Virus record (IMG/VR): IMGVR_UViG_3300014204_000130
Coordinates: 32,001-96,000 of that record
DNA length: 64,000 bases
Source of the DNA: a virus
Taxonomy: Duplodnaviria; Caudoviricetes
Direction: 5' to 3' (one strand)
Positions 1 to 64,000 of the stretch are shown here, piece by piece. The notes beneath the pieces are model-generated. The model was not told where the DNA came from. It did no database searches and was given only the letters and a program-made list of their open reading frames with translations. Both the position numbers and the translations under genes were made by a program. Positions within the stretch are counted from its first letter, which is position 1. Every line of letters starts with the position of its first letter.

Positions 1-653
1 TTCAGTCCAATGGTGGACGATTCCGTAGAAGTTCCAGAGAATAATTCTATATTGTTTGGGAAGATTAAAGAATCGGCGGCACGTTTTGGATCGAACATGA
101 AATTTTCTTGAAAATATGGAATTGCTTTTACCATTTCTTTACAGTTTGAATACATATTCTTCTTGGCTTGTTTCTCTGTAATTGAAATGATCATAATTGC
201 AATCTTTGATTCGGCAGATAACTTGAAATACAACTGTGGTTGTTTCAAACATGATAAAATGTATGCATTCCAAATCAATCCAAGTGACATAAAGAATGAT
301 TTGCCCCAGCCGATGCTACCCTTGAGTATTGTTTCTCTTATTTCAGATTTAAGATCATGAACTGCACAAAAATCATTTTTAAGCGTTACATACATTGTTT
401 GTGCAACACCAATTCCAGTTGATTGATTTTTTCCACAATAATAAGGATCTTCTAGGAATTGCAATGGAGTAACTGGATCATATTTAAAAGGATTCAGCGT
501 TTCCAACAGATCATCATAAATGTCACTAAACACTTCCGTCAATAATTCTTGATTATTTTGATGTAAAGTAAATATCTTTTTGATTTGTTCATTCTGGTTA
601 TTCTTTAAGAAGTCGTTGAACTTCTGTGTTATTTCTGCTTTCGTTAAAAACAT
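1..653 (-). CDS. terL: Terminase large subunit, N-terminal part (runs off the left edge)
   Basis: Manually translated from ATG at 653: MFLTKAEITQ...PLQFLEDPYYCG...ETILKGSIGWGKSFF...IAIMIISITEKQAKK. Walker A GSIGWGKS plus FLEDPYY-type motif of large-phage terminases; open to position 1; not in the ORF track. Confidence 0.8.
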   Translation of the reverse strand, partial: MFLTKAEITQKFNDFLKNNQNEQIKKIFTLHQNNQELLTEVFSDIYDDLLETLNPFKYDPVTPLQFLEDPYYCGKNQSTGIGVAQTMYVTLKNDFCAVHDLKSEIRETILKGSIGWGKSFFMSLGLIWNAYILSCLKQPQLYFKLSAESKIAIMIISITEKQAKKNMYSNCKEMVKAIPYFQENFMFDPKRAADSLIFPNNIELFSGTSTESSTIGL

Positions 654-694
654 AGAATTTCATTCCCCGTTGAAAAAATAAATTTTAAAAACTA

Positions 695-723
695 TTGACT
701 ATCATCTAGCAACAGAGTATACT
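695..723 (+). promoter_or_regulatory. sigma70-type promoter
   Basis: TTGACT-N17-TATACT upstream of the GGAGG RBS of ORF 796. Confidence 0.7.
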
Positions 724-795
724 ATTGGTCCCGTTGAAATTTAATCAACGTTTGATGATTTGTAATCAGAATAACACATTGGAGGTTAATTTGAA

Positions 796-1263
796 ATGGA
801 TGAAGTTTTAGATGTAATTGATTCAACTTTGAAAGATACAAATCCTAAACAATTTTTTGCGGATTCAAAACTACCACTCCACCTTTGGCCGGAAACTGCA
901 ACAATTCTCGGAGCATTGGGATTGCTTGATGGTGCTAACAAATATGGTCGGGCAAATTTCCGGGCTGTGGGTGCCAGAGCTTCAACCTATGTCGATGCTT
1001 GTAAACGACATTTGAATGCATGGTTTGAAGGCGAAGATCACGACCCCGATTCAGGACTTCCACATTTCGCACATGCATTGGCATGTCTCGCAATCTTGGT
1101 TGATTCTCAAGTAAAGGGCAATCTCACAGATGACCGAATGTATAAAACCAATTACCGAGAATTCATCAACAAGATGACACCACATGTCAAACGTTTGAAA
1201 GAACTTCACAAGGATAAAAATCCAAAACATTACACGATTAAGGATTCCAACAATGGAAATTAA
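796..1263 (+). CDS. dATP/dGTP diphosphohydrolase domain protein (DUF5664-like)
   Basis: GANKYGRANFR...ACKRHLNAWFEGEDHDPDSGLPHFAHALACL signature. Confidence 0.85.
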   Translation: MDEVLDVIDSTLKDTNPKQFFADSKLPLHLWPETATILGALGLLDGANKYGRANFRAVGARASTYVDACKRHLNAWFEGEDHDPDSGLPHFAHALACLAILVDSQVKGNLTDDRMYKTNYREFINKMTPHVKRLKELHKDKNPKHYTIKDSNNGN

Positions 1264-1741
1264 AGTTGAGAAAATGACAACAAAGTATCTCTTGGATGAA
1301 GCATGTTCATTCACAGCCAATAAAGAAGTGCATCCAAACTTATTGAAAATGTATCGCGCAGAACATTCAGTCATTCGAACACAATTGTTTCTCGTGCGCA
1401 TGTATGACATCAAGACATTTGTTTCTGTGCATTTGGTTCGCCATACCCAAGGGATAAGCCATTTTGTCAAATCCAATAGGGAAGATCGTCCGGGACACAC
1501 AGGGGATCTTGGTAGAGATCAACCCGTGAACCATCTGATGTTTCTCAATGCACAGTCATTGATCAACTTGGCTCGAAAACGTTTATGTAATAAAGCCCAC
1601 AAAGAAACCATCGAAGTCATGAAACGTATAGTCGAAGAAGTTCGCAAGGTTGATCAAGATCTTGCAGTTTGTATGGTTCCGGATTGCATATATCGTGGGA
1701 AGTGCAATGAACCTGTAAGTTGCGGAGGATATTCAAAATGA
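1253..1741 (+). CDS. thyX: FAD-dependent thymidylate synthase ThyX-like (short form)
   Basis: EHSVIR, HLVRH...SNR and RKRLC motifs. Confidence 0.75.
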   Translation: MEIKVEKMTTKYLLDEACSFTANKEVHPNLLKMYRAEHSVIRTQLFLVRMYDIKTFVSVHLVRHTQGISHFVKSNREDRPGHTGDLGRDQPVNHLMFLNAQSLINLARKRLCNKAHKETIEVMKRIVEEVRKVDQDLAVCMVPDCIYRGKCNEPVSCGGYSK

Positions 1742-2274
1742 AATGTGATCCACTTATCGACATTGTAAATCAAATCAACAATGAAAAGATTCGGAACTTC
1801 ACAATTGCAGTTTTGAATGCGGTACCTGATGATTTCTGGACTATGAAAACCAGCACATCTGGAAAGTATCATCCTCCCGAATGCAATGAAGTTGGTGGAC
1901 TTATAATCCACATCCAAAGAGCTTGTTACTTTGGAAGTTTGTTTATAAATGCAAATGGATGGGATAGTCTGAATATTCGCGGAGACATTCTATTATCTGC
2001 ACTTCTATTACATGACATTGGAAAAAGAGAGAAATATGATAAGTATTGGGATTATGTAAATCATCCAATTTCGGGATCAAAAATGTTATATCCATACAAA
2101 CATATGCTCCCGGAAAAAGTATTTGTTATGATTTCCAATTGTGTTTTGCATCACATGAATCGCTTTGGGCCAAAGACAATCCAGAAGCCAGACAACAAAT
2201 ATAATATTTTGGAATTATATACATATCAGGCCGATTATCTTGCATCTCAGAAATCTCTCAAAATTGGCAATTGA
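1738..2274 (+). CDS. HD-domain phosphohydrolase
   Basis: STSGKYHP...GGLIIH...LLHDIGK...H...HHM...ADY. Confidence 0.85.
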   Translation: MKCDPLIDIVNQINNEKIRNFTIAVLNAVPDDFWTMKTSTSGKYHPPECNEVGGLIIHIQRACYFGSLFINANGWDSLNIRGDILLSALLLHDIGKREKYDKYWDYVNHPISGSKMLYPYKHMLPEKVFVMISNCVLHHMNRFGPKTIQKPDNKYNILELYTYQADYLASQKSLKIGN

Positions 2275-2485
2275 TTATGGGAAGAAATTCTGATTTAAGT
2301 TGGTTTGCATCTGAATTAAGAGCAAAATTTGGAACTAGAATGTTTACAACTATTGAAGTCCAAATTAAATTCTACTTGGCTCCACATATGACATGTGGAA
2401 GAATGCAAACATTACTTGAAAAAGGATATGTTGTTTTGGTACAATCTGGAGAACCAAAAAAATTTCATATCTGGAGAATGAAAAC

Positions 2486-2764
2486 ATGGTCCTTGAAACT
2501 CTCGATCCCATAGACGATGAAACATATATTCGTTCTTGGGAAAAAATGTATCGCGATATCTTTGGAAATCTAATCGATAAGCAGGAGTCTACAATGATTT
2601 GTCCAAGTTGTTTAAGTAATACAACCGATCCAAAATTTGAACACATGAAAATGAAAACCATTACGAATACTGGAAAGTATGTTTGTAGTCTTTGCAACAA
2701 AGTTATCTTGGTTGTGAAAGATTCAGATGGTAAATTTGTTCAGAAAGAACGCATTACAGAATAG
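2486..2764 (+). CDS. Small zinc-ribbon protein
   Basis: CPSC...CSLC pair; packed in the operon. Confidence 0.5.
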   Translation: MVLETLDPIDDETYIRSWEKMYRDIFGNLIDKQESTMICPSCLSNTTDPKFEHMKMKTITNTGKYVCSLCNKVILVVKDSDGKFVQKERITE

Positions 2765-2775
2765 AGGAGTTTGAG

Positions 2776-3216
2776 ATGTTTTGTGAACTTACGGATTCAG
2801 AATTGGTTATTGAAAAAATTCACGATTACATTAAAGATCCATCATATGCAACCGATGGAAGTGTTGGTATTGATATCTATTGTCCGAAAACCGTTGTGTT
2901 TCTACCCGGAAGAACAACCATTGTTCCATTGGGAATCAAATGTAAATTTCCCAAAACACTTTGGGGAAAACTGGAAGCCAAAAGTGGATTGGCCGTAAAA
3001 AACGGATTGGATTTCTACGCCGGAGTCATTGACAGTGACTATCGACATGAGATTTGCGCGGTTCTTATATCACATGGGGAACAGCCATTCACGATAGAGA
3101 AGGGTCAGAAGATCATTCAGATGGTGATGATGCCAGTTATCAAGCCTCGTCTAACAATTGGACAAATCGACGACCCGACTACAAGGTTTGGAGGATTTGG
3201 TAGCACCGGGAAATAA
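2776..3216 (+). CDS. dut: Trimeric dUTPase
   Basis: GIDI, KSGLA, GVIDSDYR, KIIQ and RFGGFGSTG motifs. Confidence 0.95.
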   Translation: MFCELTDSELVIEKIHDYIKDPSYATDGSVGIDIYCPKTVVFLPGRTTIVPLGIKCKFPKTLWGKLEAKSGLAVKNGLDFYAGVIDSDYRHEICAVLISHGEQPFTIEKGQKIIQMVMMPVIKPRLTIGQIDDPTTRFGGFGSTGK

Positions 3217-3243
3217 AATATTTTTCAAAAGCTAGAAAATCGC

Positions 3244-3272
3244 TTGACATCCTCAAGCGATTTTGCTATTTT
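3244..3272 (+). promoter_or_regulatory. sigma70-type promoter
   Basis: TTGACA-N17-TATTTT before AAGGAG RBS of ORF 3310. Confidence 0.6.
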
Positions 3273-3309
3273 AAGAGTAACTTAATGATTCCTTAAAGGA
3301 GATACATAT

Positions 3310-3510
3310 ATGCAAATCACTGTGCGTCCTCTGTTTATCCGGCTCACTCCCGAGGAACGGGAAGCGTTCGATCTCTGTTGTAGAGATCTGGGTGTAAATT
3401 ATTCCATCGTTGGACGGGCAATGGTTAAACATTGCCTAAAGGCAATCAGTAAAGGTAAGAAACTCAATTTGATGGCCGGTATGGTAAAATTCGATCCAAG
3501 TAAATCATAA
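3310..3510 (+). CDS. Ribbon-helix-helix-like DNA-binding protein
   Basis: 66 aa; beta-strand (LFIRL) followed by two helices (EEREAFDLCCRDLG / YSIVGRAMV). Confidence 0.55.
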   Translation: MQITVRPLFIRLTPEEREAFDLCCRDLGVNYSIVGRAMVKHCLKAISKGKKLNLMAGMVKFDPSKS

Positions 3511-3523
3511 AGGAGAAAAATCA

Positions 3524-5698
3524 ATGAAATTTTATCGAAATGAAATTAAACTCGGGAAAGAAAAGAAAGTTCTCATCACTTGCAATCACCATGAAAACAA
3601 TGAAGCAAAGATTGTAAAAGAAATTGGGAATTTCCATCACATCCATGTCATCGACCGTTCCGGCAGTATGCAAGGTTCTATTGCCGAACTCATTGAAGAT
3701 GTAATTGCAACATTTTCATTGATGGGACCAAATGATATTGTATCTGTCCTTTGGTTTTCATCCGAAAATCAACAGGGTGTTATTTTGAAAGGTGCGAAGA
3801 ATGATCCATCCTTGAAAGAAGTTCTTCGCAAATATAAATCCACCGTTGGAATGACCTGCTTTTCACAACCGATGGAAATGGTGAAATCCATCATTGATGA
3901 ACTCTCTCCAATGTGTTCGAATATCGTGGTAAATTTCTTCACGGATGGTATGCCTGTAGTTTCTTGGGGATCAACCGAAGAATTCAAACGGACACACGCT
4001 ATTGTCGAATCGTTTTCCCACAAGATCATATCCATGAATACCATCGGATATGGCCAATACTATTCTCAGCAATTCTTACGGGATCTGGCCGGATTGACGC
4101 AGTATGGACAATTTGTACATGCTTCGAATATCCGGGATTATCAGAAAATTTTCGATACGAACTACCAGATTGTCAAAGAAAACATTCTGGACAAAGTTGA
4201 AATTGAAGCACCAGGAATTATAATTTATCTTAATCGGAAAACAACCAAATGTTCTGGAGCTACTGCCAAACTTGAATTGACTTCATTGGATAACAACAAG
4301 AATCAATTCTTCATCCTAATGAATATGGATACAACGTGTCTTATCAACGGTGAAAAGATCGAATCCAGTTCCATTTTAAACAAAGCTTCAGATGCAACCA
4401 TCCAGAACTTCTATTATGCCCTTGCTTATAATATGTATTATGATGGTACTCGTTCTGAAGCTCTGGAAGTTATTGTGAAAAATATCGGAAATGGATATCT
4501 TGCAGATCGACAACTTTCTGCCTGGACATTCGATGAAGTTTCCGATTATGAATCGATCTTGTTCCAAAGAACAATCAATCCAGAATCTCGGAAGAATGAC
4601 ACTCCATGCAAATCAAATTATCTTCCGAAAGACAATGCCTTTTGTTTCATGGATATGATGCTCTTACTTTCCAGAGATGGAGCATTATATCTTCCATATC
4701 ATTCAGAATCGGAAGATTACGAACGAATCGGAAAGAAAGCAGAATATGTTGAATTTGGATTCCATCGGGACAATTCCAAAATTCCAAGTGCCTCTTTCTC
4801 CAATGTTGTATTCACCAAAGATCGTTGCAATATCGGATTGAAATTTCAGATCGCTGGATATGTTGATATCAAACCCGAACATTCCAAAAACATTTCCAAA
4901 ATTGATTGCTCTATCTTCCGAACACATAATCTGATTCTCGACGGATATCCAAATTTGAAATCCATTGTTGTTTGTATGTCTTCCAAACTTTACAACAAAC
5001 TTCTCACCAAGAAAGTCGATGTTGTATATCTGGAAGATGGAGACGGTGAAGATACTTCGGTGATTTGCAAAATCAATCTTTGTTCTATTCCGGTTATCAA
5101 CAAGAAAATGTCCGAAGGAAATACCGGAAGTTCGATTTTACATCTAATCGAAGAACAAATTGAACATGAAACAAATATCAAAGTTATCGGTTCTCTGATT
5201 GAACAACTTGGAAAATCAAAAGCCAAGAAGTTTTCGGAATATACGACCGAGGAAAGTCTTTTGTTGGACAGATATGGAATCGACAAGTCGGGCGTATATC
5301 GTGGTATCGGATTGAGTCAAAAGAAAAATGATGCATGTGACTACTACATCTCAAAGAACGTGGAATTCTCCTTACAGGGATTCAAAAAGATTCCGTCTGT
5401 CAATGAATATCTCAAACGAGTCGCGGCCAAGAAAGATATGAAAGGATGTATCACACTCATTCATGAGGCGTATGAAAAATTCATCAAACTTCCTTTGGCA
5501 CAACTTGAAACTCAATTGATCAATGAGCAAGATCTTCTCCGGGATGTAAAGTATGAATTGTCGATCATCAAAATGTCATTGATTCTTACTGGATCTTGGA
5601 TTCCAGATTTCAAGAAGAATGACAATGGTGAATTCATTTATACCGATTCATTACACACCGCTGAAATGTGTATCTCGGAAGAAAAACAATACTTCTAA
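3524..5698 (+). CDS. Large vWA-domain protein
   Basis: MIDAS motif VIDRSGSM, conserved Thr, FFTDG; 724 aa. Confidence 0.8.
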   Translation: MKFYRNEIKLGKEKKVLITCNHHENNEAKIVKEIGNFHHIHVIDRSGSMQGSIAELIEDVIATFSLMGPNDIVSVLWFSSENQQGVILKGAKNDPSLKEVLRKYKSTVGMTCFSQPMEMVKSIIDELSPMCSNIVVNFFTDGMPVVSWGSTEEFKRTHAIVESFSHKIISMNTIGYGQYYSQQFLRDLAGLTQYGQFVHASNIRDYQKIFDTNYQIVKENILDKVEIEAPGIIIYLNRKTTKCSGATAKLELTSLDNNKNQFFILMNMDTTCLINGEKIESSSILNKASDATIQNFYYALAYNMYYDGTRSEALEVIVKNIGNGYLADRQLSAWTFDEVSDYESILFQRTINPESRKNDTPCKSNYLPKDNAFCFMDMMLLLSRDGALYLPYHSESEDYERIGKKAEYVEFGFHRDNSKIPSASFSNVVFTKDRCNIGLKFQIAGYVDIKPEHSKNISKIDCSIFRTHNLILDGYPNLKSIVVCMSSKLYNKLLTKKVDVVYLEDGDGEDTSVICKINLCSIPVINKKMSEGNTGSSILHLIEEQIEHETNIKVIGSLIEQLGKSKAKKFSEYTTEESLLLDRYGIDKSGVYRGIGLSQKKNDACDYYISKNVEFSLQGFKKIPSVNEYLKRVAAKKDMKGCITLIHEAYEKFIKLPLAQLETQLINEQDLLRDVKYELSIIKMSLILTGSWIPDFKKNDNGEFIYTDSLHTAEMCISEEKQYF

Positions 5699-5708
5699 TC
5701 TGATAAAT

Positions 5709-5738
5709 ATACTTGGGAGGGTTATTCCTCCCAAGTAT
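5709..5738 (+). terminator. Hairpin after the vWA gene (terminator or processing stem)
   Basis: ATACTTGGGAGG/CCTCCCAAGTAT 12-bp stem. Confidence 0.5.
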
Positions 5739-6817
5739 TCGAAAGGAGTTATTAAAATGATTTGGGATATACAAAATAAATACACCAGACATATTTGTAT
5801 CTGTAAAGATTGTAAATCTGAATTCTTTGCACCTACAACAACTTCAAAATATTGTCCCAATTGTAAAAAGAATGCTGCTCTAAGCAAACTTAAATGTAAC
5901 AATTCAAACCTTGATTTTTTTAAACATGAAATCTTCCCGAAATCGAAATGTAAAATTTGTCGTGGAACTGGATATTCTATTAAAAATCAAAAACCGTGTT
6001 GGGAATGCAGTAAATGAAACGTCTTTGTGAAATCTGTGGCTGTGAATTGAAAGAAGTTGGACTTGGAATGGATGCACCGATAAGGGAATGTATGAAACTT
6101 GTTTGTCCATCAAATACAAAACATGGACCGTTTTGGAAAAATCATATGGAATTGGAAAATAATTTTGAATATCAACGTCGAATTGGACAGGAAGCTATGG
6201 AGTATAAATTGTAATGGAAGAATCTGGAACATATATTTCAGAACTACCTGGAGAAATTGATTGGAAAGAACGAGCATTGAATTCCGAAGATTTACTTCGG
6301 GAAGTTACAAATACATTCTCAGTGTTTGGGTTATCTCCATGCGATCAACGATTGATTCTTATTGATAAAATCAATCAGTATCTATTACAAAAATAAAGGA
6401 TAAGAATATGTTAAATTATATTTACATTGTTGCATATATACCAAATGACGATACCGAAAAAACATTATCATTTCTTCATTATTTCATCACGGCTGCAAAT
6501 GATGAAGATGCATATGGTATTGGGATGGAAACTCACGATGATTCTATTCCAGGAAAATTGGTTAATAATTATGTAATCCCAATTCCACAAATATATCCTA
6601 TGGGAATTCCATCATGAAACATCCAATTTCAATTTTCAAACTCAAATGTTTTATATTCGGACATGGATTTATAAGAATTTCCTTTTATGAACAATCAGGA
6701 GCCATAATCTTTGGATTTAAATGCAAACATTGTGGATTGATAATAGATGAATTGGAACATGAACAATCAGCAGTAATTGGAATTAAAGAAATTGCATAAT
6801 TCTTTTTGGAGGATAGA

Positions 6818-7189
6818 ATGAAACAAATCTATTTAAATTGGATTTCATCAAATTATGGAATCCGAGAAAAATGTTATAGGAAATGCGTAGAAGCAACTAC
6901 GGAAATGTGTTTAAAATTTCCAGAACTTTCCCGCGTGCGTGGGCATGTTCGAGAATGGATTGGTGATTCAAAACCACAACCACATTGGTGGTGTGTTGAT
7001 AAAGAGGGTGAAATAATTGATCCAACCAATAAACAATTTTTCGGGCCATTGGATTATATTCCTTGGAATGAAGGAACCCCAGAACCAACTGGAAAATGTC
7101 CAAATTGTTCTGGATATTCTTACAATTATTCCGTATGTTGCTCTGACAAATGCTCGGAAGAATATAAAAATTACATTCTAGGAAAATAA
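6818..7189 (+). CDS. Hypothetical phage protein with Cys/His motifs
   Basis: GGAGG RBS; C...HWWC...IDPT pattern (possibly papain/transglutaminase-like) and Cys-rich C-terminus. Confidence 0.5.
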   Translation: MKQIYLNWISSNYGIREKCYRKCVEATTEMCLKFPELSRVRGHVREWIGDSKPQPHWWCVDKEGEIIDPTNKQFFGPLDYIPWNEGTPEPTGKCPNCSGYSYNYSVCCSDKCSEEYKNYILGK

Positions 7190-7192
7190 ATC

Positions 7193-7693
7193 ATGCGCTT
7201 ACAACGTATAAGAGATACACATACAAAACTTATGGTAAAGAAAGATAAAGAACTTCCACCTCGTCCAGATAATCCTATTTGGAAAGATGATTACTGCCGA
7301 GGATGTGGGATTGAATTTAATCCAATGAATCCCGGCGCAACAAAGTATTATCATTCCAAAGAATGCAAAGCCATACATAGAGATGTTTCAACCATGCATG
7401 TTGTAAGCATGAAATTTGAAGAACATGTTGAAATGTTTCTTGCAATCGATATCTCTAGAATTAAATATCTTTTAAAATCTGGCAAAAGTAGTTGGACAAC
7501 ACGGGAAGTATCAAATTTAATCAAACATTTGTCTTTAAAATCTACTTTAAAGTGGTTGAAAGACATGGAAGAAATGAATGGAGTAATCCGAAGAAATACT
7601 GATGGAAGTAGAACAAAGTTAAGATATGTTTGGATATTAAACATGAAAAATAGGGAAATTCTAAAAATCTTAGAGAAAATGAAGAAATCGTAA
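7193..7693 (+). CDS. Hypothetical protein (Zn finger plus possible winged helix)
   Basis: CRGC...HSKEC, then WTTREVS...TLKWLKDM. Confidence 0.45.
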   Translation: MRLQRIRDTHTKLMVKKDKELPPRPDNPIWKDDYCRGCGIEFNPMNPGATKYYHSKECKAIHRDVSTMHVVSMKFEEHVEMFLAIDISRIKYLLKSGKSSWTTREVSNLIKHLSLKSTLKWLKDMEEMNGVIRRNTDGSRTKLRYVWILNMKNREILKILEKMKKS

Positions 7694-7699
7694 TTTTTG

Positions 7700-7728
7700 T
7701 TGACAAAGTGCTAGTAAAGTGCTATTAT
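7700..7728 (+). promoter_or_regulatory. sigma70-type promoter with AAGTGCTA boxes in the spacer
   Basis: TTGACA-N17-TATTAT. Confidence 0.75.
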
Positions 7729-8223
7729 TAGGTATTGGAGGCTTAAAACACAAATTTATCAAGAAAATGTGAGGTTTTAAATGATTTGTCCCGTTTGTGA
7801 GCAAGAAATGAAACAAAGTATGTCGGAATTAACACATTTTTATTGTATAAATCATAATTGTGTTATGAATTTAATATATTTTCATAAATTCGAAACAAAA
7901 GTATTAAAAACTGCAATAAAATCATCGAAAACTGTCGAAAGATTGGAAGAAACGATATATAATTTGCAAAAAGAATTGAATGAGGAGAAACTACAATCGA
8001 AAGAATAGGAGGATTATATGATTAAATATGAATTTCACGAGGAGAATCAAGAACGTGAAGGTCTGATTAAAGAACTTGTATGGTTATCAATTGCAATAAC
8101 AATCATAATATCTATCATCGTTTATGGTTATCTTGAGGATGATTCATATTATCGGGAAAATGGATTTCAATACACAAATGGAATTTGGCATAAACCGGCT
8201 GAATTAAAATAAGGAGAAATATC

Positions 8224-9783
8224 ATGAGTAAAAAGAAACGACATGTACAAATTGGACAGGTTTGGAAGCATTGTGCAACATCCAACATGTATTTGATCGA
8301 GAAATTTACAAGCGATTCCAGTAGTGAAAAGACAATGGTGATATACAAATCGCTGAAAGACAATCGGCATTGGAATCGTCTTTTGGAAGAATTCCTTTCT
8401 CCGGGAAGATTTGAATATTATGGAGAGTATACGACAGATGCCAGTCGCATTGAAAAAGAACTTGGAATTTCTTTGGAAGAACAAAAGATATTGAAACTTC
8501 ACGCCGAAAACAAAGATTTACATGAACGTCTTCAAAAATCTAGTAAACTTAGTGTTGATCAATACAAACTAAATCTTGAATTGCGGAATCAAATTCAAAA
8601 ACTTGAGCACCCATTGAACTCGGAGAAGTTAGTTCCGGAACCAATTTGGGGAGAAATCCCGACTCCAAAATTCGATTCTTCCGTGTTATCTCCGGGAGAA
8701 CCTGAAAAAGTTAAGGACGAAGAAATTCAAAGATGGAAAGTTGAAAATACCAGATTAAATACCCGGCTTGAACATTTTAAAAAGGCATATCGAGAGAAAC
8801 ATGAACATTTAAAAATGTTATATGGTGAACGAAATAATCTTGAAGAGTCCAACAAAAGACTCTCCGATGAAGTTCGGAAATTGCGAGAAGAATGCAAAAA
8901 CAAAGCAAGTGTGATACATTTGGAGAAAACTTCCAAACAAGTTGCAATGGATAATTCAATTGCATTCGATGCCGTATTGAATGCAAAGATTACAAAGTTG
9001 GAAAAGGAATTGCAAGATGTAAATTGTAAACTGGATAATTCCAAAATAATGTTACATGATGAACGCGATAAAGTTCTGGGATTTCAGAAAGAATGTAGGA
9101 TCAAAGAGAATCTCATAAGCATTAAAGATGTAAAATTCCAAGAATTGGAAGCTAAGTACAAAGAACTTGAATCCTCTGCAAATCTGACAATTGCCGCTTT
9201 GAACCATACCGTCGATGAATTGAAACGCGAGAATTTCGAATGGATTCGAAACCATGACGGATATTTGGAACATACTCTCATTAAGGATAATAAAATTGCA
9301 GAGTTGGAAAAGGAATTGCAGAAAGTTACATCGGAAAAAGTAACTGCTGAAAAAGATTGCCAGTCGTTGCAGTTGAAAATGAGTAAATTGTGTGAAGAAA
9401 ATGGTATTTTGAAAACTCAAATTCTTCGACAAGAATCCTGTTCTAACAAAATGAATAATGAACAGACATCGACAATCGGAAAACAACGTGAACAAATTCA
9501 TGCATTGCAAATGAAAATAAATTCGTTGGAAAATGTTAAGAACTCTGACCTGATCAAACATCTTGATAACAGCATTGCAAAGTTGCAGATTGAGGTTGAA
9601 CGGCAAGAGAAAGAAGTCGAACGTTTGAAAACTGAAATCTCTCTGTTGCAAGCATACAAGTTCGGAAAGAAATTGCCGAAAGAAATCGAATTCAAAATAC
9701 AATCTCTGGAAGGAACCATCGACCGATTGAATTCTCGGATAAAAGGCATTCAAAATTTTGTAGGTCAAAGTAAGGAAGAATAA
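8224..9783 (+). CDS. DUF1653-like N-terminal domain plus long coiled coil
   Basis: WKH...Y...EKTMVIYKSL...WNRLLEEFL followed by ~400 aa of heptad-rich sequence. Confidence 0.65.
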   Translation: MSKKKRHVQIGQVWKHCATSNMYLIEKFTSDSSSEKTMVIYKSLKDNRHWNRLLEEFLSPGRFEYYGEYTTDASRIEKELGISLEEQKILKLHAENKDLHERLQKSSKLSVDQYKLNLELRNQIQKLEHPLNSEKLVPEPIWGEIPTPKFDSSVLSPGEPEKVKDEEIQRWKVENTRLNTRLEHFKKAYREKHEHLKMLYGERNNLEESNKRLSDEVRKLREECKNKASVIHLEKTSKQVAMDNSIAFDAVLNAKITKLEKELQDVNCKLDNSKIMLHDERDKVLGFQKECRIKENLISIKDVKFQELEAKYKELESSANLTIAALNHTVDELKRENFEWIRNHDGYLEHTLIKDNKIAELEKELQKVTSEKVTAEKDCQSLQLKMSKLCEENGILKTQILRQESCSNKMNNEQTSTIGKQREQIHALQMKINSLENVKNSDLIKHLDNSIAKLQIEVERQEKEVERLKTEISLLQAYKFGKKLPKEIEFKIQSLEGTIDRLNSRIKGIQNFVGQSKEE

Positions 9784-9993
9784 CATGAGAAAGGTAATTC
9801 TTGCAGATGATGGATGTGAATTTTCCGATGTCGAAACGTGTCAATTCTATGAAGAGAATGAAATGCCACATCGGGCCATCATTAATAAGATCTTACAGAT
9901 GGATCACTCCGGAGAAAGTCGGGAAGAGATTTATCAAGCGATTCGATATGCATTTAAAATACAAATCGTAAAATGAAGTAAGGAGGTAAGCAT

Positions 9994-10143
9994 ATGGCTA
10001 ATTGGGGTGGATTTTCTTGGAAGAGGTTTTTCGGTATCTCCGGTGCGAAGGCCAAGATCGGTCGGACTCTTGGTATCCCCACGACAAAGGGTGGTCGTCA
10101 ACGTAAGGTAGGTGGTTTGCTTTACTGGTTGTTTGGGTGGTAG
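9994..10143 (+). CDS. 49-aa basic Gly-rich small protein (not in the ORF track)
   Basis: AAGGAGG RBS; MANWGGFSWKRFFGISGAKAKIGRTLGIPTTKGGRQRKVGGLLYWLFGW; resembles a recalled conserved FSWKR..GIS..K..I.R..GIP.T..GRQRK family. Confidence 0.75.
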   Translation: MANWGGFSWKRFFGISGAKAKIGRTLGIPTTKGGRQRKVGGLLYWLFGW

Positions 10144-10150
10144 ATTTCTT

Positions 10151-10196
10151 GCCTCGCGCACGCGGGCCTGCGTATGCGTATGCGCGTGCGCGAGGC
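10151..10196. repeat. GC-rich perfect 14-bp inverted repeat
   Basis: GCCTCGCGCACGCG / CGCGTGCGCGAGGC. Confidence 0.85.
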
Positions 10197-10776
10197 GTTT
10201 AAAAATTTTGTCCAAGATTGGAATTTCATTATGAGCGTAAGAACTGTTGGTGACATGCAGAGAATCGTAGATCGAAAAGATCAAATGATTACAAAACTTG
10301 AAAAACGAATACTGGAGAAGAACAAAGAGATAACACAATTGATTAAAACGGCAACATCTTATGAACATTGCATTAAGAAGTTGGAATTGAAGATGCTTTC
10401 CGTTGAGAAAAAAAAGAATTCGACAAATTTGGAGACTGATAATGAAAGACATAATTGTAAAGATTAAACATGCACTTGACAAGAAATATGTATTCGATCA
10501 ACCAGGAGAAGTAACACGAGATCCATTGAAAGATATTAAAATTCTTTTACAAGAAATAAATACAATTCAAATTCGGGAAGCTCTTGTTGCAAAACATCGG
10601 GATGAGATTCAGAAATTATTTGATGAGAATTGTAAACATTCCGACAGACAATATAAAAGAATAATAGAATTGTATGAGAAGATACTGGAATGGAAATGTA
10701 GAATGGGGTCTACAGATTTTTATAGTAGCAAAGACATTGTGAAAGAAATGACATCTTTGTTGGAAGAAATTAAGAA

Positions 10777-11250
10777 ATGAATAACACCGAAGTAATAAAG
10801 ATTTTAAAAGATTTTGCAAATGGAGAAAAGATTGTAGCTGAACATGTTCCATTTGGAATAACTTTGTCTGGACTTCGGGAAGCGTTGAACATTGCATTTT
10901 CAACAGGAATGATAAATACAATATTATGCAGACCTCCCGTTGAAGGATACCATCCTCCTCCGGTTGAAAAAGTACAACCCCCCATTCCAACTCCATCACC
11001 GGGAACTATGAAACCGAAAGAATGTTTGCATGAAAATACAAAAGAACTTCCACATCATATTCATAAAGTTAAAACGATTTGTGCTGATTGTGGAAAGTTT
11101 ATAAAGTGGGGAAGTATAAACATAACTCCGACAGAATACTTGAAGAGTATGATACGTATTGCTGAGATGCGAAAACTATCGAAAGGTTGGGTTTGTGGAA
11201 AGTTTAAAAATAAATTTAAAAGAGAACCGACAGTAGATGAAATGGAATAA
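10777..11250 (+). CDS. Hypothetical protein with Zn ribbon and helicase-C-terminal-like tail
   Basis: CADCGKFIKW; KGWVCGKFKNKFKREP. Confidence 0.45.
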   Translation: MNNTEVIKILKDFANGEKIVAEHVPFGITLSGLREALNIAFSTGMINTILCRPPVEGYHPPPVEKVQPPIPTPSPGTMKPKECLHENTKELPHHIHKVKTICADCGKFIKWGSINITPTEYLKSMIRIAEMRKLSKGWVCGKFKNKFKREPTVDEME

Positions 11251-11527
11251 CAATGAATAAATTTGAATTTCTAGTAATCGTTGGATGGTTGTTAATTATT
11301 TTTGTACTATGGAATCCCATTTCACACCAAGAAAAATATTACAAATTGACAATGCAACAACCCGATGGAACTCAGAAAATATTTATTGGTAGGTCTGCAC
11401 AGTCTAATCGTGGAAGTGCTTCTTGGATATCGAAAGATATGAAGTATCATGTATTCACAGGCCCGCATTGGTTGGATGAAGTATCTTCCGATACGTTTAA
11501 CAATTTTAAATTGAAAGGTGAAAAAGA

Positions 11528-11791
11528 ATGAGCTTCGCAATTTATAAATATCCGATTAACAATGAAAGTTATCAACAAATTAATATGCCCAAAGATGCAA
11601 AGATTCTATCAGTACAATTGCAGAACAATATGCCATGCATTTGGGCCATGGTAAATCTTGACAATCCAATGGAAATTCGAAAATTCTATTGGTTCTTTAC
11701 GGGAGAACAAATGGATGATCCCGATGCATATACATACATTGCAACTTTCCAATTGGGTTGGATGGTTTGTCATTTGTTTGAGGAGAAGTAA
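11528..11791 (+). CDS. Conserved small phage protein
   Basis: IYKYP...MPKDAKILSVQLQ...CIWAMV...TG...YIATFQ...HLFE pattern recalled from many phages. Confidence 0.6.
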   Translation: MSFAIYKYPINNESYQQINMPKDAKILSVQLQNNMPCIWAMVNLDNPMEIRKFYWFFTGEQMDDPDAYTYIATFQLGWMVCHLFEEK

Positions 11792-11995
11792 TATGGAAGA
11801 ATTTTCAACAAGTTGGATGTGCCCTAAATGCTTACGTCATCATGGAAGTCAGGATGCCTATTACAGTGAACCAGTTCCAATGAAGCTTATACAGATTATA
11901 GGACCGATGTATACATTGATCGTCACCTGTCGGGCATGTGGGTATCAGACGACCATGAAGACTGCCGACTACCCAAAATTAACGGAGATAGTTGA

Positions 11996-12025
11996 TTGAC
12001 AAAAGTGCTATCTCTGTGATAGTAT
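11996..12025 (+). promoter_or_regulatory. sigma70-type promoter with AAGTGCTA box
   Basis: TTGACA-N18-TAGTAT; GGAGG RBS before ATG 12043. Confidence 0.65.
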
Positions 12026-12042
12026 TATGTATGGAGGTGCCT

Positions 12043-12360
12043 ATGATAACTGAAGAAGAAAATCCCTTTCCTCCGGATGACCCTGGAGAACCGATTGTCC
12101 AGCAAAAGACGGAAACTCCTTCGAAAGAATTTCCTACGGAGTGCATGTATCGGTTGAAAGCCTTGGCAAAAGAGAAGGGATACAAGTCGGGATATGTCGC
12201 CGTGAATTTCCGGAAGATCTTTAATCGATGGCCGACATATGCCGAAGGTGGGAATCCTCCTCGGAGGCAGAGATCTTGGATGAATTACGTTTGGGGAAAT
12301 GAAGATTCCGATGATGATCCCATGGGATTCGGACATCCCGACGATTTTGGAGATAATTGA
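12043..12360 (+). CDS. Hypothetical protein with a helical domain paralogous to ORF 10777
   Basis: AKEKGYKSGYVAVNFRKIFNRWP. Confidence 0.5.
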   Translation: MITEEENPFPPDDPGEPIVQQKTETPSKEFPTECMYRLKALAKEKGYKSGYVAVNFRKIFNRWPTYAEGGNPPRRQRSWMNYVWGNEDSDDDPMGFGHPDDFGDN

Positions 12361-12458
12361 ATGTTGATTCTTCCCGTGATAGAAAAGATGGCGATTGAAT
12401 TGGGAATGCTCGTACTGATCTTGACGACGTTGGGATTCATACATCCGGGAGATATAGA

Positions 12459-13517
12459 ATGATTGAAATGGAAACCAAAATAAATAAAAATTGTGGGATG
12501 CGGAAACCACATAATCTAAAAGGATGCATCGAAAGAACTGGTTTAAGTTTTAAAGAATTTGCCATTAAACTTGGAATTCAAACATCCTATTTAATGTCTC
12601 TGTTAAATCGGGTTGTTTCAATGCCGAAAAGTACCAAGAAACGAGCATATGCAATTATACGTGAAATTGAAAGTAATTGCCCTTTGCCAAGTAATGAAAT
12701 TGTAAGGAGTGAGATCATGAAGGATTTGAACATTGAAAATAAACCCGATTTGACAATTGAGGAGATTTCCAAATATCCTAGCAATGTTACCACTGAAAAT
12801 GTACATCCTTTGAAAATAGAAATAATGAAAACTGGAATTTCATTTTCAAAGATAGCCAGAGAAATTGGTATTGGCGTTGGAAAATTATCCAACATGTTAA
12901 ATTTATCTGGAACTAGTCGAATGACTCCTGAATATGAAAATCTAATTCGTGAATTTTTGGAGTTGTCCAAATCAGTTAAAGTAATCACCATAGAAAGTCC
13001 TATAATTAAAAAAATTACATTCGAACCAAGTCCTTTGAAAACAGCATTGGTAAATTTGATCAAAGAATGTAAACAAGAGCGAGATCAAATGAAAAATCTG
13101 AAGAATTCAAATCAGAATACTTCTTTGGAGATTGATAATTTACATATTCAAATTGAGAAATTAAATGATGAATTAAATTGTAATATTGAGAAATTAAATG
13201 ATTCCGATTTGGATAGATTAAATTTGTTGAATGTAATTAATAATATGGTTGGAAAATGTCCAGTTTGTGGAGGTTCGCTGGCATGTAATTCGACAGGTGA
13301 TAGTTTTACTTGTCTTGAACCCGAATGTTTCTTTGCCGAACGAACTTTAACTTGGAAGCAATTATGTATTATCCGACAATACGAATTAGAAGAGTTCCCA
13401 GATTCATTTGACGATGAGTTGGATCTTTCGGATGTCGTTGACAATATCGATCCTCCATATGAGAGTTTGTTATTCGGGATCGATGGAAATATCTTGAACC
13501 CTCGTAAACCCGCATGA
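12459..13517 (+). CDS. Tandem XRE-type HTH regulator with coiled coil and Zn ribbon
   Basis: GLSFKEFAIKLGIQTSYLMSLLN and GISFSKIAREIGIGVGKLSNMLN; CPVC...CLEPEC. Confidence 0.7.
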   Translation: MIEMETKINKNCGMRKPHNLKGCIERTGLSFKEFAIKLGIQTSYLMSLLNRVVSMPKSTKKRAYAIIREIESNCPLPSNEIVRSEIMKDLNIENKPDLTIEEISKYPSNVTTENVHPLKIEIMKTGISFSKIAREIGIGVGKLSNMLNLSGTSRMTPEYENLIREFLELSKSVKVITIESPIIKKITFEPSPLKTALVNLIKECKQERDQMKNLKNSNQNTSLEIDNLHIQIEKLNDELNCNIEKLNDSDLDRLNLLNVINNMVGKCPVCGGSLACNSTGDSFTCLEPECFFAERTLTWKQLCIIRQYELEEFPDSFDDELDLSDVVDNIDPPYESLLFGIDGNILNPRKPA

Positions 13518-13523
13518 ATAAAG

Positions 13524-13578
13524 CATCCTCCCGCGTGTGCGCGTAGGAATTGCACGCGGGAGGATGGGAGGGGGGGGG
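13524..13578. repeat. GC-rich 14-bp inverted repeat followed by a G-run
   Basis: CATCCTCCCGCGTG / CACGCGGGAGGATG, then GGAGGGGGGGG. Confidence 0.8.
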
Positions 13579-14803
13579 TAACACCCTGTCAGAAAATATT
13601 TTGAAATTCCAATGAACTCCTGAGTGGTACGTATGGAAAATTACTTTACGTATAAATTAAATCTTTTGTTAGACGAAGGAATTGTAAATGATATTCGTAA
13701 TAAATGGAAACTCTGGCGTAATAATGGGACAATTGACAGAAGTGAAATTTGAAAATGAAGATATTGCTTTCCAAATTCCAATAACTGAAGAACGTAAATT
13801 TGTTGAGAATGTCATTTATCATATGAATATTGGAAATGTTCGACATGTTGTTCTTGAAGATGGAAAATTTATTCTCCCGAAAGGAATGTTGAAAAATGTA
13901 TATTTCTGGGGAAAGGAATATGAATAAAGAGGAAATTTCAATTCTACTGTATATAATTGCAATAATGAACTGGTCGAAATATCAGATGAAAGAACTTGGG
14001 AAAGTACAACGGATAGACAGTCTTTTGTTGGACAGTTTGTGAAAAAATTACAATGAATGGTATTGAAGATGGATCACATATAGATATTACAACTTTGGAC
14101 GTATATATCTGTCCCAAATGTGGAACTATGAAATCAGGGAAGGAGAAGTAGAAAAATATGAACTGTTGTCGATGTAATTTCCGAGAAGCAGAAGAACATG
14201 CGCCATATTGTCATATCTGCGATAAATTTTACAGTAAGGAAGAAGTGAATCGTATTCTGAAATACGTGGAGGACAATAAATACACAAATTGTAAAATGGT
14301 ACAGCAAGGAGACTTACAGGTAAAACTGTCTCTCGCCAAAAGTTATAAGGAGTTGGAAGAACATGATCGAGAATTAGAAAGAACTGCCAGTTTAACCTTC
14401 CGAAGATTGCCGGGAGATAAACGATTAATTTTCATGATAGTGAAGAATGATAACCGGGAAACCGTCGAATAATTTCGTCCAACAAAAGACAGTTTGTGAA
14501 AAAATCACAATGTATAAGGAATCTGACATGATAACCCTGAAACCCCTCCCGTATAAATTGGCAAAAAGAATATTCCTTTCAGACCCCGGAGGAATGTTCC
14601 ATCAGAGAGGAGTAAGATTGAACTTCGGTATAAAATATGGAATACAAGGAACGGACATATCGATCATCAATATTCTAAGAGATGTGAATTACGACCATTA
14701 CAAATTTGCATTCTATTGGTATCCGGGAAAGGAAATTAATTTCCGGGATATTATGCTTAGAAATAAATTGGAGACGCTGATAAATGGAGGAGTAGAATTT
14801 TCG

Positions 14804-15546
14804 TAATATTTTTTGACAGTCTTTTAAAAGACGGAATTTCCCAGTAGGACCGTAAACTGTGAATTTGGAATTCCGTCTTTTGTTGGACAGAATTTTGAAA
14901 GTTGAGAATTTAACATGTCACTTTGTCCAAGATGTAAAGTAAATGAGAAACAAATATTTAAGACAGGTAAAGTCGGTGCATATTGTAGAGAATGCCAGAA
15001 ACATTACCATGATAGGTATTATTATGGTGAAGGTGGTAAACCTGTGAAGATTCCGAAACCCCCGAAACTTCCAAGAATCCCGAAAACAATTTGTCCAAGA
15101 TGTAAAGTAAATGAGAAACATAAATTTCCAAATTGCATGGCTGCTTATTGTTTGGTATGCGTCCGAGAAGTGGATAAGGAAACACATAAACGAAGAATGT
15201 TGGAAGATCCCGTCGAGATAAAACGAAAACATCACTTGGCCGTTCAAAGATATCAGAGGAAGACAGATCCTGAAAGATTTCGTCGATATAGAAAGATGGG
15301 TATGAAGGAAATAGACACTTCATTGACATTGGCATTCGTAATGGATTGGTTTAATGGTGAATGTCAGGAATGCTTTAATATCTGTGAATTCGGAGGAGAG
15401 TATAAACCAACAATTGATTATATAGTTCCGTTGAAGTCTGGAGGACAACATGTGAAGGAAAACGTAAGGCTGTTGTGTAGAAGTTGTATGCAAATAAAAT
15501 GGAGAAATTCTATTTCATAATATTTTTGGACAGTCTTTTAAAAGAC
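14804..15546 (+). mobile_element. HNH gene cassette bounded by 29-nt direct repeats
   Basis: TAATATTTTT(T/G)GACAGTCTTTTAAAAGAC at 14804-14832 and 15518-15546. Confidence 0.6.
14915..15520 (+). CDS. HNH endonuclease-like protein, probably catalytically degenerate
   Basis: Duplicated CPRCKVNEK fingers; TIDYIVPLKSGGQH...NVRLLCRSCM (His->Tyr and Asn->Met relative to DHIIP..GG.H...N...C..CN). Confidence 0.75.
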   Translation: MSLCPRCKVNEKQIFKTGKVGAYCRECQKHYHDRYYYGEGGKPVKIPKPPKLPRIPKTICPRCKVNEKHKFPNCMAAYCLVCVREVDKETHKRRMLEDPVEIKRKHHLAVQRYQRKTDPERFRRYRKMGMKEIDTSLTLAFVMDWFNGECQECFNICEFGGEYKPTIDYIVPLKSGGQHVKENVRLLCRSCMQIKWRNSIS

Positions 15547-15550
15547 ACCT

Positions 15551-15587
15551 ACCCCTCTTGTCTGTATGGAAAGAGGGGTTTCTTTTT
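15551..15587 (+). terminator. Rho-independent terminator
   Basis: ACCCCTCTT/AAGAGGGGT stem followed by TTCTTTTT. Confidence 0.7.
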
Positions 15588-16301
15588 GTCCAACGTTGGA
15601 ATTTGAGAGCCGAAGGCTTCCTGTTGAGATGGGGTTGTCTAAGATTGGACAGTTATAAATTCGTTGCTTGTCTAAGATTGGACTCCTGTTGAGATGGGTA
15701 GAGAATTGGGAGGAAAAAGAATGGGTTACGGATGATATGGAAAAGTTGGTTATGCATCCATATACCACATGAAGTACTGCCGTACCCTCCGCATTTTCCG
15801 GAAATGCTCGCATTATTTTATTCCACCGTACAACCCGCATCAACACACGTTCTCCACAGTCGTACATATAGCACCGTACTAGCTGTACCGTACTCTCATA
15901 CCTTGCAAACGCTGATCAATACTCATTTTCCACGAATCAATGATATGCACGCCGAAAGTACAAGTCGATATGGTTGGTGCATTATGCACGGCAATGAAAA
16001 GTGGAAAACTCGTAGGAATGGCTTAAAATGGAAAAAGGTAGAATTGCCTGGGAATGGTCGGAAAAAACTTGTCCAGCAAAAGACTGGGAAAAACTGATAC
16101 TCCTGAGTATCAAAATTTTAAAATGCGGTTTTGTAACCAGTCCGTGAAATATTGCAGTCTTTTAAAAGATTTTTCGGAATGGCCATTCCTATTGTATTGG
16201 CGATTCAAAAATTCTCTCCTCTTCTCCATGGGGAAGTATAGAGTAGGGGGAAGGGTAAGATTCTATATTGAAAAAATAGTTATCGAGAATGAAGAAAACA
16301 T

Positions 16302-16330
16302 TTGACAAGTGCTAGCACTCGGAGTAACGT
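16302..16330 (+). promoter_or_regulatory. sigma70-type promoter heading the ncRNA/early transcript; palindrome AGTGCTAGCACT in the spacer
   Basis: TTGACA-N17-TAACGT. Confidence 0.6.
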
Positions 16331-16396
16331 ATTTCTTGTAAGTGCATTTTAAAACTTACTCCCTTCTTGGAAGGGGATTGCCCAAAAATTTGAAAA

Positions 16397-16848
16397 GTGA
16401 ATCGGCAAGAGTAGACGAAAGGCCAAAAATCTCTCCCCCGCCGGAAACGGCGAAAAACCTAGCTTCAGGGGAGGTAAAGTTTATCAGGATACAACGCCTT
16501 AGCATCCGTCTACTATCCAAAACGTGATTAAAGTGTCACGTGTCGGAACGGCGCAAGGATACGGCGATATCTCGAAAGTCTCCCGAAGTAGAAAATCAGA
16601 GATGAGTAGAATACCGTAAGCGTATTAAATGGCAAGAGGTAAGATACCCGGCCACCCGCAAGGGTAAAAGTGAACCGATATACAAGTGATATCACGGGCA
16701 ATGGTATAACCTACCCTCTCCCCCTACTCTCTCGTGAGAATGTCGGAAGGACGAAAGTATACCAAAGTGAATGCGGATAGCTAGAAAAATGCGTGTTGTA
16801 GTAAGCTTGGTAACTGTTTTTCGTCATGCGATACCCTTACCGATTCAC
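16397..16848 (+). ncRNA. Large ornate structured RNA, ROOL-like (~450 nt)
   Basis: Closing stem GTGAATCGGCAAGAGTA/TACCCTTACCGATTCAC (15/17); AGTAGACG/CGTCTACT stem; GNRA-capped hairpins (CGCCG-GAAA-CGGCG, ACCC-GCAA-GGGT); long-range CTAGCT/AGCTAG and TACAAC/GTTGTA; no credible ORF. GUGAAU..AGAGUAGACGA and CAUCCGUCUAC match recalled ROOL segments. Confidence 0.7.
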
Positions 16849-16857
16849 AACGTTCTT

Positions 16858-17224
16858 TGAAAAGTGCATCGGGAAAACCCCTTTCTACTCAGTAGTAAAA
16901 ATCATTCCCGTTTCAGGGAATGATAAATTAATTTAAAAGGAGTCAATATGAAAAACAATATCATTCTCCCTGAAATTTTCGGCAAGCTTACTTCCGACAA
17001 CGCCGTGGTTCAGAATACCAATGAGGCATACAAGCGCGGTATTGCCATGCAAAAAGCAGTAAAGGAAGCTGAAAAAACGGTAAAGTTGGCTAGCGATTCC
17101 TTTCAAGCCGAACTCATTGCGCGTGCTTCTGACTTACACGTGGTCATTCTGACCATGAAAGCATCTACCATTACCAAGTAAGCACTTGTGACCTGACTTC
17201 CGGTTTTTCCCGATGCACTTTTCA
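16858..17224 (+). repeat. Perfect 20-bp long-range inverted repeat with boxA-like 5' arm, enclosing a 77-aa ORF
   Basis: TGAAAAGTGCATCGGGAAAA (16858-16877) / TTTTCCCGATGCACTTTTCA (17205-17224); GTTCTTTGAAAA at 16852-16863. Confidence 0.9.
16948..17181 (+). CDS. 77-aa hypothetical helical protein
   Basis: AAAGGAG RBS preceded by a hairpin and AAATTAA. Confidence 0.7.
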   Translation: MKNNIILPEIFGKLTSDNAVVQNTNEAYKRGIAMQKAVKEAEKTVKLASDSFQAELIARASDLHVVILTMKASTITK

Positions 17225-17375
17225 TCCCGGCTCATGTTGCTTGTATGCGTTCGGCTTACTGGTTCTTCAGTTTGCGCGTGCTGCATGTTTTCATGAGCCG
17301 GTTGTCCTGTTCTCTTCTGTTTCTCGTATCGGATTTTTTTCCGGACAACATTTTTTCCGAAAGGAGATTGCCAAA

Positions 17376-17774
17376 ATGAATACACTTGTAGAATTGAAAA
17401 AATCAATTCAGGCTTGCAAGGAAGTTATCTCACTTTGCAAGTCGAGTAATGGGGAATATTGTCTCTTGGCAATCTCTCCGAGAAAAACGGGATTTGCCCG
17501 GAGTATGTTTTTCCGGGCGATTCAAAACAATGTCCGTTCCATTCTACCCAAAGGGGTATATGGAACATTCATGGAAGATGGGGAACATGTTACGGTGGAA
17601 GTATCGCCGGAACATGTTCCTTGTCTGGTAGAAAGAATGGAAAAGAAATACATTGTTTCCATTCTGTCTGATTCAAGGATTGACGAGAGACAATCCTTAT
17701 CACCACGTGAAACACAGTGCAAGAAAACAAGACGAGTTACCGCTTGCACTTCCTCTACTCGGACAAATAAGTAG
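17376..17774 (+). CDS. Hypothetical protein
   Basis: AAGGAG RBS before ATG 17376 (MNTLVELKK...). Confidence 0.55.
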   Translation: MNTLVELKKSIQACKEVISLCKSSNGEYCLLAISPRKTGFARSMFFRAIQNNVRSILPKGVYGTFMEDGEHVTVEVSPEHVPCLVERMEKKYIVSILSDSRIDERQSLSPRETQCKKTRRVTACTSSTRTNK

Positions 17775-17831
17775 GGAGAAATTCCCTACCATGTTTTCCC
17801 GGTTTAAAAATTCATTCTCAAAATAGGTTTT

Positions 17832-17927
17832 TGTATCTTTTCCAGATCTTTGGAGGGATACAAAAACCTTGTTGTCGTTCCCGGAATAATCTGTATCTTT
17901 TCCAGATCTTTGGAGGGATACAAAAAC
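17832..17927. repeat. Two identical 36-nt hairpin repeats with a 24-nt spacer (mini-array-like)
   Basis: TGTATCTTTTCCAGATCTTTGGAGGGATACAAAAAC at 17832-17867 and 17892-17927. Confidence 0.9.
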
Positions 17928-18126
17928 ATTGCATTTTGCAATGTCCACCAAAAGATGCACAACGGTTTATCATTTCCGTTGTCATCTTGCATCTTTCTTC
18001 AGTTAAAAATGATAAAGATCATTTGCAGGCCGTTTCAACGACGGTGACTGCAACGGCTTCAATGCCGTGAAATGATATGTATCCGGTTCGTTTCAGAACT
18101 GGAAAATTCGTAAAGGAGGTGTCATC

Positions 18127-19530
18127 ATGACATCTCAAAACAACGTCGCCAACTTAATCGGAAGTCTTCCGGCTTCCGTAAAAAATATTGCGACCGCCGT
18201 TTCGAAAGTCGGCGGTCGATCGTTTCTGATCGGGGGAGCCGTTCGCGACTTCTTCCGGAACGGCTCCGACCCTAAAGATTTCGACCTTGAAATCCATGGG
18301 TTGCAACTGGAAACCCTGAAAGGGGTTCTCGACGGTCTTGGAATGGAAACCAAGACCGTCGGAGAATCCTTCGGGGTTCTCAAGGTTCGCGACGAGGAAG
18401 GGAACGACCTTGACATCTCCCTTCCTCGTCGAGACAACAAATGTGGCGTCGGCCACAAGGGGTTCACCGTCGAAGTGGACCCCAACATGACTATTCGGGA
18501 AGCTTGTTCCCGTAGGGATTTCACCATCAACACAATGATGGTGGATATCCTCACAGGGTCTATCGAAGACCCATTCGGAGGATTGGAAGACCTCCAAAAG
18601 GGAATCCTTCACCATACCTCGGAGCAATTCTCCGAAGACCCATTACGGGTTCTCCGGGGAATGCAATTCCTTTCCCGGATGGGATTCCGGGCTTCCCAGG
18701 AATTGGAGGAAACCTGTTCAAAATTGGTTTCCTCCTTCTCCGAACTTCCCAAGGAAAGAGTTTGGGAAGAGTGGAAGAAGTGGGCTGCAAAAGCCCAATC
18801 TCCTTCGAAGGGATTGGAATTTCTCCGGAATTCCGGATGGGTTTCCAACTTTCCGGAGTTGGAGGCACTCATCGATCTCAAACAAGAACCCTCCCATCAT
18901 CCCGAAGGGGATGTGTGGGAACACACGCTGCATACGGTCGATGCAGCGTGTAAGATTGCCGGGAGGGAAAATCTCCCGAGTGACCGGAAAGTTGCCCTTA
19001 TGTTAGGGGCACTTTGCCACGATTTCGGTAAGGTAACAACCACCGAAGTTATCGATGGGGTTATCACATCCAGGAAACACAACGTAGCCGGGGAAGAACC
19101 AACCCGGTCATTCATGGCGCGGATAGGTGCGCCAAAAGACCTCACCGAAGAGGTCGTCCATCTGGTCCGTGAACATATGATTCACGTCTTCGGTGAACTG
19201 ACGGACAGCGTTGTTAAAAAGCTGTCCTCCCGGATCAACGGGAAAACCACCGTAATAATGGTTTCACATGTGATCGAGGCTGATCACGGTGGCCGACCTC
19301 CATTCGCCGCCGTTCATCCTTGTCCCCAAATCCTGGAAATGGCAGCGAGATTGAATGTTCTCGCCGCACAACCGAAACCTTTCCTGACCGGACGACATCT
19401 CATCTCGCTCGGGTTCAAACCCGGTCAGGAAATGGGAAAGGTTCTCAAGGAGCTTTTCGACCTTCAACTGGAGGGAAAGATTGCCTCGGAGGAGGAGGCA
19501 ATCACATTCGCGAAAACAACTCGGGATTAA
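18127..19530 (+). CDS. cca: Class II tRNA nucleotidyltransferase (CCA-adding enzyme) with HD domain
   Basis: GGAVRD, DFD, RRDFTIN, EDPLRVLR, ERVWEE, HHPEGDVWEHT and CHDFGK motifs. Confidence 0.93.
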   Translation: MTSQNNVANLIGSLPASVKNIATAVSKVGGRSFLIGGAVRDFFRNGSDPKDFDLEIHGLQLETLKGVLDGLGMETKTVGESFGVLKVRDEEGNDLDISLPRRDNKCGVGHKGFTVEVDPNMTIREACSRRDFTINTMMVDILTGSIEDPFGGLEDLQKGILHHTSEQFSEDPLRVLRGMQFLSRMGFRASQELEETCSKLVSSFSELPKERVWEEWKKWAAKAQSPSKGLEFLRNSGWVSNFPELEALIDLKQEPSHHPEGDVWEHTLHTVDAACKIAGRENLPSDRKVALMLGALCHDFGKVTTTEVIDGVITSRKHNVAGEEPTRSFMARIGAPKDLTEEVVHLVREHMIHVFGELTDSVVKKLSSRINGKTTVIMVSHVIEADHGGRPPFAAVHPCPQILEMAARLNVLAAQPKPFLTGRHLISLGFKPGQEMGKVLKELFDLQLEGKIASEEEAITFAKTTRD

Positions 19531-19645
19531 TCCTCTCCCATGCATCCACGATCTTGTGGAAGGAATGCATTCACGTCGAGTCGTGACATGGGAATTGCAA
19601 ATTCTGTCTTTTGTTGGACAGAAAATTAAACGTAGGAGAATCTAT

Positions 19646-19840
19646 ATGGAAAATTTTGACATTCATTTCAACGGTTCTGTTCGGCCTACAATTTCCGACT
19701 TCGAATGGAAGCGGAAAAAACAGGAACGGGAATTCAACTTCAAAACCAAACGGAATGACGACAAGAGGAACAAGCCTCTCCGGAACGTCGGATTCCGTGC
19801 TCTCTTCACGTATGCAACGGAGGAATCCGACAATGAATAA
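19646..19840 (+). CDS. Small basic hypothetical protein
   Basis: Palindrome + AAAATTAAA + AGGAG leader before ATG 19646. Confidence 0.55.
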   Translation: MENFDIHFNGSVRPTISDFEWKRKKQEREFNFKTKRNDDKRNKPLRNVGFRALFTYATEESDNE

Positions 19841-20486
19841 TCATAAAATTCTTCAAAAACTCCATGCGTGTTCGGAAGCCGTAAAATGGGCTTCACAGTT
19901 TCCCACGTTACAAGAGGCATGGAAATCATGTCCTCGCGGGGATTGGATGTTGTGGGTAGCGTCCAAATTAAAAATTGACCAACGAGCACTATTCCTCGCA
20001 AGAGGACAATGTGCAAACACTGTCCGGCATCTCATGAAAGATGCCAGAAATATCGCGGCGGTGGATGCAACCATCGCCTTCGGCAAAGGGGAAATCCCAG
20101 AGATTCCAAAAGATGTCATTGCAGCAGCATATGCTGCTGCTGCTGATGATGCTTCTGCTTATGCTTCTGCTTATGCTTCTGCTGCTGCTTATGCTGCTGC
20201 TGTTGCTGCTGATGATGCTTCTGCTTATGCTTATGCTTCTGCTGCTGCTGATGCTGCTGCTTATGCTGCTGCTTATGCTGCTTCTGCTTATGCTTCTGCT
20301 TATGCTTCTGCTGCTGCTTATGCTGCTGCTGTTGCTGCTGATGATGCTGCTGATGCTGATGCTGCTTATGCTGCTGCTTATGCTGCAAGAAGCGAAAATA
20401 GACAGAAAACCGCAAATATCTGTCGGGAAATTCTAACCGATGAGGTATTCTCAAAGTTGAAAAAATTGGAGGATTCCGACGAATGA
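19833..20486 (+). CDS. Phage protein with Ala-rich (AAAY/ADD) repeat tract
   Basis: LHACSEAVKW...AWKSCPRGDWMLW N-terminus; GGAGG RBS. Confidence 0.75.
   Translation: MNNHKILQKLHACSEAVKWASQFPTLQEAWKSCPRGDWMLWVASKLKIDQRALFLARGQCANTVRHLMKDARNIAAVDATIAFGKGEIPEIPKDVIAAAYAAAADDASAYASAYASAAAYAAAVAADDASAYAYASAAADAAAYAAAYAASAYASAYASAAAYAAAVAADDAADADAAYAAAYAARSENRQKTANICREILTDEVFSKLKKLEDSDE
20121..20388 (+). repeat. GCT-based trinucleotide low-complexity tract with an internal ~69-nt duplication
   Basis: GCT/TAT/TCT/GAT codons; duplicated block at ~20151 and ~20280. Confidence 0.85.
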
Positions 20487-20898
20487 CTAAGGAATACCTC
20501 GGCGATTCGGTCTACATCGAGTTCTGTGACCATGAACAAATGGTCACAATCACGACGGAAAATGGATTGATTTCTCCAAGCAACACCATTTTCATGGACA
20601 TGGAGACGCTTGCAAAGTTGGTTAAATTTGCAATTGATAACAAGTTGGTTTGAGGATTGAACATGCAATTGGAAAAAGAAGTCGATCAAACATTCAAAGT
20701 GGGCGATTACAACCCCACCATGGAACAACGGATTGCACTTCGAAAGAAGTTCGACCAGAACAATTCCGGATTCCATACATTCCACGAATTTGCATCATCT
20801 TCTCAGGTGATGTATGGATCTACTCTGGCTGTAAGATGGGGAAAAATGGTTCTAGTAATTGAACCAGATGGTCACTGTCATTCATAAAATCATTTCAA

Positions 20899-20927
20899 TT
20901 GACAATGGGACTTGCATAGTTTAATAT
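20899..20927 (+). promoter_or_regulatory. sigma70-type promoter
   Basis: TTGACA-N17-TAATAT. Confidence 0.7.
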
Positions 20928-21279
20928 CTGATGTCCTGTTGCAATAAAATCAAATCAAAGGAGTTATGTATGATTATCAAACTCTGGGCGGTTAATCCGC
21001 CAATTTCTGAAAAGAAAGAGCGTTCTCTCATGATGAAATGTATTCGGGAGAAGAAAATCCCGACCAATCCACATCCCACAAAGAAACGTTCTCTGGGATA
21101 TGGAGATTTAACGATTAACCTCGACAAAAACACAATGAAACTCAACCATCTCGGGATTGTGGATGGATTTGTTCTACAATATTCCCGGAAGGTTGGGGAA
21201 TTCATCGCCGCTTAAATTTCTGAAACTCTGTCCAGAAATGGACAAAAATTAATGCCGAAAGGCAGAAAGGTTACACAAT

Positions 21280-21885
21280 ATGACTACTCCAGTTGCTAAG
21301 AAGACCATTGGATCTAAGGTTGCTGCTCCCGCCAAGACCGTTGTTGCTCCAGTTGCAATGGCATCTGCTACTAAGCAATGCCCTCCGAATCCTCCACTTA
21401 ACGCAACCCCGGTGAAGCCCGTTCTTCAAGCGGCAACCGTTCTTTCCTCCGTTCTTGAAAAGAAGCGCGGTGGTGGGTTGACCAAGGAAGCCAAAGCCAA
21501 GAAGGAAGCCGAAAAGACGGCCAAGCTCAAGATCATTCGGGGAAAACTGGTCGCCTCACTCCTTGCCGATTCCACTCTTCTGGCTGACCCGTCGGAAATG
21601 GCAGCCGCAATGATCTCACTAGAGGATAAGGTTGTCCTCCAATACGACCTCGAAAACCCTTCCGGTCGTGTCAAATCCGACGGCCATGATGGACGCGGCT
21701 ATACCCCACAAGAAGTGGCTCAGGTTGCCGTCTTTTCTTGGACGCAGAAGTATGGTAAGAACATGACAGAGGAACAGGTAATGGATGCTTGGAAATTCGC
21801 CATGTGTAACCCGAAGGCTCCTCGTGCAAAGACCAAGAGCGTGAAGCCTACGACTCCCCCGGCGATTGCTGAAATTCCAGAATAA
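21280..21885 (+). CDS. Basic Ala/Lys/Pro-rich hypothetical protein
   Basis: PVAKK...AAPAK N-terminus and AKAKKEAEK; preceded by the palindrome leader. Confidence 0.65.
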   Translation: MTTPVAKKTIGSKVAAPAKTVVAPVAMASATKQCPPNPPLNATPVKPVLQAATVLSSVLEKKRGGGLTKEAKAKKEAEKTAKLKIIRGKLVASLLADSTLLADPSEMAAAMISLEDKVVLQYDLENPSGRVKSDGHDGRGYTPQEVAQVAVFSWTQKYGKNMTEEQVMDAWKFAMCNPKAPRAKTKSVKPTTPPAIAEIPE

Positions 21886-22899
21886 ATATTCAATTTGGTT
21901 TCACACGGGCATTGTGCTTACATAGACAATGCCCGTTCTTTTACAACGGAGAAATATTATGTATATTGGAATGCATCCAGATAGTGAGCAGTTTATCAGA
22001 TTGCAAAACAAGAACAGATTTAATATTGAAAAACTTCAAGAGGTTGATCTTGAAGAACTTGGACATGTTAAAGTCCAGATACTTTTGGACATCGTAGAGG
22101 ATGAATATGAATGTCCGAAGTGCGAACGGCATGACAAAGATCTTGAGAATTGGAAGGAACAGATTCACGAGATGATTTCAGAGATGTATGCCCTCGTGAA
22201 CTCTGTCCGGGAAAACATGACAGATGATATTACTCCCGAAGAACGCAAAAAGTATTTCGAAGAACATTGCAAGAAATTACAAAAAGCATACTCCGATTGC
22301 ACATTCATCGGAGACGATTTCAATTTCGCAGAATAATCTGTCCAATATTGGACAGAAATTAAATACAGGAGCATTCATTATGCGACAAGCACAATTCGAT
22401 TCAACCGACTTCGACCTTCTTTCAGAACTCGTGAAGCCTCAACACTTCACGAACATCCCACCAATCATCCTTCACCGGTGGGTTGTGTGTTCTCAGTGTA
22501 AGCGAGACATCGACCGTTCCAAGGATACGGTCATCGTAACTGGTGGCAAAACTATCTGCCACAATTGCTATTTGTAAAAAAGGAATTGAATATGAAACCT
22601 CAAACAATCATTCTTCCAATCTTCGAGATAGTCGTTGAAATATTTCCCGGAGGATGTGCAACCATCACTTCCAATTTGAAGAAGGGATATGGTTCAAAGT
22701 CGAACTACGATCCTCCAATCAATGTTGCAATTGATGTAGTTGAAAGTTTGATTCTTGCCCATGCATGTGCTGGAATTGATATCACAGATCGAAGGTATCA
22801 AGAAGGAATCAAAACAACGGTTGAGAAGATTGTAAACGTTTATTCTTAAACAACTTCGTCTTTTTAATAGACGAAAATTAAACCATAGGAGATTTCCAA

Positions 22900-24039
22900 A
22901 TGAGCATTCAACAAAAGTTTTCTGACAATGTGAAACAACATCGCGGTATTCTCAAACATCTTCTCATCGAACGGGAAGAGATCATAGACGCATTACATAT
23001 CGCACTTCTTTCCCGAAAGAACGTATATCTCATCGGTCCCGGTGGTGAAGGCAAAACAAAAATTGCAAAAGACTTTTCCAAGTTGTGTTCCATGAAATTC
23101 TTTGATCAGCAATTCCATTCATTCACGAAGGTGGACGATTGGGAAGGAATCGTTGATCTTAATGAATTCAAACAAGGAAGACTCATTCGTAAAGTTGCCA
23201 ATTTCGCTCCCGGTGCGGATATCCTTCTTGCCGATGAAATTGGACGTGGTGGAGCTGTCCTATCTTGCATGTATCGATTGCTTAATGAAGGCACTTACAT
23301 GGAAGATGGAGTAATGAAACAAGCTCCAGTTGAATTGGTATTCGCCGGTTCCAATTCCATGTTACCGACTGAGCATGATGCACTGTTCGATAGGTTTCCA
23401 TTCTTCTTCGAATGCAAAAAGGTTTCCAATGAAAACTTATTGGAAATCTTGATGGATGATGATAAAGAAGTCATCCTTCCAGAGAATGAAAAGATTACAA
23501 AGGTAATGGTGCATGAAGCACGATTGGAAATGTTGAAGGTAAAACTTTCAAAAGACATTGCAATGATGATTGTGGATATCAATGCAAAATTGGAAGAAGA
23601 AGGTATCCACATCTCCACTCGACTCAATCGTTGGAGTCGAACCATCCTCCAGTCTTCTGCATATTGCGAAGGAAGACAAGAAGTAATCGATGAAGATGTA
23701 TGGGTTCTTCGCAACGTATACGCCAGAACACTCAAACAGAAACCCATTGTCGCAAAGATATTGAGATCGATATGCAATCAGGAACTCGACTTGATGTTGC
23801 TCACCTTCGACCAGTTGGATGCGTATTTCAACAAATGGGAACAGAATGCATGTCCTAGAATGTTGGATGGTGGTGATTGCGCAGAGAGCGCGAAGGAATT
23901 GCTGAAGGCGATTGAATCGGTAAAGCCGAAGGATATCAACAAGGCAGAACATTCAAGGCTTGTCCTGCAAGGGAAGGCCAAGGTTGCCGCGATCTCCGCA
24001 TCGGCATTGGCGAAACGTCGGCAGGGCGTGAAGGAATAG
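22900..24039 (+). CDS. MoxR/RavA-family AAA+ ATPase
   Basis: GPGGEGKT Walker A, LLADEIGR Walker B, AGSN sensor, ALFDRF. Confidence 0.88.
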   Translation: MSIQQKFSDNVKQHRGILKHLLIEREEIIDALHIALLSRKNVYLIGPGGEGKTKIAKDFSKLCSMKFFDQQFHSFTKVDDWEGIVDLNEFKQGRLIRKVANFAPGADILLADEIGRGGAVLSCMYRLLNEGTYMEDGVMKQAPVELVFAGSNSMLPTEHDALFDRFPFFFECKKVSNENLLEILMDDDKEVILPENEKITKVMVHEARLEMLKVKLSKDIAMMIVDINAKLEEEGIHISTRLNRWSRTILQSSAYCEGRQEVIDEDVWVLRNVYARTLKQKPIVAKILRSICNQELDLMLLTFDQLDAYFNKWEQNACPRMLDGGDCAESAKELLKAIESVKPKDINKAEHSRLVLQGKAKVAAISASALAKRRQGVKE

Positions 24040-24137
24040 CCACTCGCGCCGCCAGACAAAGGGGAACACACATCGGGAACCCGGCGTCCAATATTGGACG
24101 CCAAATTAACATCCCTTAAATGGGAAGGAGTATTACC

Positions 24138-25082
24138 ATGAAGAAACTCAATCCAGTTGAACGGCCTAACCGAACCGTATTCTCTGCAACCAACAAGGCC
24201 GGGAAGTCCTTTGATATCATCGCATATCAAATCGTATTCGGGTTCTCAATCAAGTCGCTCGACATGCAAGTCCTTCACGATGAATGGACGCGGCTTGGAT
24301 TTGATCCCAAATATATGGGAAAAGTTACGAAGGATGGTGTAATCAAACGCGCCATTGCCGAAACTGTACAGGATCTCCGGAATTCCAATTACACATACAA
24401 AAAGATTGGAGATGAGAATTCCGATGTTGTTGTCTACAAAATCTTCAAGATGGAGTGTGAATCCATCAATGGAAAACTTGATGGTGAGATGAAACCATAT
24501 GCTCACATCACATATCGAAAACAATCGGAGATGATTGAAATCGATAATCCAGAAATCGAATCCATGTTGAATACACATTACAAATTCTTCACCTTGAACT
24601 ACATGAATCTCGATTACACACGTTATACCAAGACCATGATTGAACGGGAATCTGTATGTCTTTCACTTCGGCCTCAAGGTGGCGTCTACATTGTCCCGGC
24701 GAAGGACAAAGACATGGTTTACAAACTCAAAGAATTGTTCAATCGGGTTGATCCTGATGGTGACTTTCATATCACCGAAATTCCAGATCTCGATGGTGCC
24801 AAGGAGTCCATTGCATCGGCATATCAACCGGTGATGCAAGACATGTGTGCAAAACTGGAAGAGAAGATCACGGAATTGGAATCCAAGGGAAAGCAACTTT
24901 CGTCCAAGAAGCGGCAAGAGTTGTTCGACGAGGTTTGTTTCCTTGGAAAAGATATCGAACTCATGATGGACGTGTCCGAATACGATTTATCCAGCGGTAA
25001 GGATATGTTGATCAAGGTGAACGAACATATCATGAACTTTACTCCAATTGCAAAGGATGAAACTGAAAACAAGGAGGACTAA
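24138..25082 (+). CDS. Hypothetical protein between AAA and vWA genes (DUF6744-like)
   Basis: LRPQGGVYIVP motif; position in the trio. Confidence 0.5.
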   Translation: MKKLNPVERPNRTVFSATNKAGKSFDIIAYQIVFGFSIKSLDMQVLHDEWTRLGFDPKYMGKVTKDGVIKRAIAETVQDLRNSNYTYKKIGDENSDVVVYKIFKMECESINGKLDGEMKPYAHITYRKQSEMIEIDNPEIESMLNTHYKFFTLNYMNLDYTRYTKTMIERESVCLSLRPQGGVYIVPAKDKDMVYKLKELFNRVDPDGDFHITEIPDLDGAKESIASAYQPVMQDMCAKLEEKITELESKGKQLSSKKRQELFDEVCFLGKDIELMMDVSEYDLSSGKDMLIKVNEHIMNFTPIAKDETENKED

Positions 25083-25083
25083 C

Positions 25084-26328
25084 ATGTCCATCGTCGAAAA
25101 GAATCCATACGCTGACTTTAAGTATGGGCAGTGTGTCCGTAATGATCGTCCATTCCAAGACAAGATCATGTGGGAGGAGAAATATGATAAAGGTTTCTCC
25201 GAAGACTGCAATGATCTGTTCCAAAGTTTGTATCAGAAAGACGTGAAATTTAATGGAGAAGGAAGAATTAAAACTCTTCTGGATTCCATTAAAGACAGCA
25301 ACGACTTCAAGCAATTGAAGGAACGCACAAAAGGGAATCATGTCCTTGCATATATCGCCATGAAGGACATGATTCCCCAACTGCAACAGATTGCAAAGGA
25401 ACTTCCGAAGGACAACAAACCGCAAGACCAAAAGTCCAAGGATCGTATCCGACAGGGTATGCGGCTTGCAGTTCAAGAAGCCGCAGATACCGTAGAGGAA
25501 GCCGAGGGTATGATCGATGTTCTCGGTATCGGTAAAGAGGGTGGAATTACTACCGATGAAGACGTTGGATCTGCAATTGAATCAGCCAATCGTTTCGCCA
25601 ACGATGAAGTGTTCAAAAGAATCATGGAAATGGCGGGACGGTTCGAACGTCAGGCAGATAGCCAGATTAAAACCAATTGCAGTCACGGACTGGACGAATT
25701 GGTAGGAATCGATAGTTCAGACGACATCGCAAATGTTCTCCCGGAAGAATTGGCCGATGACGATCTATTCAATTTGAACTTTGTCGAATCCAAGTTGCAA
25801 GTGAATAAGTTCCGGGGTAAAGAACCCAAAGAGAAAGGAGCCAAGATTGTTTGTATTGATCGATCCGGAAGTATGGATGGATGGAGATATGAATTCTCCA
25901 GTGCAATCTTGTTTGCAATGTATCTGGTTGCCAAACAAGATGAACTTCCAATGTTCGTGAATCTCTTCGATGTAAATGTTATCTCTCGTGAAATCAAATC
26001 CACGAAGGATATCATGTGGATCATGGGGAAATATATGGGTGGTGGAACCGACTTCAATCTTCCACTCACCCGGTCATTCGAACAAATAGAATCCAATCCC
26101 GAATTCGAGAAAGCCGATATCGTATTCATCACAGATGGATTCGATACACTTTCCGAAGATGTTATGAACAAAATTCAATCAACGAAGAAACGAATTTCAT
26201 TGAAGATCATTTCATTGTTGATTGGACGTGGAAGCACAGAAACATTGAAAGGATTCTCCGACAAAGTATTCCAATGTTGGAACGAAGCAAGCAGTAAAGA
26301 ATTTTGCGAGGAGGTATTCACGGTATGA
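25084..26328 (+). CDS. ViaA-like vWA-domain protein
   Basis: CIDRSGSM, GGGTDF and VFITDG MIDAS elements. Confidence 0.88.
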   Translation: MSIVEKNPYADFKYGQCVRNDRPFQDKIMWEEKYDKGFSEDCNDLFQSLYQKDVKFNGEGRIKTLLDSIKDSNDFKQLKERTKGNHVLAYIAMKDMIPQLQQIAKELPKDNKPQDQKSKDRIRQGMRLAVQEAADTVEEAEGMIDVLGIGKEGGITTDEDVGSAIESANRFANDEVFKRIMEMAGRFERQADSQIKTNCSHGLDELVGIDSSDDIANVLPEELADDDLFNLNFVESKLQVNKFRGKEPKEKGAKIVCIDRSGSMDGWRYEFSSAILFAMYLVAKQDELPMFVNLFDVNVISREIKSTKDIMWIMGKYMGGGTDFNLPLTRSFEQIESNPEFEKADIVFITDGFDTLSEDVMNKIQSTKKRISLKIISLLIGRGSTETLKGFSDKVFQCWNEASSKEFCEEVFTV

Positions 26329-28030
26329 GATTTGTATTTCGAGGAACTAATAAACAAGATGGTTTCATTGTTGGGTGTGTTGCAACTGCCGAATTGGAAA
26401 AGTTCAAATCCAATACGGTCTATGAAATGGTATTGGTAATGGATACATGGGTTCTAAAAGAACTCGGACCTTCTCATATTCCAATGACCAAGAAAGACAT
26501 TACACCAGAAACATCCGAAGTAGCATGGTCAAATGGTGCGGCAATGGTTGTTAAATGCAATTTCGCAGATGTAGTTCTTACCAAGGAAGAATACAACAAA
26601 TTTCAAAAGGAGAATGCCAATGGATAACAAACCGATGACAAGTAAAGAGATGGCAACCAAATATCAAATCAATATGGGAGACTGTCCATTGTGTGGTTCG
26701 GAAGATGGTATCGTTGTTGAAGATAGAGATTATGCACATTGTATTGTATATGAGAACTGTCACTGTTCTTATTGCAGAAAACAATTCACATTCAAATATG
26801 AACTGACAGAGATCATCAATGAAGATACGGAGGTTTCAAATGGGTAGAGGAAATACATTACCAAACATTCCACGGGATGCAAATGGCGAATTCGTCCTAA
26901 AGTATGAGATGTTCTACGTCAACCCTTCATACAATGAAGAAGGTGAGATTACTGATGATGACGATGAACAATTCCATTCCGATCTGGATTCCATTCTTCC
27001 TAAGTCATTCGATAAGCCATCCACTCGATTATATAATCCCGGTGGATATGGACAGGATGAATTGATATACGCTTACAATACAATGGTTCAAGTATGCTTC
27101 AAGGACAATGAGCGTTCTCTCGCCGTTATCATTCGGGAAATCCAAGACAACGATAGACCCGAAAGAAACTTTGCACCAAAATATATCGGATATCTATACA
27201 AGAAACTCGCACTTGGTCTTCTTGATATGGGATATGAACTGTCCGTTCGTGATGGTGCATGGTGTTCGAAGAAACTTACAAAGGAGATGCTCTAATGTAT
27301 AAATACTATTACAAATACATTCCCGGAGTTGAAAAGGGATTTGAGAATCAATCATATGGAAGACAACTTGATTCTTTGAAAGCAATTCAATACTATAAAA
27401 CGACCGCCATTAGTATATGGATCTCATGCAAACGAAGATCATTCAATACAGCTCTCAAAGAATTCAAAGATCTGTATCGTCCAACAAGTTATTTCGTTAA
27501 ATATAGAATTCCAGATGAATTCTATTCCGATGATTGCGTTGAAGTATTTTATAAAAAAGGAGATTAAATATGGCTGAGAAAGTATTTACATCAGAACAGA
27601 GGGCCGTTAAATATCGAACTAACATGGGTGACTGTCCGGAGTGCGGGTCTTCCGCTGGATTGGAAGATCTCAAGTGCATGTTTGGATTTGTAATCACGTA
27701 TCGCAAGATGAAATGTAATGCTTGCGGTAAGATCTTCCGGATGCAGTATTTCCTGGAATCTATGGCAGCTTACGATAAGGATGATAATGAATTATGAATA
27801 TTCGAACGTTTCGCATTATTGGACCATCTGGCAAATCTTTCATTAGACATGGAGTGAGTGTGGTTGATGTATTGGCGAAGACATACACAGCATACAATCC
27901 ATTATTGTTCTGTCGTATGTCGAGTCCGGGAAGATACTTGTTCCGAGGATTGAAAGGCCATAAAATCTACAACTTCTACGTTCAAGTTATTTCAAATTAA
28001 ATCAATGGTGAGCGCAAACGAAAATTCTTA

Positions 28031-28059
28031 TTGACATTCTTAAAATTCTCTGGTAATAT
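28031..28059 (+). promoter_or_regulatory. sigma70-type promoter
   Basis: TTGACA-N17-TAATAT; flanked by a repeated AAATTAAATCAATGG. Confidence 0.7.
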
Positions 28060-28835
28060 CTACACGTAAGCTATCTCTACCATTACGGTTGAGAAATTAA
28101 ATCAATGGAGATCACATATGAAAATTTCAACAGCAGTAAATCATCAGCGTCGATTCATCCAGCGGGTTCGTGATGTCTACTCTCATGCAAACATCTGTAT
28201 GTGGAGTCATGAAGAATTGATCAAACACACACTCGAAATCAAGACATCCCCAGAATTCAAACGATGTCCTCGACATGTCACAGAATATGTCCGGGGATAT
28301 GAGATGGCATTGTATGATCAGCTTTGGAATAAGATGGTTTCCTGTTTCATATCATTGGAAAGCGGAACCATCTACTTCGGGAAGTATCCTGAAAGTCCGT
28401 CCAAGATTACATTCCTTGGACATGCATGGCCGGGATTGAAATCCCCCGATCTCAAATTCTATACCAAACGTCCCGATGATGAAATTACACAAGAAAGATT
28501 AGACAGAGGAAAATTCAAATGAATATTAAACGTCCAAATTTATTACGTGACGCTCTACATAATACACATACGATGTCTGGTGCTTCCATCGACTATGGGA
28601 GAGGATGTGTAGTATCTGCGGTTGCAACTCTTATGTCGATTGGTGAAACATTCGACAATGCATGGAAGACAGTTCAATCATGTCTACCCGTTGGATATCG
28701 AATTGAATGCATTCCAGAAACATGGAAGATTGAGAAATGAGACACGTTTACAATTCAAAATGGGAACGACAATCGTAACGCGCATTAAAATCTGTCCAAT
28801 CTTGGACAAAAATTAAAATACAAGGAGAATTACAA

Positions 28836-29201
28836 ATGGACTTTTCAAAATTGAGTGAAACTCGTGGAATCATTCTTTCTCGGCTTGAACTGATCGATGA
28901 TCTGATTACTGTTCCGTCAGGATTTACACAGAGTATCCGAATCGGATATACCAAGGATGATCAACCGACATTCATATCTCTTTCAGCCAAACACGGTCTT
29001 GCATATGCAATCGATGAAGGATATGAAAATAAATATCTTCAATTGAATGAAATACCGAAACATCTTCGCCGTCTTGCACTTAATGAAACAATCAATCTTT
29101 TGAAGTCTCTTGAAATTTGGATTTCAAAAGAAACAGACTTGAATATGCAATCAATCCTCAATGCCGACGAATACATTAAATCTTTGAAGAAAGGACAATA
29201 A
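28836..29201 (+). CDS. Hypothetical protein, paralog A
   Basis: MDFSKL..TRG.ILSRLELID...ADEYIKSL shared with ORF 29265. Confidence 0.75.
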   Translation: MDFSKLSETRGIILSRLELIDDLITVPSGFTQSIRIGYTKDDQPTFISLSAKHGLAYAIDEGYENKYLQLNEIPKHLRRLALNETINLLKSLEIWISKETDLNMQSILNADEYIKSLKKGQ

Positions 29202-29264
29202 GAACACACGTCGGAACCAAAGGTCCAATATTGGACAAATATTAAAAATATAAGGAGAATTTAT

Positions 29265-29639
29265 ATGGACTTTTCAAACTTGCATAAAACTCGTGGAACT
29301 ATTCTTTCTCGTCTTGAACTCATTGATCAATTTCTTACGGTTCCAACTGGATTTTCAAAACATATCAAACTTGGATATGTCAATGAAGATGGATGGGATA
29401 TGTTTATCTCCGTGACATCCAAATATGGACTTGCTTTGGCTATTGACAATCAATCTGATACATATGAATATCAAAAATTAAAATATATTCCAATGCATAT
29501 CAGAAGAATTGCTCTTGAGAAAACCCTCGAAATTCTCAAAGATCTCGAAAAGTGGTATACGACACAAACCGAATTGAATGTTAAAAGTATTCTCGATGCA
29601 GATGAATACATTAAATCCTTACTGAAGAAAGGAAATTAA
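29265..29639 (+). CDS. Hypothetical protein, paralog B
   Basis: Tandem duplicate of ORF 28836, including its leader. Confidence 0.75.
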   Translation: MDFSNLHKTRGTILSRLELIDQFLTVPTGFSKHIKLGYVNEDGWDMFISVTSKYGLALAIDNQSDTYEYQKLKYIPMHIRRIALEKTLEILKDLEKWYTTQTELNVKSILDADEYIKSLLKKGN

Positions 29640-29641
29640 AT

Positions 29642-30283
29642 ATGAAATTCAAACTTACGGAAAATTTTAAAATTGTTAATGGTATTAAGTTTTTCCAAAT
29701 TCAGGCTTTGAAATCTTTTGAACGTATAATCTCTGGTGAGCTTGGAGGTTGGATTGAAAAAGACTCCAATCTTTCACAAGAATTAAATGCTTGGGTATAT
29801 GGGGATGCTCGGGTATATGGGGATGCTCGGGTATATGGGGATGCTTGGGTATCTGGGAATGCTCAGGTATATGGGAATGCTCAGGTATCTGGGAATGCTC
29901 GGGTATATGGGGATGCTCGGGTATATGGGGATGCTTGGGTATCTGGGAATGCTCAGGTATATGGGAATGCTCAGGTATCTGGGAATGCTCAGGTATATGG
30001 GAATGCTCAGGTATCTGGGAATGCTCAGGTATATGGGAATGCTCAGGTATTTCATGTAGAACATATTAATGTAGTAAAATGTTTACAACTATCGATCCAT
30101 CATATAACAATCGATGGAGAATTTTTAAACATCGGATGTTGTTCTTTTAAAATCGAGCATTGGTTGAAAAACTATAAAGTAATTGGAATTAAAAACAACT
30201 ATTCTGAAAGTCAGATAGAAGAATATGGAAACGCTATCCGATTTATAAAAAGAACTTATTTCAAGAAGGAGAAATCTAAATGA
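29642..30283 (+). CDS. Hexapeptide-repeat (left-handed beta-helix) phage protein
   Basis: GELGGWIEK..NL N-terminus; 14 full (N/D)A(R/W/Q)V(Y/S)G repeats; IGC C-terminus. Confidence 0.85.
   Translation: MKFKLTENFKIVNGIKFFQIQALKSFERIISGELGGWIEKDSNLSQELNAWVYGDARVYGDARVYGDAWVSGNAQVYGNAQVSGNARVYGDARVYGDAWVSGNAQVYGNAQVSGNAQVYGNAQVSGNAQVYGNAQVFHVEHINVVKCLQLSIHHITIDGEFLNIGCCSFKIEHWLKNYKVIGIKNNYSESQIEEYGNAIRFIKRTYFKKEKSK
29786..30052 (+). repeat. 18-nt tandem repeat, ~14.8 units
   Basis: (A/G)ATGCTCNGGTAT(A/C)TGGG-type units. Confidence 0.9.
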
Positions 30284-30456
30284 AATATTGTATTGTTTTC
30301 AACATCAATGGAAATGATGTAAAATCAATCGGATCATTTGAAAATGAATCCGATGCAATTAACTTTGGATTAACAAATTTAAAAGTTACTTTTTGGACAA
30401 CAACAGTCATTACTCCAGAAGGATATATTTTATTAAACAAGGAGAAATCTAAATGA
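30280..30456 (+). CDS. 58-aa hypothetical protein between 20-nt direct repeats (not in the ORF track)
   Basis: MKYCIVFNING...NKEKSK; AAGGAGAAATCTAAATGAAA at 30266 and 30439. Confidence 0.65.
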   Translation: MKYCIVFNINGNDVKSIGSFENESDAINFGLTNLKVTFWTTTVITPEGYILLNKEKSK

Positions 30457-31918
30457 AAATTCCAGAATTCACAATGCCCGAACCCATCACAGAACAAACA
30501 CAGATTCAAATGCTTGAATCTCGTATCAAGGAACTTGAATATCAACTCAATTCTCTCAACAAGTTCGAAGGGAAACCCTTCTATCATAAGGCCGATTTGG
30601 TTCATGTATCGATGGGATTGAACGATGAACAATTCCACGATCTTTCTAAGATTGTAAGATATTGGTTGAACAAATACGTTGGTTCTGGAGAACCTTCCAG
30701 AATCTTTCAGGAGATCGAAGAAGCCCCTCTATCTCTCCGTGAGAAGATCTATCTCACATATAAAATATCTGCCAACTTGGTTGGTGGCCCCGGAGGTGGA
30801 GGATGTGGCCCAAGCATCAAAGTTGGATCATTGGAGGATTTCATGAAGATGATCCAAGCAGGTTTACCAAAATGAAGATAATTGACAAGATTAGAATTCG
30901 CGATACAAAAAATATTTCAAATTATGGACATAAACTTACAAAATTTAAACATCTTGTTATCTATGATGTAACTGATAAACTTCTAAGGATTTTGGCACAG
31001 TGTAAAGTCTGTCATGGAGGTATCATGATTACATTTAACACACGTTATAAAACTATTAACCGAACTGGAAACTTAATTGGTAGTCATCTGATATGTAATT
31101 GTGAAAAATGACACGAGAACAAAAAAGATTAATAGCCTTCAATGTTGCATCGATCATATCTACATCGTCGGATGTTAAATCTGACATGATAGATATGATC
31201 GATAGACTTGCAATTGTGTTTGATATAGATCCAAATTATGTCAGGGAAGAATCATTCTATCATTCAACCATAATTGCTTCAATGCTTGAACATTACAATA
31301 TCAATCAAACAACAATGGTTAGTTAATTAACCATTTACTTAATCTAAGGAGAATAAAAATGTTTCGTAACTTCAATAATATTAAGATCACAAAGGATTCA
31401 ATCTTGTTCGTGATGGAAACAACTTTGGAAGAAGTATCGATTAAATATGATTTGAATATCGATTGGATGTCCGAAGTTGTAAAAACTTTGCATGGAACCG
31501 AAGGAGAATCCATGTTCCTTGGTGGTAGTTGGTTGATTATTCGTAAAAATAAAATCGAATATAAAGTCTACATGCATCCAGTTATCAGATATTACATCAA
31601 CAAATCATTGAATGGTACTGGAGAATTCGATCTCAACTATCGGAAACAATTGCGCGGCCAATTCTCCAGAAAGCATATGGATGTGTTCTTTATGGATGCC
31701 ATTGATCAAGAATATGTGGGAGATGAAATCTTTCAAGAGGCTATTAATAATATAAAATTATTGGCCGAAGAATTCTCATTTGGTATTGAATCCAAACCAA
31801 CCATTATATTTGCTCCTGCACTTACATATTTAATTGATGATCAACAGGGTAATGAAGATCCAATGTTCTCATACATCATCATCAAGAATTCCAAGGTGGT
31901 AAATGAAGGAGTTCGCTG

Positions 31919-32092
31919 ATGATTGAATTAATTGAAATCGTTGGATTAATATTTCTGTTTATAATTCGGATTACTGCATTGTTCTTGTATGTATATGTAG
32001 TTGGATTGATTGCACTTTGCGCACTCATGTTATTCCCATATGTTGTGGGAATAATGTGTGTTGGAATCATGTTGAAAGGAGTATTGAAATGA
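31919..32092 (+). CDS. 57-aa hydrophobic membrane peptide (not in the ORF track)
   Basis: AAGGAG RBS; MIELIEIVGLIFLFIIRITALFLYVYVVGLIALCALMLFPYVVGIMCVGIMLKGVLK. Confidence 0.55.
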   Translation: MIELIEIVGLIFLFIIRITALFLYVYVVGLIALCALMLFPYVVGIMCVGIMLKGVLK

Positions 32093-33375
32093 TTCGACAG
32101 GATATTACATTGGTTGAATATGCTCGATCTCTAGGATATAGAATTGATCGTGGAAGAGATGACTTCTTATTGGTTAATGGAAAACTTCCAACCTACAAAT
32201 ATGGAAGAGAAGAACATATTGGTTGTTCTGGAGATAGTTATAAGTTTTATCGTGGGAAAATAGCTATCTGGTTGGCAAGTAGAGTTGTTGGTAATAATCG
32301 AGTAATGTGTTGGATATGTGCCACTTGTAATGAAGAAGGAGGCTTTCTATTGAATCCTCAATATTATGATGATCTTAAAATAGCATTAGATGAAGGAGTA
32401 TTGAAATGTTAATTCTTTCTGAAGAAGAATATCTTTCAATCAATGGTGCAAGTAGACAAGGCATTGGAGATTGTGCCTTGCATAAAAACATTAAGGAGAA
32501 TCAAAAACAAGAACTGGTTGAACGACAAGCACAAAAGGATCGTGAGTTGTTGGATCGTCGTGAAACTCTTCGTAAAGAATATCAACTCAAATTGGAAGCT
32601 GGAGAAGTCCGACCTCCAACCAGAACTGAACGATTGATTATGACTGCCAATGGACATGATGATCGTGGAGACGTTAAAGCGGCTCGGAGAATTCTTGAAA
32701 AACAAGGAATTGAATGGAGGAATGTAAAAGTTATATGAAAAAAGTTACACGTTGGGAATCCATTGATGGTAGATCATTCAAGACCGAACATGAATGTATG
32801 TTGTATGAGACAGAAGATCGACTGATAAACATGTTGATTGAATTGATTGACAATTATATCATTGGTAATGAACTGGACCATGCAAAGTTCACAGTCCGAT
32901 TCAAAGAATTATTCACATTGGGAATTCGGGAACTCAAGAATACAAAAGGAGAATCAAAATGAATAACAAAGAAACATTGAAATGTTTTGACATCATGAGT
33001 GCATTTATAGATGGAAAGATTGTTCAATGTAAATGGAGAACTGATGTCGAATGGCGTGAATTGTCAACCATTGACCCAGTTTGGAATTGGACTGATTTTG
33101 AATATAGAATCAAAGCCGAACCATCGTATCGTCCTTGGAGAACCGTGGATGAAGTTCCAGTTGGGGCAATCATTCGCGATAAAAGATCTTCTAATTTGAG
33201 AACGATGATTGGAGGTGTATGGACTCGAAAGAATGGAGAATCAACGGTTGTGAAGTTAATGGCAGGTCATACAGATCCCGTTACTACCCCATGGCTATTG
33301 GAAAATTACACATTGGATGATGGTTCGCCCTGTGGCATAAAGATAGAATAGTCGTCCAACAAAAGACAAATCTGC

Positions 33376-33406
33376 AACCCCACCAGAACATCGGTGGGGT
33401 TTTTTG
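33376..33406 (+). terminator. Intrinsic terminator, copy 1
   Basis: AACCCCACC/GGTGGGGTT stem plus T-run. Confidence 0.8.
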
Positions 33407-33476
33407 TTGTCAATTTCATGACGATTGCGTATCATGTATGCGTGGTAATCATGCCGCCAGTTAAAGGGGGAGATAT

Positions 33477-33965
33477 ATGAAGGTAGGTGATATATACAAT
33501 GAATGCGAAGTTATGGAATTGCTTCCAGATCCAAAGTGTCCCATTGGTGGAAGACATCCAACTGCAAGGGTCAGGTGTTTTTGTGGGAAGATATTCATTT
33601 GCCAACGTGGAAACTTATCTAATGGCAATACCCGTTCGTGTGGTTGTTTGAATATTCAATTATTAATTGGAAGATCAACTACACATGGTATGTCGAAGAC
33701 TCCAATCTATCATGTCTGGGAAGATATGATATCCAGATGTTCAAATCCGAATTCATGCAATTGGGATAACTATGGTGGACGTGGAATTGAAGTTTGTGAA
33801 CGATGGAGAAAGTTCGAAAACTTCTTTCAAGATATGGGAGATATCCCGGAAGATGGATTGACAATTGATCGTAAGAACAACGAAGGCAATTACGAGAAAG
33901 ACAATTGTCGATGGGCAACCCGGTTACAACAAGCAAGAAATCGAAGGCCGCATATAAAAGAATAA
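33477..33965 (+). CDS. Free-standing HNH homing-endonuclease-like protein
   Basis: CFCG, TRSCGC, YGGRGIEVCERW, TIDRKNNEGNY..NCRWAT..QQARNRR. Confidence 0.85.
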   Translation: MKVGDIYNECEVMELLPDPKCPIGGRHPTARVRCFCGKIFICQRGNLSNGNTRSCGCLNIQLLIGRSTTHGMSKTPIYHVWEDMISRCSNPNSCNWDNYGGRGIEVCERWRKFENFFQDMGDIPEDGLTIDRKNNEGNYEKDNCRWATRLQQARNRRPHIKE

Positions 33966-33982
33966 TTGTCCAACAAAAGACA

Positions 33983-34012
33983 AACCCCACCAGAACATCG
34001 GTGGGGTTTTTT
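33983..34012. terminator. Intrinsic terminator, copy 2, at the convergence of the + and - gene blocks
   Basis: Same stem as copy 1; T-run on +, A-rich upstream (possibly bidirectional). Confidence 0.75.
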
Positions 34013-34027
34013 GTTGTCTATTTGAAT

Positions 34028-34636
34028 TCAGATTTTCAACAGGTCTTCTGGTATGTCTTCCAATTCAAGATCTGGAGTAGATGTTTTCTTGAATGTCACT
34101 ACTTCCAATTTTGAATCTTCATCCAGTTTTGCAAGTTCAAGTGTGTGACCATTCTCTATTTCTTTCTGAGAAATAATTGCACTCACAGCAGTCTTTTTCA
34201 TGGTATCCATGAATGATCGCAACAATTCCATTTTCAATTGCTTTGCCTCTTCATCGGTTCCAGTTACTCGGGACTGTTCAAATTTCTGTGAAATGTTTTG
34301 AGTATCCAGATATTCTTTCAATATTGATTCGGTATCATTCATCTGCGTCATGGTTTTCAAACCATAATTTCCGACATATTTGAACAATGAAAGAATCTTA
34401 TCTAATGGCATTGTTGCCATAGATTCATCAGAGAACAATCGCTTATCTAGTTTATCAATCCACTCTTCCAATTTTATCAACAACTTCTGTCGGATATTGG
34501 TTGATAACTTGAGAGTCTGTAACAATTGACGTTTTCTGAGAATCTGAACTTTTCTATTCAAATTATCAATGGTTGCTGAACGATCTTCCAATACACAAAG
34601 ATCATTCCTACCAATTCGAATTGTTTCATTTTTCAT
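34028..34636 (-). CDS. Hypothetical helical protein
   Basis: 202-aa ORF, last gene of the - strand operon. Confidence 0.6.
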   Translation of the reverse strand: MKNETIRIGRNDLCVLEDRSATIDNLNRKVQILRKRQLLQTLKLSTNIRQKLLIKLEEWIDKLDKRLFSDESMATMPLDKILSLFKYVGNYGLKTMTQMNDTESILKEYLDTQNISQKFEQSRVTGTDEEAKQLKMELLRSFMDTMKKTAVSAIISQKEIENGHTLELAKLDEDSKLEVVTFKKTSTPDLELEDIPEDLLKI

Positions 34637-34957
34637 TTGTGATGGGCCTCAAATAACTTTGCCTGTGTGTAATAGTCGTGTTTCTTGTCTATTATACAAT
34701 TTTCATGTGGAGTTGCATAGACAAATGATAACAGTCTGAATAAATATTTCAAAATGTGGTTGTTTCTGTACTTTTTCAGACTATTCTTTCGGATTGATCT
34801 GATATAAGACTGTGGAATATGACATGATTCTGGATCGTATTTCTTGAGAATTCCAAAAAATAATCTCAATGCAACCATCCGATGTTCATAACTACATTTA
34901 ATCTTCGACGTAGTTATCATTGAATCAAATAATTGATTTAAACTTTTTTCAATTTGA

Positions 34958-35845
34958 TTAAACAAAACAGATTCTCAGGAAGTTCTTGTATAGATTTCCA
35001 AGATTTCGTTCACCTAACAATTCATGTAATCGATCTTTACTACTCTTTGTTTCATGTTGGATTAAATATTTAATCCGAGTTTGCAATTTTTCGTCCAAGA
35101 TTGGAATTCTCAAAGACATGAGTTTAATATTTCTATTTAAAATATCAATCCCTTCGATCATCGCTATTTCTTTCTTACTTCTGTCGGACTTCCCGGCAAT
35201 GCCATCCAATATGGCTTGGAGTCCACCGTATTCCTCAATCAATTTCTTGGCCGATTTAGGACCAATTCCAAAGATTCCGGGAATATTATCGGATGTCTTG
35301 GAGTTCTCACCCACCATACATTTGTAATCTAAGAAGTATTTCTTTTCAATATCCATTACATATTTGAAATTCTCTTCATCGATTGTAATGCCTTTGGTTG
35401 GTTCAAACACTACAATATTTGGTCCGATCAATTGCAATAAATCTTTGTCAGTTGAAACCAGAATTACATGATTATGTGCTTTAAGCATAGATGCAACACA
35501 TGCAATATAATCATCAGCTTCGTATCCAGCACCTTCCAATGATATGAATCCACATGCTTTAATTAATTCAATGAAGAATTTATTATCTACACGATAACGT
35601 AATCGTTCCTCTTCGTTATCATCCTCTTCTCTTCTGGCTTTGTATTCCGGATATAAAGTACAACGCCTTTCAGATTTACATGTATCGAATGTAAAAACGA
35701 ATCTTTTGTCAGAATGTTTTTCACGGAATGACAGAAAAGAATTCAATATTGATTCAAGATATCCAGCGTTTTTACGATCAATTGCATAATACAAACGACT
35801 GAATAAATTCTTTCCGTCGATCACCATTACTTTCTTTTCTGACAT
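34958..35845 (-). CDS. 5'-3' exonuclease / flap endonuclease (PolA-N / T4 RNase H-like)
   Basis: VIDG, YKARR, YEADD, STDKDL and SDNIPGIFGIGPK motifs. Confidence 0.92.
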   Translation of the reverse strand: MSEKKVMVIDGKNLFSRLYYAIDRKNAGYLESILNSFLSFREKHSDKRFVFTFDTCKSERRCTLYPEYKARREEDDNEEERLRYRVDNKFFIELIKACGFISLEGAGYEADDYIACVASMLKAHNHVILVSTDKDLLQLIGPNIVVFEPTKGITIDEENFKYVMDIEKKYFLDYKCMVGENSKTSDNIPGIFGIGPKSAKKLIEEYGGLQAILDGIAGKSDRSKKEIAMIEGIDILNRNIKLMSLRIPILDEKLQTRIKYLIQHETKSSKDRLHELLGERNLGNLYKNFLRICFV

Positions 35846-35868
35846 TTGAGAGTCCTTTTAAATAAAAT

Positions 35869-35892
35869 AGAGGGTAGGTTGCCCTACCCTCT
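35869..35892 (-). terminator. Terminator after the Hc1-like gene
   Basis: AGAGGGTAGG/CCTACCCTCT stem with a T-rich tail on the - strand. Confidence 0.65.
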
Positions 35893-35911
35893 TATTCTAC
35901 CACATGGAGAA

Positions 35912-36265
35912 CTACTTTGCAACCTTAGTCGCCTTTACGGGAGCCGCGACAACCGGAGTAGCAACGGCAACGGGAGCTGCTTTCTTTCCACGCTTCTTTG
36001 CCGCTCGTGCAGCGCGTGCATCGGCCATTCTGGCCTTTGTCTGGTCACTGATATTGCGCCTTCTAACTGGAAGTGCTGCTTTCATTGATTGAAGTTCTGC
36101 ACGACCAAGACTACATGCTTTCCGAATTGCAAGGAAACACTTTCTTGCAACGGCTGCGGAACGCTTCTTGTTGTCCGAAATGAATTTGTAAATCTCACCT
36201 TCAACCATTTGCAGGTTGCTTTTGATCTGTGAAAGAATCGGTTCAAACTTGTTATTGGTGCTCAT
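35912..36265 (-). CDS. Histone H1-like (Hc1-type) basic DNA-binding protein
   Basis: KFISDNKKRSAAVARKCFLAIRK resembles the Hc1 K.NKAA..R.RK motif; Ala/Lys/Arg tail; own promoter (TTGACA-N17-TATTGT, 36327-36299) and terminator. Confidence 0.6.
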   Translation of the reverse strand: MSTNNKFEPILSQIKSNLQMVEGEIYKFISDNKKRSAAVARKCFLAIRKACSLGRAELQSMKAALPVRRRNISDQTKARMADARAARAAKKRGKKAAPVAVATPVVAAPVKATKVAK

Positions 36266-36696
36266 ATGAAACTCCTTGAATTTTAAAATTGTATTTTTAC
36301 AATAACATGAACTGTATTGCTTGTCAATTAGTTAGCCAAGATTATTTTCTTTTCCGGTGGAAGTGCAATGTCACATTTTGCAGATGCACATTGATCAATC
36401 ATTTCAACCAATACATCATAACGTGGATCATTTCCATGAATTTCTTCATAAGCCATAACCATCGAAACATTCAAATGCTTTGAATACTTCGGATTATCGC
36501 CATTGATAGTCGTTTGAACTTTTTTCCCGTTTATTGCACGAGAAAATGAATACATGAAATCTTCCGGAGAAACTTCCAGAAAATTATTATTCAATCGAAA
36601 CTCAGAAGAAAGCACCATTGTAAGTCCATCGCCTGCTGTTGTGGAAATACGGTAGATCGTGTTCTTTGCCGTCATTGCTTCCCGAACATTCATTAC

Positions 36697-37932
36697 TTAA
36701 CTCCTATCGATTCTTAATCTTTCAAAAACTGGATGTCGTAACGATTTATCTTTCGTTACTTCCATATACGTTATTTCGATCAACTTGTCAATCATTTTAT
36801 CTTTTTCCATCCAAAATGATTTCCTTTGTTCATCCGTAAATCCCGAACCAACATTTACTTTTACTCCATAGAAATCAACAGTAAATGCTCCAAGCATTCC
36901 TTCATACTTGGTTCCTTTATCTCCTTCAATACAACAAATTACTCTGACATCTTCACTGTGCTTGTCTTTGAATTTCAACCACATCTTTGAACGTTTGAAT
37001 TCATATTTTGATTGAGGATGCTTAACCATTATCCCCTCTTTACCTTGATCAATATATTTACGTGCAAGTTTCAAGAGTAAAGGATAACTAGAAGCCAGCT
37101 TTACATATGGAACAAAACTTACATATTCCGACGATTTCAATGTTGATAGTTGAAATACTCTTTCAACAAGTAGTCTTTCAGTATCAATTACATCAAAGAT
37201 TGCATATTTACATTGATTTCGGATGATCGTATTATCCAAGTCGATTGTCTTTCGTTGGACAATTTTCATCAACTTCTGGAAATCGGAAGCGTAAATCTCA
37301 CCGTCAAGAGTGATATTCAAATGTCCAAAATTCCTGATAACATCTCGTTTAATATTCTCCAAAAGGAATTCCGGGAGGACATGACCATCCCGAGAGGTGA
37401 AAGTTGCAACGCCATCCTTAATCTCACACGTCGCACGAATCCCATCGATTTTCAGGTTCACATATACCCAAGGGGTATCGGCGAATAAACGTGTGAAGTC
37501 TTCTTCAGTCGCTTTTGTCGCAAGCATGATTCCCATCTCCTTGAGAAGACCGGGAAATGCTTTGTTGATTGTCTTAACAGAAATCCCAATTCCAAGATCC
37601 CGATCAAGACCTCTCAAGAAATATTCTTGAACGAGTTTGGTATGCATGGTGAGAAAGGTCTGGATCAATTGGATCTTTGCATTCCGGCCATCGGTTATTA
37701 AAATCTTATTAAACAGATGAATCGGAAATTTATTATTCAATCCAGATCCATTCAATTTGATCTGTTTGGATGTGATATCAAATGTAATATCCTTTGAATA
37801 TACAAATTGAAAAAGTGCTTTCAAATCATCTTGATTCTCAGTTGCATCTGCATGAGAATAGAATTTGAGAAGTCTTACTTTTTCAGTTGATGAATTTGTA
37901 TGTTTAATCTGTTCAAGTAATTCTGCTATCAT
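36697..37932 (-). CDS. ATP-dependent DNA ligase
   Basis: LKIDGIR (KxDG), LDGEIY, EGIMVK, WLKFK, VGSGF and SLRHPVF motifs. Confidence 0.93.
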   Translation of the reverse strand: MIAELLEQIKHTNSSTEKVRLLKFYSHADATENQDDLKALFQFVYSKDITFDITSKQIKLNGSGLNNKFPIHLFNKILITDGRNAKIQLIQTFLTMHTKLVQEYFLRGLDRDLGIGISVKTINKAFPGLLKEMGIMLATKATEEDFTRLFADTPWVYVNLKIDGIRATCEIKDGVATFTSRDGHVLPEFLLENIKRDVIRNFGHLNITLDGEIYASDFQKLMKIVQRKTIDLDNTIIRNQCKYAIFDVIDTERLLVERVFQLSTLKSSEYVSFVPYVKLASSYPLLLKLARKYIDQGKEGIMVKHPQSKYEFKRSKMWLKFKDKHSEDVRVICCIEGDKGTKYEGMLGAFTVDFYGVKVNVGSGFTDEQRKSFWMEKDKMIDKLIEITYMEVTKDKSLRHPVFERLRIDRS

Positions 37933-38433
37933 AATTTCATCGTTTCCTTTTCCATATTATCATATTGGTTAAACATGATTTCCAGATCATTCGAATCCAA
38001 AAGTAATTTCTCTTTTTGCAAAAATACTCTATCGTATCTATTTACAAATTCAAGGAATTCAAGTCTTTGATCAAGAGTATATTTTCGTCGTTCAAATTCA
38101 ATTTCAACACGGCGATAATCGGATAAGTCCAACAATGGACGACGATCTAAGGCTTTCTTGAAATAGCTTTCCAATGTCGCCTTAACTAATTCTTTTATCT
38201 TCATGAGATGAAAGATATTTCGAATTGAATATTTTTCAATCAACTCTGTAAGAATTTCAATTCCAAAGTTGAATATGAAATCTGTGATGAATGTAACTCC
38301 CAAATTTGAGGAATTGCACAAGACATAAATATACGACATTTTTGCATAGATATCCGTGGGAATGACAAGTTCAACCAATCTGAATTGTTTCTTTTCAAAT
38401 GCTTTAAGAATTTTATGCTTTCCATAAATCTCC

Positions 38434-39033
38434 CTAAGCGTTTGCAATCGCTTCGACATTGGTTACTCCATTCTCAATTCGGAATCGATATACTTTATCA
38501 GATTTGTCGGCAATCTGATCTTCATGTGTGATCATGATAAATTGCATTCCGAATTCCTTGGATACCTGACATAACCATTCAACTGCAAGATTAAGTCTTT
38601 CACTGTCCAAATTCTTGAAGGGTTCATCGAAAATGATTGTCTGTCGAAGTGTTGCTGAAAACATTCTAACAAAAGATATTCGCAATGCCGTAGTGATGAT
38701 ATCCATAACTCCCCCACCCTTGGCATCTGTAAGTGGAGTTAAGTTTCCATCAGTTTCCATATACATGTCATATGCAATGATCTTCTTACCCTTATTCACA
38801 ATGATCTTGAACTTGATTTCTTTATCGACATAGATGCATTTCAAGGCACTGTTCGCCAAAGATTCAAGTTTATTCTTAATAATGGACCGGGTGTGTTCTG
38901 AAAAGTCCATCAAAAGATTTTTGACGTTTGACAACAAAATCAAATCCGACTTCATCTTCTCAATCCTATTTGTATTTTCTTCAAACTGATTGAGAAGATG
39001 TTTGTATTTTGATTTAACTTCGATGTTATCCAT
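38434..39033 (-). CDS. sbcC: SbcC/Rad50 C-terminal half
   Basis: AKGGG signature-like, IIFDEPF Walker B/D-loop, IMITH H-loop; no Walker A. Confidence 0.85.
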   Translation of the reverse strand: MDNIEVKSKYKHLLNQFEENTNRIEKMKSDLILLSNVKNLLMDFSEHTRSIIKNKLESLANSALKCIYVDKEIKFKIIVNKGKKIIAYDMYMETDGNLTPLTDAKGGGVMDIITTALRISFVRMFSATLRQTIIFDEPFKNLDSERLNLAVEWLCQVSKEFGMQFIMITHEDQIADKSDKVYRFRIENGVTNVEAIANA

Positions 39034-39292
39034 TCAAAAGATTCTCCAGATTAACCACATGAACCTTCATCTTTTCAATATTTTCCAAGATGATCTTCTC
39101 GGAATCGGATATTTTCTTTTCGAATTCTGCAATGTTTGTATCTATTTCGGAAAGTGATTCGATTTGAAATTCATCTCTCAACATATTCATGTGTGCTTCA
39201 TGTTTGGCATTTGCCGCTTGAATTCCTTTTTCAACTTTCGACTGCCGAAGTGTAAGAGTTGAAATTTCTTTCTTAATTTCATCAATATTCAT
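39026..39292 (-). CDS. 88-aa coiled-coil protein (possible SbcC middle piece)
   Basis: Heptad-rich; overlaps the start of SbcC-C. Confidence 0.55.
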   Translation of the reverse strand: MNIDEIKKEISTLTLRQSKVEKGIQAANAKHEAHMNMLRDEFQIESLSEIDTNIAEFEKKISDSEKIILENIEKMKVHVVNLENLLNG

Positions 39293-39310
39293 TCTACATT
39301 CCTCCTAGCG

Positions 39311-40222
39311 TTAATATGGTAGTTCTATACCATGAGTAAATCTGATAACATCCCTCAACTTTAAAGGACCGTCCATACAATATTTGTAAAGTTGTGGATG
39401 TGTTTCAAATAGTCTATGAAACCTAGTTGTTTTATTCTTTTTCAATTCCATACCCACACCGAACATACAGAATATACATCCTGTTCTTGTGTAACCCATA
39501 TCATATATTTTTGAATACTGGACATCTTTTGTTTTTATGTATTCCCAAATGTCCGATTCCAACCAGAAAGATAGAGGTCTTGAGGAAGGTCTATTCGCCT
39601 TAAAAGCATTACATCCATCTCTCAAATAAGACGCTTTTCTCTGATCCCCATCAGATGCCATTGTTCCAATAAATGGATGATCTCCTATGAGATCCATTGG
39701 TTTTTTTTCCAATTCCCGACAGCATTTGTCGGAAATCATAAAAGGTGCTTTTAAAAGATGTTTCCAACATTCTGAAACTTTAGATATTTGCATATAAGAT
39801 CCATCTGATCGATAACCAGTTTCGCGCAATCTTCTTAAAATATCAGATTTTGTTTTTTGATGTTCTCCAACATATTGAGCTATCATCTTTGAAACTACCG
39901 GATACCCATATTTTTGAATGACTTCTAAAAATGATATTTTTGGTTTCACCCATTCTACATTTTTAATTGTTTTTACGAAGTCTCTAATTTCTGGAAATTC
40001 CAATCCAGTATCGGCAAATATTGCTTTTGTTTCGGGAAATATACTTCTAATTAAATGTAATAAAACAGTTGAATCTTTTCCTCCGGAAAAACTTACACAA
40101 GCCGCCGGAAATTGGGAAAACCATTCATAAATTCGTTTTATTGATGCGTTTATTTTTTCTTCCAATGGAAGTGACTGCATTTGAACCAATTTCACCCATC
40201 GAATTTGTTCATCGATATTCAT
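39311..40222 (-). CDS. PAPS reductase-family protein
   Basis: SFSGGKDS PP-loop, DTGLEFPE, KCC, RTGCIFC. Confidence 0.88.
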   Translation of the reverse strand: MNIDEQIRWVKLVQMQSLPLEEKINASIKRIYEWFSQFPAACVSFSGGKDSTVLLHLIRSIFPETKAIFADTGLEFPEIRDFVKTIKNVEWVKPKISFLEVIQKYGYPVVSKMIAQYVGEHQKTKSDILRRLRETGYRSDGSYMQISKVSECWKHLLKAPFMISDKCCRELEKKPMDLIGDHPFIGTMASDGDQRKASYLRDGCNAFKANRPSSRPLSFWLESDIWEYIKTKDVQYSKIYDMGYTRTGCIFCMFGVGMELKKNKTTRFHRLFETHPQLYKYCMDGPLKLRDVIRFTHGIELPY

Positions 40223-40223
40223 T

Positions 40224-41138
40224 CTACATTCCTCCGAATGCTTTCAAAATATAATTCACAGTTTCATCTGTATGATTGATTCTTTTTGCAAATGATCTTA
40301 AAGCATCATTGATATTTGTGAATGAAACTTGTTCATCAATGAGATTTTTCATGTTTGTAATCTCATCTTTAACAGTTGTATTGTCTGCTATAGATTCTTC
40401 AATTTCCAATCGGAGATTATTACTCCAGACATCTTTTTCACATTTAATATCCAATTCTTTTGTTTTGATTATTCCATTTTCAACTTGGATATATACACAT
40501 TTTGGAATTCGATCAATGTCATGTTTGGTTTTCTTACGTCTGGACAATGCACCTGGAGCAATAAATTTAATTCCACTCACATCTTCAATGCCCTGATATG
40601 GATGGTAATGTGCAACGCAAACTATTTCCACGGGAACTTTGAAATCTTCCCACAAATAATGTTCGAAAATAACTGGACTTTTGGTAAGTGTGTGATGTGT
40701 CAGTAAGATGTTGGTGTGTGACTTGGATGAATATTCATTTGAACTTATAACTGGATCTGTTCCATGTCCAGCTCCAATAACTCGGACATCCCCAAACTCT
40801 TTATATGTTCGAATTATTTCAACAACTCCAACACTGTTGAGTAATTCAAGTGGTGATTGTTCGGGATGACCATCATGTCCTTCATTTCCCATAACAACAT
40901 GCAATTTCAATCCACGTTCAATGTAAGAATTCAATAAGTTAATAAGAGGATTAAATGCAAGAAATCCAATCTTCGGAGAGTCAAACAGATCTCCACCATA
41001 CAACAGGACACATTCATTTTTGTATGCTAATTGAAAAACTCGTTCTAGTTTTCCAAGGATAGATTTATTGTAATCATCCTTGCGATTCACGGGTCGGGCA
41101 CCGTAATGTAAATCGGTGAAATAAATAAATTTTCTCAT
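40224..41138 (-). CDS. sbcD: SbcD/Mre11-like metallophosphoesterase
   Basis: TDLH, GGDLFD, GN..HD, THH and AHYH motifs. Confidence 0.85.
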   Translation of the reverse strand: MRKFIYFTDLHYGARPVNRKDDYNKSILGKLERVFQLAYKNECVLLYGGDLFDSPKIGFLAFNPLINLLNSYIERGLKLHVVMGNEGHDGHPEQSPLELLNSVGVVEIIRTYKEFGDVRVIGAGHGTDPVISSNEYSSKSHTNILLTHHTLTKSPVIFEHYLWEDFKVPVEIVCVAHYHPYQGIEDVSGIKFIAPGALSRRKKTKHDIDRIPKCVYIQVENGIIKTKELDIKCEKDVWSNNLRLEIEESIADNTTVKDEITNMKNLIDEQVSFTNINDALRSFAKRINHTDETVNYILKAFGGM

Positions 41139-41869
41139 GGTTCGTCCATCCAAGTTGGAAACAATTCCATTGCCAAATTCATTGCCTCATGCCAACAAGC
41201 TTTACCATCACTATTGTAGCTGAGAAACATCTTTACACATTTCTCAAGTTTTTCAATTCGTTCTTTCTGTTCAAGTTCATCCATATTATTTATGTCTCCG
41301 GAAATATCAGAATAGATAAGATACGCTACCAACTACAAACAATAACAGCACTTGCCAAAGTAATTATTGCATGTCATTTACCTTGTCTGAATGCAGGGAT
41401 CTTGCATATCTGGAACTGTATCATCCTGTAAGAGTTCTTCAAATTCCGTACCATCTATAAACATGAATGCTTTCTGAAGAACTACAGACATACAATCAAG
41501 GCAAAGATAGAAGATCTTAACTTTGTATGATGTGTATGCATATACTTGAGTCTTTCGTTTACATAGGTTGCAAGTTGCATGTTCAATGTTCATATTAAAG
41601 CCCTCCCAATGCGAAGAATTTATCACCAAATACCCAAAACAATTCACAAAACAATAAAACTGACATCATCCAAAATTCGGCATGGTTCATTCCCAATAAT
41701 TTAAGAAGATCACAATAATATCTTCCAGCTTTTTCATTTTGAGTTTCTTTGTCAGACATCATAATAATAATACTTGTAGTCAACACCAACACAGCATTCA
41801 ACACATATGAACTTCCAGTTACCATCCATGCAATTGTTGTTAAAAATATTGCAACTTTCATGTTCAATC

Positions 41870-43054
41870 CTACAATTTCAATTTTTTCAAACAGGACACA
41901 CAATACTTGTCGTCTATCAATGGACATTTCGAATCACCAAGACACATATTATGTTGTTCTCGTAAAGTAAATATTTGTTTTTCAATAATTCCAAGACTTC
42001 CATTTTGTTGAACTCCAAATACACTAAGTTCTTGTATCTTGGAATTCAAGATTTGCAATCTTGATAATTTCTTTGAGAAGAATTCCAAATCAGTTGCATC
42101 CGGCACTCGATAACAACTTACCGGAGTATCGATTCTCCTTGGGAGAATAGAAAGTCTCTTGAGCCTGTCCAATTTTTGGACGAGTGGTAGGAATTTCTCC
42201 CGATAATACGTCTCGACTGTCTTGATATTTTTCGAGATTTTCTCAGCCTTGGGCAACTCCTTAGCAAGAGTATAGCACCCTTTGAGCGTTTCCCGCAACT
42301 GTTTTAATCGGATTACTTTATTTTTCAGTTGTGTGAGTTCTTTTTGCTTTTCTTGAATATTCATTTCAAGAGAGATGATTTCTTCGTAATCCTGCTTCCC
42401 ATTCTTAATTTTATGATCAATGGAGATATTATCTTTCATCAATGATTCAGAAAGTATCTTCTTCTCTTGTAAATCGGTTCCAACTTTTTTCAATAAGACA
42501 TCTACTTTATCAGAATCGGGAACAAGGCATGACAAGATTTTATTACGCGCACCACCGGCATATGTCGGGCCAATGAAGAACATATCCTGATGCTGAGATG
42601 CAAAATTCAATTTCTCTTGAATATCGACAAATGAAACTTCTTTGAATTTCAAAACATCCGTAATGAATTCTGGAAGTTTTACACCAAACTTTTCCTTCTC
42701 GATTCCATCAATGGAATATTTGTCAGATGTAACAGTCTTGTCGATGATTGCCAAACATTTCGGACATTGAGGAGTATTTGATTTTACGGGTTCCTTACAT
42801 GCCGGACATTTCCTCGTCTCCGCAATCGTTTGTTCTCTACGTACACAGGCGTTGGAAAGTTGAGCCTCGACCCACCCATCAGTCGTAAAGTTCCGCATGT
42901 AAAAAGGGCCACGGTAAATAACGGAATTCAATGCCCGGAGGAAAGAGGATTTCCCCGCGTCAGACAGTCCAACGATGGACGTAAGACTTGGGGAAAGTTC
43001 AATCTCGGAATCCACATGTGATTGGAAGTTGTGAATTTTAATGGATTTGATCAT
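41870..43054 (-). CDS. sbcC: SbcC/Rad50 N-terminal half
   Basis: IHNFQSH, GLSDAGKS Walker A, Q-loop, coiled coil, terminal KCP...CVSC. Confidence 0.85.
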   Translation of the reverse strand: MIKSIKIHNFQSHVDSEIELSPSLTSIVGLSDAGKSSFLRALNSVIYRGPFYMRNFTTDGWVEAQLSNACVRREQTIAETRKCPACKEPVKSNTPQCPKCLAIIDKTVTSDKYSIDGIEKEKFGVKLPEFITDVLKFKEVSFVDIQEKLNFASQHQDMFFIGPTYAGGARNKILSCLVPDSDKVDVLLKKVGTDLQEKKILSESLMKDNISIDHKIKNGKQDYEEIISLEMNIQEKQKELTQLKNKVIRLKQLRETLKGCYTLAKELPKAEKISKNIKTVETYYREKFLPLVQKLDRLKRLSILPRRIDTPVSCYRVPDATDLEFFSKKLSRLQILNSKIQELSVFGVQQNGSLGIIEKQIFTLREQHNMCLGDSKCPLIDDKYCVSCLKKLKL

Positions 43055-43575
43055 TACAATTTACCATCCAATCTTTTTATAATTTTATCAACGATAAAAT
43101 GATCTTCATCTCGGATTTTTATATTTTCCTTATTTTTCAAATACCAATCGCGAACATCCCATCTTCCGGTAATCGTTCGACCCGCACCAGCCCAATCAGC
43201 TACCATTTCTGACAATGCTCCGAGTGACATTCCTACTGGAAATTCTTTTCCAGAATCCTCAATCAGATACCAATATTGCCAGTGGTGATCATTTCTTTTT
43301 TGATGTTTACACCATGAAATACTAAACTGGTCTGATGGGAAAAATCCGTATGGTGCGGCTTCACAACATCCAAATTTTCCAAATGCTTCCATAGTTTTGT
43401 CGTTAACCTTTTTGAGGTCGTAGAAATAATCGACATAAGAAAACCATTCAGAAGGAAGGAATTTACTGAGATCGTGAGTTAGTAATCTCCAAATTGGTGT
43501 TCCAATTTTCAATCCAGCAATCAATACAAACCATTTATGTAAAATTATATATTTCAAATATTTAAGATGTTTCAT
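43054..43575 (-). CDS. DUF5662-like (HD-related) protein
   Basis: HKWFV, HDLSKF, HQKRNDHHWQYW, EMVADW. Confidence 0.7.
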   Translation of the reverse strand: MKHLKYLKYIILHKWFVLIAGLKIGTPIWRLLTHDLSKFLPSEWFSYVDYFYDLKKVNDKTMEAFGKFGCCEAAPYGFFPSDQFSISWCKHQKRNDHHWQYWYLIEDSGKEFPVGMSLGALSEMVADWAGAGRTITGRWDVRDWYLKNKENIKIRDEDHFIVDKIIKRLDGKL

Positions 43576-43780
43576 TTTCGAACTCCAATAATTACCAATT
43601 TAGTTTCAACGAATTCAACTTCTGTTTCAATTCCCGAGAAAGAATCCAATTCAAATGTATTCAATCTGATTACTTCAAACAACCCTTTAATCTTCAGAAA
43701 GTAATTCCCTTCAAATTTGAATACATCTCCAGGTTTCAAACTTCCAAATGGTAGTTCAACTCCAGAAACATCTTCGATTT

Positions 43781-44278
43781 TCATTTTTTGGATTCCTTTT
43801 CTTTCTTCGTTTCCATATCACTTCCATACATCGCAATTGCCAATGCTGAAAACATATCCTTTGCAAATCCAAACAATGGACCGGGATTCTTTTGGGTTCC
43901 TTTCGGACCAAAGGTATCAATCATAAATTGATGTATGATTGCATCATTTGCCTTTGGATTGTCTGTATGGTGTGTAACAATAGTCTTTCGAAAAGCCATA
44001 TTCCATTTGATTCCAAGACTATTACATCTTTCCTGAACCATACCAATGAACTTTGCTGTATCAAACATACTCTTGCCGACGCCTGAACCATATTGAGCAA
44101 GATCTTCAATGTAACAAACAATTCCTTTATTGGAATTCTTTGTAATGTAGTTCAAAATTGATTGATTTGGAACCTTCCCCTTTGCAATGATTCGGGACGA
44201 TTCATGTTCCCCGGACGTATGCTTATAAAAAACAAATCCTGTCTCTTCACTTCCCGGATCAATTGCAAAAATAACCAT
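43781..44278 (-). CDS. ruvC: RuvC-like Holliday junction resolvase
   Basis: AIDPG..TG, IED, D..SALAIA. Confidence 0.7.
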   Translation of the reverse strand: MVIFAIDPGSEETGFVFYKHTSGEHESSRIIAKGKVPNQSILNYITKNSNKGIVCYIEDLAQYGSGVGKSMFDTAKFIGMVQERCNSLGIKWNMAFRKTIVTHHTDNPKANDAIIHQFMIDTFGPKGTQKNPGPLFGFAKDMFSALAIAMYGSDMETKKEKESKK

Positions 44279-44800
44279 CTATGACTCCAATACATTCAGT
44301 TTATTTTCATATATACCATGACTGACACAATAATCATTATATGCTTTGGCGGCTTCAATCTCAGTCATAAAATTTCCAATATGAATTCTCCTCTTATTCA
44401 TCGTAATTCTAGCTGTCCATTTTTTATTTCCAACTTGTGTGCGTCTATATGTGACACCGTAGTATTTTGAAGCTGATTTCATTCTCAATTTTGTAATGAT
44501 TGCATGATAATTATTTTGAGATACATTACACCATTCCAAGTTGGATGCATGATTATTCTCTTTATTACCATCTTTATGATTGACCATACAATATCCATTG
44601 GTATTTGGAATATATGCCAATGCGACCAATCTATGAATAAACATTTTCTTAGGAAGATTAAACTTATCTCTAGGAGTAACCTTCATATATCCATCTTTGT
44701 CGAAATATGGATTTAATTGCTTATTATAAATCAGTGAAAATATATTTCCATCGATACCTATCAGATATCTTGGAAACATCTCTAATTCAACTCCAATCAT
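44279..44800 (-). CDS. HNH endonuclease with C-terminal AP2 domain
   Basis: HRLVA...VNHKDGNKENN..SNLEW; YYGV...WTARI...EAAKAYN. Confidence 0.88.
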   Translation of the reverse strand: MIGVELEMFPRYLIGIDGNIFSLIYNKQLNPYFDKDGYMKVTPRDKFNLPKKMFIHRLVALAYIPNTNGYCMVNHKDGNKENNHASNLEWCNVSQNNYHAIITKLRMKSASKYYGVTYRRTQVGNKKWTARITMNKRRIHIGNFMTEIEAAKAYNDYCVSHGIYENKLNVLES

Positions 44801-45945
44801 TCCGAATCTTCCCCACTTTCAATTTCCAATTCTTCCAGTTCTTCCGGTTCTTTTTCTGTGGAATCTTCAACATCGGATGCAATTTCTTCTGCATTTTCAT
44901 TTTTCTTGAAAACGAAATTGTCGGAAGGTTTAATGTCGAACAAATTGATTCCCATTGAACTTTTGATATGTTCTACAATTTTATTAATGTGCCCAATTTT
45001 GAACTCATCTGGATACCAATTGCTTTCTTTGAATTTATAAACTTTTCTTGGTAATGCAACAACCATTCCAATATCTTCCAGATATTCAACCAATGAAATT
45101 TCACGAACAAATCCACGATCATAAAGATATGTCATTGTGGACATTGCTTTTTCATTTCCACAAATCTTGTTCTTCAGTGAAGTTACATCACAAGTGTATC
45201 CGATCTTTTTTTCGCCATCTTTCAGAGTTTTCCGACGTTTCAATTCCAATCGAAGATTTGCAGAGAACTTCTGTTGATTACCACCGGGAAGAACTTTCTT
45301 CGGGGCGAACGGTTGAGGATCTTGATTATCAATTTCCTGATTGATAAGAATCAAAGCCGTATTTGATTTTCTCAATACGAAAGTGGTTCTACGTAAGAAC
45401 TCTGTAATAATTGCTGCCCGTCTATTACGCTGACCCTTTTCACCAAGATCTTTATCAAGAATTGCCTTTGAATCAAGCTTTGCCAATGAATCTACAATGA
45501 TGAAATCATAAATATCATCAACGATTGCATTCTCTGCAATGACCAATGCATCTTCTGTATTCAAAGGAGTTACTTGAACCCGAGACGTATCGATCTTTTT
45601 GAATTTCAAAAAAGATTCAGTTAATGAATTCTCAACGTCGATGAACAGACCATTACAATTTGGATCTTGATCCAATGCATATCGAATAGAATCCAAACAA
45701 AGTGTTGTTTTTCCTGTACTTTCCGCACCGTGAATTAGCGTCATTCCACCCCGAGGAAGGCCACCAATGCCGGAATTGATCCAATCAATATTGGGAAATC
45801 CTGTTGGAAGTGGTTTGAAATTTCCAACTTCACTCGATCTATATAAAACATTTGCGCCGTATGATTTTTGAAACTTGGTATTTGTTTTCTTCAGAAAATT
45901 CGCACATCTTTCAGCACGAGAAAGAACCTGTTCTTTACTTGCCAC
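44797..45945 (-). CDS. recA: RecA/UvsX recombinase
   Basis: GGLPRG, GAESTGKT, IIVDS, LINQ, PGG, KNK; promoter TTGACT-N17-TAGGAT at 46077-46049. Confidence 0.92.
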   Translation of the reverse strand: MASKEQVLSRAERCANFLKKTNTKFQKSYGANVLYRSSEVGNFKPLPTGFPNIDWINSGIGGLPRGGMTLIHGAESTGKTTLCLDSIRYALDQDPNCNGLFIDVENSLTESFLKFKKIDTSRVQVTPLNTEDALVIAENAIVDDIYDFIIVDSLAKLDSKAILDKDLGEKGQRNRRAAIITEFLRRTTFVLRKSNTALILINQEIDNQDPQPFAPKKVLPGGNQQKFSANLRLELKRRKTLKDGEKKIGYTCDVTSLKNKICGNEKAMSTMTYLYDRGFVREISLVEYLEDIGMVVALPRKVYKFKESNWYPDEFKIGHINKIVEHIKSSMGINLFDIKPSDNFVFKKNENAEEIASDVEDSTEKEPEELEELEIESGEDSE

Positions 45946-46083
45946 TTATGATTCTCCTTGAAATTATTATTCCCATAAAGGGAATCCTCACCTTAGCCAG
46001 CCAAGCCGGACCCATCCATACAGCGCCAAATCACGCCTTGATTCAACTATCCTACTAGATTTTATTGAAAAAGTCAATGGAAA

Positions 46084-46431
46084 TTATTCTTTTGTTTTCT
46101 GTTGCATCAAATTAGTAACGATCATGGATTTAATCATCGATTTAACAGCTACTGATGCTCGGAGAAATTTTTCTTCCAACCAAATAACTTCCAGATCAAA
46201 TACTTTCAAAAATTGTTTTGTTTTTAAAATTCGTTCAACTTCCCAATTGTTCCCAGTATAAGATTTCTTATATCTTTCCAGGAATGTATGTAATTTTGTA
46301 TGATCTGAATTACGAATTACAATTAAATTATTCGGATTGTTGTTTGTGTTGATTTCATCCAAATGATGGACAGTGTTCGCGGAAAGTTTAAAATCAATTC
46401 CAGTTAATAAACTTGCTATTTGGAAGTGCAT
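46084..46431 (-). CDS. HNH-like small protein
   Basis: VHHLDE...NN.PNNL...DHTKLH. Confidence 0.5.
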   Translation of the reverse strand: MHFQIASLLTGIDFKLSANTVHHLDEINTNNNPNNLIVIRNSDHTKLHTFLERYKKSYTGNNWEVERILKTKQFLKVFDLEVIWLEEKFLRASVAVKSMIKSMIVTNLMQQKTKE

Positions 46432-47362
46432 GGAATTAAATTATCTTTCCGAATCCAACGGTGCAATCTTGTTTCATCCGAAAGAAAATATCCAAAGATA
46501 TAATCTCTTTTTAATTCTTCTTGGAATCTTTCGGAATGCACTCGTTGATATACTTCTCTCTGTCTATAATCATTACATTCAGCGACTACCGAATTTGCTT
46601 CGAATTCCTGATCTGTAAAAATTTCAACTTCAATAGTTTTGAAATAATTCATGATATTCTCGCAAAATTCTTTTTATGTATCATATACAACTTCCGATTA
46701 TTTCTGAATCTTCCAACTATCCAATTGTCGGAAATAACATCTTCATCTGGAAATATAGTTTTCCATTTAGATATATAGTGTTTCCAATCTTCTTCGTTGC
46801 ATTCTGTAAACAAACTTCCATGTGGAATATTTCCGGGAAATATTTTAAATTCGCGATTGGTTATGAATCTTCTGGGCTTTGTCAAAGATGGAAGTTTCAT
46901 TTTATTTCCTCAAGTAAAGATTTTTCAATCAATCGATATCCGGAAATATTACTTGGAAATTGAATTAGAACATATCCAGATTTCAGAAAATTTCGAGATG
47001 CTTCCAATCCAAAAGATACATATGTTTTTGAATATATTGCTTGACTCGCTTCGACTGCCAATGTTCCACTGGAACTATTATTACATCCTTCTTCAATCCT
47101 GTTGTATTTATTTTAATTTCATGTACAACTTTGAAATTTCGCATTTCAAACCTTTCAATTCCGAATTCTCCTTTTCAATGATTTTAATTATAAAGTTAAA
47201 AAGTTCTGATTCATTCTTCTTTAATCCATCTGCCAACTTGAGATTAAATGTCATTTCAAGAGATATGAAAATATCCTGTCTAGCATCTCTACATTCGGAG
47301 TAGAACTTCACAAGTTCATCAATATTAGATTCCATATTATTCCCTTTCAATTTTGATTCCAG

Positions 47363-47440
47363 TTATCTCGGTGAGATTCGAACTCACAATAATACCTATT
47401 CCTATCGACTGGTACTGTTTACCAATTAACTTACGAGATA
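47363..47440 (-). tRNA. tRNA-like element with a 14-nt anticodon loop and no encoded CCA
   Basis: TATCTCG/CGAGATA acceptor stem, D-loop TGG, GTGAG-TTCGAAT-CTCAC T arm. Confidence 0.6.
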
Positions 47441-47643
47441 TCCGCGACGATTGATAGGAGTTTTATTTTGGGGCAAAAGACAACATGCCAACCTTTTCAA
47501 CTGCTACTTGTTATCAACAGAGTGCATCTTTCTCTGTTTAACCTTGAAGGTGCATTGTGGCAACCTTGTTGAAGGGTATTTATATGTAGTCATGTCTACA
47601 CAACCAGTTCTGCTCGTCAGACACCATTTATGCGGTGTCGCAG

Positions 47644-47724
47644 AGGAGAGGCAGAGATTCAAATCTCTGCCAACTCCCGATTGCATTCGGGTCGTTCCAT
47701 TTCCCGTTCCGGTTACGGCTCTCC
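47644..47724 (-). tRNA. Degenerate tRNA-like element (GCA/Cys-like, 6-nt loop)
   Basis: GGAGAG/CTCTCC, CCGT/ACGG, CCCGA-ATGCAA-TCGGG, GCAGAG-ATTTGAAT-CTCTGC. Confidence 0.4.
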
Positions 47725-47975
47725 GTGATGTTAGATCTTTATTCTTTGTCAAACAATCGTTTCAATTTCAAAAAAAACTTTGAATCGACAATCGTGAATT
47801 CCTTATGAACTCCAAATTCTTTCACAAGATTCAACGCAGAACTACCATCTTTTTCTACAACCGATTCTGAAGTTTCAACACCAACTACTTTGTAATTAAT
47901 CTCTCCCATCTCAGTATCTGTCTGTTTAACCATGTTACTTAACGCATTCACATACACTTTCATAATAATCTCCTT

Positions 47976-48161
47976 TTAAATCTTTACCAAATATCCACAA
48001 CAACAGTATCCAGTTTCCCGGAATGCTTTACATATACATTTTGTATCTTCATTTTGAACTGGAACACATGGACAATAACCACCATTTTTACTTAACATAC
48101 CTTCAATGGCCTCCCGATGTTTTGGATGTTCATTCAACTTGTAACCTTCTGGAATTTCCAT
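47976..48161 (-). CDS. Ferredoxin-thioredoxin reductase catalytic-subunit-like mini protein
   Basis: YCPC...CIC...CCCG Cys pattern. Confidence 0.7.
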   Translation of the reverse strand: MEIPEGYKLNEHPKHREAIEGMLSKNGGYCPCVPVQNEDTKCICKAFRETGYCCCGYLVKI

Positions 48162-48538
48162 CGTTATTTCCTCGTAGAATTTCTTGATTCGAATCTGAGC
48201 CTTATTGCTTCAAACAAATCACTATCAATGGTTTCATCAAGTAAAATAATCCCATTGATATTTAATCCAAGCATATCTTGTACTTTTGATACTTCACAAT
48301 ATGTGAAGTATGATGAATCAAGCGATTTCAAAAATTCCAAATATTTCACATGATCTTTGGTTACTACACAGATACTTTTGGTATTCATTGTTAGACTCCT
48401 AATTGATTGTTTGAAGTAAGAAGATATGAACTGTTTCTTGATTACGAAAGTTTGACTTCCAACCACCAATTGAACATTAAGTTAGTGAAGCAAAAAGCCC
48501 TCGTGGTGGGATAGACATCCATTCATATCTTCCAACAT

Positions 48539-48632
48539 TGGGAAGAGTGGGATTAGAACCCACGGGAATCCTTCTTTAAGGACTCTACGACACGTTACAA
48601 CGTCGTGCAATAAACCACTCTGCCATCTTCCC
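48539..48632 (-). tRNA. Class II tRNA-like element (GTA/Tyr-like, distorted anticodon arm, no CCA)
   Basis: GGGAAGA/TCTTCCC, GCA-GAGTGGTTTAT-TGC, long variable arm, GTGGG-TTCTAAT-CCCAC; promoter TTGACA-N18-TAACAT at 48771-48742. Confidence 0.65.
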
Positions 48633-48773
48633 ATGAGAGGTGTTGGTGTCCGATAAACAAACTCCACCGTTTATAAGACACCAACACCATAGACGTATAT
48701 CCGGCCTAGATTTTCCAATCAGATATACGCCCGCGAACTCTATGTTAAAACATCAACAATGAAAATGTCAATG

Positions 48774-49907
48774 TTAAAATGGGATTCCTGAAAATTCCAC
48801 TTCGGGAACTTCGATTTCTTTCTTCTCTTTCAGAAGATTGAAAATCAATTGAATGTTACTGTTGAGCTTTCCAGAATCAGCAATCAATTTGGATTTCAAG
48901 AAGAATGCATTGATTGCATCTACAAATTCCTTATTCTTTGTATTTGATTTCAGGATATCAGGAGTAATCTTTTTCATTGTTGGAAGTTCTGGTTCCAACT
49001 CCAACGATTCAACCGAATCCAATTCAAGATCATCCATTCCAATATCTTCCGTTTTTTCACTTTGAATCTCGGATTTTCCATCCAATTCATCCAACGAAAG
49101 ATTTTCGGAATCGTCGATAATTACCGTAGGATCGTCATGCTTGTGGGAAGTATTGGAATCCACATCTTCTTCGATTTCCCCACCTTCCAACAAGGCTTTG
49201 ATTTGGGCGGGAGTGCGCTTCCGAATCACACAATCTTCCAAATCAACTTCTCCACCGGATTCGTAATCACGGGCACGAAGATCTGAAAGTCTGGAATATA
49301 AGGACTTCGCTTGCTTCTCCAATTCGGGAGAATCGACATTCATCAGTGAGTAATCAACCTTCTTCTTGTCAGACATGGTTTTCGTATAGAACCAGACCAA
49401 ATCTTGAATTCCTGAGATGGGTTTCTTTTCACGCTTTCTGGCCGTTTCAACGATTTGCTCGATCTTCAACCCTTGAACCCTAGTGAACCGGACAGCATAA
49501 AATTGTTCTTGTTCGTCGTCAATCTGAATGGCATTCACGTAGATTTCTTCACTTACAATCAGATTGATCTTGGCTTGAATATCCTTCAACTGTTCTTGAT
49601 TGGCCTTTGAATCGGAATCCTTGCGAGATTTTACGATCTTCCAAACATTCCAAAGTTTTTCCACTGGAACACAAATCGGACACCCCTTACCGCGTTCGTT
49701 TGGATGTTGATTTGAACAATCAATGACATCAAACTTTGCATTTGGAAAAAACTTTTTCACATTGAAATGCATACGATGATAACAAACAACCAATTCTGGA
49801 ATCCAAAGTTTGTACTGCTTTCCGATTTCCATTTCCTTCTGAGCAATCTTGCGGAATTCCCGAGTTCCAGATGAACTTTTAAGGTCCGACATTCGATACA
49901 GAGCCAT
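48774..49907 (-). CDS. Single-stranded DNA-binding protein (gp32-like)
   Basis: H..C..CPIC zinc motif, YVNAI, acidic C-terminal region ending in IPF; replication context. Confidence 0.65.
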   Translation of the reverse strand: MALYRMSDLKSSSGTREFRKIAQKEMEIGKQYKLWIPELVVCYHRMHFNVKKFFPNAKFDVIDCSNQHPNERGKGCPICVPVEKLWNVWKIVKSRKDSDSKANQEQLKDIQAKINLIVSEEIYVNAIQIDDEQEQFYAVRFTRVQGLKIEQIVETARKREKKPISGIQDLVWFYTKTMSDKKKVDYSLMNVDSPELEKQAKSLYSRLSDLRARDYESGGEVDLEDCVIRKRTPAQIKALLEGGEIEEDVDSNTSHKHDDPTVIIDDSENLSLDELDGKSEIQSEKTEDIGMDDLELDSVESLELEPELPTMKKITPDILKSNTKNKEFVDAINAFFLKSKLIADSGKLNSNIQLIFNLLKEKKEIEVPEVEFSGIPF

Positions 49908-49919
49908 GTTTATTCTCCT

Positions 49920-50711
49920 CTAATCTTCGACGATGGTGTGGATATTATAAAAGAATCCAACTCCATCCGTAATCAAAATGGATTTCGGGGCGAAATACAT
50001 CTTTACATTTTTCCTATCAGACTCCTTTTCGATTGCGTTTACCATTTCCCGGAAACCTGCTCCAACCATTACCATTGGGATATCGCCGGTCCCAATTTGT
50101 TGAATGGTTTGCATCTTTCGGTTCAAACATTGTCCAATGGTTTGGTCTTCGATGGAACAGTTCAAGATTTTATTCTTCACAAAAAACTTGTAGAATTCCA
50201 ACTTAAATGCTTTTGCATCTTTCAGAATAGTTGATAATGCTGAAACTGGAACTTCATACCCTGAAAGATATTCGATTGATCCATTGAAATATGTCAAGTT
50301 CAATTGATCAAAGAACTTCTGACTTGTATCTTCATCATATGTTTTCAAACGTTCATATGACTGCAAACAATCTGCTCCGCTTGCAGGAACCAATTCAACC
50401 TTCATTCTACCAACTGCCGAACCATCGGTAATGATGTAAAGATTATCCGTTGATTTTACACGGATAATATCGGTTTCAATTCGATTCAAAACTGCATAAA
50501 CCTGTTCAAGTTTCGCAATCCGAATTTCCCCATCTTCCGTTATTTTGAGATTCTTTTCATAAACCTCACAATAAATGTTTGAGTTTGAGTTTGTGAATTT
50601 TGCAAAAAGTGTTCCATTTGCCGAACGTAAATACAAATCTTGGATGAGGCCGGAAAGCATACACTTATGTAAAAACTGCTTGAACACCTCTACGTTAACC
50701 TGAAAATCCAT
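49920..50711 (-). CDS. Sliding clamp (PCNA/gp45-like)
   Basis: ~263 aa with a two-domain beta/alpha pattern; next to helicase/PolB, RFC also present; promoter TTGACA-N17-TACTAT at 50760-50732. Confidence 0.55.
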   Translation of the reverse strand: MDFQVNVEVFKQFLHKCMLSGLIQDLYLRSANGTLFAKFTNSNSNIYCEVYEKNLKITEDGEIRIAKLEQVYAVLNRIETDIIRVKSTDNLYIITDGSAVGRMKVELVPASGADCLQSYERLKTYDEDTSQKFFDQLNLTYFNGSIEYLSGYEVPVSALSTILKDAKAFKLEFYKFFVKNKILNCSIEDQTIGQCLNRKMQTIQQIGTGDIPMVMVGAGFREMVNAIEKESDRKNVKMYFAPKSILITDGVGFFYNIHTIVED

Positions 50712-50788
50712 TTGTGCTTCCTCCGTGATAAATAGTAACATGCTTCATTCTAACTGTCAAGTAATAACTTTAAGAGAATAATTATTTA

Positions 50789-52444
50789 TCAGTTCGCTTC
50801 TGCCAACGCTTTTTCTATGTCTGAATCATCCATAGCATCAGGGTTTACAGCCGTTGTGTTTACCAACGTTGGGACATCCTCAATACCGATTTCGTAATTT
50901 ATGTCGGATTCTTTTCGAACTCGATCAGGAAATTTGTCCAACGTTGGACGGTCCACTACTTCGACGATTGGATTGGTATTTTTTACGGTTTTCGTTTCGA
51001 TATTCTTATAATCTCCCGCTTCTTTTGCGAATTCAAATTCATCTTCAATCCAATTCATCTTGTAGAATTCTGGAATAATATATGTTATCAATCGAACTCC
51101 AGAACGTACTTTAAACTCACGAGCTGTCAATCGACCTTCAATAGTATTTCCATCGGTTCCTTTATGAATATGCAATTTATCTGAATCGCTTTGTTCTATT
51201 GCAATCAACAAATCTGCAATCGAAGAAGCTTTATCGGAAGATGCACCTGTTTCGTCGGAAATCTTCTTTGCTCCCCGATTTGTCTGTTGAGCACTGAATA
51301 TTACACACTTATGTTTTCTTGCAATTGATTTCATTTTTGTATACAAATGAGCTTGAGATTTCCAATCTTGTTCTACAACATTCTTCAATCCAGAAATCAT
51401 ATCTCCGATGTAATCCACAACCACTAGATCAGGTTTGAATGGATTATCGGAAATTATTTTATCCACAACTGCCGGAGAACAATTTTCAGGAACCCCATAA
51501 ATCATGAGATCTGTATCATTGTTTCCATAATCTTTAATCTTATCCCGCCAACTTTGTAACTTTGCAGGACTCTCAACGATATGAGCCAAAGAGAATTCTT
51601 CGGTATGTTTGAACTTTGTAATATGTGAATCCATACGAAATGCATACTCATTGGCAGACATCTCAATTGTGATTATGATGACCTTAATTCCTTTAACTTT
51701 ACCCTTTTGTTCAGGTTTGTGAAATGCTCTTGAATATACTCCACAATAATTACTGAGTGCAACTCCCATCAAAAACATCGACTTGCCCATATTTGTTCTT
51801 GCTTGAAACATGGCAAATGAACCGGGTTTCAATGGAGGGTTGAAATTGTCAAAGTTCTTGAATCCGGTCCAAACTACTCCAGCTTGTTCCGGATTATTCT
51901 TCAGTTCTTGTAAGTATAATATGCGCTGCTCAATGTTTCCTTTTAATGAAACCAATTCAATATTAGAATCATAATTTATGGATTTCTTGATAATATCAAT
52001 TTTCAATTCTAAGTCTTGAACGGATTCCTTAGATGTTTTAACACCCACTTCCGCAACAGTTTGTGCCATCGCTTTAACAATTTTTCTATTGTGGGAATGC
52101 TCTTTTAATTGTTGAGCATATGAGATACAATCAATATCTGCAATCTTACTTTCTTTAATTTCCAACAAAGATGCTTTAATCTTTACCTTGTCTTCATCTC
52201 CTATTTCTGGAAGCCCTATTGCAAAATTATAGAAGCCAGAGAACGACACAAGGTTATTAGTTTTTAAATATTCGTCGTTGAGGATATTGTAAATTTGTCT
52301 ATAATTTGGGAATGCAAAATCTTCAACTTCGACCAGTCCACGAATGATTTCAAATGTAGTTACACCATATTTGAAAATAGCAAACAGTAAAGAAGATTCA
52401 ACATGTTTGTTTTCAGTTTTTCTATTATCTCTTTGTTCGGACAT
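50789..52444 (-). CDS. dnaB: DnaB-like replicative helicase
   Basis: ARTNMGKS, ITIEMS, VVVDYI, SAQQTNR, KVR. Confidence 0.9.
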   Translation of the reverse strand: MSEQRDNRKTENKHVESSLLFAIFKYGVTTFEIIRGLVEVEDFAFPNYRQIYNILNDEYLKTNNLVSFSGFYNFAIGLPEIGDEDKVKIKASLLEIKESKIADIDCISYAQQLKEHSHNRKIVKAMAQTVAEVGVKTSKESVQDLELKIDIIKKSINYDSNIELVSLKGNIEQRILYLQELKNNPEQAGVVWTGFKNFDNFNPPLKPGSFAMFQARTNMGKSMFLMGVALSNYCGVYSRAFHKPEQKGKVKGIKVIIITIEMSANEYAFRMDSHITKFKHTEEFSLAHIVESPAKLQSWRDKIKDYGNNDTDLMIYGVPENCSPAVVDKIISDNPFKPDLVVVDYIGDMISGLKNVVEQDWKSQAHLYTKMKSIARKHKCVIFSAQQTNRGAKKISDETGASSDKASSIADLLIAIEQSDSDKLHIHKGTDGNTIEGRLTAREFKVRSGVRLITYIIPEFYKMNWIEDEFEFAKEAGDYKNIETKTVKNTNPIVEVVDRPTLDKFPDRVRKESDINYEIGIEDVPTLVNTTAVNPDAMDDSDIEKALAEAN

Positions 52445-53372
52445 TGGTAGGTCGATCCTTTCCAATGTTATCCAAACTTGTATCTTCTGGAATATTTGCA
52501 ATTGGAACAATTGAATTTTTTACTGAAATGGTTTTCGATTCGCTCAATTTAAAACAATTAGCTAAGTCTGGATCACTCGATGATAGTTTTGCAATCGGAG
52601 AGTGTTTGAACTTACCAGAAATCGTTTGAACTTCGATTGGTAGATAATTGTTCTCAATGATGGTCGCCAAAGATCCCTGAAAAGTTGAATGTAACTGCTT
52701 CCGGGTATAATTGGTTGCAATGATCGTAAACCGACCATGAGTTTTACGATCATTTAAAAATTCAGTCATTTTATTATAAGCAAATCCTCCAAGTGCAAAC
52801 TTCTCAGTTTCAGTAAGATTGAATGCATCTATCAATAAAATAGGGATATTTAATAACTTATCCCTAAGTTTTGCTCGTTCAATGTTTGTTTCTGTTTTAT
52901 CTTTTTCAAAATTAAACACGGTATCTTTTAATCTTGCAAAATCGATTGATGCACCTTCATATTCTAAATCGATCAACCTTTTAAACAAAATTGTTGCAGC
53001 ACTTCCAGATCCATATGATATTCCATCATCATGGATATAAACAGCCAGAGAGTATTTTAAAACCAAAAATTGAATTTTGTTATATATTTGCTGGAATCTT
53101 TTGTAAAATTCTGGAACAGCAATGATTTTCAAATCTGCCAATGTATGTTCAATGTAATCATTGTTTATATTACATTTAAGATAATCAATAATCTTATACA
53201 ACTTACCAGTACACTCTGGACAATCTCGAAAATATGTTCCATCTTCTTTTTCAATTACGACATGTCCCTTACCACCACATTCTTTATTTGGACAAATCTT
53301 TTTAAGCTCATCCAACATTTTTTTACATTTTGCAAATTGTTCTGGAGAATCAAACGTAATTTCTTTTCTCAT
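52425..53372 (-). CDS. DnaC/DnaI-like helicase loader with degenerate Walker A
   Basis: N-terminal Cys pairs; ILLIDAF, R...TIIATN; no GKT. Confidence 0.6.
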   Translation of the reverse strand: MRKEITFDSPEQFAKCKKMLDELKKICPNKECGGKGHVVIEKEDGTYFRDCPECTGKLYKIIDYLKCNINNDYIEHTLADLKIIAVPEFYKRFQQIYNKIQFLVLKYSLAVYIHDDGISYGSGSAATILFKRLIDLEYEGASIDFARLKDTVFNFEKDKTETNIERAKLRDKLLNIPILLIDAFNLTETEKFALGGFAYNKMTEFLNDRKTHGRFTIIATNYTRKQLHSTFQGSLATIIENNYLPIEVQTISGKFKHSPIAKLSSSDPDLANCFKLSESKTISVKNSIVPIANIPEDTSLDNIGKDRPTNVRTKR

Positions 53373-53851
53373 GATATCCTTCCGAGAATCTTTTCAATGA
53401 ATTCCTTCGAATTTATCACACACGATTCGCGATCCTTCTGAACTTTCAGATATTCAATGAGACTATAAATGATATCCTTTCGTTGAAACATTATCATTCG
53501 CAAATCCAAACAAAGATCAGAATTCAATTTTGCTTGGTTATGCTTTTCTTTTAATTTAGAATATTCCTCTTGATAAATTGCAATTACTTGATTGTCAATT
53601 CCATCCTTTGTTATGTTCTTTACTGAATTTTTATCCAGATTTTTCTTAACAGATACTCGTCTATCTGCCATAAACTTCTCAAATTCCAAATCAATATTAT
53701 TGAATGCTTTTTCAAATTCAGCACGCAATTCTACAAGTTCAATTAGCGTTTGCTGAGTTTTATTGGCTTCAATTAAAGCTTCCTGAATACTGGCGACATT
53801 ATCCAAGAAAATACGGTTTAAATCACAATATTTCTTCAGTCGAGAATCCAT
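53369..53851 (-). CDS. UvsY-like helical recombination mediator
   Basis: 160-aa all-helical protein with IT...ID...Y...QRKD pattern; context. Confidence 0.45.
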   Translation of the reverse strand: MDSRLKKYCDLNRIFLDNVASIQEALIEANKTQQTLIELVELRAEFEKAFNNIDLEFEKFMADRRVSVKKNLDKNSVKNITKDGIDNQVIAIYQEEYSKLKEKHNQAKLNSDLCLDLRMIMFQRKDIIYSLIEYLKVQKDRESCVINSKEFIEKILGRIS

Positions 53852-53891
53852 GTGGCATCTTACACCTTTCTCATATAATTATCAAGGAGAA

Positions 53892-56201
53892 TTACCACAA
53901 ATCCATTCTACCCTGCCGAGAGTTCGCCATCTTCTTTGTCGATCCAAAGTCCTTATAGCGGGACCAATCCGTTTTGGGGAAGACGGATTCTAATATCCTC
54001 TCCAAAGCCGGGTAAAGTTTCTTGGCCCAAAAATAAAGTCTGTCGAATTTTCCATCGAAAAATCGGGCGGCCTTTGGAATTGGTTTTCCTTCTCGATCTT
54101 GAGATTCTATGAAATAATCAATTTTGTCTCCTACATAGACTTGGATTCCCTTACTCCGGAGATCTTCAACGACTTTCAAATGTGCAAGATCAACTGCATA
54201 CTCTTCAACTTCCTTTGTAAGTTTTTGAGCAATCTTTATCATTTCAATGTCGTTCAATTGATAAAGAACGAAATTGCGAAGTTTATGAATTAAATCCTTC
54301 ATTTGTGTTTCAGATGTATCCCCATCCAAACATTTAATGATCAACGCCTTCTGTTCTTGTTTAAGCAACTTACTTGAATCAGTCCTAACGTATTCAAGTC
54401 CTTTAACATATAATTGAGATGGAATTTCTTTCCCATCCATATATGTCAAATAACCAGCATATCGTTTCTTTGCTTTCAAGATCATTAACTTCTTGAATGT
54501 TTTATCGTGTTCCATTGAAAGATGGCTTACATCGCAATTGAATTGATTTATTACTTTATCTTTACAGATAGCATTTATCTTTTCTACAATCCCTGGGATT
54601 GCATTTCTATCTTTTATAGATAAAAACAAGGAATCTGTATCTCCTGCAAGTATCTTATGTCCAATTGATTCCAAATATGATGCAATTGTCTTTGTAAAAA
54701 ATTGTCCTCCAAGTGTTGTAGATTCTGCAATTCGAACATCGTAGAATCTTGAAGTCCTCAATCCCATAGCTCCATAGAACGACAATGCAAATGCCTTGAA
54801 TGCATATGCAGAACGTTCTGCATTTTTATATTCAACACTTGATTTGTCAGAGCATGATTTCATAATTCCCTTATATTTGTCACGCATGTTGGAAATATTC
54901 ATCATCAATTTTGGAATAATCCCAATCATATCTTTTCGGAATTTATGTCCGGCTGGAGTAGTAATTGTCAAATTCTCCGGAACATTCATTTCTTTTTCAA
55001 TGATTGTATCTGGTGAAATATTAAACGTTTGAACAACTGTGACGTACAACGCATGGAAATCAAGAACATTTACATCTTCATATACTCCAGAAACTGGATT
55101 AAATACAATTGCCCCTTCAAATGATCCTTCATCGTCTAATTCTTCTTGTGATTGTTTAACTTTTGTTTTGAAATGAAACAATTGATCTTCATAAGTTTGC
55201 CTTAGCAACAAATTATCAATTTTCCGAGTAATGTATATGTCATCACACGGACACTTACCAACTAGATTCATCTCTCTTGCTATTGAAAGAAATTTGGTTT
55301 TCGCTTCGATTTCAAACATTCTACGAACATCTATCAGATTGTATTCCCGGAGTTTCGGTTTATTACACAAGAACAATTCGAATATCTTTTCCTCATGTTC
55401 CATCTTACCTTCACCTGTTACGGCTTTAGCAACATAGTCCAGAGAATAACTTGGAAGTTGAGGTCCAAGTTTCTTGTAAATCTGCATATGATCTTGAAGG
55501 AATTTCTTTCTCCAATCTATTTGAATACCATACATTGCAAATCTGGTTTTCAATACAGGAGCATCAAATCCAAGTAAGTTCCATCCGCAAAGAACGTCGT
55601 ATGTTGCTATTACTCTTGCTATAAGTTCCAGAACTTCTTTTTCATGTTCATCTGATCTGGATTTTGCACATACCCATGCTTCTTTACCCGTAATAAAATC
55701 TTTGAATGCACAGGATAATACTTTACATCTTGAAGGATCTATCTGACCTGTAAGATGCTCATCGTCCGTTTCAATATCCAACCCGACTATCTTGAATTCC
55801 GATTCAAATTGAATGTCATTGTCGATCATCCAACGTTTATGCACCAACAAATCAGCTTCATATGTTTGGATATTTCTTGATCGTAAAAGTTCTTTCACTT
55901 CAAAGAATTCTCGATCCCGATATTCCCATACGAAATTACAATCTTTATCAAGCAACTCCGATGCATGTGTTCTGTCAATATAAACCCGAGTATAATGAGA
56001 CTCTTGTTCATACTTTACAACTTTACGCTGTTCTTTCAACAATGTGAACGTGGAACGATGAGTTTCATAATCTGAATTCTTTACAAAGAAATACCAATCG
56101 AATTTGGCTTCTCCAAGATTGGTTCGTTTGGTTTCTTCATCACGATACACGTATTTGACTTTATTATGGCCCGCGTCCCAAGCCCGCATTATCTTATGCA
56201 T
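53892..56201 (-). CDS. polB: Family B DNA polymerase
   Basis: Exonuclease DIETD, GWN..GFD, YNLID; polymerase DFHALY, K..ALSFYG, GDTDS, KKRYA, KGLEYVR. Confidence 0.95.
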   Translation of the reverse strand: MHKIMRAWDAGHNKVKYVYRDEETKRTNLGEAKFDWYFFVKNSDYETHRSTFTLLKEQRKVVKYEQESHYTRVYIDRTHASELLDKDCNFVWEYRDREFFEVKELLRSRNIQTYEADLLVHKRWMIDNDIQFESEFKIVGLDIETDDEHLTGQIDPSRCKVLSCAFKDFITGKEAWVCAKSRSDEHEKEVLELIARVIATYDVLCGWNLLGFDAPVLKTRFAMYGIQIDWRKKFLQDHMQIYKKLGPQLPSYSLDYVAKAVTGEGKMEHEEKIFELFLCNKPKLREYNLIDVRRMFEIEAKTKFLSIAREMNLVGKCPCDDIYITRKIDNLLLRQTYEDQLFHFKTKVKQSQEELDDEGSFEGAIVFNPVSGVYEDVNVLDFHALYVTVVQTFNISPDTIIEKEMNVPENLTITTPAGHKFRKDMIGIIPKLMMNISNMRDKYKGIMKSCSDKSSVEYKNAERSAYAFKAFALSFYGAMGLRTSRFYDVRIAESTTLGGQFFTKTIASYLESIGHKILAGDTDSLFLSIKDRNAIPGIVEKINAICKDKVINQFNCDVSHLSMEHDKTFKKLMILKAKKRYAGYLTYMDGKEIPSQLYVKGLEYVRTDSSKLLKQEQKALIIKCLDGDTSETQMKDLIHKLRNFVLYQLNDIEMIKIAQKLTKEVEEYAVDLAHLKVVEDLRSKGIQVYVGDKIDYFIESQDREGKPIPKAARFFDGKFDRLYFWAKKLYPALERILESVFPKTDWSRYKDFGSTKKMANSRQGRMDLW

Positions 56202-56559
56202 CAGAATTTTCCACACCTTTCATTAGAACTATGAATCTCTCCACATCCACAACGATATGGTTTCTTTTTTTGTGTTGGATCAATATCCAATACAAGCTCC
56301 AAAAGCGTTAATTGTTCTGCCAATCCGGTTGCTGCAACGTCAGAACCAGAAATCGTTAATTCGGCTGGAATTACTTTCCTCATGAAAATTAGTAGGTTTT
56401 CGGAAGCAGTTTCCACATTTCGTAATCTATGTTCCAATTCATGAATCTTCTTTCCACATTCACCATGAACTTTATCATTCTCATCCCAATATCGATTCAT
56501 CTTATTCAACTCCATTTGTTCAATCTTCAGTTTCGTAAGTACAAGTCTTTGGTTATGAT

Positions 56560-56916
56560 TCATTCTTCCACTTCGATTTCATCTTCGGATTCGTCCAACG
56601 TTGGACTGTCATCTTCTTCGATCTCGATCTTTTTCACAACTTCAAAATCCGACATTTCCCGAGGACGTTTTCCAAAGCGATAGGGAAACAATGGACATGT
56701 CGGAACTGTACATTTTTCCACTTCGGAATATTGATATCCCGCGCAATCCAAACACTTTGCCCGGATTGCCTTGATGGGAGTTTTCAGATCAATCCCAGAT
56801 GCTATTAGATTTTCCCGCTGTTCCGCTCCCGCCTTCCGGGTGAGTTGGGCCTTCCGCTGCATTTCAATGCGCTGTTCTGGTGTAATTGATGCTAAGCCTT
56901 TTGGTTTCTGATTCAT
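56560..56916 (-). CDS. Conserved small Zn-binding phage protein
   Basis: TPIKAIRAKCLDC...EVEKC...CPLFPYRFG. Confidence 0.65.
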   Translation of the reverse strand: MNQKPKGLASITPEQRIEMQRKAQLTRKAGAEQRENLIASGIDLKTPIKAIRAKCLDCAGYQYSEVEKCTVPTCPLFPYRFGKRPREMSDFEVVKKIEIEEDDSPTLDESEDEIEVEE

Positions 56917-57083
56917 TTATGCTACTCCATTTATCTTTGGTATTTGTGACATTACTCTTAAAAACAAGTGACATGCTTCTTCACTATCAAACACAGCCAA
57001 TTGATATTTATCCGTTTTAGTTATTTTGAATTCCGTTGCTAACAAAACCCATTGAGATTCATAATTTTTCGTAATTTCAAAAT

Positions 57084-57559
57084 TCATTTCTTTTTACCTT
57101 TCTCTTCCATCTTTTTAAAACTCAATGCGATTGATTCAACGGCAAAATCGTATAAGATTATAATCCACGCAAAGACAGACTTGATCGTATCCCAACCATT
57201 CCAACTTGTAACTCGTTTATTGCTATGGATATCATACCATCCATCTCCAAATGTTTGATCTTTATTTAACCATCGAATAACTGGAGCACAGATCAAACCA
57301 ATCAACATGTAAATAAGCATGTAAAATATTGGAGTGGATAGAAATTGATACAACATCATTTCTTTTCACCTTTATTTTCGAATGTTTTCAACCAATCGGA
57401 TGCAAATGCGATTCCATAATGTATGAATAATATGGGCCAAAGACCAATGGTTACTACTGTATCCATAACATTCCACTTGTAATCTGTATATGAAGAATCC
57501 TTTCTACTCCATCGTATGAACGGTGCGGTAATCACACCAAGGATGAAATACAGAATCAA
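57084..57559 (-). CDS. Two tandem paralogous small membrane proteins (57084-57359 and 57356-57559)
   Basis: Shared AP.IRW..KD...DT...W...KG.KK pattern. Confidence 0.55.
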
Positions 57560-58723
57560 TCAATAGATTGTCATTTCTTCGATAGACATATTATTCCTTT
57601 AGATCTGAAAGTCTTTCGGCTAATACTATTAAAACCATCGCTATGTAAATTTCCACACCCAATTTCCAATTATCCAATCCACCTTGGGAAATAATACATA
57701 GCAAACAAGCAATCGTTCGGAACATACAAGCAACACTTTTCTTCATCTCATATTCTCCGGTCTTCCAATAGCTTTCCAAAAGATTTTTGCCGCCTTATTC
57801 GGACTGCCATGTAATTTAGCTTTGCCGTCCTTCAGCGATATTTCTACCAATATCTTCCCGTCCTGATCCACAATGTTAAACGATTTCGGCCTTACCATGT
57901 AATTTTTTACCCGAAAGTCATCGTTGGGAACCATAAATGTAGCTGTATCAAACAATGTCGTATTTGTGGTTGAGTCATGAATTATTCTGCAATACTTTCC
58001 CGACAACACATCGTATATTTTATCCTCTGTTTCCAATAAGTCTTTGTATGCTTTGGTTAATCTCTTTGCCGCTGAATTTGTAGCCTTCAACGACGCAATC
58101 AACTTAGTTTGTACTTCTTCCAAACTCCATTCATGTTGTTTCGGTTCAACACTCAACAACCAGCAAAACCAACTGAGCTGACATAATATTGTTAATATCA
58201 TAATGTTTTCACCAAGTATTCCATGAGTGCTTTCTTATCCTTATAATCCTTATAAGCACTCAAGATGAATGGTTGCCTCTTTTTAATTTCAGATTTCATA
58301 TCTTCAAATACCTTATCGTCTTCCCAATCTCCATAAGTCTCGAAGTGTCGTTTCAATGTCTCTATATTGTCTTCGTATTCTTCATCAGTCATGGTTTCTT
58401 AACCTTTGTTTCTTTTCCACTCCAAGGATTCTTAATTGTAATTGGTTGTTTTGAAACCAATCCACAATGATCTACAATCCACATTGCACAAAATTCTTCT
58501 TGGCATTTCTCAGAATCTTTTTCAAAATCACAACTTGAAATCATACATCCCATTGCTAAGAACGGACACATCTTTTTCATTTCAATCCACCTTTACTTTT
58601 GGATACTTAATTTTTATTTCACTTGTTCCAACTTTTAAACAGACATTAAGCGATTTAATCTCAAATGTCATTGGACATGAAATATCAATTGATACACTTT
58701 CAGAGTTTTCGTGACATATTCAC

Positions 58724-59575
58724 TCATTTCAATCCCCCAAGCATATTAGCAATGAATACGTTCTTGATTGCAGCATAGTTCATATTGGCCTGAGTGGAAG
58801 CCATGATATCAATATTGATCCATGCTTTCTTTTCTTGAACCATTTCCCAAACTTTCTGATATATCATTTCAGGATCTCCATCGAATGCCAATCCAAATCG
58901 TTGATCCTTTGACATTCCCATCAGTTTCTCCCATGTCATTGAATCCCATGTTGCATTGTCCTGAGATGAATTTCCCTCCAACATGTTAAGAGCCGCCCGG
59001 ATATCCCCATTGGCTTTCTTGGCAATGGCAATCAACTTCTTATCGTCGAATCCAAGATTCTCGGAAACGTTAATCTTTTTCAATCGCTTCGCCAATGTAA
59101 CGATATCGACTCCAGAAACTTCATACTTTACAAACCTAGAAAGCATTGCCGGAATAAGTTTGTAAACTTGATTACATGCAAAGATGAATCTGGTTGTCTT
59201 GTGATATGTTTCGATCAAACGTCTGAAACATGCTTGTGCTTCCGGAGTTAGATAATCTGCTTCATCCATGAAGATAATTTTATAAGGAAATCCAAACTGG
59301 GTTGTTTTGCATAATGAAGTGACTTTTTCACGAATGACATCAATTCCACGATCTGAAGATGCATTGATTTCATAAAAGAAGTTTGATTTCTTATCTCCAT
59401 AAATTTCATTTCCAATCACATGTGCGATGGAAGTTTTCCCAGTGCCTTGGGGTCCGTAGAATAAGATATGTGGAATTCCATCGGGAGATGCCATTTGCTT
59501 CTTGATATCTTCAATGATATTATCCCGACAAATGATATCTGTGAACAACAATGGGCGAAACTTTTCTGTTAGCAT
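58724..59575 (-). CDS. Clamp loader small subunit (RFC/gp44-like)
   Basis: EKFRP, GPQGTGKT, NASSDRGIDVIR, MDEAD, SRF, GDIR. Confidence 0.92.
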   Translation of the reverse strand: MLTEKFRPLLFTDIICRDNIIEDIKKQMASPDGIPHILFYGPQGTGKTSIAHVIGNEIYGDKKSNFFYEINASSDRGIDVIREKVTSLCKTTQFGFPYKIIFMDEADYLTPEAQACFRRLIETYHKTTRFIFACNQVYKLIPAMLSRFVKYEVSGVDIVTLAKRLKKINVSENLGFDDKKLIAIAKKANGDIRAALNMLEGNSSQDNATWDSMTWEKLMGMSKDQRFGLAFDGDPEMIYQKVWEMVQEKKAWINIDIMASTQANMNYAAIKNVFIANMLGGLK

Positions 59576-59991
59576 TTAATTTCAATCCTTATTAGAAATC
59601 TTCCAATTTGGAGAAAGAATTTCTCCAATTAGAACTGGCTCAAACTTTTCACGATTATCCAATTCCAATCGTCGAAGGTTTGTATATGTAATTTTAATAT
59701 CATCAAAAGATCCTCGACATTTTTCGATCCAAAATGGAACTCCATTTATATCACGACATTTTTCGATGATTCTATAAATCGAAGACATTACCATCTTCTC
59801 AACCGCGTAATTTGATTCCATTATTTCATTTCCATTTCTTATCAGTTTTATTGAATCGAACATACGATTCATCGGGAGCATCTTCAAGTTCAATTTCATG
59901 AAGGCAGACAATGCAGATATTTCCAATATGTATCTTTGGGAGAGCCTTGCCACACACTTCACATTTCTTGGCTTTGATTTCTTCAGACATG

Positions 59992-60960
59992 TTATTTTCC
60001 ATACTCCAAGTTGATTACTTTGAATGAAAGACGTTCACCCATGATAGTTTCTTCTTCGATAGGCCGAAACACTAATCCTTCCCGTGGTTTATCGTTTGGA
60101 TAATTCCCCTTCGCCATATCCTGTAACCATTTGTTGGATACATCTTCAGGAAATGTTCCAACAAGATCAACAACCACCATTGGAAGTTGATTTAATCTGC
60201 AAAACTCCGTCAATTCCAGATAGCCGCAGTATTTGTGCTCTTCAATACTGTAAAGATTGAATACTCGCAAATCTTTCTCAGGGAGTCCCATCGGATTACC
60301 CTGAATACTTGGTCCAACCATTTCAAATTGAATAGCATATCCTTCAGGAAGCTTGTTAACAAGATCATACTTTCTTGCAAGACACCAAATCAAATTATGT
60401 GGGGTGTCTTTCATTGAAAGATTTCTTGAACAACAAAACATTTCCCCTTTGTATTTTCCAATGGTTCCTGAACTCCCATCGGCCTTCACAGATGCATAGT
60501 ACGATTTACCTTTCAATGCATCTACAAGATGAGAAGCCGTTTGGAAGTTTGGTTCGTCTGTCTTTGGCATGAAACCGGGGAAGTTACCAAGTGCATCGCC
60601 AGCAATACTTGGATCAATTGGTTTCTCATACTTGATGACTTTCATTGCATCACCAATATCATCACCAATTGTCATATCACAACCAACATTCGGCATGATG
60701 AGAACTTCCGACGCAACACCTTTGAACTTGCACATGGTTACACGGAACTTTCGTTTCCTCATGAATTCAAACCGTTCAAGTTCTGGAACAATTGCATCTG
60801 GAAGATATACTTCAACATAGTCACCAATTTGCATTTCTTTGCTGACAACACCATGCCATTTCCCACCCTGACCGCAAACTACTTCAGCTTGAACGATCTT
60901 GTCTGCATCTTTAATAGGATTGATGTTGATGATCTTACCGATGAATGCTAAACCTTTCAT
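59992..60960 (-). CDS. ATP-dependent RNA ligase (Rnl2/DRB0094-like)
   Basis: N-terminal PI..ADKI OB-like module; PKTDE, KADGSS, CSRN, REGLVFR, SFKVIN. Confidence 0.88.
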   Translation of the reverse strand: MKGLAFIGKIININPIKDADKIVQAEVVCGQGGKWHGVVSKEMQIGDYVEVYLPDAIVPELERFEFMRKRKFRVTMCKFKGVASEVLIMPNVGCDMTIGDDIGDAMKVIKYEKPIDPSIAGDALGNFPGFMPKTDEPNFQTASHLVDALKGKSYYASVKADGSSGTIGKYKGEMFCCSRNLSMKDTPHNLIWCLARKYDLVNKLPEGYAIQFEMVGPSIQGNPMGLPEKDLRVFNLYSIEEHKYCGYLELTEFCRLNQLPMVVVDLVGTFPEDVSNKWLQDMAKGNYPNDKPREGLVFRPIEEETIMGERLSFKVINLEYGK

Positions 60961-61529
60961 GATTCTTCTTCCTCTTTCTTTTTTGGATATAGCCAATCGA
61001 ATCGCCAAATCTGTTCACATTTCATTTCAAATGCAATCTTTGCACAAACTACTTCATATTTCACACGATAATAATTCTTGCAAAGCCATTCAGTTACTTC
61101 TTGATTTGCTTTATTTTTAAACTTTGGATAATTACATGAGAAGATCATCATAAGAACATACAAACTATTCTTCGTATCTTTCAAGTAATTGTATAATAAT
61201 TCTCGATCATTGCATGAGAAAACATATTTTACAAGTTCAAATGGATTGACATCTTTCTGTGTATCTTCCGATAGTTTTGTAATTTTGTATTTCTTTGTCG
61301 ATGCGCGTTTACCTTTCAAAAGTTTGTAATCGTGAATTACAATTGTAAGATTAACTCCACTTTCAATAAGAAGATCAATGTCTTTCTTCTTCAAATTCAA
61401 TTCATCGGAATATGCAACAAGGTTTTTGTCTTTGGTCATGAAGTTCTTATTGATACTTGCGGAGGTTATCTCAGAGATTACGAAATCGTTCTTCTCAAGT
61501 TCATATTCTCCGTAAATGAAATGGATCAT
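60957..61529 (-). CDS. Possible clamp-loader accessory subunit
   Basis: IHFIYGE.E...NPFELV pattern; near the RFC gene; weak evidence. Confidence 0.35.
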   Translation of the reverse strand: MIHFIYGEYELEKNDFVISEITSASINKNFMTKDKNLVAYSDELNLKKKDIDLLIESGVNLTIVIHDYKLLKGKRASTKKYKITKLSEDTQKDVNPFELVKYVFSCNDRELLYNYLKDTKNSLYVLMMIFSCNYPKFKNKANQEVTEWLCKNYYRVKYEVVCAKIAFEMKCEQIWRFDWLYPKKKEEEES

Positions 61530-62828
61530 GAGAATTCCAGATGTGTTTTTATTGCTTTCTCTTGTTCAATTGATAGATCCATTGGAATTTGAAGCAATTT
61601 CAATCTTCGTTTGAGTTCTGTAACCTCACGATAATACGGTGTACAAATTTGACCACCTTGAGTTCCACATCCAAGTTGACAAGCATGACCATTGTTCGGA
61701 AATCCATTTGGTATGAACTGTGGGCATTCACCACATTTCTTATCAGTTGTTGAAATGTAACAACTACAATACGCCATACCATCCATGAATTCTGGTCTGA
61801 GGTCATTGAAAACAAGATCTTTTTTCACTCTATTTGTAGTCATATTATCTGTCCATCGACCATCTTTCAAAGAGATTCCACAATTTAATACATCCTACCA
61901 TTAAGATACTACCTCCAAGTATCAAAGTAAGCATAGCAGCAATCATGCAAAATGCTGCGAGTTGTGGCATGATGGAATTTAAACATGTTGATATCAATAT
62001 CATCGATAACGTAAATCCCAACAATCCAACTCCAATAATTATCAACAGTAAGTTTGGCAAATATCTTTTATATTTTTCAATCATTTTCATCTCCACGGTT
62101 TAATAATCAAAATTTCTGGAAGTTGGCCTTTGAAAATTCTATTTGAAAAATGTTCTTCCCATTCCAAATCCCATTCCAAACATGCTTGATGTTTGTCCGA
62201 CATAACCATATCTGCATTGCATCTCGGACAATGTATTCTTCGGTCCTGCCGACTGAATCTTTGAACAACATAATATTCATGCCCAAAGATCCAACATTTA
62301 AACTTGTTCCAAAATTGATTCATTCTTGTTCCTCATTATCGAATAAAAAATCATCTGCAAGTTTTATTCGAAGATAATCGGTAGATGTTTTTTCTTGAAC
62401 ATTTACTTCTATACACTGTTTCAAAGATTTTATCAATTTCAATGCATCCTGTTTAAATCGTTGATGTTTGCTTTTTAACTCATCCAATTCTATTTGGATT
62501 TTTTCTTTATCAATTGGAATATATGGTCTGGAAGTAAATCCACATTCACATGGATCTTCCCAACATTCTGGACATGCTGATTTTATTCCAATTGACATAT
62601 TACCAAAACCAAACCGTCTTAACAACTTGAACAAGAACTACAACAAATCCAACAGAAAATAATGTTGATATCAAAACATATGCAGCATATATGGCCGCAA
62701 GTATACATCCATCCTTCCAAGTATAGACAGTCTCCCGTGGTGTGAATCCACCCTGATTGATCTCCATTTTGGAACCTCCTTTTCGATGCTTTGATCTTAA
62801 CAGATATGCTAGAGAAACGCAAGGACTT

Positions 62829-64000
62829 TTAAGAAAATTCTTTCATGACCGCTTTTTCAATTTCTGCTTCAATTTTTTGCATTTCTTTGTCATTTAATGT
62901 CTCTACGACCGTCTGGATTACTTCTTTCTTCAATAGGAATTGCTCGTGTATCTTTTCCTCTACGGTATCGTTAACGATGAAGGAATAGACATGAACATCA
63001 TTCTCTTGGCCTGTTCGATACAATCGACCGATTCGTTGTTCTTCTGTGGTTGGCTTAAATGGTTTTTCCCACTGCACCATGTATCTACAGAACTGGATAT
63101 TATGTCCGAAGTTAACCTTATCCGTGCATAATAAGAATCGTCTATCAGAGTTCTTGAATTGCTGGATAACTGTAAGAGCATCTTCTTTTTCATCTCCGGT
63201 GATCTTGAAACATTTCTGTCCAATATTGGACAAATATTCTTCCAACATTCGGATTGTACATTTATAAAATGAAAACACAACAATTTTTTCATCCGTCTGT
63301 TCAAGTATCTCTTGGAACTTTTCAAGTTTTGGATTTTCTTTGTATTTTCCTCTTGAAGTATCACATAGAAATTGTCGTGCAGCATGATAACCAGCCGATG
63401 CATTTCCCTTATGTTCAAGTTTTACATCATCGTAACATTTCAACATTTCTTTCGAAGGATCGATAAATATGTCTGTTGGGTATAGATCAACTTTCAACCG
63501 TAATTTCTTCCGGATGATCATCGGCTTGATTAACTTGTGCAAATAATCATCATTCTTAAATCCTTTGGCTTTCGATTCAGTTTTGACGACATATCGATTC
63601 ATCATTCTACTCCAGAATCGAAACGATACATCTTCATACTTTATGAAGTTTGTCTGGAAGAATTTCTGACCTCCAAGTATATGTCCACCATCGATAAGTT
63701 TGAATATCGGATACAAATCAAATAATTGATTTTCAACTGGAGTTCCCGACATTGGTACTCGATATAATGGTTTCCAGAAATTGATTACTAAGTCGAAGAA
63801 ATTCTGACTTCTGGTTGCAAATAGAAAATTCTTCATATTATGGAACTCATCCACAATCAACATATCGGGATTCAACTTTTGTATTTCTTTATAATCGAAA
63901 TTGCATTTGTCGTAGTTTATGACAATCATCTCGATCATCGGATTTACAACGAATTGATGATACTTTTCAATCCGTTTCTTTTTGTTGTCAGTTTTGTTGA
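62829..64000 (-). CDS. SNF2-family helicase (5' end beyond the window)
   Basis: IVDEFH, SGTPVEN, KIVVFS, GHN, EQRIGRLYRTGQ; frame open to 64000. Confidence 0.9.
   Translation of the reverse strand, partial: NKTDNKKKRIEKYHQFVVNPMIEMIVINYDKCNFDYKEIQKLNPDMLIVDEFHNMKNFLFATRSQNFFDLVINFWKPLYRVPMSGTPVENQLFDLYPIFKLIDGGHILGGQKFFQTNFIKYEDVSFRFWSRMMNRYVVKTESKAKGFKNDDYLHKLIKPMIIRKKLRLKVDLYPTDIFIDPSKEMLKCYDDVKLEHKGNASAGYHAARQFLCDTSRGKYKENPKLEKFQEILEQTDEKIVVFSFYKCTIRMLEEYLSNIGQKCFKITGDEKEDALTVIQQFKNSDRRFLLCTDKVNFGHNIQFCRYMVQWEKPFKPTTEEQRIGRLYRTGQENDVHVYSFIVNDTVEEKIHEQFLLKKEVIQTVVETLNDKEMQKIEAEIEKAVMKEFS

Follow-up and report, generated by a model that had tools for sequence, protein, structure and literature searches.

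The genome of an uncultured phage, a 108-kb virus record that is 88% complete (G000), carries a dispersed array of 14-bp palindromes, GTCY-N6-RGAC (GTCYNNNNNNRGAC), which we read with moderate confidence as predicted double-stranded DNA docking sites for one two-headed, sequence-specific protein, most likely phage-encoded, with the sites at gene junctions tuning read-through. The window, a stretch of 64,000 nt of that record, holds 29 exact matches, in line with the at least 28 counted in the initial annotation, while 100 dinucleotide shuffles give 1.68 ± 1.32 (largest 6), close to its rough chance estimate of about one. The whole record has 42 exact matches, or one site per 2.6 kb, where about 1–3 would be expected, and a single match to the reversed control pattern. 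Spacing between the halves is strict: across the whole record, a scan from 0 to 14 gives 42 matches at N6, seven at N7 and 0–5 at all others, only N6 being strongly enriched, and everted half-site arrangements yield 0–7. One-mismatch copies number 40 against 24.3 ± 4.2, and their mismatches fall nearly all at the outermost G or C.

Copies inside genes number 26, about sevenfold above the 3.55 ± 1.77 (largest 9) obtained by synonymous-codon shuffling, the null proposed in the initial annotation, and they span all three frames and genes of either strand. The coding-sequence copies described there are all in place, within terL (GTCCAATGGTGGAC, 5–18), the vWA gene (GTCTTTTGTTGGAC, 5256–5269), the ATP-dependent DNA ligase gene (37247–37260), the SbcC-like gene (41912–41925, and 42967–42980 over a conserved IVGL motif), the DnaB-like helicase gene (50936–50949) and the SNF2-type helicase gene (63218–63231). 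Further sites lie within genes of 519 aa (GTCCAACAAAAGAC, 8847–8860), 176 aa (38127–38140) and 118 aa (56593–56606), and within genes at 12097–12110 (GTCCAGCAAAAGAC), 21730–21743 (GTCTTTTCTTGGAC) and 25148–25161 (GTCCATTCCAAGAC). The N7 variants reported earlier are likewise present, in the dUTPase gene (GTCTAACAATTGGAC, 3149–3163), in the SbcC-like gene (GTCCAATTTTTGGAC, 42167–42181) and at 22858, as are all six single-mismatch copies, at 10210–10223 and 35093–35106 (both GTCCAAGATTGGAA), 17943–17956 (GTCCACCAAAAGAT), 38905–38918 (GTCCATCAAAAGAT), 15588 and 16157. Comparison with orthologues reveals that the terL and sbcC sites fall on conserved IGL motifs, which they accommodate by the choice of codons; at several other in-gene sites the amino acids of G000 differ from those of the orthologues. 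Sites inside late structural genes fit poorly with a simple early-gene repressor.

Intergenic copies account for 17 of the 42, although non-coding DNA makes up 9.2% of the genome (binomial p = 6e-8). Seven copies lie 26–38 nt upstream of an ATG led by a Shine–Dalgarno (SD) sequence and are followed by an A/U-rich AAATTAAA stretch, and three immediately precede terminators. At 19606–19619 the site is followed by AGAAAATTAAA, AGGAG and an ATG 26 nt away; others are found at 21230–21243 (36 nt upstream of ATG 21280), 22340–22353 (26 nt upstream of ATG 22380, flanks tct/aga), 24086–24099 (38 nt upstream of ATG 24138, flanks ggc/gcc), 28794–28807 (28 nt upstream of ATG 28836) and 29223–29236 (28 nt upstream of ATG 29265, whose gene is a paralogue of the 28836 gene). 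The N7 variant at 22858–22872 (flanks ttc/gaa) stands 27 nt upstream of the ATG of a MoxR ATPase gene, and a one-mismatch copy, ATCTTTTGTTAGAC at 13661–13674, stands 13 nt upstream of ATG 13688. Four junction sites have fully complementary 3/3 flanks of differing letters (tct/aga twice, ttc/gaa, ggc/gcc) and fold most stably, at −8 to −14 kcal/mol, which hints at an extra structural role at those sites. No site is found at the strong sigma70-like promoter at 695–723, at the promoters at 16302, 20899 and 28031, or at the promoter of the gene that starts at 12459; the mode of action is therefore not classical promoter occlusion, which we reject.

The dense cluster at 14.0–16.2 kb, singled out in the initial annotation, comprises eight exact and two near copies. 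Its first site, GTCTTTTGTTGGAC at 14020–14033, leads into AGTTTGTGAAAAAATTACA and an ATG, and the site at 14477–14490, GTCCAACAAAAGAC, has the opposite orientation and an identical downstream flank. An HNH endonuclease gene on the plus strand (14915–15520) is bracketed by duplicated palindrome units, the left copy carrying GTCTTTTAAAAGAC at 14819–14832 and the right copy GTCTTTTAAAAGAC at 15533–15546, with a further GTCTTTTGTTGGAC at 14875–14888, 26 nt upstream of the HNH ATG. The right copy immediately precedes an intrinsic terminator predicted from the sequence (15551–15588, plus strand), which separates it from the one-mismatch copy GTCCAACGTTGGAA at 15588–15601. Two GTCTAAGATTGGAC sites follow at 15637–15650 and, 33 nt past the former, at 15670–15683, then GTCCAGCAAAAGAC at 16071–16084 and the one-mismatch copy GTCTTTTAAAAGAT at 16157–16170. 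A second HNH endonuclease gene (33477–33965, plus strand) is bracketed in the same manner by site-plus-terminator units, with a site immediately before a terminator hairpin on the left (33354–33367) and on the right (33968–33981). The 14915 product, earlier considered a degenerate HNH and a possible binder, is a standard HNH endonuclease (Pfam E 1.2e-7); its gene, flanked as it is by a duplicated site unit, thus looks like an insertion and not like that of the binder.

The two halves of a site occur as a pair and vary independently. Outside full sites the half-site words are at expectation (GTCCAA 38 vs 47, TTGGAC 38 vs 39), and in the 42 sites Watson–Crick complementarity between halves never rises above the shuffled expectation at inner or flank positions, and at position 4 lies below it (15 vs 22.3). 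The position-4 classes, CC 13, CT 27 and TT 2 where 16.7, 19.6 and 5.7 are expected, are consistent with a binder having two unequal heads. The mixed site GTCTTTTGTTGGAC / GTCCAACAAAAGAC stands in both orientations before an identical 20-nt flank (14020 and 14477), and a hand reading of the sites along the sense strand finds seven heterotypic ones in each orientation. Because half-sites are unenriched, halves do not covary and mixed sites occur in both orientations, the array appears to be a paired, DNA-level protein site and not an RNA hairpin. The initial proposal of a genome-wide site for a dimeric protein therefore stands in part, as a two-half DNA site dispersed genome-wide, a dimer being one of two forms that the binder may take, the other one polypeptide bearing both HTH domains.

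Such a binder would engage duplexes such as GTCCAATATTGGAC and GTCCAACAAAAGAC, each head reading GTC plus Y-W on one half, and the GTC/GAC triplets, 11 bp apart, lie on the same helix face. Bound at a junction, between a stop codon and the ribosome-binding site (RBS) of the next gene or just ahead of a terminator, the protein may block or tune read-through transcription in a stoperator- or KorB-like manner; the eight to ten sites at 14.0–16.2 kb would form a high-occupancy region, and through the in-gene copies such control or coating may reach across the entire chromosome. Neither an integrase nor a ParA-type (AAA_31) ATPase turned up in the 88%-complete record, which makes stoperator-like silencing in a lysogen unlikely. 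The preferred candidate for the binder is a 352-aa orphan protein whose gene (12459–13517, plus strand) immediately precedes the cluster; it combines a pair of XRE-like HTH repeats with a coiled coil and a Cys4 ribbon. The double HTH initially proposed for this protein is borne out by an internal repeat with an XRE-type pattern (42% identity, E 2e-6), weak PHROG matches to 'transcriptional regulator' and Atlas HTH_3 leads at residues 13–90 and 110–184. A six-frame search for Pfam HTH_3 finds nothing, and the AF2 model has a mean pLDDT of 50 with a best fold match at E 0.5; the HTH assignment is a weak one, and position and architecture are what tie this candidate to the sites. A comparison with 5.8 billion proteins gives no homologue for this protein, which matches the heterotypic site form being private to G000. 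For the protein at 3310, called RHH in the initial annotation and also listed as a possible binder, we found no family support.

A partner-less ParB-like protein encoded outside the window (genome 98561–100348) could instead dock or load at the sites and coat, bridge or slide along the chromosome, organizing or globally silencing the DNA rather than acting gene by gene, in the manner of KorB-OB, Noc-NBS and ParB-parS (PMC11790492); we regard this as rather unlikely. The protein has a ParB_N domain (six-frame search, 26.8 bits; matches to PDB ParB chains, E 1e-5) followed by an HTH_ParB-like segment (Atlas feature scores 0.95–0.96, TM 0.46–0.55 to ParB/Spo0J/Noc clusters), its own gene contains one exact and one near site, and ParB-family operators are 13–16-bp palindromes (PMC11790492). 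The missing ParA-type ATPase has a counterpart in Cluster O phages, which have a 34-copy palindrome and encode the ParB-like gp90 without parA. However, orthologues at 26–38% identity occur in G001, G002 and G003, none of which has the motif or any genome-wide palindrome, even though the G003 recognition helix, SRSAVYQY, is near SRATVYSY of G000. The CTP-pocket motif GERRxRA reads GFGRYDA in G000, so that clamp and sliding chemistry is doubtful, and no homologue is found in GenBank phages or in G006, an HMO-2011-type record that shares the core palindrome.

A host-encoded binder recruited by the phage, for example a nucleoid-associated protein or global regulator, is improbable. It would account for the presence of one core palindrome in unrelated phages, as several copies of GTCCAA-YR-TTGGAC precede early genes in HMO-2011-type marine phages that share no detectable regulator with G000. 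In 151 genomes of Rhodobacterales, the order that hosts the cultured CRP phages, the core nevertheless occurs 14 times vs 31 for the reversed control, and bacteria that match GTCCAACGTTGGAC do so once each and are taxonomically dispersed. The core is altered to GTCCG-N4-CGGAC in HMO-2011 itself, and the heterotypic form is confined to G000, features that fit phage-encoded, co-evolving binders.

Read as RNA, the palindrome would fold into a short hairpin ahead of the RBS and govern how the message of the following gene is processed, how stable it is or how it is translated, an account we hold to be decidedly improbable. The seven sites ahead of SD-led starts would suit it, as would the complementary flanks and lowest folding energies of four of them, a different hairpin in the corresponding place ahead of the gene at 16948, and the placement of 77 of 94 orientable sites in HMO-2011-type phages 15–24 nt upstream of an ATG. 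Yet the 42 sites show no covariation; 27 of them are heterotypic, one strand of each yielding C-A mismatches, and they face both ways relative to the sense strand, with identical flanks at 14020 and 14477. Most copies lie within genes, in any frame and on either gene strand, and A-C far outnumbers G-U among the sense-strand flank pairs of HMO-2011-type sites, with 43 vs 3 at the first pair, the opposite of an RNA stem. That the palindromes serve recombination or homing, their abundance reflecting the traffic of cassettes such as HNH genes, is very improbable: both bracketed HNH genes, a plus-strand region at 0.8–34 kb private to G000 and the insertions and deletions that fall between palindrome copies in Cluster O phages would suit it, but it leaves unexplained the 26 copies kept within conserved core genes, no integrase is found, the HNH genes at 44279–44800 and genome 23579–24742 are not bracketed, and any family of dispersed repeats can be expected to recombine as a side effect.

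The array, which we prefer to read as docking sites for a two-headed protein, has several counterparts. The closest published one is TGTTCGG-N3-CCGAACA of the Cluster O mycobacteriophages (Corndog and relatives), a 17-bp palindrome with 34 copies, 14 of them intergenic, to which a dimeric protein binds in the authors' interpretation (PMC4351075). Both arrays repeat a single dyad-symmetric word dozens of times across the genome of a non-temperate phage, about 40% intergenic and the rest in genes, most of them away from promoters, with a variable A/T-rich centre and no orientation rule; in both, copies flank insertions, and the genome has a gene for a ParB-like protein but no parA. The geometry differs, Cluster O having 7-N3-7 with invariant arms whereas G000 conserves 4–5 bases per half and combines several half-site types freely, as does the host phylum. 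Five close relatives share the Cluster O array. The relatives compared with G000 are more distant ones, at 42–51% PolB identity, and do not carry its array.

Cluster A stoperators (L5 gp71; TipsytheTRex repressor) are repressor sites, 20–35 per genome, that halt transcription elongation; as in G000, they are dispersed and many occupy short gaps between genes. One such repressor recognizes DNA as a monomer, through two domains (PMC9283540; PMC6550527). Stoperators are asymmetric 13-mers oriented with transcription in temperate phages with an immunity repressor, whereas the sites of G000 are symmetric and unoriented and no lysogeny genes were found. KorB/OB of the IncP plasmid RK2, Noc-NBS and ParB-parS likewise involve dispersed 13–16-bp palindromes bound by an HTH dimer of ParB fold, some at promoters and others far off, with global silencing or organization as the effect (PMC11790492). 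G000 encodes a ParB-fold protein, but its CTP motif is degenerate, no ParA- or KorA-like partner was found and three relatives have orthologues without any array; site density in G000 is far above that of NBS, and its copies lie in genes.

Among the HMO-2011-type podophages (Roseobacter CRP-1 and CRP-345; Puniceispirillum HMO-2011), whose early-gene palindrome we did not find described in the literature searched, several copies per genome sit, as in G000, just upstream of the RBS of successive genes. Those phages have no protein-level relationship to G000 and carry 3–8 copies with homotypic halves only, in the early region only, whereas G000 adds GTCTTTT and GTCTAA halves and has most of its copies in genes. 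The cultured Rhizobium phage RHph_TM16, whose TerL is 32% identical to that of G000, carries 17 dispersed copies of TGCAA-N4-TTGCA (0.04 expected), a 5-N4-5 palindrome whose extended half-site GTGCAA is one base off GTCCAA; the spacing between the GT(G/C)CAA hexamers is N4, not N2, and by BLAST only TerL and a RecA-like protein are common to the two phages. The array of G000 thus has similar palindrome arrays already known in other phages.

In the window, 29 copies of the palindrome GTCY-N6-RGAC are present, whereas dinucleotide shuffles give 1.68 ± 1.32. Over the whole record there are 42 copies, where about 1–3 are expected and a reversed control pattern yields 1, and these range over 2.1–103 kb of the 108-kb sequence. 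All of the coordinates listed for the site in the initial annotation do carry it. A scan of spacings singles out N6 (42 copies), followed by the one-longer N7 variant (7 copies), with 0–5 copies at the remaining spacings and 0–7 in everted arrangements. Copies with one mismatch are also in excess (40 vs 24.3 ± 4.2), the mismatch lying nearly always at the outermost G or C, which brings the site family to a total of about 55–60. The symmetrised logo reads yy-GTC-Y-W-w-y in its left half and r-w-W-R-GAC-rr in its right half, with position 5 exclusively A or T. Half-sites of the types GTCCAA, GTCTTTT and GTCTAA combine freely among the sites, and the palindrome takes forms such as GTCCAATATTGGAC, the heterotypic 14-mer GTCCAACAAAAGAC and GTCTTTTAAAAGAC. 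At position 4, the copies fall into 13 CC, 27 CT and 2 TT, compared with 16.7, 19.6 and 5.7 expected, and the two TT sites are duplicates of one another.

The record (IMG/VR virus, 108,145 bp, CheckV completeness estimate 88%, with the window at bases 32001–96000) represents a novel tailed phage whose TerL shares ~32% identity with its counterparts in Vibrio, Rhizobium and Agrobacterium siphophages. No nucleotide match to it was found among GenBank phages, and their matches to its PolB protein are at only ~25% identity. It encodes a family-B DNA polymerase, a DnaB-like helicase, an ATP-dependent ligase, SbcCD-like proteins and RecA, alongside a clamp-loader-like ATPase, an SNF2 helicase, a CCA-adding enzyme and a MoxR–vWA pair. 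Genes run leftward over genome 1–32.7 kb (structural) and rightward over window 0.8–34 kb, after which the replication genes turn leftward once more; the rightward block consists of small genes, nearly all of them private to the phage. Sites are densest in this rightward accessory block (0.63 per kb), with 0.37 per kb in the structural block and 0.22 in the replication block. Where terL and the first rightward gene diverge, the intervening gap holds a near-consensus promoter, TTGACT-N17-TATACT (695–723, + strand), with no palindrome nearby. A nucleotide-pool gene cluster (796–3216, + strand) encodes a MazZ-like dATP/dGTP diphosphohydrolase N-domain (PF18909, E 2e-24), ThyX as a C-terminal fragment, an HD-domain protein common to the three relatives discussed below, and a dUTPase. 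PurZ, of the adenylosuccinate synthetase family, was not found in the record, so that a 2-aminoadenine genome is unsupported; another nucleotide-pool or base change is possible. On the leftward strand, a PAPS-reductase-fold protein private to the phage (39311–41153, PF01507, E 4e-24) adjoins the SbcD-like and SbcC/SMC-like genes. A beta-solenoid protein (29642–30283, + strand; YdcK repeat/bactofilin-like) is coded by about ten 18-nt tandem repeats, which account for the repeated 11-mer TGGGAATGCTC; the dispersed 11-mer GAGCATTCCCA is this same coding repeat and is rejected as a separate element.

The palindromes are selected as DNA. Seventeen of the 42 copies are intergenic, although non-coding sequence makes up 9.2% of the genome (p = 6e-8), and the remaining 25 lie in genes. 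When codons are shuffled synonymously within genes, 26 in-gene copies stand against 3.55 ± 1.77, the largest shuffled value being 9, so the enrichment proposed initially survives a codon-preserving null. All three reading frames are used, which together with this shuffle rules out an artefact of a protein motif. In terL and the SbcC-like gene, the site lies over conserved residues (SSTIGL and TSIVGL, respectively) and arises through codon choice, while in SNF2, a head protein and others the phage departs from its three relatives exactly at the site-encoded residues. As such, selection acts on the DNA word. Dozens of copies are forced into coding sequence at a cost in codon and even amino-acid choice, which implies that the whole phage chromosome is subject to some protein–DNA interaction. 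We conclude that the array is genuine and under strong selection, and that it is read as duplex DNA.

Several other explanations of the word can be weighed against this. A target of restriction, methylation or base modification is argued against by the over-representation of the 14-bp word, and a single generic class I methyltransferase was found in the genome. A Chi-like or monomeric word would place its signal in the single half-site, yet hexamers and heptamers of the half-site, counted away from full sites, do not exceed their Markov-3 expectation (GTCCAA 38 vs 47, TTGGAC 38 vs 39, GTCTTT 36 vs 40). Only the pair counts, and a Chi-like word is therefore excluded.

An RNA hairpin or REP-like element should retain its base pairing through compensatory changes, with G–U pairs tolerated on the transcribed strand. 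Four junction sites do possess three fully complementary flank pairs with differing letters (tct/aga twice, ttc/gaa, ggc/gcc). These same four have the lowest folding energies, and a structural contribution is possible there. The family as a whole shows none: over the four inner and four flank positions (8 pairs), complementarity between halves never rises above the expectation from column composition, and at position 4 it falls below it (15 vs 22.3). Heterotypic sites lie seven in each orientation relative to the sense strand, by our own reading of the site list, and one of these two orientations would yield C–A mismatches as RNA. The mixed site GTCTTTTGTTGGAC at 14020 recurs as its reverse complement at 14477, each followed by the identical 20-nt flank AGTTTGTGAAAAAATYACA-ATG. 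With heterotypic sites in both orientations and no covariation, a structured element, whether RNA hairpin or cruciform, is rejected for the whole family. The unenriched half-sites, the free combination of half-site types, the lack of excess complementarity and the mixed site in both orientations all point to a DNA site that is recognised half by half. From centre to centre, the GTC and GAC triplets are 11 bp apart, a single turn of the helix and the spacing usual for HTH dimers, as in the 14-bp operators of phage 434.

The dense cluster at 14.0–16.2 kb noted in the initial annotation does contain eight exact and two near copies packed together. Seven further sites (19606, 21230, 22340, 22858 with N7 spacing, 24086, 28794 and 29223) follow one plan, in which the stop codon of the upstream gene is followed by a few bases, the site, aRAAATTAAA, AGGAG and ATG, with 26–38 nt between site and ATG. 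Sites 15533, 33354 and 33968 abut intrinsic terminators. A sigma70 promoter element is rejected, as the site–ATG distance is too short for a −10 box plus leader. None of the sigma70-like promoters at 695–723, 16302, 20899 and 28031 has a palindrome, and a promoter scan returned 52 promoter-like sites against 46 expected, none linked to palindromes. To read TGTGAAAAAAT, which follows sites 14020 and 14477, as an extended −10 is speculative. A different hairpin with a 9-bp stem, ATCATTCCC-N6-GGGAATGAT (16901–16947), occupies the position of a junction palindrome and directly precedes AAATTAA, a Shine–Dalgarno sequence and the ATG of the gene at 16948.

Two free-standing HNH endonuclease genes are each bracketed by a duplicated site-containing unit. 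The first (14915–15520, identified by Pfam) lies within 14806–15546 between units reading taatattttt[t/g]gaca-GTCTTTTAAAAGAC, and the second (33477–33965, PHROG E 2e-51) lies within 33354–34012 between units made of GTCCAACAAAAGAC and the terminator CCCCACC-N8-GGTGGGG. Both genes look like insertions at palindrome units, or products of recombination between them.

The array is a property of this phage among the relatives examined. A profile of PolB homologues retrieved IMG/VR relatives at 42–51% identity, and three of these (G001, G002 and G003) were taken whole; a single-protein scan of IMG/VR for closer relatives found nothing. Two relatives outside this set, P0002 and P0003, reach 66–67% PolB identity. 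In all three the motif is at chance, with 2–3 copies, and no genome-wide palindrome of their own was found. They carry only regional, intergenic palindrome clusters: at 69.7–75.1 kb of G001 (L036–L041) there are 5 copies of CCCTGCATA-gaaa-TATGCAGGG, almost all intergenic, and at 68–77 kb of G002 (L042–L048) about 40 copies of GATTGATTAATCAATC, dense and again almost all intergenic. Enrichments of TGC-N10-GCA and similar words with three-base arms in the phage under study, G001 and G003 have spacings that, in our reading, fit a codon-phase effect and constitute no real motif.

The same core recurs in unrelated phages. An exact scan of IMG/VR for GTCCAACGTTGGAC returned at least 119 stretches, and among the matches listed 59 of 118 counted loci hold 2–8 motif copies, compared with a control scan for the heterotypic 14-mer GTCCAACAAAAGAC, in which just 9 of 116 loci hold more than one. 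The multi-copy loci (38–44% G+C) belong to HMO-2011-type marine podophages, with blastn matches to Roseobacter phages CRP-1 and CRP-345 and Puniceispirillum phage HMO-2011; they were examined as loci L075–L192 together with CRP-1 (L193, MK613343) and HMO-2011 (L194, NC_021864). Here GTCCAA-YR-TTGGAC sits just 5′ of the Shine–Dalgarno sequence of successive small early genes, in 3–8 copies per phage, and among the matches listed 77 of the 94 copies that can be oriented lie 15–24 nt ahead of the ATG. A second palindrome, GTTATATAAC, often precedes it by ~35 nt. CRP-1 has 5 copies of the core at its early end, and HMO-2011 itself has GTCCG-N4-CGGAC at the equivalent positions. A description of this early-gene palindrome was not found in the literature searched. 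Searches of 5259 open reading frames from these loci by blastp, phmmer and jackhmmer detected no shared regulator and, for proteins of the phage under study, matched only a GH108 lysin, an HNH, an SNF2 helicase and a methyltransferase; with no common regulator, a binder shared with these phages is rejected. Among TerL relatives, Rhizobium phage RHph_TM16 (MN988459, L438–L443) carries 17 copies of TGCAA-N4-TTGCA against 0.04 expected, spread over 18.9–100 kb, in the extended form GTGCAACATATTGCAC, whose half-site GTGCAA is one base from GTCCAA. Vibrio phage PJ32 has only 6–8 weak copies of TGCAA-N4-TTGCA, and TGCAATCGATTGCA is unenriched in both phages.

In bacterial genomes generally the core occurs singly, and in 151 Rhodobacterales genomes it is unenriched (14 copies vs 31 for the control). 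A host regulon is therefore unsupported for that host order, and, judged from these counts, phage-encoded binders are more likely.

Two phage proteins are candidates, and our final weighing prefers neither. The protein encoded at 12459–13517 (+ strand, 352 aa), whose gene ends shortly before the site cluster, was proposed initially as a double-HTH protein, and sequence comparison does detect an XRE-type HTH pattern repeated at residues ~17–50 and ~118–150 (42% identity, E 2e-6). It also has a coiled coil, a Cys4 ribbon and an acidic tail. It has weak PHROG matches to ‘transcriptional regulator’ and HTH_3 leads in the Atlas; the structure model is poor (pLDDT 50), and its fold matches are non-significant, with XRE/Cro-type regulators in the top-ranked rows. 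No homologue was found among 5.8 billion proteins. The excess of CT sites would fit a reader with two unequal heads. Family support was not found for a further proposed binder, the protein at 3310 annotated as RHH.

The second candidate is a partner-less ParB-like protein of 595 aa, encoded outside the window at genome 98561–100348 (window-equivalent 66561–68348; locus L058:3561–5348) by a gene that contains one exact and one near site. A probably disordered, acidic extension of 280 residues forms its N-terminus, and its ParB_N domain is followed by an HTH_ParB-like segment, LTGIFGYSRATVYSYVEMY. The GERRxRA arginine patch for CTP binding is degenerate (GFGRYDA; GFKRYEA, GLGRKMA and GAGRVTV in the orthologues). 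A relative was found neither in IMG/VR by single-protein scan nor in GenBank phages. All three relatives examined encode orthologues, each in a genome without a genome-wide array, which argues against this protein as the binder.

Arrays of this kind were described in Cluster O mycobacteriophages in 2015. Their 17-bp palindrome is the closest published case to the array described here: there are 34 copies, 14 of them intergenic and about ten clearly in genes, most lie away from promoters, and insertions and deletions fall between copies (PMC4351075). These phages are non-temperate and encode a ParB-like protein, gp90; the authors' conclusion was binding by a dimeric protein, its purpose unknown (PMC4351075). 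Similarly, our phage repeats a single short palindrome over 30 times across its genome, far above chance, both intergenic (17) and in-gene (25), and none at predicted sigma70-like promoters. Stoperators, to which the initial annotation likened the sites, are asymmetric, oriented and linked to lysogeny (PMC9283540, PMC6550527). Unlike the stoperators of Cluster A, the present site is palindromic and its heterotypic copies point seven each way relative to the sense strand. Nor, unlike in Cluster A phages, are Phage_integrase or ParA-type (AAA_31) ATPase matches present in the 88%-complete record, serine recombinases lying outside the integrase search. The stoperator reading accordingly fails both on asymmetry and orientation and on temperate lifestyle. 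The ParB/KorB/Noc systems share with this phage a protein with ParB_N and HTH segments; they differ in that its CTP motif is degenerate and the sites do not travel with the protein in the three relatives. KorB–OB (PMC11790492) nonetheless provides the best mechanistic model of how palindromes scattered along a replicon can silence from afar.

Taken together, these results make the array most likely a set of operators for a two-headed DNA-binding protein that the phage itself encodes; we infer both the binder and the effect of its binding. Such a protein would act at gene junctions and along the entire chromosome. A stronger reading, which we consider unlikely, is that of a virulent phage with a private ‘chromatin’, in which the orphan two-headed HTH protein or the degenerate ParB would dock about every 2.6 kb, at sites selected even into conserved genes, to switch or insulate transcription units throughout the genome. 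The phage is a compact system for testing such ideas, with two named candidate binders and site classes at junctions, before terminators and in genes. The unexpected link to early-gene palindromes of the abundant marine HMO-2011-type phages makes experiment possible, as CRP-1, CRP-345 and HMO-2011 are cultured. If the private ‘chromatin’ were true, the HMO-2011-type core and the Rhizobium phage half-site would point to a widespread, undescribed class of phage genome-wide regulators.

Follow-up and report, generated by a model that had tools for sequence, protein, structure and literature searches.

The region between positions 16302 and 19600 of the phage DNA analysed here raises the question of whether its transcript is built and processed in the manner of a host rRNA operon. 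The source is an uncultivated phage with a genome of 108 kb, and its host is probably a member of Bacillota. The window, which is the whole stretch of DNA that was analysed (64 kb), was used in part of the searches. An earlier note had read the region as a candidate operon that consists of a ROOL-like RNA, rRNA-style processing stems, hairpin repeats, and a co-transcribed CCA-adding enzyme (cca). All sequence features listed in that note were found at the positions that it gave. The rRNA-operon analogy stands at the sequence level, while the ROOL label and the functional tie drawn between cca and the RNA were not upheld. The sequence architecture of the region, its statistics, and its likeness to a real rrn leader are established. 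From the sequence, we tentatively read 16302-19600 as a single transcription unit dominated by RNA structure, and the chance given to this reading as a whole is somewhat short of even.

The features of the region are shown in Table 1. Between units 1-2 and cca, neither a promoter-like site nor a terminator with a proper U tract on the plus strand was found. The region had been described as GC-richer than its flanks. This holds overall, but mostly for cca (0.52-0.54), and the RNA stretch has a GC content of 0.45-0.46 compared with 0.37-0.42 in the flanks.

Table 1. Features of the region from the promoter-like site to cca, with positions in the window.
Feature	Positions	Strand	Remarks
G-rich segment	16240-16257	+	complementary to C-rich 16712-16730 inside unit 1; 12 + 6 bp, one bulge
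Promoter-like site, TTGACA-N17-TAACGT	16302-16330	+	found by pattern search; palindrome AGTGCTAGCACT within spacer
Unit 1, ORF-free A-rich stretch of about 450 nt with GNRA-capped hairpins	16397-16848	+	closed by helix 16397-16420 / 16819-16848 (stem 1)
boxA-type word GTTCTTTGAAAA	16852-16863	+	exact 12-mer; overlaps 5' arm of stem 2 by 6 nt
Unit 2	16858-17224	+	stem 16858-16880 / 17202-17224 (stem 2) loops out leader hairpin, RBS, and whole 77-aa gene
77-aa gene	16948-17181	+	codon score 0.47 (good); orphan
Hairpin-saturated block	17325-19570	+	132-aa ORF with leader, 350-nt spacer, and cca coding sequence
132-aa ORF (ORF132)	17376-17774	+	orphan; codon score 0.10; z -6.7
Two 40-nt hairpin repeats	17832-17931	+	17832-17871 and 17892-17931, 60 nt apart
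Class II CCA-adding enzyme with HD domain (cca), 467 aa	18127-19530	+	nine perfect hairpins of 8-14 bp in gene

The site at 16302 had been called a sigma70 promoter. Its -35 element is perfect, but its -10 element is weak and the site is not listed by a consensus scan. The pattern TTGACAA..AGTGCTA is common to three sites (16302, 7700, and 11996), and AAGTGCTA has five copies in the genome, four of which lie directly after a TTGACA. The G-rich segment lies upstream of the promoter-like site, and its pairing with unit 1 is present in the minimum free energy (MFE) fold of 16200-17240. Both the poor -10 element and this 18-bp complement of unit 1 located 5' of the promoter count against the reading given above.

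Unit 1 has an MFE of -140.6 (z -3.8 versus shuffles), and its sole ORF (61 aa) has no RBS and a codon score of about 0. A scan of the whole genome with correction for GC does not single out the unit as an outlier, and none of its local 150-nt windows stands out. It had been described as an RNA of about 450 nt closed by a 17-bp stem. Both arms of that stem are present (16397-16413 and 16832-16848), but 15 of the 17 nt are paired. The stem continues through GACGAAA (16414-20) and TTTCGTC (16819-25) to give a helix of about 22 bp that is interrupted by two mismatches and a 6-nt bulge and agrees in length with a processing stem (about 20 bp or more). The duplex energy of stem 1 is -25.2 kcal/mol compared with -15.9 +/- 2.2 for 100 shuffles, all of which are beaten. 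A diverged relative of the locus is represented by 151-nt contigs from a wastewater run that cover 16651-16884. The library is labelled RNA-Seq cDNA and is probably DNA, and the contigs reflect conservation and are not readable as expression. Among the sequencing runs listed as carrying the sequence, none was of RNA. They differ from the phage at three positions over 16651-16884, the sequence diverges past 16884, and unit 1 is the best-conserved part. The listed variant A>G at 16843 changes a U-A pair of stem 1 to U-G, and this wobble change is the only variant seen there.

Like unit 1, ROOL (RF03087) and GOLLD (RF01998) are large, ORF-free, and GNRA-rich RNA-like stretches of phages or prophages, and ROOL is about 570 nt long and often lies beside tRNA islands (PMC12286853). 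They differ from unit 1 in length (574 nt or more versus about 450 nt) and in setting, with no tRNA genes near unit 1. The only ARAGORN candidate in this genome is aberrant, lies 32 kb away, and was not confirmed by Rfam, which leaves the genome with no credible tRNA gene. At E<=10, neither 16200-18200 nor the full genome of 108 kb matched the RF03087 model, and the window gave no match at the gathering score (family threshold 99.1 bits), while the same search gave 130.4 bits on L. salivarius pMP118 as the positive control. The words that the phage RNA has in common with true ROOL are at most 9 nt long, and there is no sequence likeness. No match at E<=10 was found to the covariance models of GOLLD, OLE, HEARO, raiA, RNase P, introns, rRNA fragments, or any other Rfam family; the best Rfam E-values were 0.1-9, all from unrelated short eukaryotic models.

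The hairpin repeats downstream had been described as two identical 36-nt hairpins. They match at 39 of 40 positions with the first 36 nt identical, and the first one widens to a 13-bp outer stem (17825-17869). The idea that unit 1 is a compact ROOL member and that the two hairpins form a CRISPR mini-array or a repeat-mimic anti-CRISPR RNA draws on general resemblance only, namely that the phage RNA is large and looks ornate, and that the repeats are 36-nt palindromes with GTTTTTGTA at the start of their reverse strand. Its ROOL part is refuted at the level of the family model. The 21-nt repeat core is missing from the genomes of 185,579 species (one each, among which the host may be unsampled), and the unit between the repeats has just 20-24 nt. 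Taken as a whole, the idea is scarcely credible. The analysis removes a false ROOL assignment.

Stem 2 is the top long-range inverted repeat in the window. It had been reported as a perfect 20-bp stem around the 77-aa ORF, and it does exhibit 20 consecutive perfect pairs, with 22 of 23 positions paired and the arms 321 nt apart. Its duplex energy is -36.7 kcal/mol compared with -20.5 +/- 2.6 for 100 shuffles, and it also beats all 100. It has the length of an rRNA-type RNase III processing stem, which is about 20 bp or more and flanks the enclosed RNA. The enclosed 77-aa gene has no internal RNA structure (z -0.7) and has the ordinary hairpin-AAATTAA-RBS leader of this phage, and its product is predicted to be one long helix (residues 6-76, pLDDT 86).

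The boxA-like word that opens this stem is present as an exact 12-mer. In real genomes of Bacilli and Mollicutes, GTTCTTTGAAAA is a motif of the 16S leader and of the spacer between 16S and 23S. With CT added, it was located immediately before 16S or in the 16S-23S spacer at 9 of the 18 Bacilli/Mollicutes loci sampled, and within about 130 nt of a contig end at 7 further loci. The phage word agrees with the boxA consensus of the putative host group (Bacilli/Mollicutes), lies on the transcribed strand 3' of the promoter, and stands just before the processing stem, as in rrn-type boxA. In Bacillus testis, 16S is enclosed by a 27-nt stem (89%) whose 5' arm contains the word and whose 3' arm follows 16S. 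This layout is identical to that of the phage, and with it the rRNA-operon analogy holds at the sequence level, in a stretch that is dominated as a whole by RNA-type structure. It has been reported that NusB of B. subtilis binds such a boxA-like rrn element (PMC13753749). The word in RNA letters had no match in a literature search. A second exact copy of the 12-mer lies elsewhere in the genome inside an unrelated minus-strand ORF, so the word can arise by chance and the match alone is no proof.

Bacillota rrn leaders and spacers are similar to the phage locus in three respects. The identical 12-nt boxA runs into the 5' arm of a helix of at least 20 bp, the 3' arm follows the enclosed RNA, and two stem-closed units are in series after a single promoter. 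Unlike rrn operons, the phage stems enclose an RNA of about 450 nt and a protein-coding message and no rRNA, the leader of unit 1 matches boxA only in its 3' eight bases (the 3' two-thirds), and the element is phage-borne and known from sequence.

The leader said to be common to both long stems was recovered, with 18 of 20 nt identical between 16389-16408 and 16856-16875. The motif GTG[AC]ATCGG has five copies in the 108-kb genome, and four of them are the four stem arms. These four copies may instead be protein-binding or recombination sites of an inverton- or shufflon-like switch that flips unit 1, the 77-aa gene, or both, and the palindromes of ORF132 and cca may be DNA hairpins or cruciforms that act in replication, packaging, or injection. 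Such DNA-level elements, which we judge very unlikely, would explain why the arms alternate in orientation with a core in common, why the leader resembles the TTTGACAAGTGC of the promoter, and why the two strands fold with similar energies in cca. However, neither a recombinase nor a second orientation, as expected of an invertible segment, was found. The 108-kb record has no serine or tyrosine recombinase (Resolvase and Phage_integrase domains, with positive search controls), and the inverted-form (strand-changing) joint was not seen in the contigs of three holders, although contigs can hide rare forms. Arm R1 also lacks the TGAAAA part that is common to the other three arms, the palindromes have no common sequence that is readable by a protein, the hairpin block ends at gene boundaries, and the GNRA loops and A-richness are strand-specific.

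The strongest structure signal of the region is that of the hairpin-saturated block and not that of unit 1. All six of the strongest outliers in the GC-corrected scan of the 108-kb genome fall inside this block, whose 480-nt windows have z values of -8.5 and -11.8 against dinucleotide shuffles. Compared with synonymous codon permutations, the cca message folds 5.5-13.7 SD better (z -13.7, -9.8, and -5.5), and the z value of ORF132 in Table 1 is from the same test. Thirteen other phage cca genes have values of +0.5 to -4.0 in this test, and the GC-rich phage gene at 21280 has -0.3. The hairpin saturation of both coding sequences is absent from the earlier note. The edges of the block are the ORF132 leader and the cca stop. 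Residue conservation in cca is no lower under the hairpins (57%) than elsewhere (53%), which indicates that the enzyme has been kept and the structure laid over it, and the hairpin positions are not common to the homologues beyond chance. The Shine-Dalgarno region of ORF132 is able to pair with 17466-17479 and would thereby be drawn into a helix. The single-sequence AlphaFold model of ORF132 (pLDDT 55) is too poor for a structure search, and the ESM Atlas gave no usable match. The second repair gene, which encodes the RNA ligase, was located at 59992-61008 with a match to phrog_968 and is absent from the structure outliers of the plus-strand scan.

Hairpin saturation may also be a by-product, either of a GC-rich cassette that was acquired horizontally from a hairpin-rich donor or of template-switch (quasi-palindrome correction) mutation. 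The GC content of the block (0.52 versus about 0.40 in the phage) is consistent with the former, and perfect stems, which template switching reportedly yields (Ripley 1982; Monttinen and Loytynoja 2022), are the expected product of the latter. The weak strand asymmetry points the same way, with a folding difference between strands of -3.6 kcal/mol per 150 nt in the block compared with -2.4 in controls (p 0.32); G-U and A-C mismatches number 12 and 5. These measures do not discriminate palindromes that act in RNA from those that act in DNA, which also counts against the processed-transcript reading. However, none of the 13 homologues exhibits hairpin saturation, and neither does the GC-rich gene at 21280. 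The rest of the genome is normal, which makes a genome-wide mutational cause unlikely, and protein conservation under the hairpins is intact, which argues for continued selection on both layers. We give a by-product origin little probability.

By Pfam, the cca product contains a PolyA_pol head domain (E-value 5.8e-17), an HD domain (9.9e-9), and a tRNA_NucTran2_2 domain (7.2e-7), as expected from its earlier naming. It has 101 invariant columns in common with 11 homologues, including GGxVRD, DxD, RRD, and HD. By these sequence criteria, the product is a class II CCA-adding enzyme with its catalytic columns kept. Phage-encoded enzymes of this class were found in 481 phage records. The domains and catalytic motifs are the same here as in the other phage enzymes, and this phage also encodes the RNA ligase elsewhere in its genome. 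Unlike the 13 phage homologues, the cca message of this phage folds far beyond its synonymous permutations, in a genome without a credible tRNA gene.

The earlier note had also proposed that the enzyme may mature or repair the RNAs transcribed with it, and that RNA-cca synteny be sought in other phages. This tie was not supported, as an RNA of this kind is missing 5' of cca in the nearest phage contigs that encode the enzyme (43-53% identity). In four of those contigs (L002, L022-L024), the sequence before cca consists of closely packed small genes or of a repeat region that is unrelated, with no Rfam matches. No relative with the arrangement was found. Exact-pattern scans of viral and metagenome contigs gave no relatives of unit 1, and the 16 matches to a stem-anchored gapped pattern were all unrelated by blastn and nhmmer. 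No homologues of the 77-aa, 132-aa, and 121-aa ORFs were found, and the neighbouring small ORFs are orphan. Searches with the DNA polymerase and the ATPase gave no close viral contigs. The cultured-phage collection gave no DNA match, with the polymerase at just 25% identity.

A Gammaproteobacterial chromosomal case, in which boxA protects long untranslated transcripts such as CRISPR arrays, is cited in PMC13753749. That case has in common with the phage locus a boxA ahead of a long, poorly translated, and structured RNA, and differs in being chromosomal, where the phage unit has coding genes downstream.

Phage transcripts offer further parallels to the locus. RNase III processes the early mRNAs of T7 and T3 and the early transcripts of Bacillus phage SP82 at double-stranded signals between genes, and the nut boxA of lambda requires the phage N protein and a boxB hairpin. 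The early transcripts of T7, T3, SP82, and lambda are polycistronic with double-stranded signals between genes and host factors for antitermination, as is proposed here. The T7, T3, and SP82 sites are local intergenic hairpins, whereas the stems here loop out a whole gene, and unlike lambda, this phage has no recognisable N-like gene.

The best reading of the locus, given the qualified weight stated at the outset, is a Nus-antiterminated, RNase III-processed, and nuclease-resistant transcript. Transcription would start at the phage promoter of the TTGACAA..AGTGCTA class. The first part of the transcript would be a non-coding domain of about 450 nt closed by an interrupted helix of about 22 bp. 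It would be followed by an rrn boxA of the Bacilli type that runs into the 5' arm of a perfect 20-bp helix, and this helix would loop out a complete small gene, as boxA and a processing stem enclose the 16S rRNA of Bacillus. Host NusB-S10 and partners may load at boxA, and RNA polymerase would then resist termination over the long and poorly translated RNA. RNase III may cleave both long helices and free unit 1 and the 77-aa mRNA, both duplex-ended and stabilised. No RNase III gene was found in the phage, so processing would need the host enzyme. The ORF132-spacer-cca message appears to have been remodelled, chiefly through synonymous changes, so that hairpins of 8-17 bp follow one another almost without a gap. 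These hairpins would be too short for RNase III and may protect the message against Rho and against RNases specific for single strands. Synthesis of the tRNA 3'-end repair enzyme could then continue while RNA is under attack.

The same stems may act in cis on mRNA only. Unit 1 would then serve as an extended, structured 5' leader. Stem 2 would fold the 5' end of the 77-aa message back onto its 3' end and so stabilise or silence it, in the manner of type I toxin mRNAs, and the downstream hairpins would tune translation and decay, with no Nus recruitment, no discrete stable RNA, and a fortuitous boxA. The chance copy of the 12-mer elsewhere in the genome, the modest fold signal of unit 1, the sequestered Shine-Dalgarno of ORF132, and the ordinary leader of the 77-aa gene all agree with this explanation. 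It accounts less well for a boxA word that is placed exactly as in Bacillus rrn operons and fused to a stem arm, for the leader common to two consecutive stem-closed units, and for the conservation of unit 1 far above its flank in the relative. We consider it rather unlikely.

In a fuller and unlikely form of the processed-transcript reading, the phage would run a miniature version of host rRNA-operon logic. Nus factors and RNase III would make a stable excised RNA of about 450 nt that belongs to a new class, together with duplex-capped and hairpin-armoured messages that include a synonymously recoded, 'RNase-hardened' cca, as counter-defence against RNA-targeting host defences. If the processed-transcript reading in general holds, a phage would borrow the antitermination and processing signals of host rRNA for its own RNAs without an N-like protein, and boxA biology would extend to phages of Gram-positive bacteria, in which study of even the rrn system is very recent. 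In the cca gene with its hairpin saturation, an enzyme sequence under conservation and an extreme fold of the RNA (or DNA) are overlaid, which is rare in nature. It allows direct experiment on message survival under RNase-based immunity, Rho escape, or another benefit.

The source run has a contig joint that links 15546 to 19600, but this joint is artefactual. The 36 letters that bridge it correspond to positions 14833-14868 of the genome, which sit between two copies of a repeated gene-leader palindrome.

The features of the block are listed in the table below. The earlier note had read them as one operon with rRNA-style processing stems, and the stems, shared leader, hairpin repeats, boxA word, and CCA-adding enzyme gene (cca) that it named were each found present. 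Stem 2, which loops out a 77-aa gene, is the best long-range inverted repeat across the whole window. Stem 1, which closes the ORF-free stretch called unit 1, extends via GACGAAA/TTTCGTC to ~22 bp with a 6-nt bulge. Both stems exhibit duplex energies better than 100/100 shuffles. The word GTG[AC]ATCGG has five copies in 108 kb, and four of these are the four stem arms. The arms could also be the ends of an inverton or shufflon. This reading is weakened because no recombinase was found in a search with positive controls, and inverted joints are absent among the contigs.

Features of the RNA block and its surroundings (window coordinates)
Feature	Position	Observation
Upstream ORF, 121 aa	15732-16097	codon score near zero, RBS weak/absent
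Upstream ORF, 83 aa	16054-16305	codon score near zero, RBS weak/absent
Promoter-like site	16302-16330	perfect -35, poor -10; absent from generic promoter scan
Shared 20-nt leader	16389 and 16856	18/20 identical
Stem 1	16397-16413 / 16832-16848	15/17 paired
Unit 1	16397-16848	closed by stem 1
Stem 2	16858-16880 / 17202-17224	22/23 paired, 20 consecutive
77-aa gene	16948-17181	looped out by stem 2
ORF132 (132-aa ORF)	17376-17774	
Two 40-nt hairpin repeats	upstream of cca	39/40 identical
cca	18127-19530 (+)	

The exact boxA word GTTCTTTGAAAA is present at 16852 in the phage and shares six bases with the 5' arm of stem 2. In the leader of unit 1, only TTTGAAAA occurs in place of the full word. The related word GTTCTTTGAAAACT was found in >120 genome contigs, and 18 Bacilli/Mollicutes loci that carry it were run through Rfam to check its placement in rRNA (rrn) operons. 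At nine of the 18 loci, GTTCTTTGAAAACT either precedes 16S by 30-130 nt or sits between 16S and 23S, and two loci of the Mycoplasma group have it at both places. A further seven have it no more than ~130 nt from the end of a contig, a position where assemblies are broken by rRNA operons. rRNA was not seen at the remaining two. The word in Bacillus testis lies within the 5' arm of a 27-nt stem (89% complementary) whose other arm follows 16S. The layout in the phage is alike, except that a small gene stands in the place of 16S. It has been reported that NusB of B. subtilis binds a boxA-like rrn element and that boxA also protects other long untranslated RNAs (PMC13753749).

Mimicry of an rrn operon is the best-supported reading of this sequence layout. 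No RNase III gene was found in the phage, so the host enzyme would have to act on the stems. Its strongest rival takes all of these elements as mRNA structure acting in cis, without Nus recruitment or release of any RNA. The observation in the earlier note is confirmed and its interpretation is partly supported: the boxA and stem layout stands, the ROOL identity does not, and the link to cca is unsupported. A second exact GTTCTTTGAAAA at genome position 18452 (window -13548), on the minus strand within a 353-aa ORF and not followed by a stem, is probably there by chance.

The promoter-like site before unit 1 and two others at 7700-7728 and 11996-12025 have TTGACAA in common, with (A)AGTGCTA after it. 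Four of the five genomic copies of AAGTGCTA occupy the position of the AGTGCTA word after TTGACAA, and the word takes the form of a direct repeat at 7700 and a palindrome at 16302. This shared arrangement suggests that the three sites form a class of phage promoters, with a regulator site resembling an operator. Plus-strand genes extend from before the window start to ~33.9 kb, which places the stretch within a long plus-strand block and not demonstrably at its head.

No credible ORF is present in 16306-16947, where a 61-codon GTG frame lacks an RBS and scores 0.01 for codon usage, as against 0.35 +/- 0.12 in real genes. Unit 1 is A-rich and has several plus-strand hairpins with GNRA caps. Its fold z against dinucleotide shuffles (-3.8) is suggestive and falls short of compelling, and it is no outlier among the 449 windows of the GC-corrected genome scan. 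Its 150-nt windows are ordinary, so any structure of unit 1 is long-range. An 18-nt segment upstream of the promoter (16240-16257) is complementary over 18 bp to C-rich 16712-16730 within unit 1. The comparative evidence on unit 1 comes only from contigs of a wastewater run that contains a diverged relative. These match 16651-16800 with two differences and 16811-16884 with one, and downstream of 16884 the relative is only loosely alignable, which indicates that the unit 1 RNA is far better conserved than the sequence after it. The single change listed in these contigs, A>G at 16843, leaves U-G where stem 1 had a U-A pair.

Homologues of the two ORFs upstream of unit 1 were not found. Given this and their near-zero codon scores, the non-coding tract may start at a terminator and span ~1.36 kb (15590-16947). 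The terminator is a strong terminator-like hairpin at 15551-15586 (CCCCTCTT...AAGAGGGG, then T-rich) after an HNH gene. Two direct-repeat pairs, CCTGTTGAGATGGG and TTGTCTAAGATTGGAC, lie at 15620-15699 in swapped order (A-B...B-A).

Unit 1 had been labelled a ROOL-like RNA, and this label is wrong. Rfam 15 gave zero matches anywhere in the window at gathering score, and no large-RNA family in 16200-18200 even at E<=10. The ROOL model did not match across the whole phage genome; the positive control, the published ROOL carrier Ligilactobacillus salivarius pMP118, scored 130.4 bits (E 1e-29). The longest word common to unit 1 and the pMP118 ROOL is 9 nt, and the segment that had been put forward as ROOL-like is not in that RNA. 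There is also no tRNA island near unit 1. ARAGORN identified one aberrant tRNA candidate over 108 kb (48538-48633, minus strand, 96 nt, four-base anticodon gtaa), which falls below the Rfam tRNA threshold and is not confirmed by Rfam. A 20-bp hairpin at 48639-48688 adjoins this candidate.

The cca product is, as had been proposed, a CCA-adding enzyme: a full-length class II protein with an HD domain. The protein collection lists the gene solely as a product of 331 aa, 71% of the ORF; since alignments to homologues begin at residue ~12 of the full 467-aa frame, the start in the source annotation is probably placed too late. One long helix is predicted for the 77-aa product, and the ORF132 protein exhibits a poor structure model and low protein-likeness. 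Among phages cca is a common gene, present in 481 records. The closest cca-bearing phage contigs have ordinary small genes around cca without a large RNA upstream, so the RNA-cca synteny is not conserved, although these relatives are distant. The cca-RNA link is unsupported, and maturation of the RNAs by the enzyme is pure inference. The RNA ligase gene noted at 59992 is present, and the possession of cca and RNA ligase without a credible tRNA gene points to repair of host tRNAs. Upstream of a related cca on a 213-kb contig (L023) lies a T/G-rich repeat region of 1.8 kb without genes (340-2104); it bears no relation to unit 1 and gave no Rfam match.

The IMG/VR record is linear, with 108,145 bases and an estimated completeness of 88%; the window covers bases 32001-96000. 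Near-identical DNA is present in a landfill run, probably the source, and in a groundwater run of a separate study. No DNA match to cultured phages was found and the DNA polymerase is only ~25% identical to theirs; by sequence, the phage is remote from them. Gene-leader palindromes (GTC-N8-GAC type) recur at 14804-14868, 15518-15546, and 19600-19625, and cause assemblers and aligners to link positions that lie far apart. In the source run they account for a 4-kb 'deletion' joint, which was rejected as false.

The hairpin-saturated coding block of ORF132, spacer, and cca is a real, unexplained anomaly that the earlier note missed. The six strongest outliers of the genome-wide GC-corrected scan all lie in 17201-19120. 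Fold z against dinucleotide shuffles is -8.5 (17201-17680), -5.9 (17775-18130), and -11.8 (18161-18640), and at 150-nt resolution the signal begins at ~17325 and fades past the cca stop. The cca ORF contains nine perfect hairpins of 8-14 bp (~6 per kb vs 1 per kb genome-wide). Under synonymous codon permutation, which leaves the protein and the codon usage unchanged, z is -13.7, -9.8, and -5.5 for the thirds of cca, -6.7 for ORF132, -0.7 for the 77-aa gene, and -0.3, -0.9, and -5.2 for three control genes. In a comparison set of thirteen other phage cca genes, among them the closest ones (43-53% identity), z was +0.5 to -4.0, and their hairpin positions do not coincide with those of this cca beyond chance.

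The residues under the cca hairpins match the family majority like the rest (57% vs 53% elsewhere), so a working enzyme was kept while its nucleotide sequence was shaped into a chain of hairpins. For example, the arm that encodes the invariant SLPRR motif forms a perfect 14-bp pairing with upstream codons of a variable segment. Folding somewhat favours the plus strand in the block (-3.6 kcal/mol per 150 nt), but control genes show -2.4 (p 0.32); G-U outnumber A-C mismatches 12 to 5 in near-perfect stems. We favour RNA over DNA as the selected object, because the signal coincides with gene boundaries, the Shine-Dalgarno of ORF132 is sequestered, and the context is of RNA type. A by-product of donor legacy or template switching would leave unexplained why nothing unusual is seen in the homologues, in other GC-rich genes, or elsewhere in the genome. 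The hairpin repeats were also considered as a CRISPR repeat; a matching repeat is present in none of 185,579 species genomes.

A weaker second case of such folding is 12459-12926, the first 468 nt of a 352-aa regulator-like gene, which folds 5.2 SD better than its synonymous permutations. Just past the cca stop, a hairpin at 19545-19564 (TCCAC-GATCTT-GTGGA) resembles the TTCCA-GATCTT-TGGAG core of the two upstream repeats; GATCTT-loop hairpins are not rare in the phage genome. The local fold z is as low as -5.3 at 19875-20024. At least five copies of a 20-nt palindrome-like unit (GCAGCAGCATATGCTGCTGC / GCTGCTGCTTATGCTGCTGC) are present at 20121-20377, inside the ORF at 20041-20436.

Follow-up and report, generated by a model that had tools for sequence, protein, structure and literature searches.

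An orphan candidate for a large structured phage RNA, outside ROOL and GOLLD, at the head of a hairpin-rich CCA-adding enzyme locus

The closest described counterparts of the locus reported here are ROOL and GOLLD, two RNAs of phages or prophages whose function is unknown (PMC5737381; PMC12286853). The mean length of ROOL RNAs is 581 nt, and their usual place in phage and prophage genomes is close to tRNA genes (PMC5737381; PMC12286853); GOLLD members are often longer than 800 nt and also often lie near tRNA genes (PMC12286853). The initial annotation of a 452-nt stretch of phage DNA described it as a compact ROOL-like RNA. Like ROOL, the candidate is large, protein-free, ornate-looking and phage-borne, with GNRA loops and unpaired regions rich in A, and like GOLLD it is a phage-associated large structured RNA. 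It differs from ROOL, however, in having neither a match to the ROOL model nor the conserved ROOL blocks, in its length of 452 (or 617) nt, and in not lying beside tRNA genes. ROOL has multistem junctions and pseudoknots; for the candidate, a single sequence gives two rival predicted folds. We present the stretch as a possible new large phage RNA, an orphan candidate that falls outside ROOL and GOLLD.

The window that we analysed, a stretch of 64,000 nt, spans bases 32001-96000 of an IMG/VR virus record with a length of 108,145 bp and a completeness of 88%. The uncultured phage encodes a family B DNA polymerase, a DnaB-like helicase, a UvsX-like recombinase and an ATP-dependent ligase. Because the closest polymerases among sequenced phages, those of T4-like cyanophages, share only ∼25% identity with its own, we assign it to an orphan phage lineage, one without cultured relatives. 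DNA of the phage was present in runs from landfill, which is probably the source sample, and from groundwater; a wastewater run contained a close relative. The candidate RNA (16397-16848, + strand, with limits as set in the initial annotation) sits within a + strand gene block, every ORF of at least 200 aa between 796 and 33965 being on the + strand. Upstream of it are an HNH endonuclease gene (14915-15520) and a 121-aa ORFan (15732-16097). Downstream, in a co-oriented run, follow ORF77 (16948-17181, +), which has an AAGGAG ribosome-binding site before its start; ORF132 (17376-17774, +), an ORFan best read as 132 aa with a hairpin-rich coding sequence; a pair of 40-nt hairpin repeats, nearly identical and spaced 60 nt apart (17825-17931, +), found by direct and inverted repeat analysis; and cca (18127-19530, +), the gene for a CCA-adding enzyme with nucleotidyltransferase and HD domains (PF01743, PF01966, phrog_2244). 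The best non-self homologue of the CCA enzyme is 53% identical. ORF77 gave no family match and no atlas lead on its function, and among 5.8 billion proteins the sole match to ORF132 was its own 132-aa call, again with no family and no atlas lead.

No credible ORF is present in the stretch, as had been noted at the outset: the longest table-11 ORFs inside it are of 61 aa (+) and 57 aa (−). Genetic code 4 opens frames of 194 aa (+) and 289 aa (−), and we rejected recoding by table 4 because the long genes of the phage need none and the frames look random and have no Pfam match. An intron was rejected for want of flanking exons, and a tRNA mimic was rejected on a negative ARAGORN result with no T-arm before the 3′ strand. 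The stretch is non-coding; only nine gaps of at least 300 nt in the genome are free of ORFs, and it is among them.

The stretch also folds significantly better than shuffled sequence. The minimum free energy (MFE) of the + strand was −139.1 kcal/mol, compared with −113.4±6.4 kcal/mol for dinucleotide shuffles (z −4.03), and none of 100 shuffles was as good. The − strand (MFE −150.3, z −5.5) equals or surpasses this, and the two strands are told apart by the make-up of their predicted folds. On the + strand, A accounts for 51% of the unpaired bases of the MFE structure, and GNRA tetraloops (GAAA, GUAA and GCAA) cap three of its nine hairpins, a feature that the initial annotation had correctly picked out; on the − strand, 44% of the unpaired bases are U and there are no GNRA loops. 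G-U pairs number 9 on the + fold versus 22 on the − fold. The modelled loops of the + strand, A-rich and with GNRA tetraloops, are thus made up like those of real structured RNAs. Because of these loops, the fewer G-U pairs and the + orientation of all neighbouring genes, we take the + strand as the likely sense strand. A comparison of G-U versus A-C mismatches, bearing on RNA versus DNA and on strand, had too few events to draw on.

GNRA hairpins with stems of at least 3 bp numbered 4 versus 0.8 in shuffles, a count that is unexceptional within this phage, several of whose coding windows equal or exceed it. The hexamer AAAGTG occurs in 5 copies in 16394-16861 versus 33 on the whole + strand of 108,145 nt, an enrichment of ∼35-fold. 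Elsewhere in this phage, long gaps without ORFs gave + strand z values of −1.0, +0.2 and −2.8; their folding on this strand is not unusual, so strong folding is not general to the spacers of the phage. The description of the stretch as a candidate large structured non-coding RNA is therefore supported by its folding statistics, its loop composition and the absence of a coding signal.

The more specific assignment to ROOL did not hold. At E≤10, the ROOL model RF03087 (gathering threshold 99.1 bits) gave no match in 16380-16865, in 15900-17300 or in the whole 108-kb genome, whereas the known ROOL of Ligilactobacillus salivarius pMP118, used as a positive control, scored 130.4 bits (E 1e-29). The GOLLD model RF02032 (threshold 150 bits) likewise found nothing in the genome at E≤10. 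A cmscan of all 4,227 Rfam 15 families, a set that includes group I and II introns, RNase P, tmRNA, 6S, OLE, raiA, HEARO and T-box, returned nothing at E≤10 over the region and nothing at gathering score genome-wide, and the group II intron model RF01998 was also negative. With no covariance-model match, ROOL, GOLLD and every other Rfam family were rejected for the stretch, which, as judged by these models, belongs to no catalogued RNA family. The segments GAGUAGACG, CCGUCUAC and GUGAAUCG, which the initial annotation had given as ROOL sequence, are absent from the published ROOL alignment over its first ∼400,000 characters. The consensus blocks of 8-10 nt in ROOL are ACAAUAGACG, GCCAAUAA, CGUAUAAC, AAGUAGCC, GGGUGAAA and cAGUGAAGA; none occurs exactly in 16100-16950, and three one-mismatch matches, at 16422, 16703 and 16662, are not in ROOL order. 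RF03087 had no match in 50 CCA-bearing phage records, and a fragment of the published ROOL alignment found no real ROOL in IMG/VR or INPHARED. As a separate observation on the same genome, an ORF-free gap outside the window (genome 97342-97982) had a z of −8.3 on the + strand and matched no Rfam family.

The genomic setting is that of a phage, as it is for ROOL and GOLLD. The genome has no tRNA island, and its single tRNA-like call, an atypical one at 48538-48633, is 32 kb from the RNA stretch; among 80 CCA loci, with DNA of up to 8 kb on each side, only 22 carry a tRNA gene. We consider it extremely improbable that the stretch is a diverged, compact member of ROOL (or GOLLD) that would assemble into an RNA-only cage. 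Such a member would, like the candidate, be large, GNRA-rich and borne by a phage (PMC5737381; PMC12286853), and there is a loose 5′ resemblance between AAAGUGAA here and aGUGAAGA in the ROOL consensus, but the negative models beside a strong positive control, the missing or disordered blocks and the lack of a tRNA island all argue against it.

Searches for relatives of the stretch were likewise negative. No homologue was found by blastn against INPHARED, in IMG/VR loci retrieved through single-protein searches with ORF177 or the DNA polymerase, or in 100 IMG/VR loci around CCA-enzyme homologues searched with nhmmer --max and blastn. DNA patterns run against IMG/VR (GTCGGAANNNCGNAAGNATAC; three spaced copies of AAAGTGAA; and a doubled leader motif, described below) gave coding or AT-rich chance matches only, a 21-mer pattern run against metagenome contigs gave one chance match, inside a permease gene, and two DNA patterns gave nothing in GTDB genomes. 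R1, a single-sequence covariance model of the core domain (16596-16737; 142 positions, 43 bp), found only its own site in the window, at 182 bits, and over 50 whole phage records its best score was 11.6 bits (E 0.85), which is not credible. In the databases searched we found no homologue of the stretch, and hence no covariation to support the predicted helices.

Natural variation was seen in one place only. The groundwater run holds an identical copy of the stretch, and a wastewater run from a third study holds a copy of 16651-16884 that is 98-99% identical, with sequence that is unlike directly after 16884. The sole listed change, A16843G, comes from one low-depth contig and converts a U-A pair of the predicted closing stem to U-G on the + strand; the pair is retained on the + strand and not on the − strand, which may be read as weak support for a + strand helix. 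No RNA run was listed among those that contain the sequence; one wastewater run, labelled ‘RNA-Seq cDNA’, was judged to be probably DNA and holds only two 151-nt contigs.

These observations bear on the possibility that the stretch has no selected RNA function and is a spacer of local duplications and inverted repeats, left as recombination scars or decayed genes, that folds by chance. The internal direct repeats of the stretch (D5, D6 and D11), the good folding of both strands, the lack of relatives and a GNRA count that is not unique in the genome would all fit a spacer of this kind. Chance folding accounts poorly, however, for a z of −4 relative to dinucleotide shuffles, for a loop composition that is specific to one strand, for 98-99% conservation beside a diverged flank in a second phage, and for the different folding of the other spacers of the same phage, and we consider this reading unlikely.

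Structures were predicted from one sequence, with pair probabilities (P) taken from the thermodynamic ensemble. Every helix string quoted in the initial annotation proved to be present at its position: AGTAGACG at 16410 with CGTCTACT at 16507, CTCCCC at 16433 with GGGGAG at 16468, ACGTGA at 16522 with TCACGT at 16536, TGGTATA at 16702 with TATACCA at 16758, and the long-range strings CTAGCT at 16459 with AGCTAG at 16779 and TACAAC at 16490 with GTTGTA at 16795. The ends of the stretch form a predicted closing stem (16397-16413/16832-16848; 17 nt, 88% complementary), which is part of a basal helix of ∼25 bp with two single mismatches (P 0.89-0.99). Its 5′ arm (16397-16423, +) consists of P1 (16397-16405), the segments 16407-16409 and 16411-16413, and P2 (16414-16423), and its 3′ arm is 16816-16848. 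Inside it, hairpin H1 (16432-16474, +; UCUCCCC/GGGGAGG plus CGCCG-GAAA-CGGCG, with the GAAA tetraloop at 16444-16447; P 0.90-0.99) is present in both of the architectures described below, as is hairpin H2 (16522-16541, +; ACGUGAU/GUCACGU; P 0.94-0.99).

In the partition function of the 452-nt piece, the favoured fold is a long, irregular rod at the base that carries a branched core (16519-16774), with most helices at P≥0.9. The 5′ strands of the rod (16481-16488, 16490-16497, 16502-16505 and 16509-16518, +) find partners within 16775-16813 with P of 0.73-0.96, and the branched core domain (16596-16737, +), closed in this fold by 16596-16609/16724-16737, contains a GUAA hairpin (16610-16626) and a GCAA hairpin (16654-16665). 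The two long-range pseudoknots that had been proposed turned out to depend on the model: the TACAAC and GTTGTA strings are real, but in the ensemble they pair as a nested helix (P 0.95) and not as a pseudoknot. This nested helix excludes the local 16410/16507 helix, and enforcing the latter costs 4.4 kcal/mol.

The preferred fold changes when upstream sequence is included. A non-coding segment at 16232-16396 (+) can pair with the core region and may belong to the RNA. When 16113-16900 was folded, AGAGUAGGGGGAAGGGUA (16240-16257) paired with 16712-16730, and AUUGCCC (16377-16383) paired with 16696-16702, both on the + strand and with P of 0.98-0.99; the former pairing includes a 12-bp perfect complement found by inverted-repeat analysis. 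Adding the upstream 280 nt switches the preferred fold to the rival local helix (16410-16417/16507-16514; P 0.96) with a gain of these 18-bp and 7-bp upstream pairings. The extended form (16232-16848; 617 nt) has a z of −4.2 and folds about as well as the 452-nt form, and the extended and rod architectures are globally within ∼4 kcal/mol of each other. Duplicated 5′ strands, GAGUAG occurring three times and GACGAAAG twice, compete for single 3′ partners. Because the two folds are nearly equal in energy and the 5′ strands are duplicated, size and architecture drawn from this single sequence are unreliable.

Long stems are RNase III processing sites in rRNA precursors and in the early polycistronic mRNA of phage T7. 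Two predicted stems at this locus resemble them, each lying behind the same short leader. The first copy of the leader motif, TTTGAAAAGTGAATCGGCAA (16389-16408, +), continues into the closing stem as part of its 5′ arm. It recurs at 16856-16875 as a 20-nt direct repeat of 90% identity, and its 17-nt core occurs exactly twice in the window. The second copy follows GTTCTTTGAAAAGTG, which may be boxA-like, and the two together (16852-16880, +) lead into and form the 5′ arm of a second long stem; the literature yielded nothing useful on the boxA string or on new large phage RNAs. This second stem (16858-16880/17202-17224; 23 nt, 96% complementary) closes a second unit (16858-17224, +), within which lie ORF77 and its AAGGAG ribosome-binding site. 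Both predicted helices (∼25 bp and 23 nt) reach the length of at least 20 bp, or about two turns, that characterizes RNase III-type stems formed from the flanks of a unit. As in rRNA precursors and T7 early mRNA, long helices made from segments hundreds of nucleotides apart would bracket an RNA or a small cistron, here repeated in tandem, but at this locus the helices are predicted only and bracket a candidate RNA rather than an rRNA.

Signals for separate transcription of the stretch were not evident. The promoter scan gave no promoter-like site upstream on the + strand, and a sigma-70 promoter at TTGACA 16302 was rejected, since the scan did not list it and its −10 hexamer matches at only 3 of 6 positions. 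The scan also gave no intrinsic terminator after the stretch, that is, none between it and ORF77. The lack of a terminator would suit a cis-acting leader, a long 5′ UTR of an ORF77-ORF132-cca operon in which competing pairings set message stability, processing or translation. Features that could serve this switching are the two near-isoenergetic folds, the three GAGUAG strands available for two CUACU(C) strands, the two GACGAAAG strands available for one UUUUCGUC strand, and the 89% complementarity between the 5′ arm of the first unit (16391-16408) and the 3′ arm of the second (17207-17224); the wastewater contig, moreover, continues beyond the 3′ end of the stem. A leader of 450-600 nt would nevertheless be very long for a bacterium or phage, the basal helix would separate the module from the ribosome-binding site of ORF77, which itself lies in the other stem-closed unit, and there is no match to a riboswitch, T-box or leader family. 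We regard a cis-acting leader as unlikely.

Unexpectedly, excess folding was also found farther downstream. Along the + strand RNA of ∼17325-19500, 150-nt windows have z values of −4 to −10, with windows in ORF132 reaching −8.1, and 600 nt inside cca fold at −283.7 kcal/mol (z −11.05). Of the 300-nt windows scanned across the genome, the seven with the greatest excess of folding lay, without exception, within 17201-19000. When synonymous codons were permuted with protein and codon usage kept, native cca (−543.7) was compared with −399.0±12.8 for the permuted sequences (z −11.3), ORF132 gave a z of −6.5, and four control genes gave z values of −4.2 to +0.5. Synonymous permutation abolishes the excess folding, and the hairpins of cca and ORF132 lie at synonymous sites. 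Six CCA homologues of other phages, with 43-50% identity, had mean z values of −0.7 to +0.3 compared with −4.1 here.

The character of these hairpins raises the question of whether selection acts on DNA. In an alternative of this kind, single-stranded DNA hairpins would serve as a replication or priming origin, or as a packaging or recombination site, within a 3-kb hairpin-rich island. The stems, in the stretch as well as downstream, are almost all Watson-Crick, with G-U pairs at 7.5-9% on either strand; the two strands differ in energy no more than those of control genes do; an 8-fold excess of perfect palindromes occurs at 18-19 kb; and the − strand of the stretch folds as well as the + strand. 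Long-range closure and loops that are GNRA or A-rich are, on the other hand, hallmarks of RNA, and hairpins at synonymous codons in two translated genes fit a role at the mRNA level more easily. No iterons or AT-rich unwinding element were evident, and GC content is raised, not lowered. A DNA-level element appears quite improbable to us.

The explanation that we prefer, with a probability of roughly 0.45, is that the stretch is a lineage-specific, + strand structured RNA module, closed by a basal helix of ∼25 bp, that shares a transcript with ORF77, ORF132 and cca. The module would be ∼450 nt as delimited, or possibly ∼610 nt if transcription begins upstream of 16240, and would head the co-oriented run of RNA, ORF77, ORF132, hairpin repeats and cca. 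By analogy with rRNA precursors and T7 early mRNAs, the two long stems may be RNase III-type processing helices or helices that protect ends, and processing may free a stable RNA of ∼450 nt from the polycistronic transcript. The freed RNA might then work in trans, serving as a decoy or a scaffold in connection with a role of the CCA/HD enzyme in RNA repair and counter-defence. This trans function is the weakest step of the explanation; like the RNase III processing it is pure inference, and we offer it as speculation.

A broader form of the same idea treats 16.3-19.5 kb (∼3.3 kb) as an ‘RNA-structure island’, in which a processed large non-coding RNA is joined to mRNAs whose codons have been selected for hairpins so that the transcripts survive destruction of single-stranded RNA. 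The destruction could come from host abortive-infection or CRISPR RNases or from the phage's own shut-off, transcripts including the mRNA of the tRNA-end repair enzyme would persist, and the large RNA would resist nucleases and contribute to this counter-defence as a decoy or scaffold. We view this broader form as doubtful, and as a whole it is unlikely.

With its stem-bracketed units and its hairpin-armoured tRNA-repair gene, the locus is more unusual than the original ROOL claim suggested. If the RNA module that we favour is real, this phage lineage would carry another large phage-borne structured RNA beyond all catalogued families. The locus would then join elements that are rarely combined, namely a large non-coding RNA, units bracketed by stems in the manner of rRNA and a hairpin-armoured gene for tRNA repair, and the combination offers a testable handle on how phages might protect or process RNA during infection.

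Conservation of the candidate structured RNA (16397–16848, plus strand) in a wastewater relative, represented by contigs from a wastewater sequencing run, ends abruptly at position 16884. Between 16651 and 16884 the relative differs from the phage at 3 of 224 aligned bases, the alignment being made up of two contigs with a 10-base gap between them, and past 16884 the wastewater contig fails to fit at the 80% likeness used. This border suggests either that a module ends here or that the RNA and the 20-nt leader motif that follows it are strongly constrained.

Two long frames cross the RNA, one on the plus strand (16342–16926) with seven stops and one on the minus strand (16356–17225) with eight, and both are open under translation table 4 because every one of these stops is TGA. 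The table 4 translations of both frames appear random and matched no Pfam families, and the long genes of the phage read without recoding. A further ORF-free gap of 641 nt lies outside the window, at positions 97342–97982 of the whole phage record. Its plus strand folds very strongly (−180.4 kcal/mol, z −8.3) with two GNRA loops; no Rfam family matches the gap at E≤1, and its sequence is not similar to that of the RNA at 16397–16848. The phage arm that carries the RNA also encodes a VWA-domain protein of 724 aa (3524–5698) and a MoxR-type AAA+ ATPase of 379 aa (22900–24039), a pairing familiar from MoxR-VWA systems.

Downstream of the RNA, a 23-nt stem with 96% complementarity (16858–17224) loops out the whole 77-aa ORF together with its ribosome-binding site. 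The 5′ arm of this stem opens with the 20-nt leader that is common to the structured RNA, and it overlaps GTTCTTTGAAAA. The next reading frame, a 177-aa ORF with a TTG start (17241–17774), is probably a 132-aa gene (ORF132) that begins at the ATG at 17376, which is preceded by GAAAGGAG; the database gene call is likewise 132 aa. A homologue search among 5.8 billion proteins left ORF132 an ORFan.

Just upstream of cca, the CCA-adding enzyme gene, are two 40-nt repeats (17825–17931) that are 98% identical and 60 nt apart, the first of which lies inside a perfect 13-bp hairpin (17825–17837 paired with 17857–17869). Possible readings of these repeats are a protein-binding site, an attenuator and a repeat-RNA mimic. 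Across the 108-kb phage genome there is a single tRNA-like call (48538–48633, minus strand), and it is not a normal tRNA, since it is 96 nt long and has a 4-base "anticodon", gtaa; the phage therefore encodes a CCA-adding enzyme while lacking an ordinary set of tRNAs.

Local, mostly perfect hairpins crowd the coding sequences of ORF132 and cca (17325–19530), where GC content is 0.52 compared with about 0.38 nearby. Windows of 150 nt in this region fold at z −4 to −10, and a 600-nt stretch of cca folds at z −11. When folding was compared with that of CCA homologues of other phages, the dense hairpins were absent from the homologues. Measured against synonymous-codon shuffles, the z-scores were −6.5 for ORF132 and −11.3 for cca, and the obvious candidate for what lies behind these hairpins is selection that acts through synonymous sites to favour structure in the mRNA (or ssDNA).

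Follow-up and report, generated by a model that had tools for sequence, protein, structure and literature searches.

To our knowledge, boxA, the Nus factors and leader-trailer helices are regarded as devices of ribosomal RNA, with exceptions in the nut sites of lambda and in a small number of autoregulated genes. In rrn operons, boxA marks the outer foot of a long-range helix by which a complete functional RNA is looped out, and in a proposed model the antitermination complex retains the leader strand until the trailer has emerged (PMC10250234). The NusB-NusE complex has a site for double-stranded RNA that is contiguous with its boxA site (PMC3177189). A boxA in an mRNA leader can also control translation, including that of lambda N (PMC5725501). 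In the lambda nutL/N leader a host-type boxA, accompanied by boxB, lies upstream of a small early gene; between this boxA and the ribosome-binding site (RBS) the RNA forms a double-stranded structure that RNase III could cut, and such a cut would uncouple the gene from Nus-mediated effects (summarised in PMC5725501). [quoted passage not shown]

The locus described here lies in a window of 64,000 nt (bases 32001-96000) of a 108,145-bp IMG/VR virus record with an estimated completeness of 88%; positions are those of the window unless the genome is named. The source is a large, uncultivated phage of the lytic type, which encodes a family B DNA polymerase, a DnaB-like helicase, a UvsX-like recombinase, DNA and RNA ligases, HNH endonucleases, MoxR/VWA proteins and a CCA-adding enzyme. 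The DNA polymerase is only ~25% identical to T4-type polymerases and has no near relative in IMG/VR; judged by sequence comparison, the phage is without a close relative, cultured or uncultured. Strong AGGAG-type RBSs together with a G+C content of ~37% suggest a Firmicutes-like host. The region 16000-26000 has a G+C content of 42-50%, compared with 32-38% in the rest of the window and 37% in the whole genome, and holds a large non-coding RNA candidate, a small ORF of 77 codons (ORF77), ORF132, the CCA-adding enzyme and the MoxR/VWA genes. This island is probably an acquired module, and HNH endonuclease genes are found near the ORF77 region. We also noticed that the CCA-adding enzyme and an Rnl2-type RNA ligase together resemble a tRNA repair kit, and that ARAGORN reports a 96-nt tRNA-like gene (48538-48633, minus strand) with the four-base anticodon gtaa, to which no amino acid could be assigned.

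ORF77 is bracketed by an inverted repeat whose arms are 23 nt long, 96% complementary and 321 nt apart according to the repeat finder (Table 1). The exact core comprises 20 bp (16858-16877 with 17205-17224, 327 nt between) and is the sole exact inverted repeat of at least 16 nt with a spacing of 50-1500 nt in the 108,145-bp record, where 0.1 such 16-mers per genome are expected from first-order Markov shuffles. Both arms lie in non-coding DNA, off the path of the ribosome, and the helix formed by them encloses the leader, the RBS and the entire ORF; from 5′ to 3′ the loop contains a small hairpin, a 9-bp hairpin, an A/T tract, AAAGGAG and ORF77. When 16230-17420 was folded as one RNA, the pairing probability of positions 16859-16873 was 0.997-1.0, and in this model the helix dominates the RNA ensemble. 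The fold of the 401-nt unit has a z-score of −5.9. Among 175 scored phage ORFs, ORF77 has the longest continuous flank-to-flank complement (20, with 14 and 11 for the next two, which are gapped noise). Apparent brackets around other genes of the phage likewise resolved into gapped noise or into paired copies of a recurrent intergenic palindrome. The perfect 20-bp repeats around the RBS and the whole 77-aa ORF, as described in the initial annotation, are borne out by both the repeat finder and folding. Further downstream, between ORF132 and the CCA gene, there are two 40-nt direct repeats (17832-17931; 98% identical, 60 nt apart), each of which forms a hairpin with a 13-bp stem.

Table 1. Features of the ORF77 locus and related genes, in window coordinates.
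Feature	Position	Strand	Remarks
Alternative outer arm of upstream RNA	16240-16265	+	pairs with 16705-16730; −33.8 kcal/mol
Unit 1, 5′ arm	16397-16413	+	preceded by a TTTGAAAAGTG word also found at unit 2
Unit 1, 3′ arm	16832-16848	+	15/17 paired, two C·A mismatches; −19.5 kcal/mol; ends 3 nt before boxA
boxA-type word GTTCTTTGAAAA	16852-16863	+	12/12 consensus; its final 6 bases also open the helix 5′ arm
Helix 5′ arm (unit 2)	16858-16880	+	20 bp exact, one-base bulge, 2 bp; duplex −36.1 kcal/mol
9-bp leader hairpin	16901-16924	+	followed by AAATTAA and AAAGGAG (16936-16942)
ORF77, small helical protein	16948-17181	+	codon usage; one full-length homologue
Helix 3′ arm (unit 2)	17202-17224	+	begins 21 nt past the ORF77 stop codon
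Long hairpin	17228-17300	+	directly past the 3′ arm, ahead of ORF132 (folding)
ORF132	17376-17774		
Terminator-like hairpin	17771-17789		downstream of the ORF77 unit
CCA-adding enzyme	18127-19530	+	PolyA_pol head and HD domains
Rnl2-type RNA ligase	59992-61008	−	PF09414 and OB domain

The boxA-type word is sense-oriented and lies in non-coding RNA, where the helix has its outer foot; an exact copy occurs once in the window, with 0.05 copies expected. To check the boxA consensus, a 14-mer containing GTTCTTTGAAAA was scanned in reference genomes, one per species, which gave 122 matches. Nineteen of these sit 46-218 nt ahead of the 16S start, and others are in the 16S-23S spacer before 23S. These sites come from Bacillus, Neobacillus, Paenibacillus, Mycoplasmopsis (both positions in one operon) and Veillonella, as well as some Proteobacteria, Nitrospira and Acidobacteriota. 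From these positions, GTTCTTTGAAAA is a genuine and widespread rrn boxA, as the initial annotation had it, and is not confined to Firmicutes. A second exact copy is present at genome positions 18452-18463 on the minus strand, outside the window; it falls within an ORF of 179 aa in the structural region and has no helix near it. The word alone is therefore not diagnostic, and the weight rests on the combination of boxA and helix.

Directly upstream of boxA is a candidate large structured non-coding RNA of ~450-600 nt, extending from 16240 or 16397 to 16848 (fold z = −3.5), which we call unit 1, the ORF77 unit being unit 2. Two competing helices can close it, 16397-16413 with 16832-16848 and 16240-16265 with 16705-16730. 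The former is found in the minimum-energy fold of an RNA starting at 16300 and is absent for a start at 16230; in these models, which helix closes the upstream RNA depends on the transcript start. The 5′ arms of the two units share a 17-mer, each pairs with its own 3′ arm, and the extensions differ. Where the shared core differs by A/C, the respective 3′ arms differ by T/G to match; this is the sole compensated difference, and it comes from two units of one phage. Separate 3′ arms and the compensated difference fit two separate RNA helices better than a single protein-binding site present four times. Unit 1 does not retain the first four positions of boxA, which leaves a single boxA, 3 nt past unit 1 and opening unit 2. 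Searches of IMG/VR with the shared 17-mer gave chance matches only. No Rfam family was found in the whole window at the gathering threshold, nor with Rfam 15 at E ≤ 10 in 15800-18200, where only chance snoRNA-type matches appeared. A search of the upstream RNA with ROOL (RF03087) at E ≤ 10 also gave no match, a weak test in that the controls went undetected as well.

Codon usage marks ORF77 as a coding sequence, with a score of 0.325 (long ORFs average 0.221) and negative values in the remaining five frames. The sole homologue, P0004, is a distant one; it is encoded on a 962-nt Logan contig and is a full-length match (77 aa, 40% identity, E = 3e-5); two other candidates, P0002 and P0003, were discarded as low-complexity matches. 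No relatives of ORF77, ORF132 or the ORF77/P0004 alignment were found in IMG/VR, JGI metagenomes or GTDB genomes. The flanks of 100 homologues of the CCA enzyme (≤51% identity) contain no DNA or protein similarity to the ORF77 region, and a GenBank phage search with 16100-18100 gave no match. The protein is mildly basic and helical. An AlphaFold model of P0004, the first row of the alignment, has three helices at low confidence (pLDDT 59), the ESM Atlas returns only generic helical look-alikes, and no Pfam or PHROG family matches ORF77. These properties lend no support to the earlier suggestion that it is a partner of the adjacent large RNA.

The layout of A/T tract, RBS and ATG in front of ORF77 (at 16925) is repeated before five other genes of the plus-strand block, at 19623, 22356, 22875, 28810 and 29239. 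The order is stereotyped, namely a palindrome or hairpin, AAATTAA or ATATTAA, AGGAG and ATG; the palindrome is GTCCAA..TTGGAC-like at most genes and a different hairpin at ORF77. Since the leader layout is common to its neighbours, ORF77 appears to be expressed as they are. This stereotyped leader might serve the phage as promoter, as operator or as a signal for RNA processing.

Comparison with rRNA operons was made on four rrn loci of the Bacillaceae and Mycoplasmopsis type from reference genomes (L134, L204, L206 and L226). In all of them the boxA word itself makes up the 5′ strand at the outer end of the leader-trailer helix around 16S (−36 to −52 kcal/mol). As boxA pairs with the 16S trailer in these loci, helix formation would sequester it, and its position at the outer foot means that the phage geometry copies a real Firmicutes-type arrangement. 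The phage locus also resembles the rrn spacer in that a structured RNA (16S there, unit 1 here) ends just upstream of boxA. Unlike in rrn operons, the phage helix encloses a 77-aa mRNA with its own RBS instead of an rRNA (no Rfam match; coding ORF), only the 3′ half of boxA is paired, and the helix is 22 bp rather than 25-44 bp, perfect and phage-encoded. With lambda nutL the locus has in common a host-type boxA upstream of a small gene and, between boxA and the RBS, a duplex that RNase III could cut. It differs from lambda in the Firmicutes rrn form of its boxA, in that no boxB or N-like protein was found at the locus, and in that the double-stranded element is a gene-spanning helix, not a local leader structure. 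The hbs mRNA is, like ORF77, a small Firmicute-type message with long-range pairing of its untranslated ends (14 vs 20-22 bp); unlike ORF77 it is cellular and without boxA, and its pairing modulates RNase Y and creates no RNase III substrate (PMC5737220).

Recurrence of this arrangement was examined by searching IMG/VR with the canonical boxA 14-mer, which gave 114 sites. An exact complement of at least 13 nt to the 50 nt at boxA, located 60-2500 nt downstream, was present at 4 of the 114 sites, compared with 6 of 1199 random positions and none of 112 antisense sites. Five phage contigs (L349, L363, L327, L291 and L272) have boxA followed within 6-13 nt by a helix of ~16 bp, which begins 12-13 nt after the first boxA base, with one ORF inside (100, 107, 271, 172 and 289 aa, respectively); the cargo of L291 is a GNAT acetyltransferase. 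Compensatory changes between these loci occur at several positions. The varied cargo indicates that the boxA-helix architecture recurs with different genes. Like these cassettes, the ORF77 locus has boxA first, a helix arm within ~15 nt, and a single ORF inside, here together with its RBS. The arms and cargo of ORF77 are unrelated to theirs in sequence; they carry a longer canonical rrn spacer word, whereas the ORF77 helix starts inside boxA and stands behind a large non-coding RNA. The rrn loci and the phage contigs together uphold the initial view that a geometry which encloses rRNA is here used for an mRNA. We found no paper describing a boxA-helix layout around protein genes.

Our preferred reading is that the repeat acts in RNA and not in DNA, as an rrn-like module of Nus loading, helix closure and RNase III cutting; from the combined analysis we give this an even chance (probability of roughly 0.5). 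What the sequences show is the helix with its boxA word, how the two are arranged, that the ORF is coding, and that rrn operons and other phage contigs share this geometry. A plus-strand transcript would present, in order, the structured non-coding RNA, the boxA word and the 22-bp helix flanking the ORF77 message. This would amount to the layout of a Firmicutes-type rrn spacer (16S trailer, boxA, 23S leader-trailer helix) in which the rRNA has been replaced by an mRNA. Host NusB/NusE would bind the emerging boxA while it is still single-stranded and would modify RNA polymerase, which may then read through later hairpins while the 5′ arm is kept near the exit channel. Once the 3′ arm is transcribed, the helix would close, with the 3′ half of boxA becoming part of it. 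Being perfect over 20 bp, the duplex is a plausible substrate of RNase III. The host enzyme would cut it and part the ORF77 mRNA from the upstream RNA, boxA and the downstream genes, and the product would be a ~350-nt mRNA with its ends still paired, which we propose makes it resistant to exonucleases. Its circularisation, also suggested in the initial annotation, is unsupported: the Rnl2-type RNA ligase is encoded 43 kb away, and nothing ties the ligase to the ORF77 RNA.

Several observations count against the rrn-like module. No RNase III gene was found in the phage, which makes the module dependent on the host enzyme. There is only one boxA, placed after the large RNA rather than before it, and the second exact boxA word lies inside a gene. 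If the leader inside the loop is a phage promoter, as it might be, some ORF77 transcripts would lack the 5′ arm. A more far-reaching version, in which the large RNA and the small mRNA stand in for 16S and 23S in a pseudo-rRNA operon and are folded, excised and co-produced by boxA/Nus and RNase III, possibly as an RNA-protein pair, seems doubtful to us.

The main rival at the level of RNA is an end clamp without cleavage, which we consider a lesser possibility. Pairing of the UTRs, as in B. subtilis hbs mRNA, would protect the ORF77 message against RNase Y, RNase J1 and 3′ exonucleases, or would set the timing of its translation, and boxA would be incidental or a mere transcription signal. The same helix evidence serves this explanation equally, and the 14-bp pairing of the hbs UTRs is a precedent for it (PMC5737220). 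However, a perfect duplex of at least 20 bp is unlikely to escape RNase III where the host has the enzyme, and in a polycistronic transcript the helix would not be at the true RNA ends unless the RNA were cut there.

The remaining explanations place the repeat in DNA. It is rather improbable that the arms are the boundaries of a small mobile or recombining gene cassette and RNA pairing a by-product, either as MITE-like ends or through repeat-mediated shuffling of the kind seen in T4-type promoter-stem-loop cassettes. The high G+C content of the 16-26 kb region, the HNH endonuclease genes nearby and the varying cargo of the boxA cassettes elsewhere would agree with such an origin; yet the flanks differ and show no target-site duplication, the genome has no second copy, and neither a transposase nor a recombinase to move the cassette was found in the 108-kb record. 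Moreover, boxA sits at the foot of the helix exactly as in rrn operons, and the compensatory changes in the other phages preserve pairing; both count against a DNA boundary. Inversion of the ORF77 segment, by which a recombinase would flip 367 bp and switch the gene on or off, is unlikely, and we regard such a switch as quite improbable overall. Its arms of 20-23 bp and spacer of 321 bp do fit known invertons, but serine (PF00239) and tyrosine (PF00589) recombinases are absent from the 108-kb record (88% complete), the segment has no internal sigma-70-like promoter, and a similar 5′ arm at 16389, in direct orientation and with its own partner, is not expected of an inverton; this alternative, raised in the initial annotation, is weakened accordingly. 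A recent neutral inverted duplication or template switch without function is very improbable. The locus is a singleton and the perfect identity of its arms could mean a recent origin, but such repeats are expected far less than once per genome, the arms fall exactly in the untranslated flanks with boxA at the foot, and a parallel unit exists upstream.

The locus adds a case of a Firmicutes-type boxA directly behind a large unclassified phage RNA. If phages routinely frame protein genes in this way, they would have a portable route to defined, end-protected monocistronic mRNAs from long early transcripts. Such genes would also constitute a novel target class for the Nus factors and RNase III of the host, and the arrangement would offer a compact design for synthetic operons.
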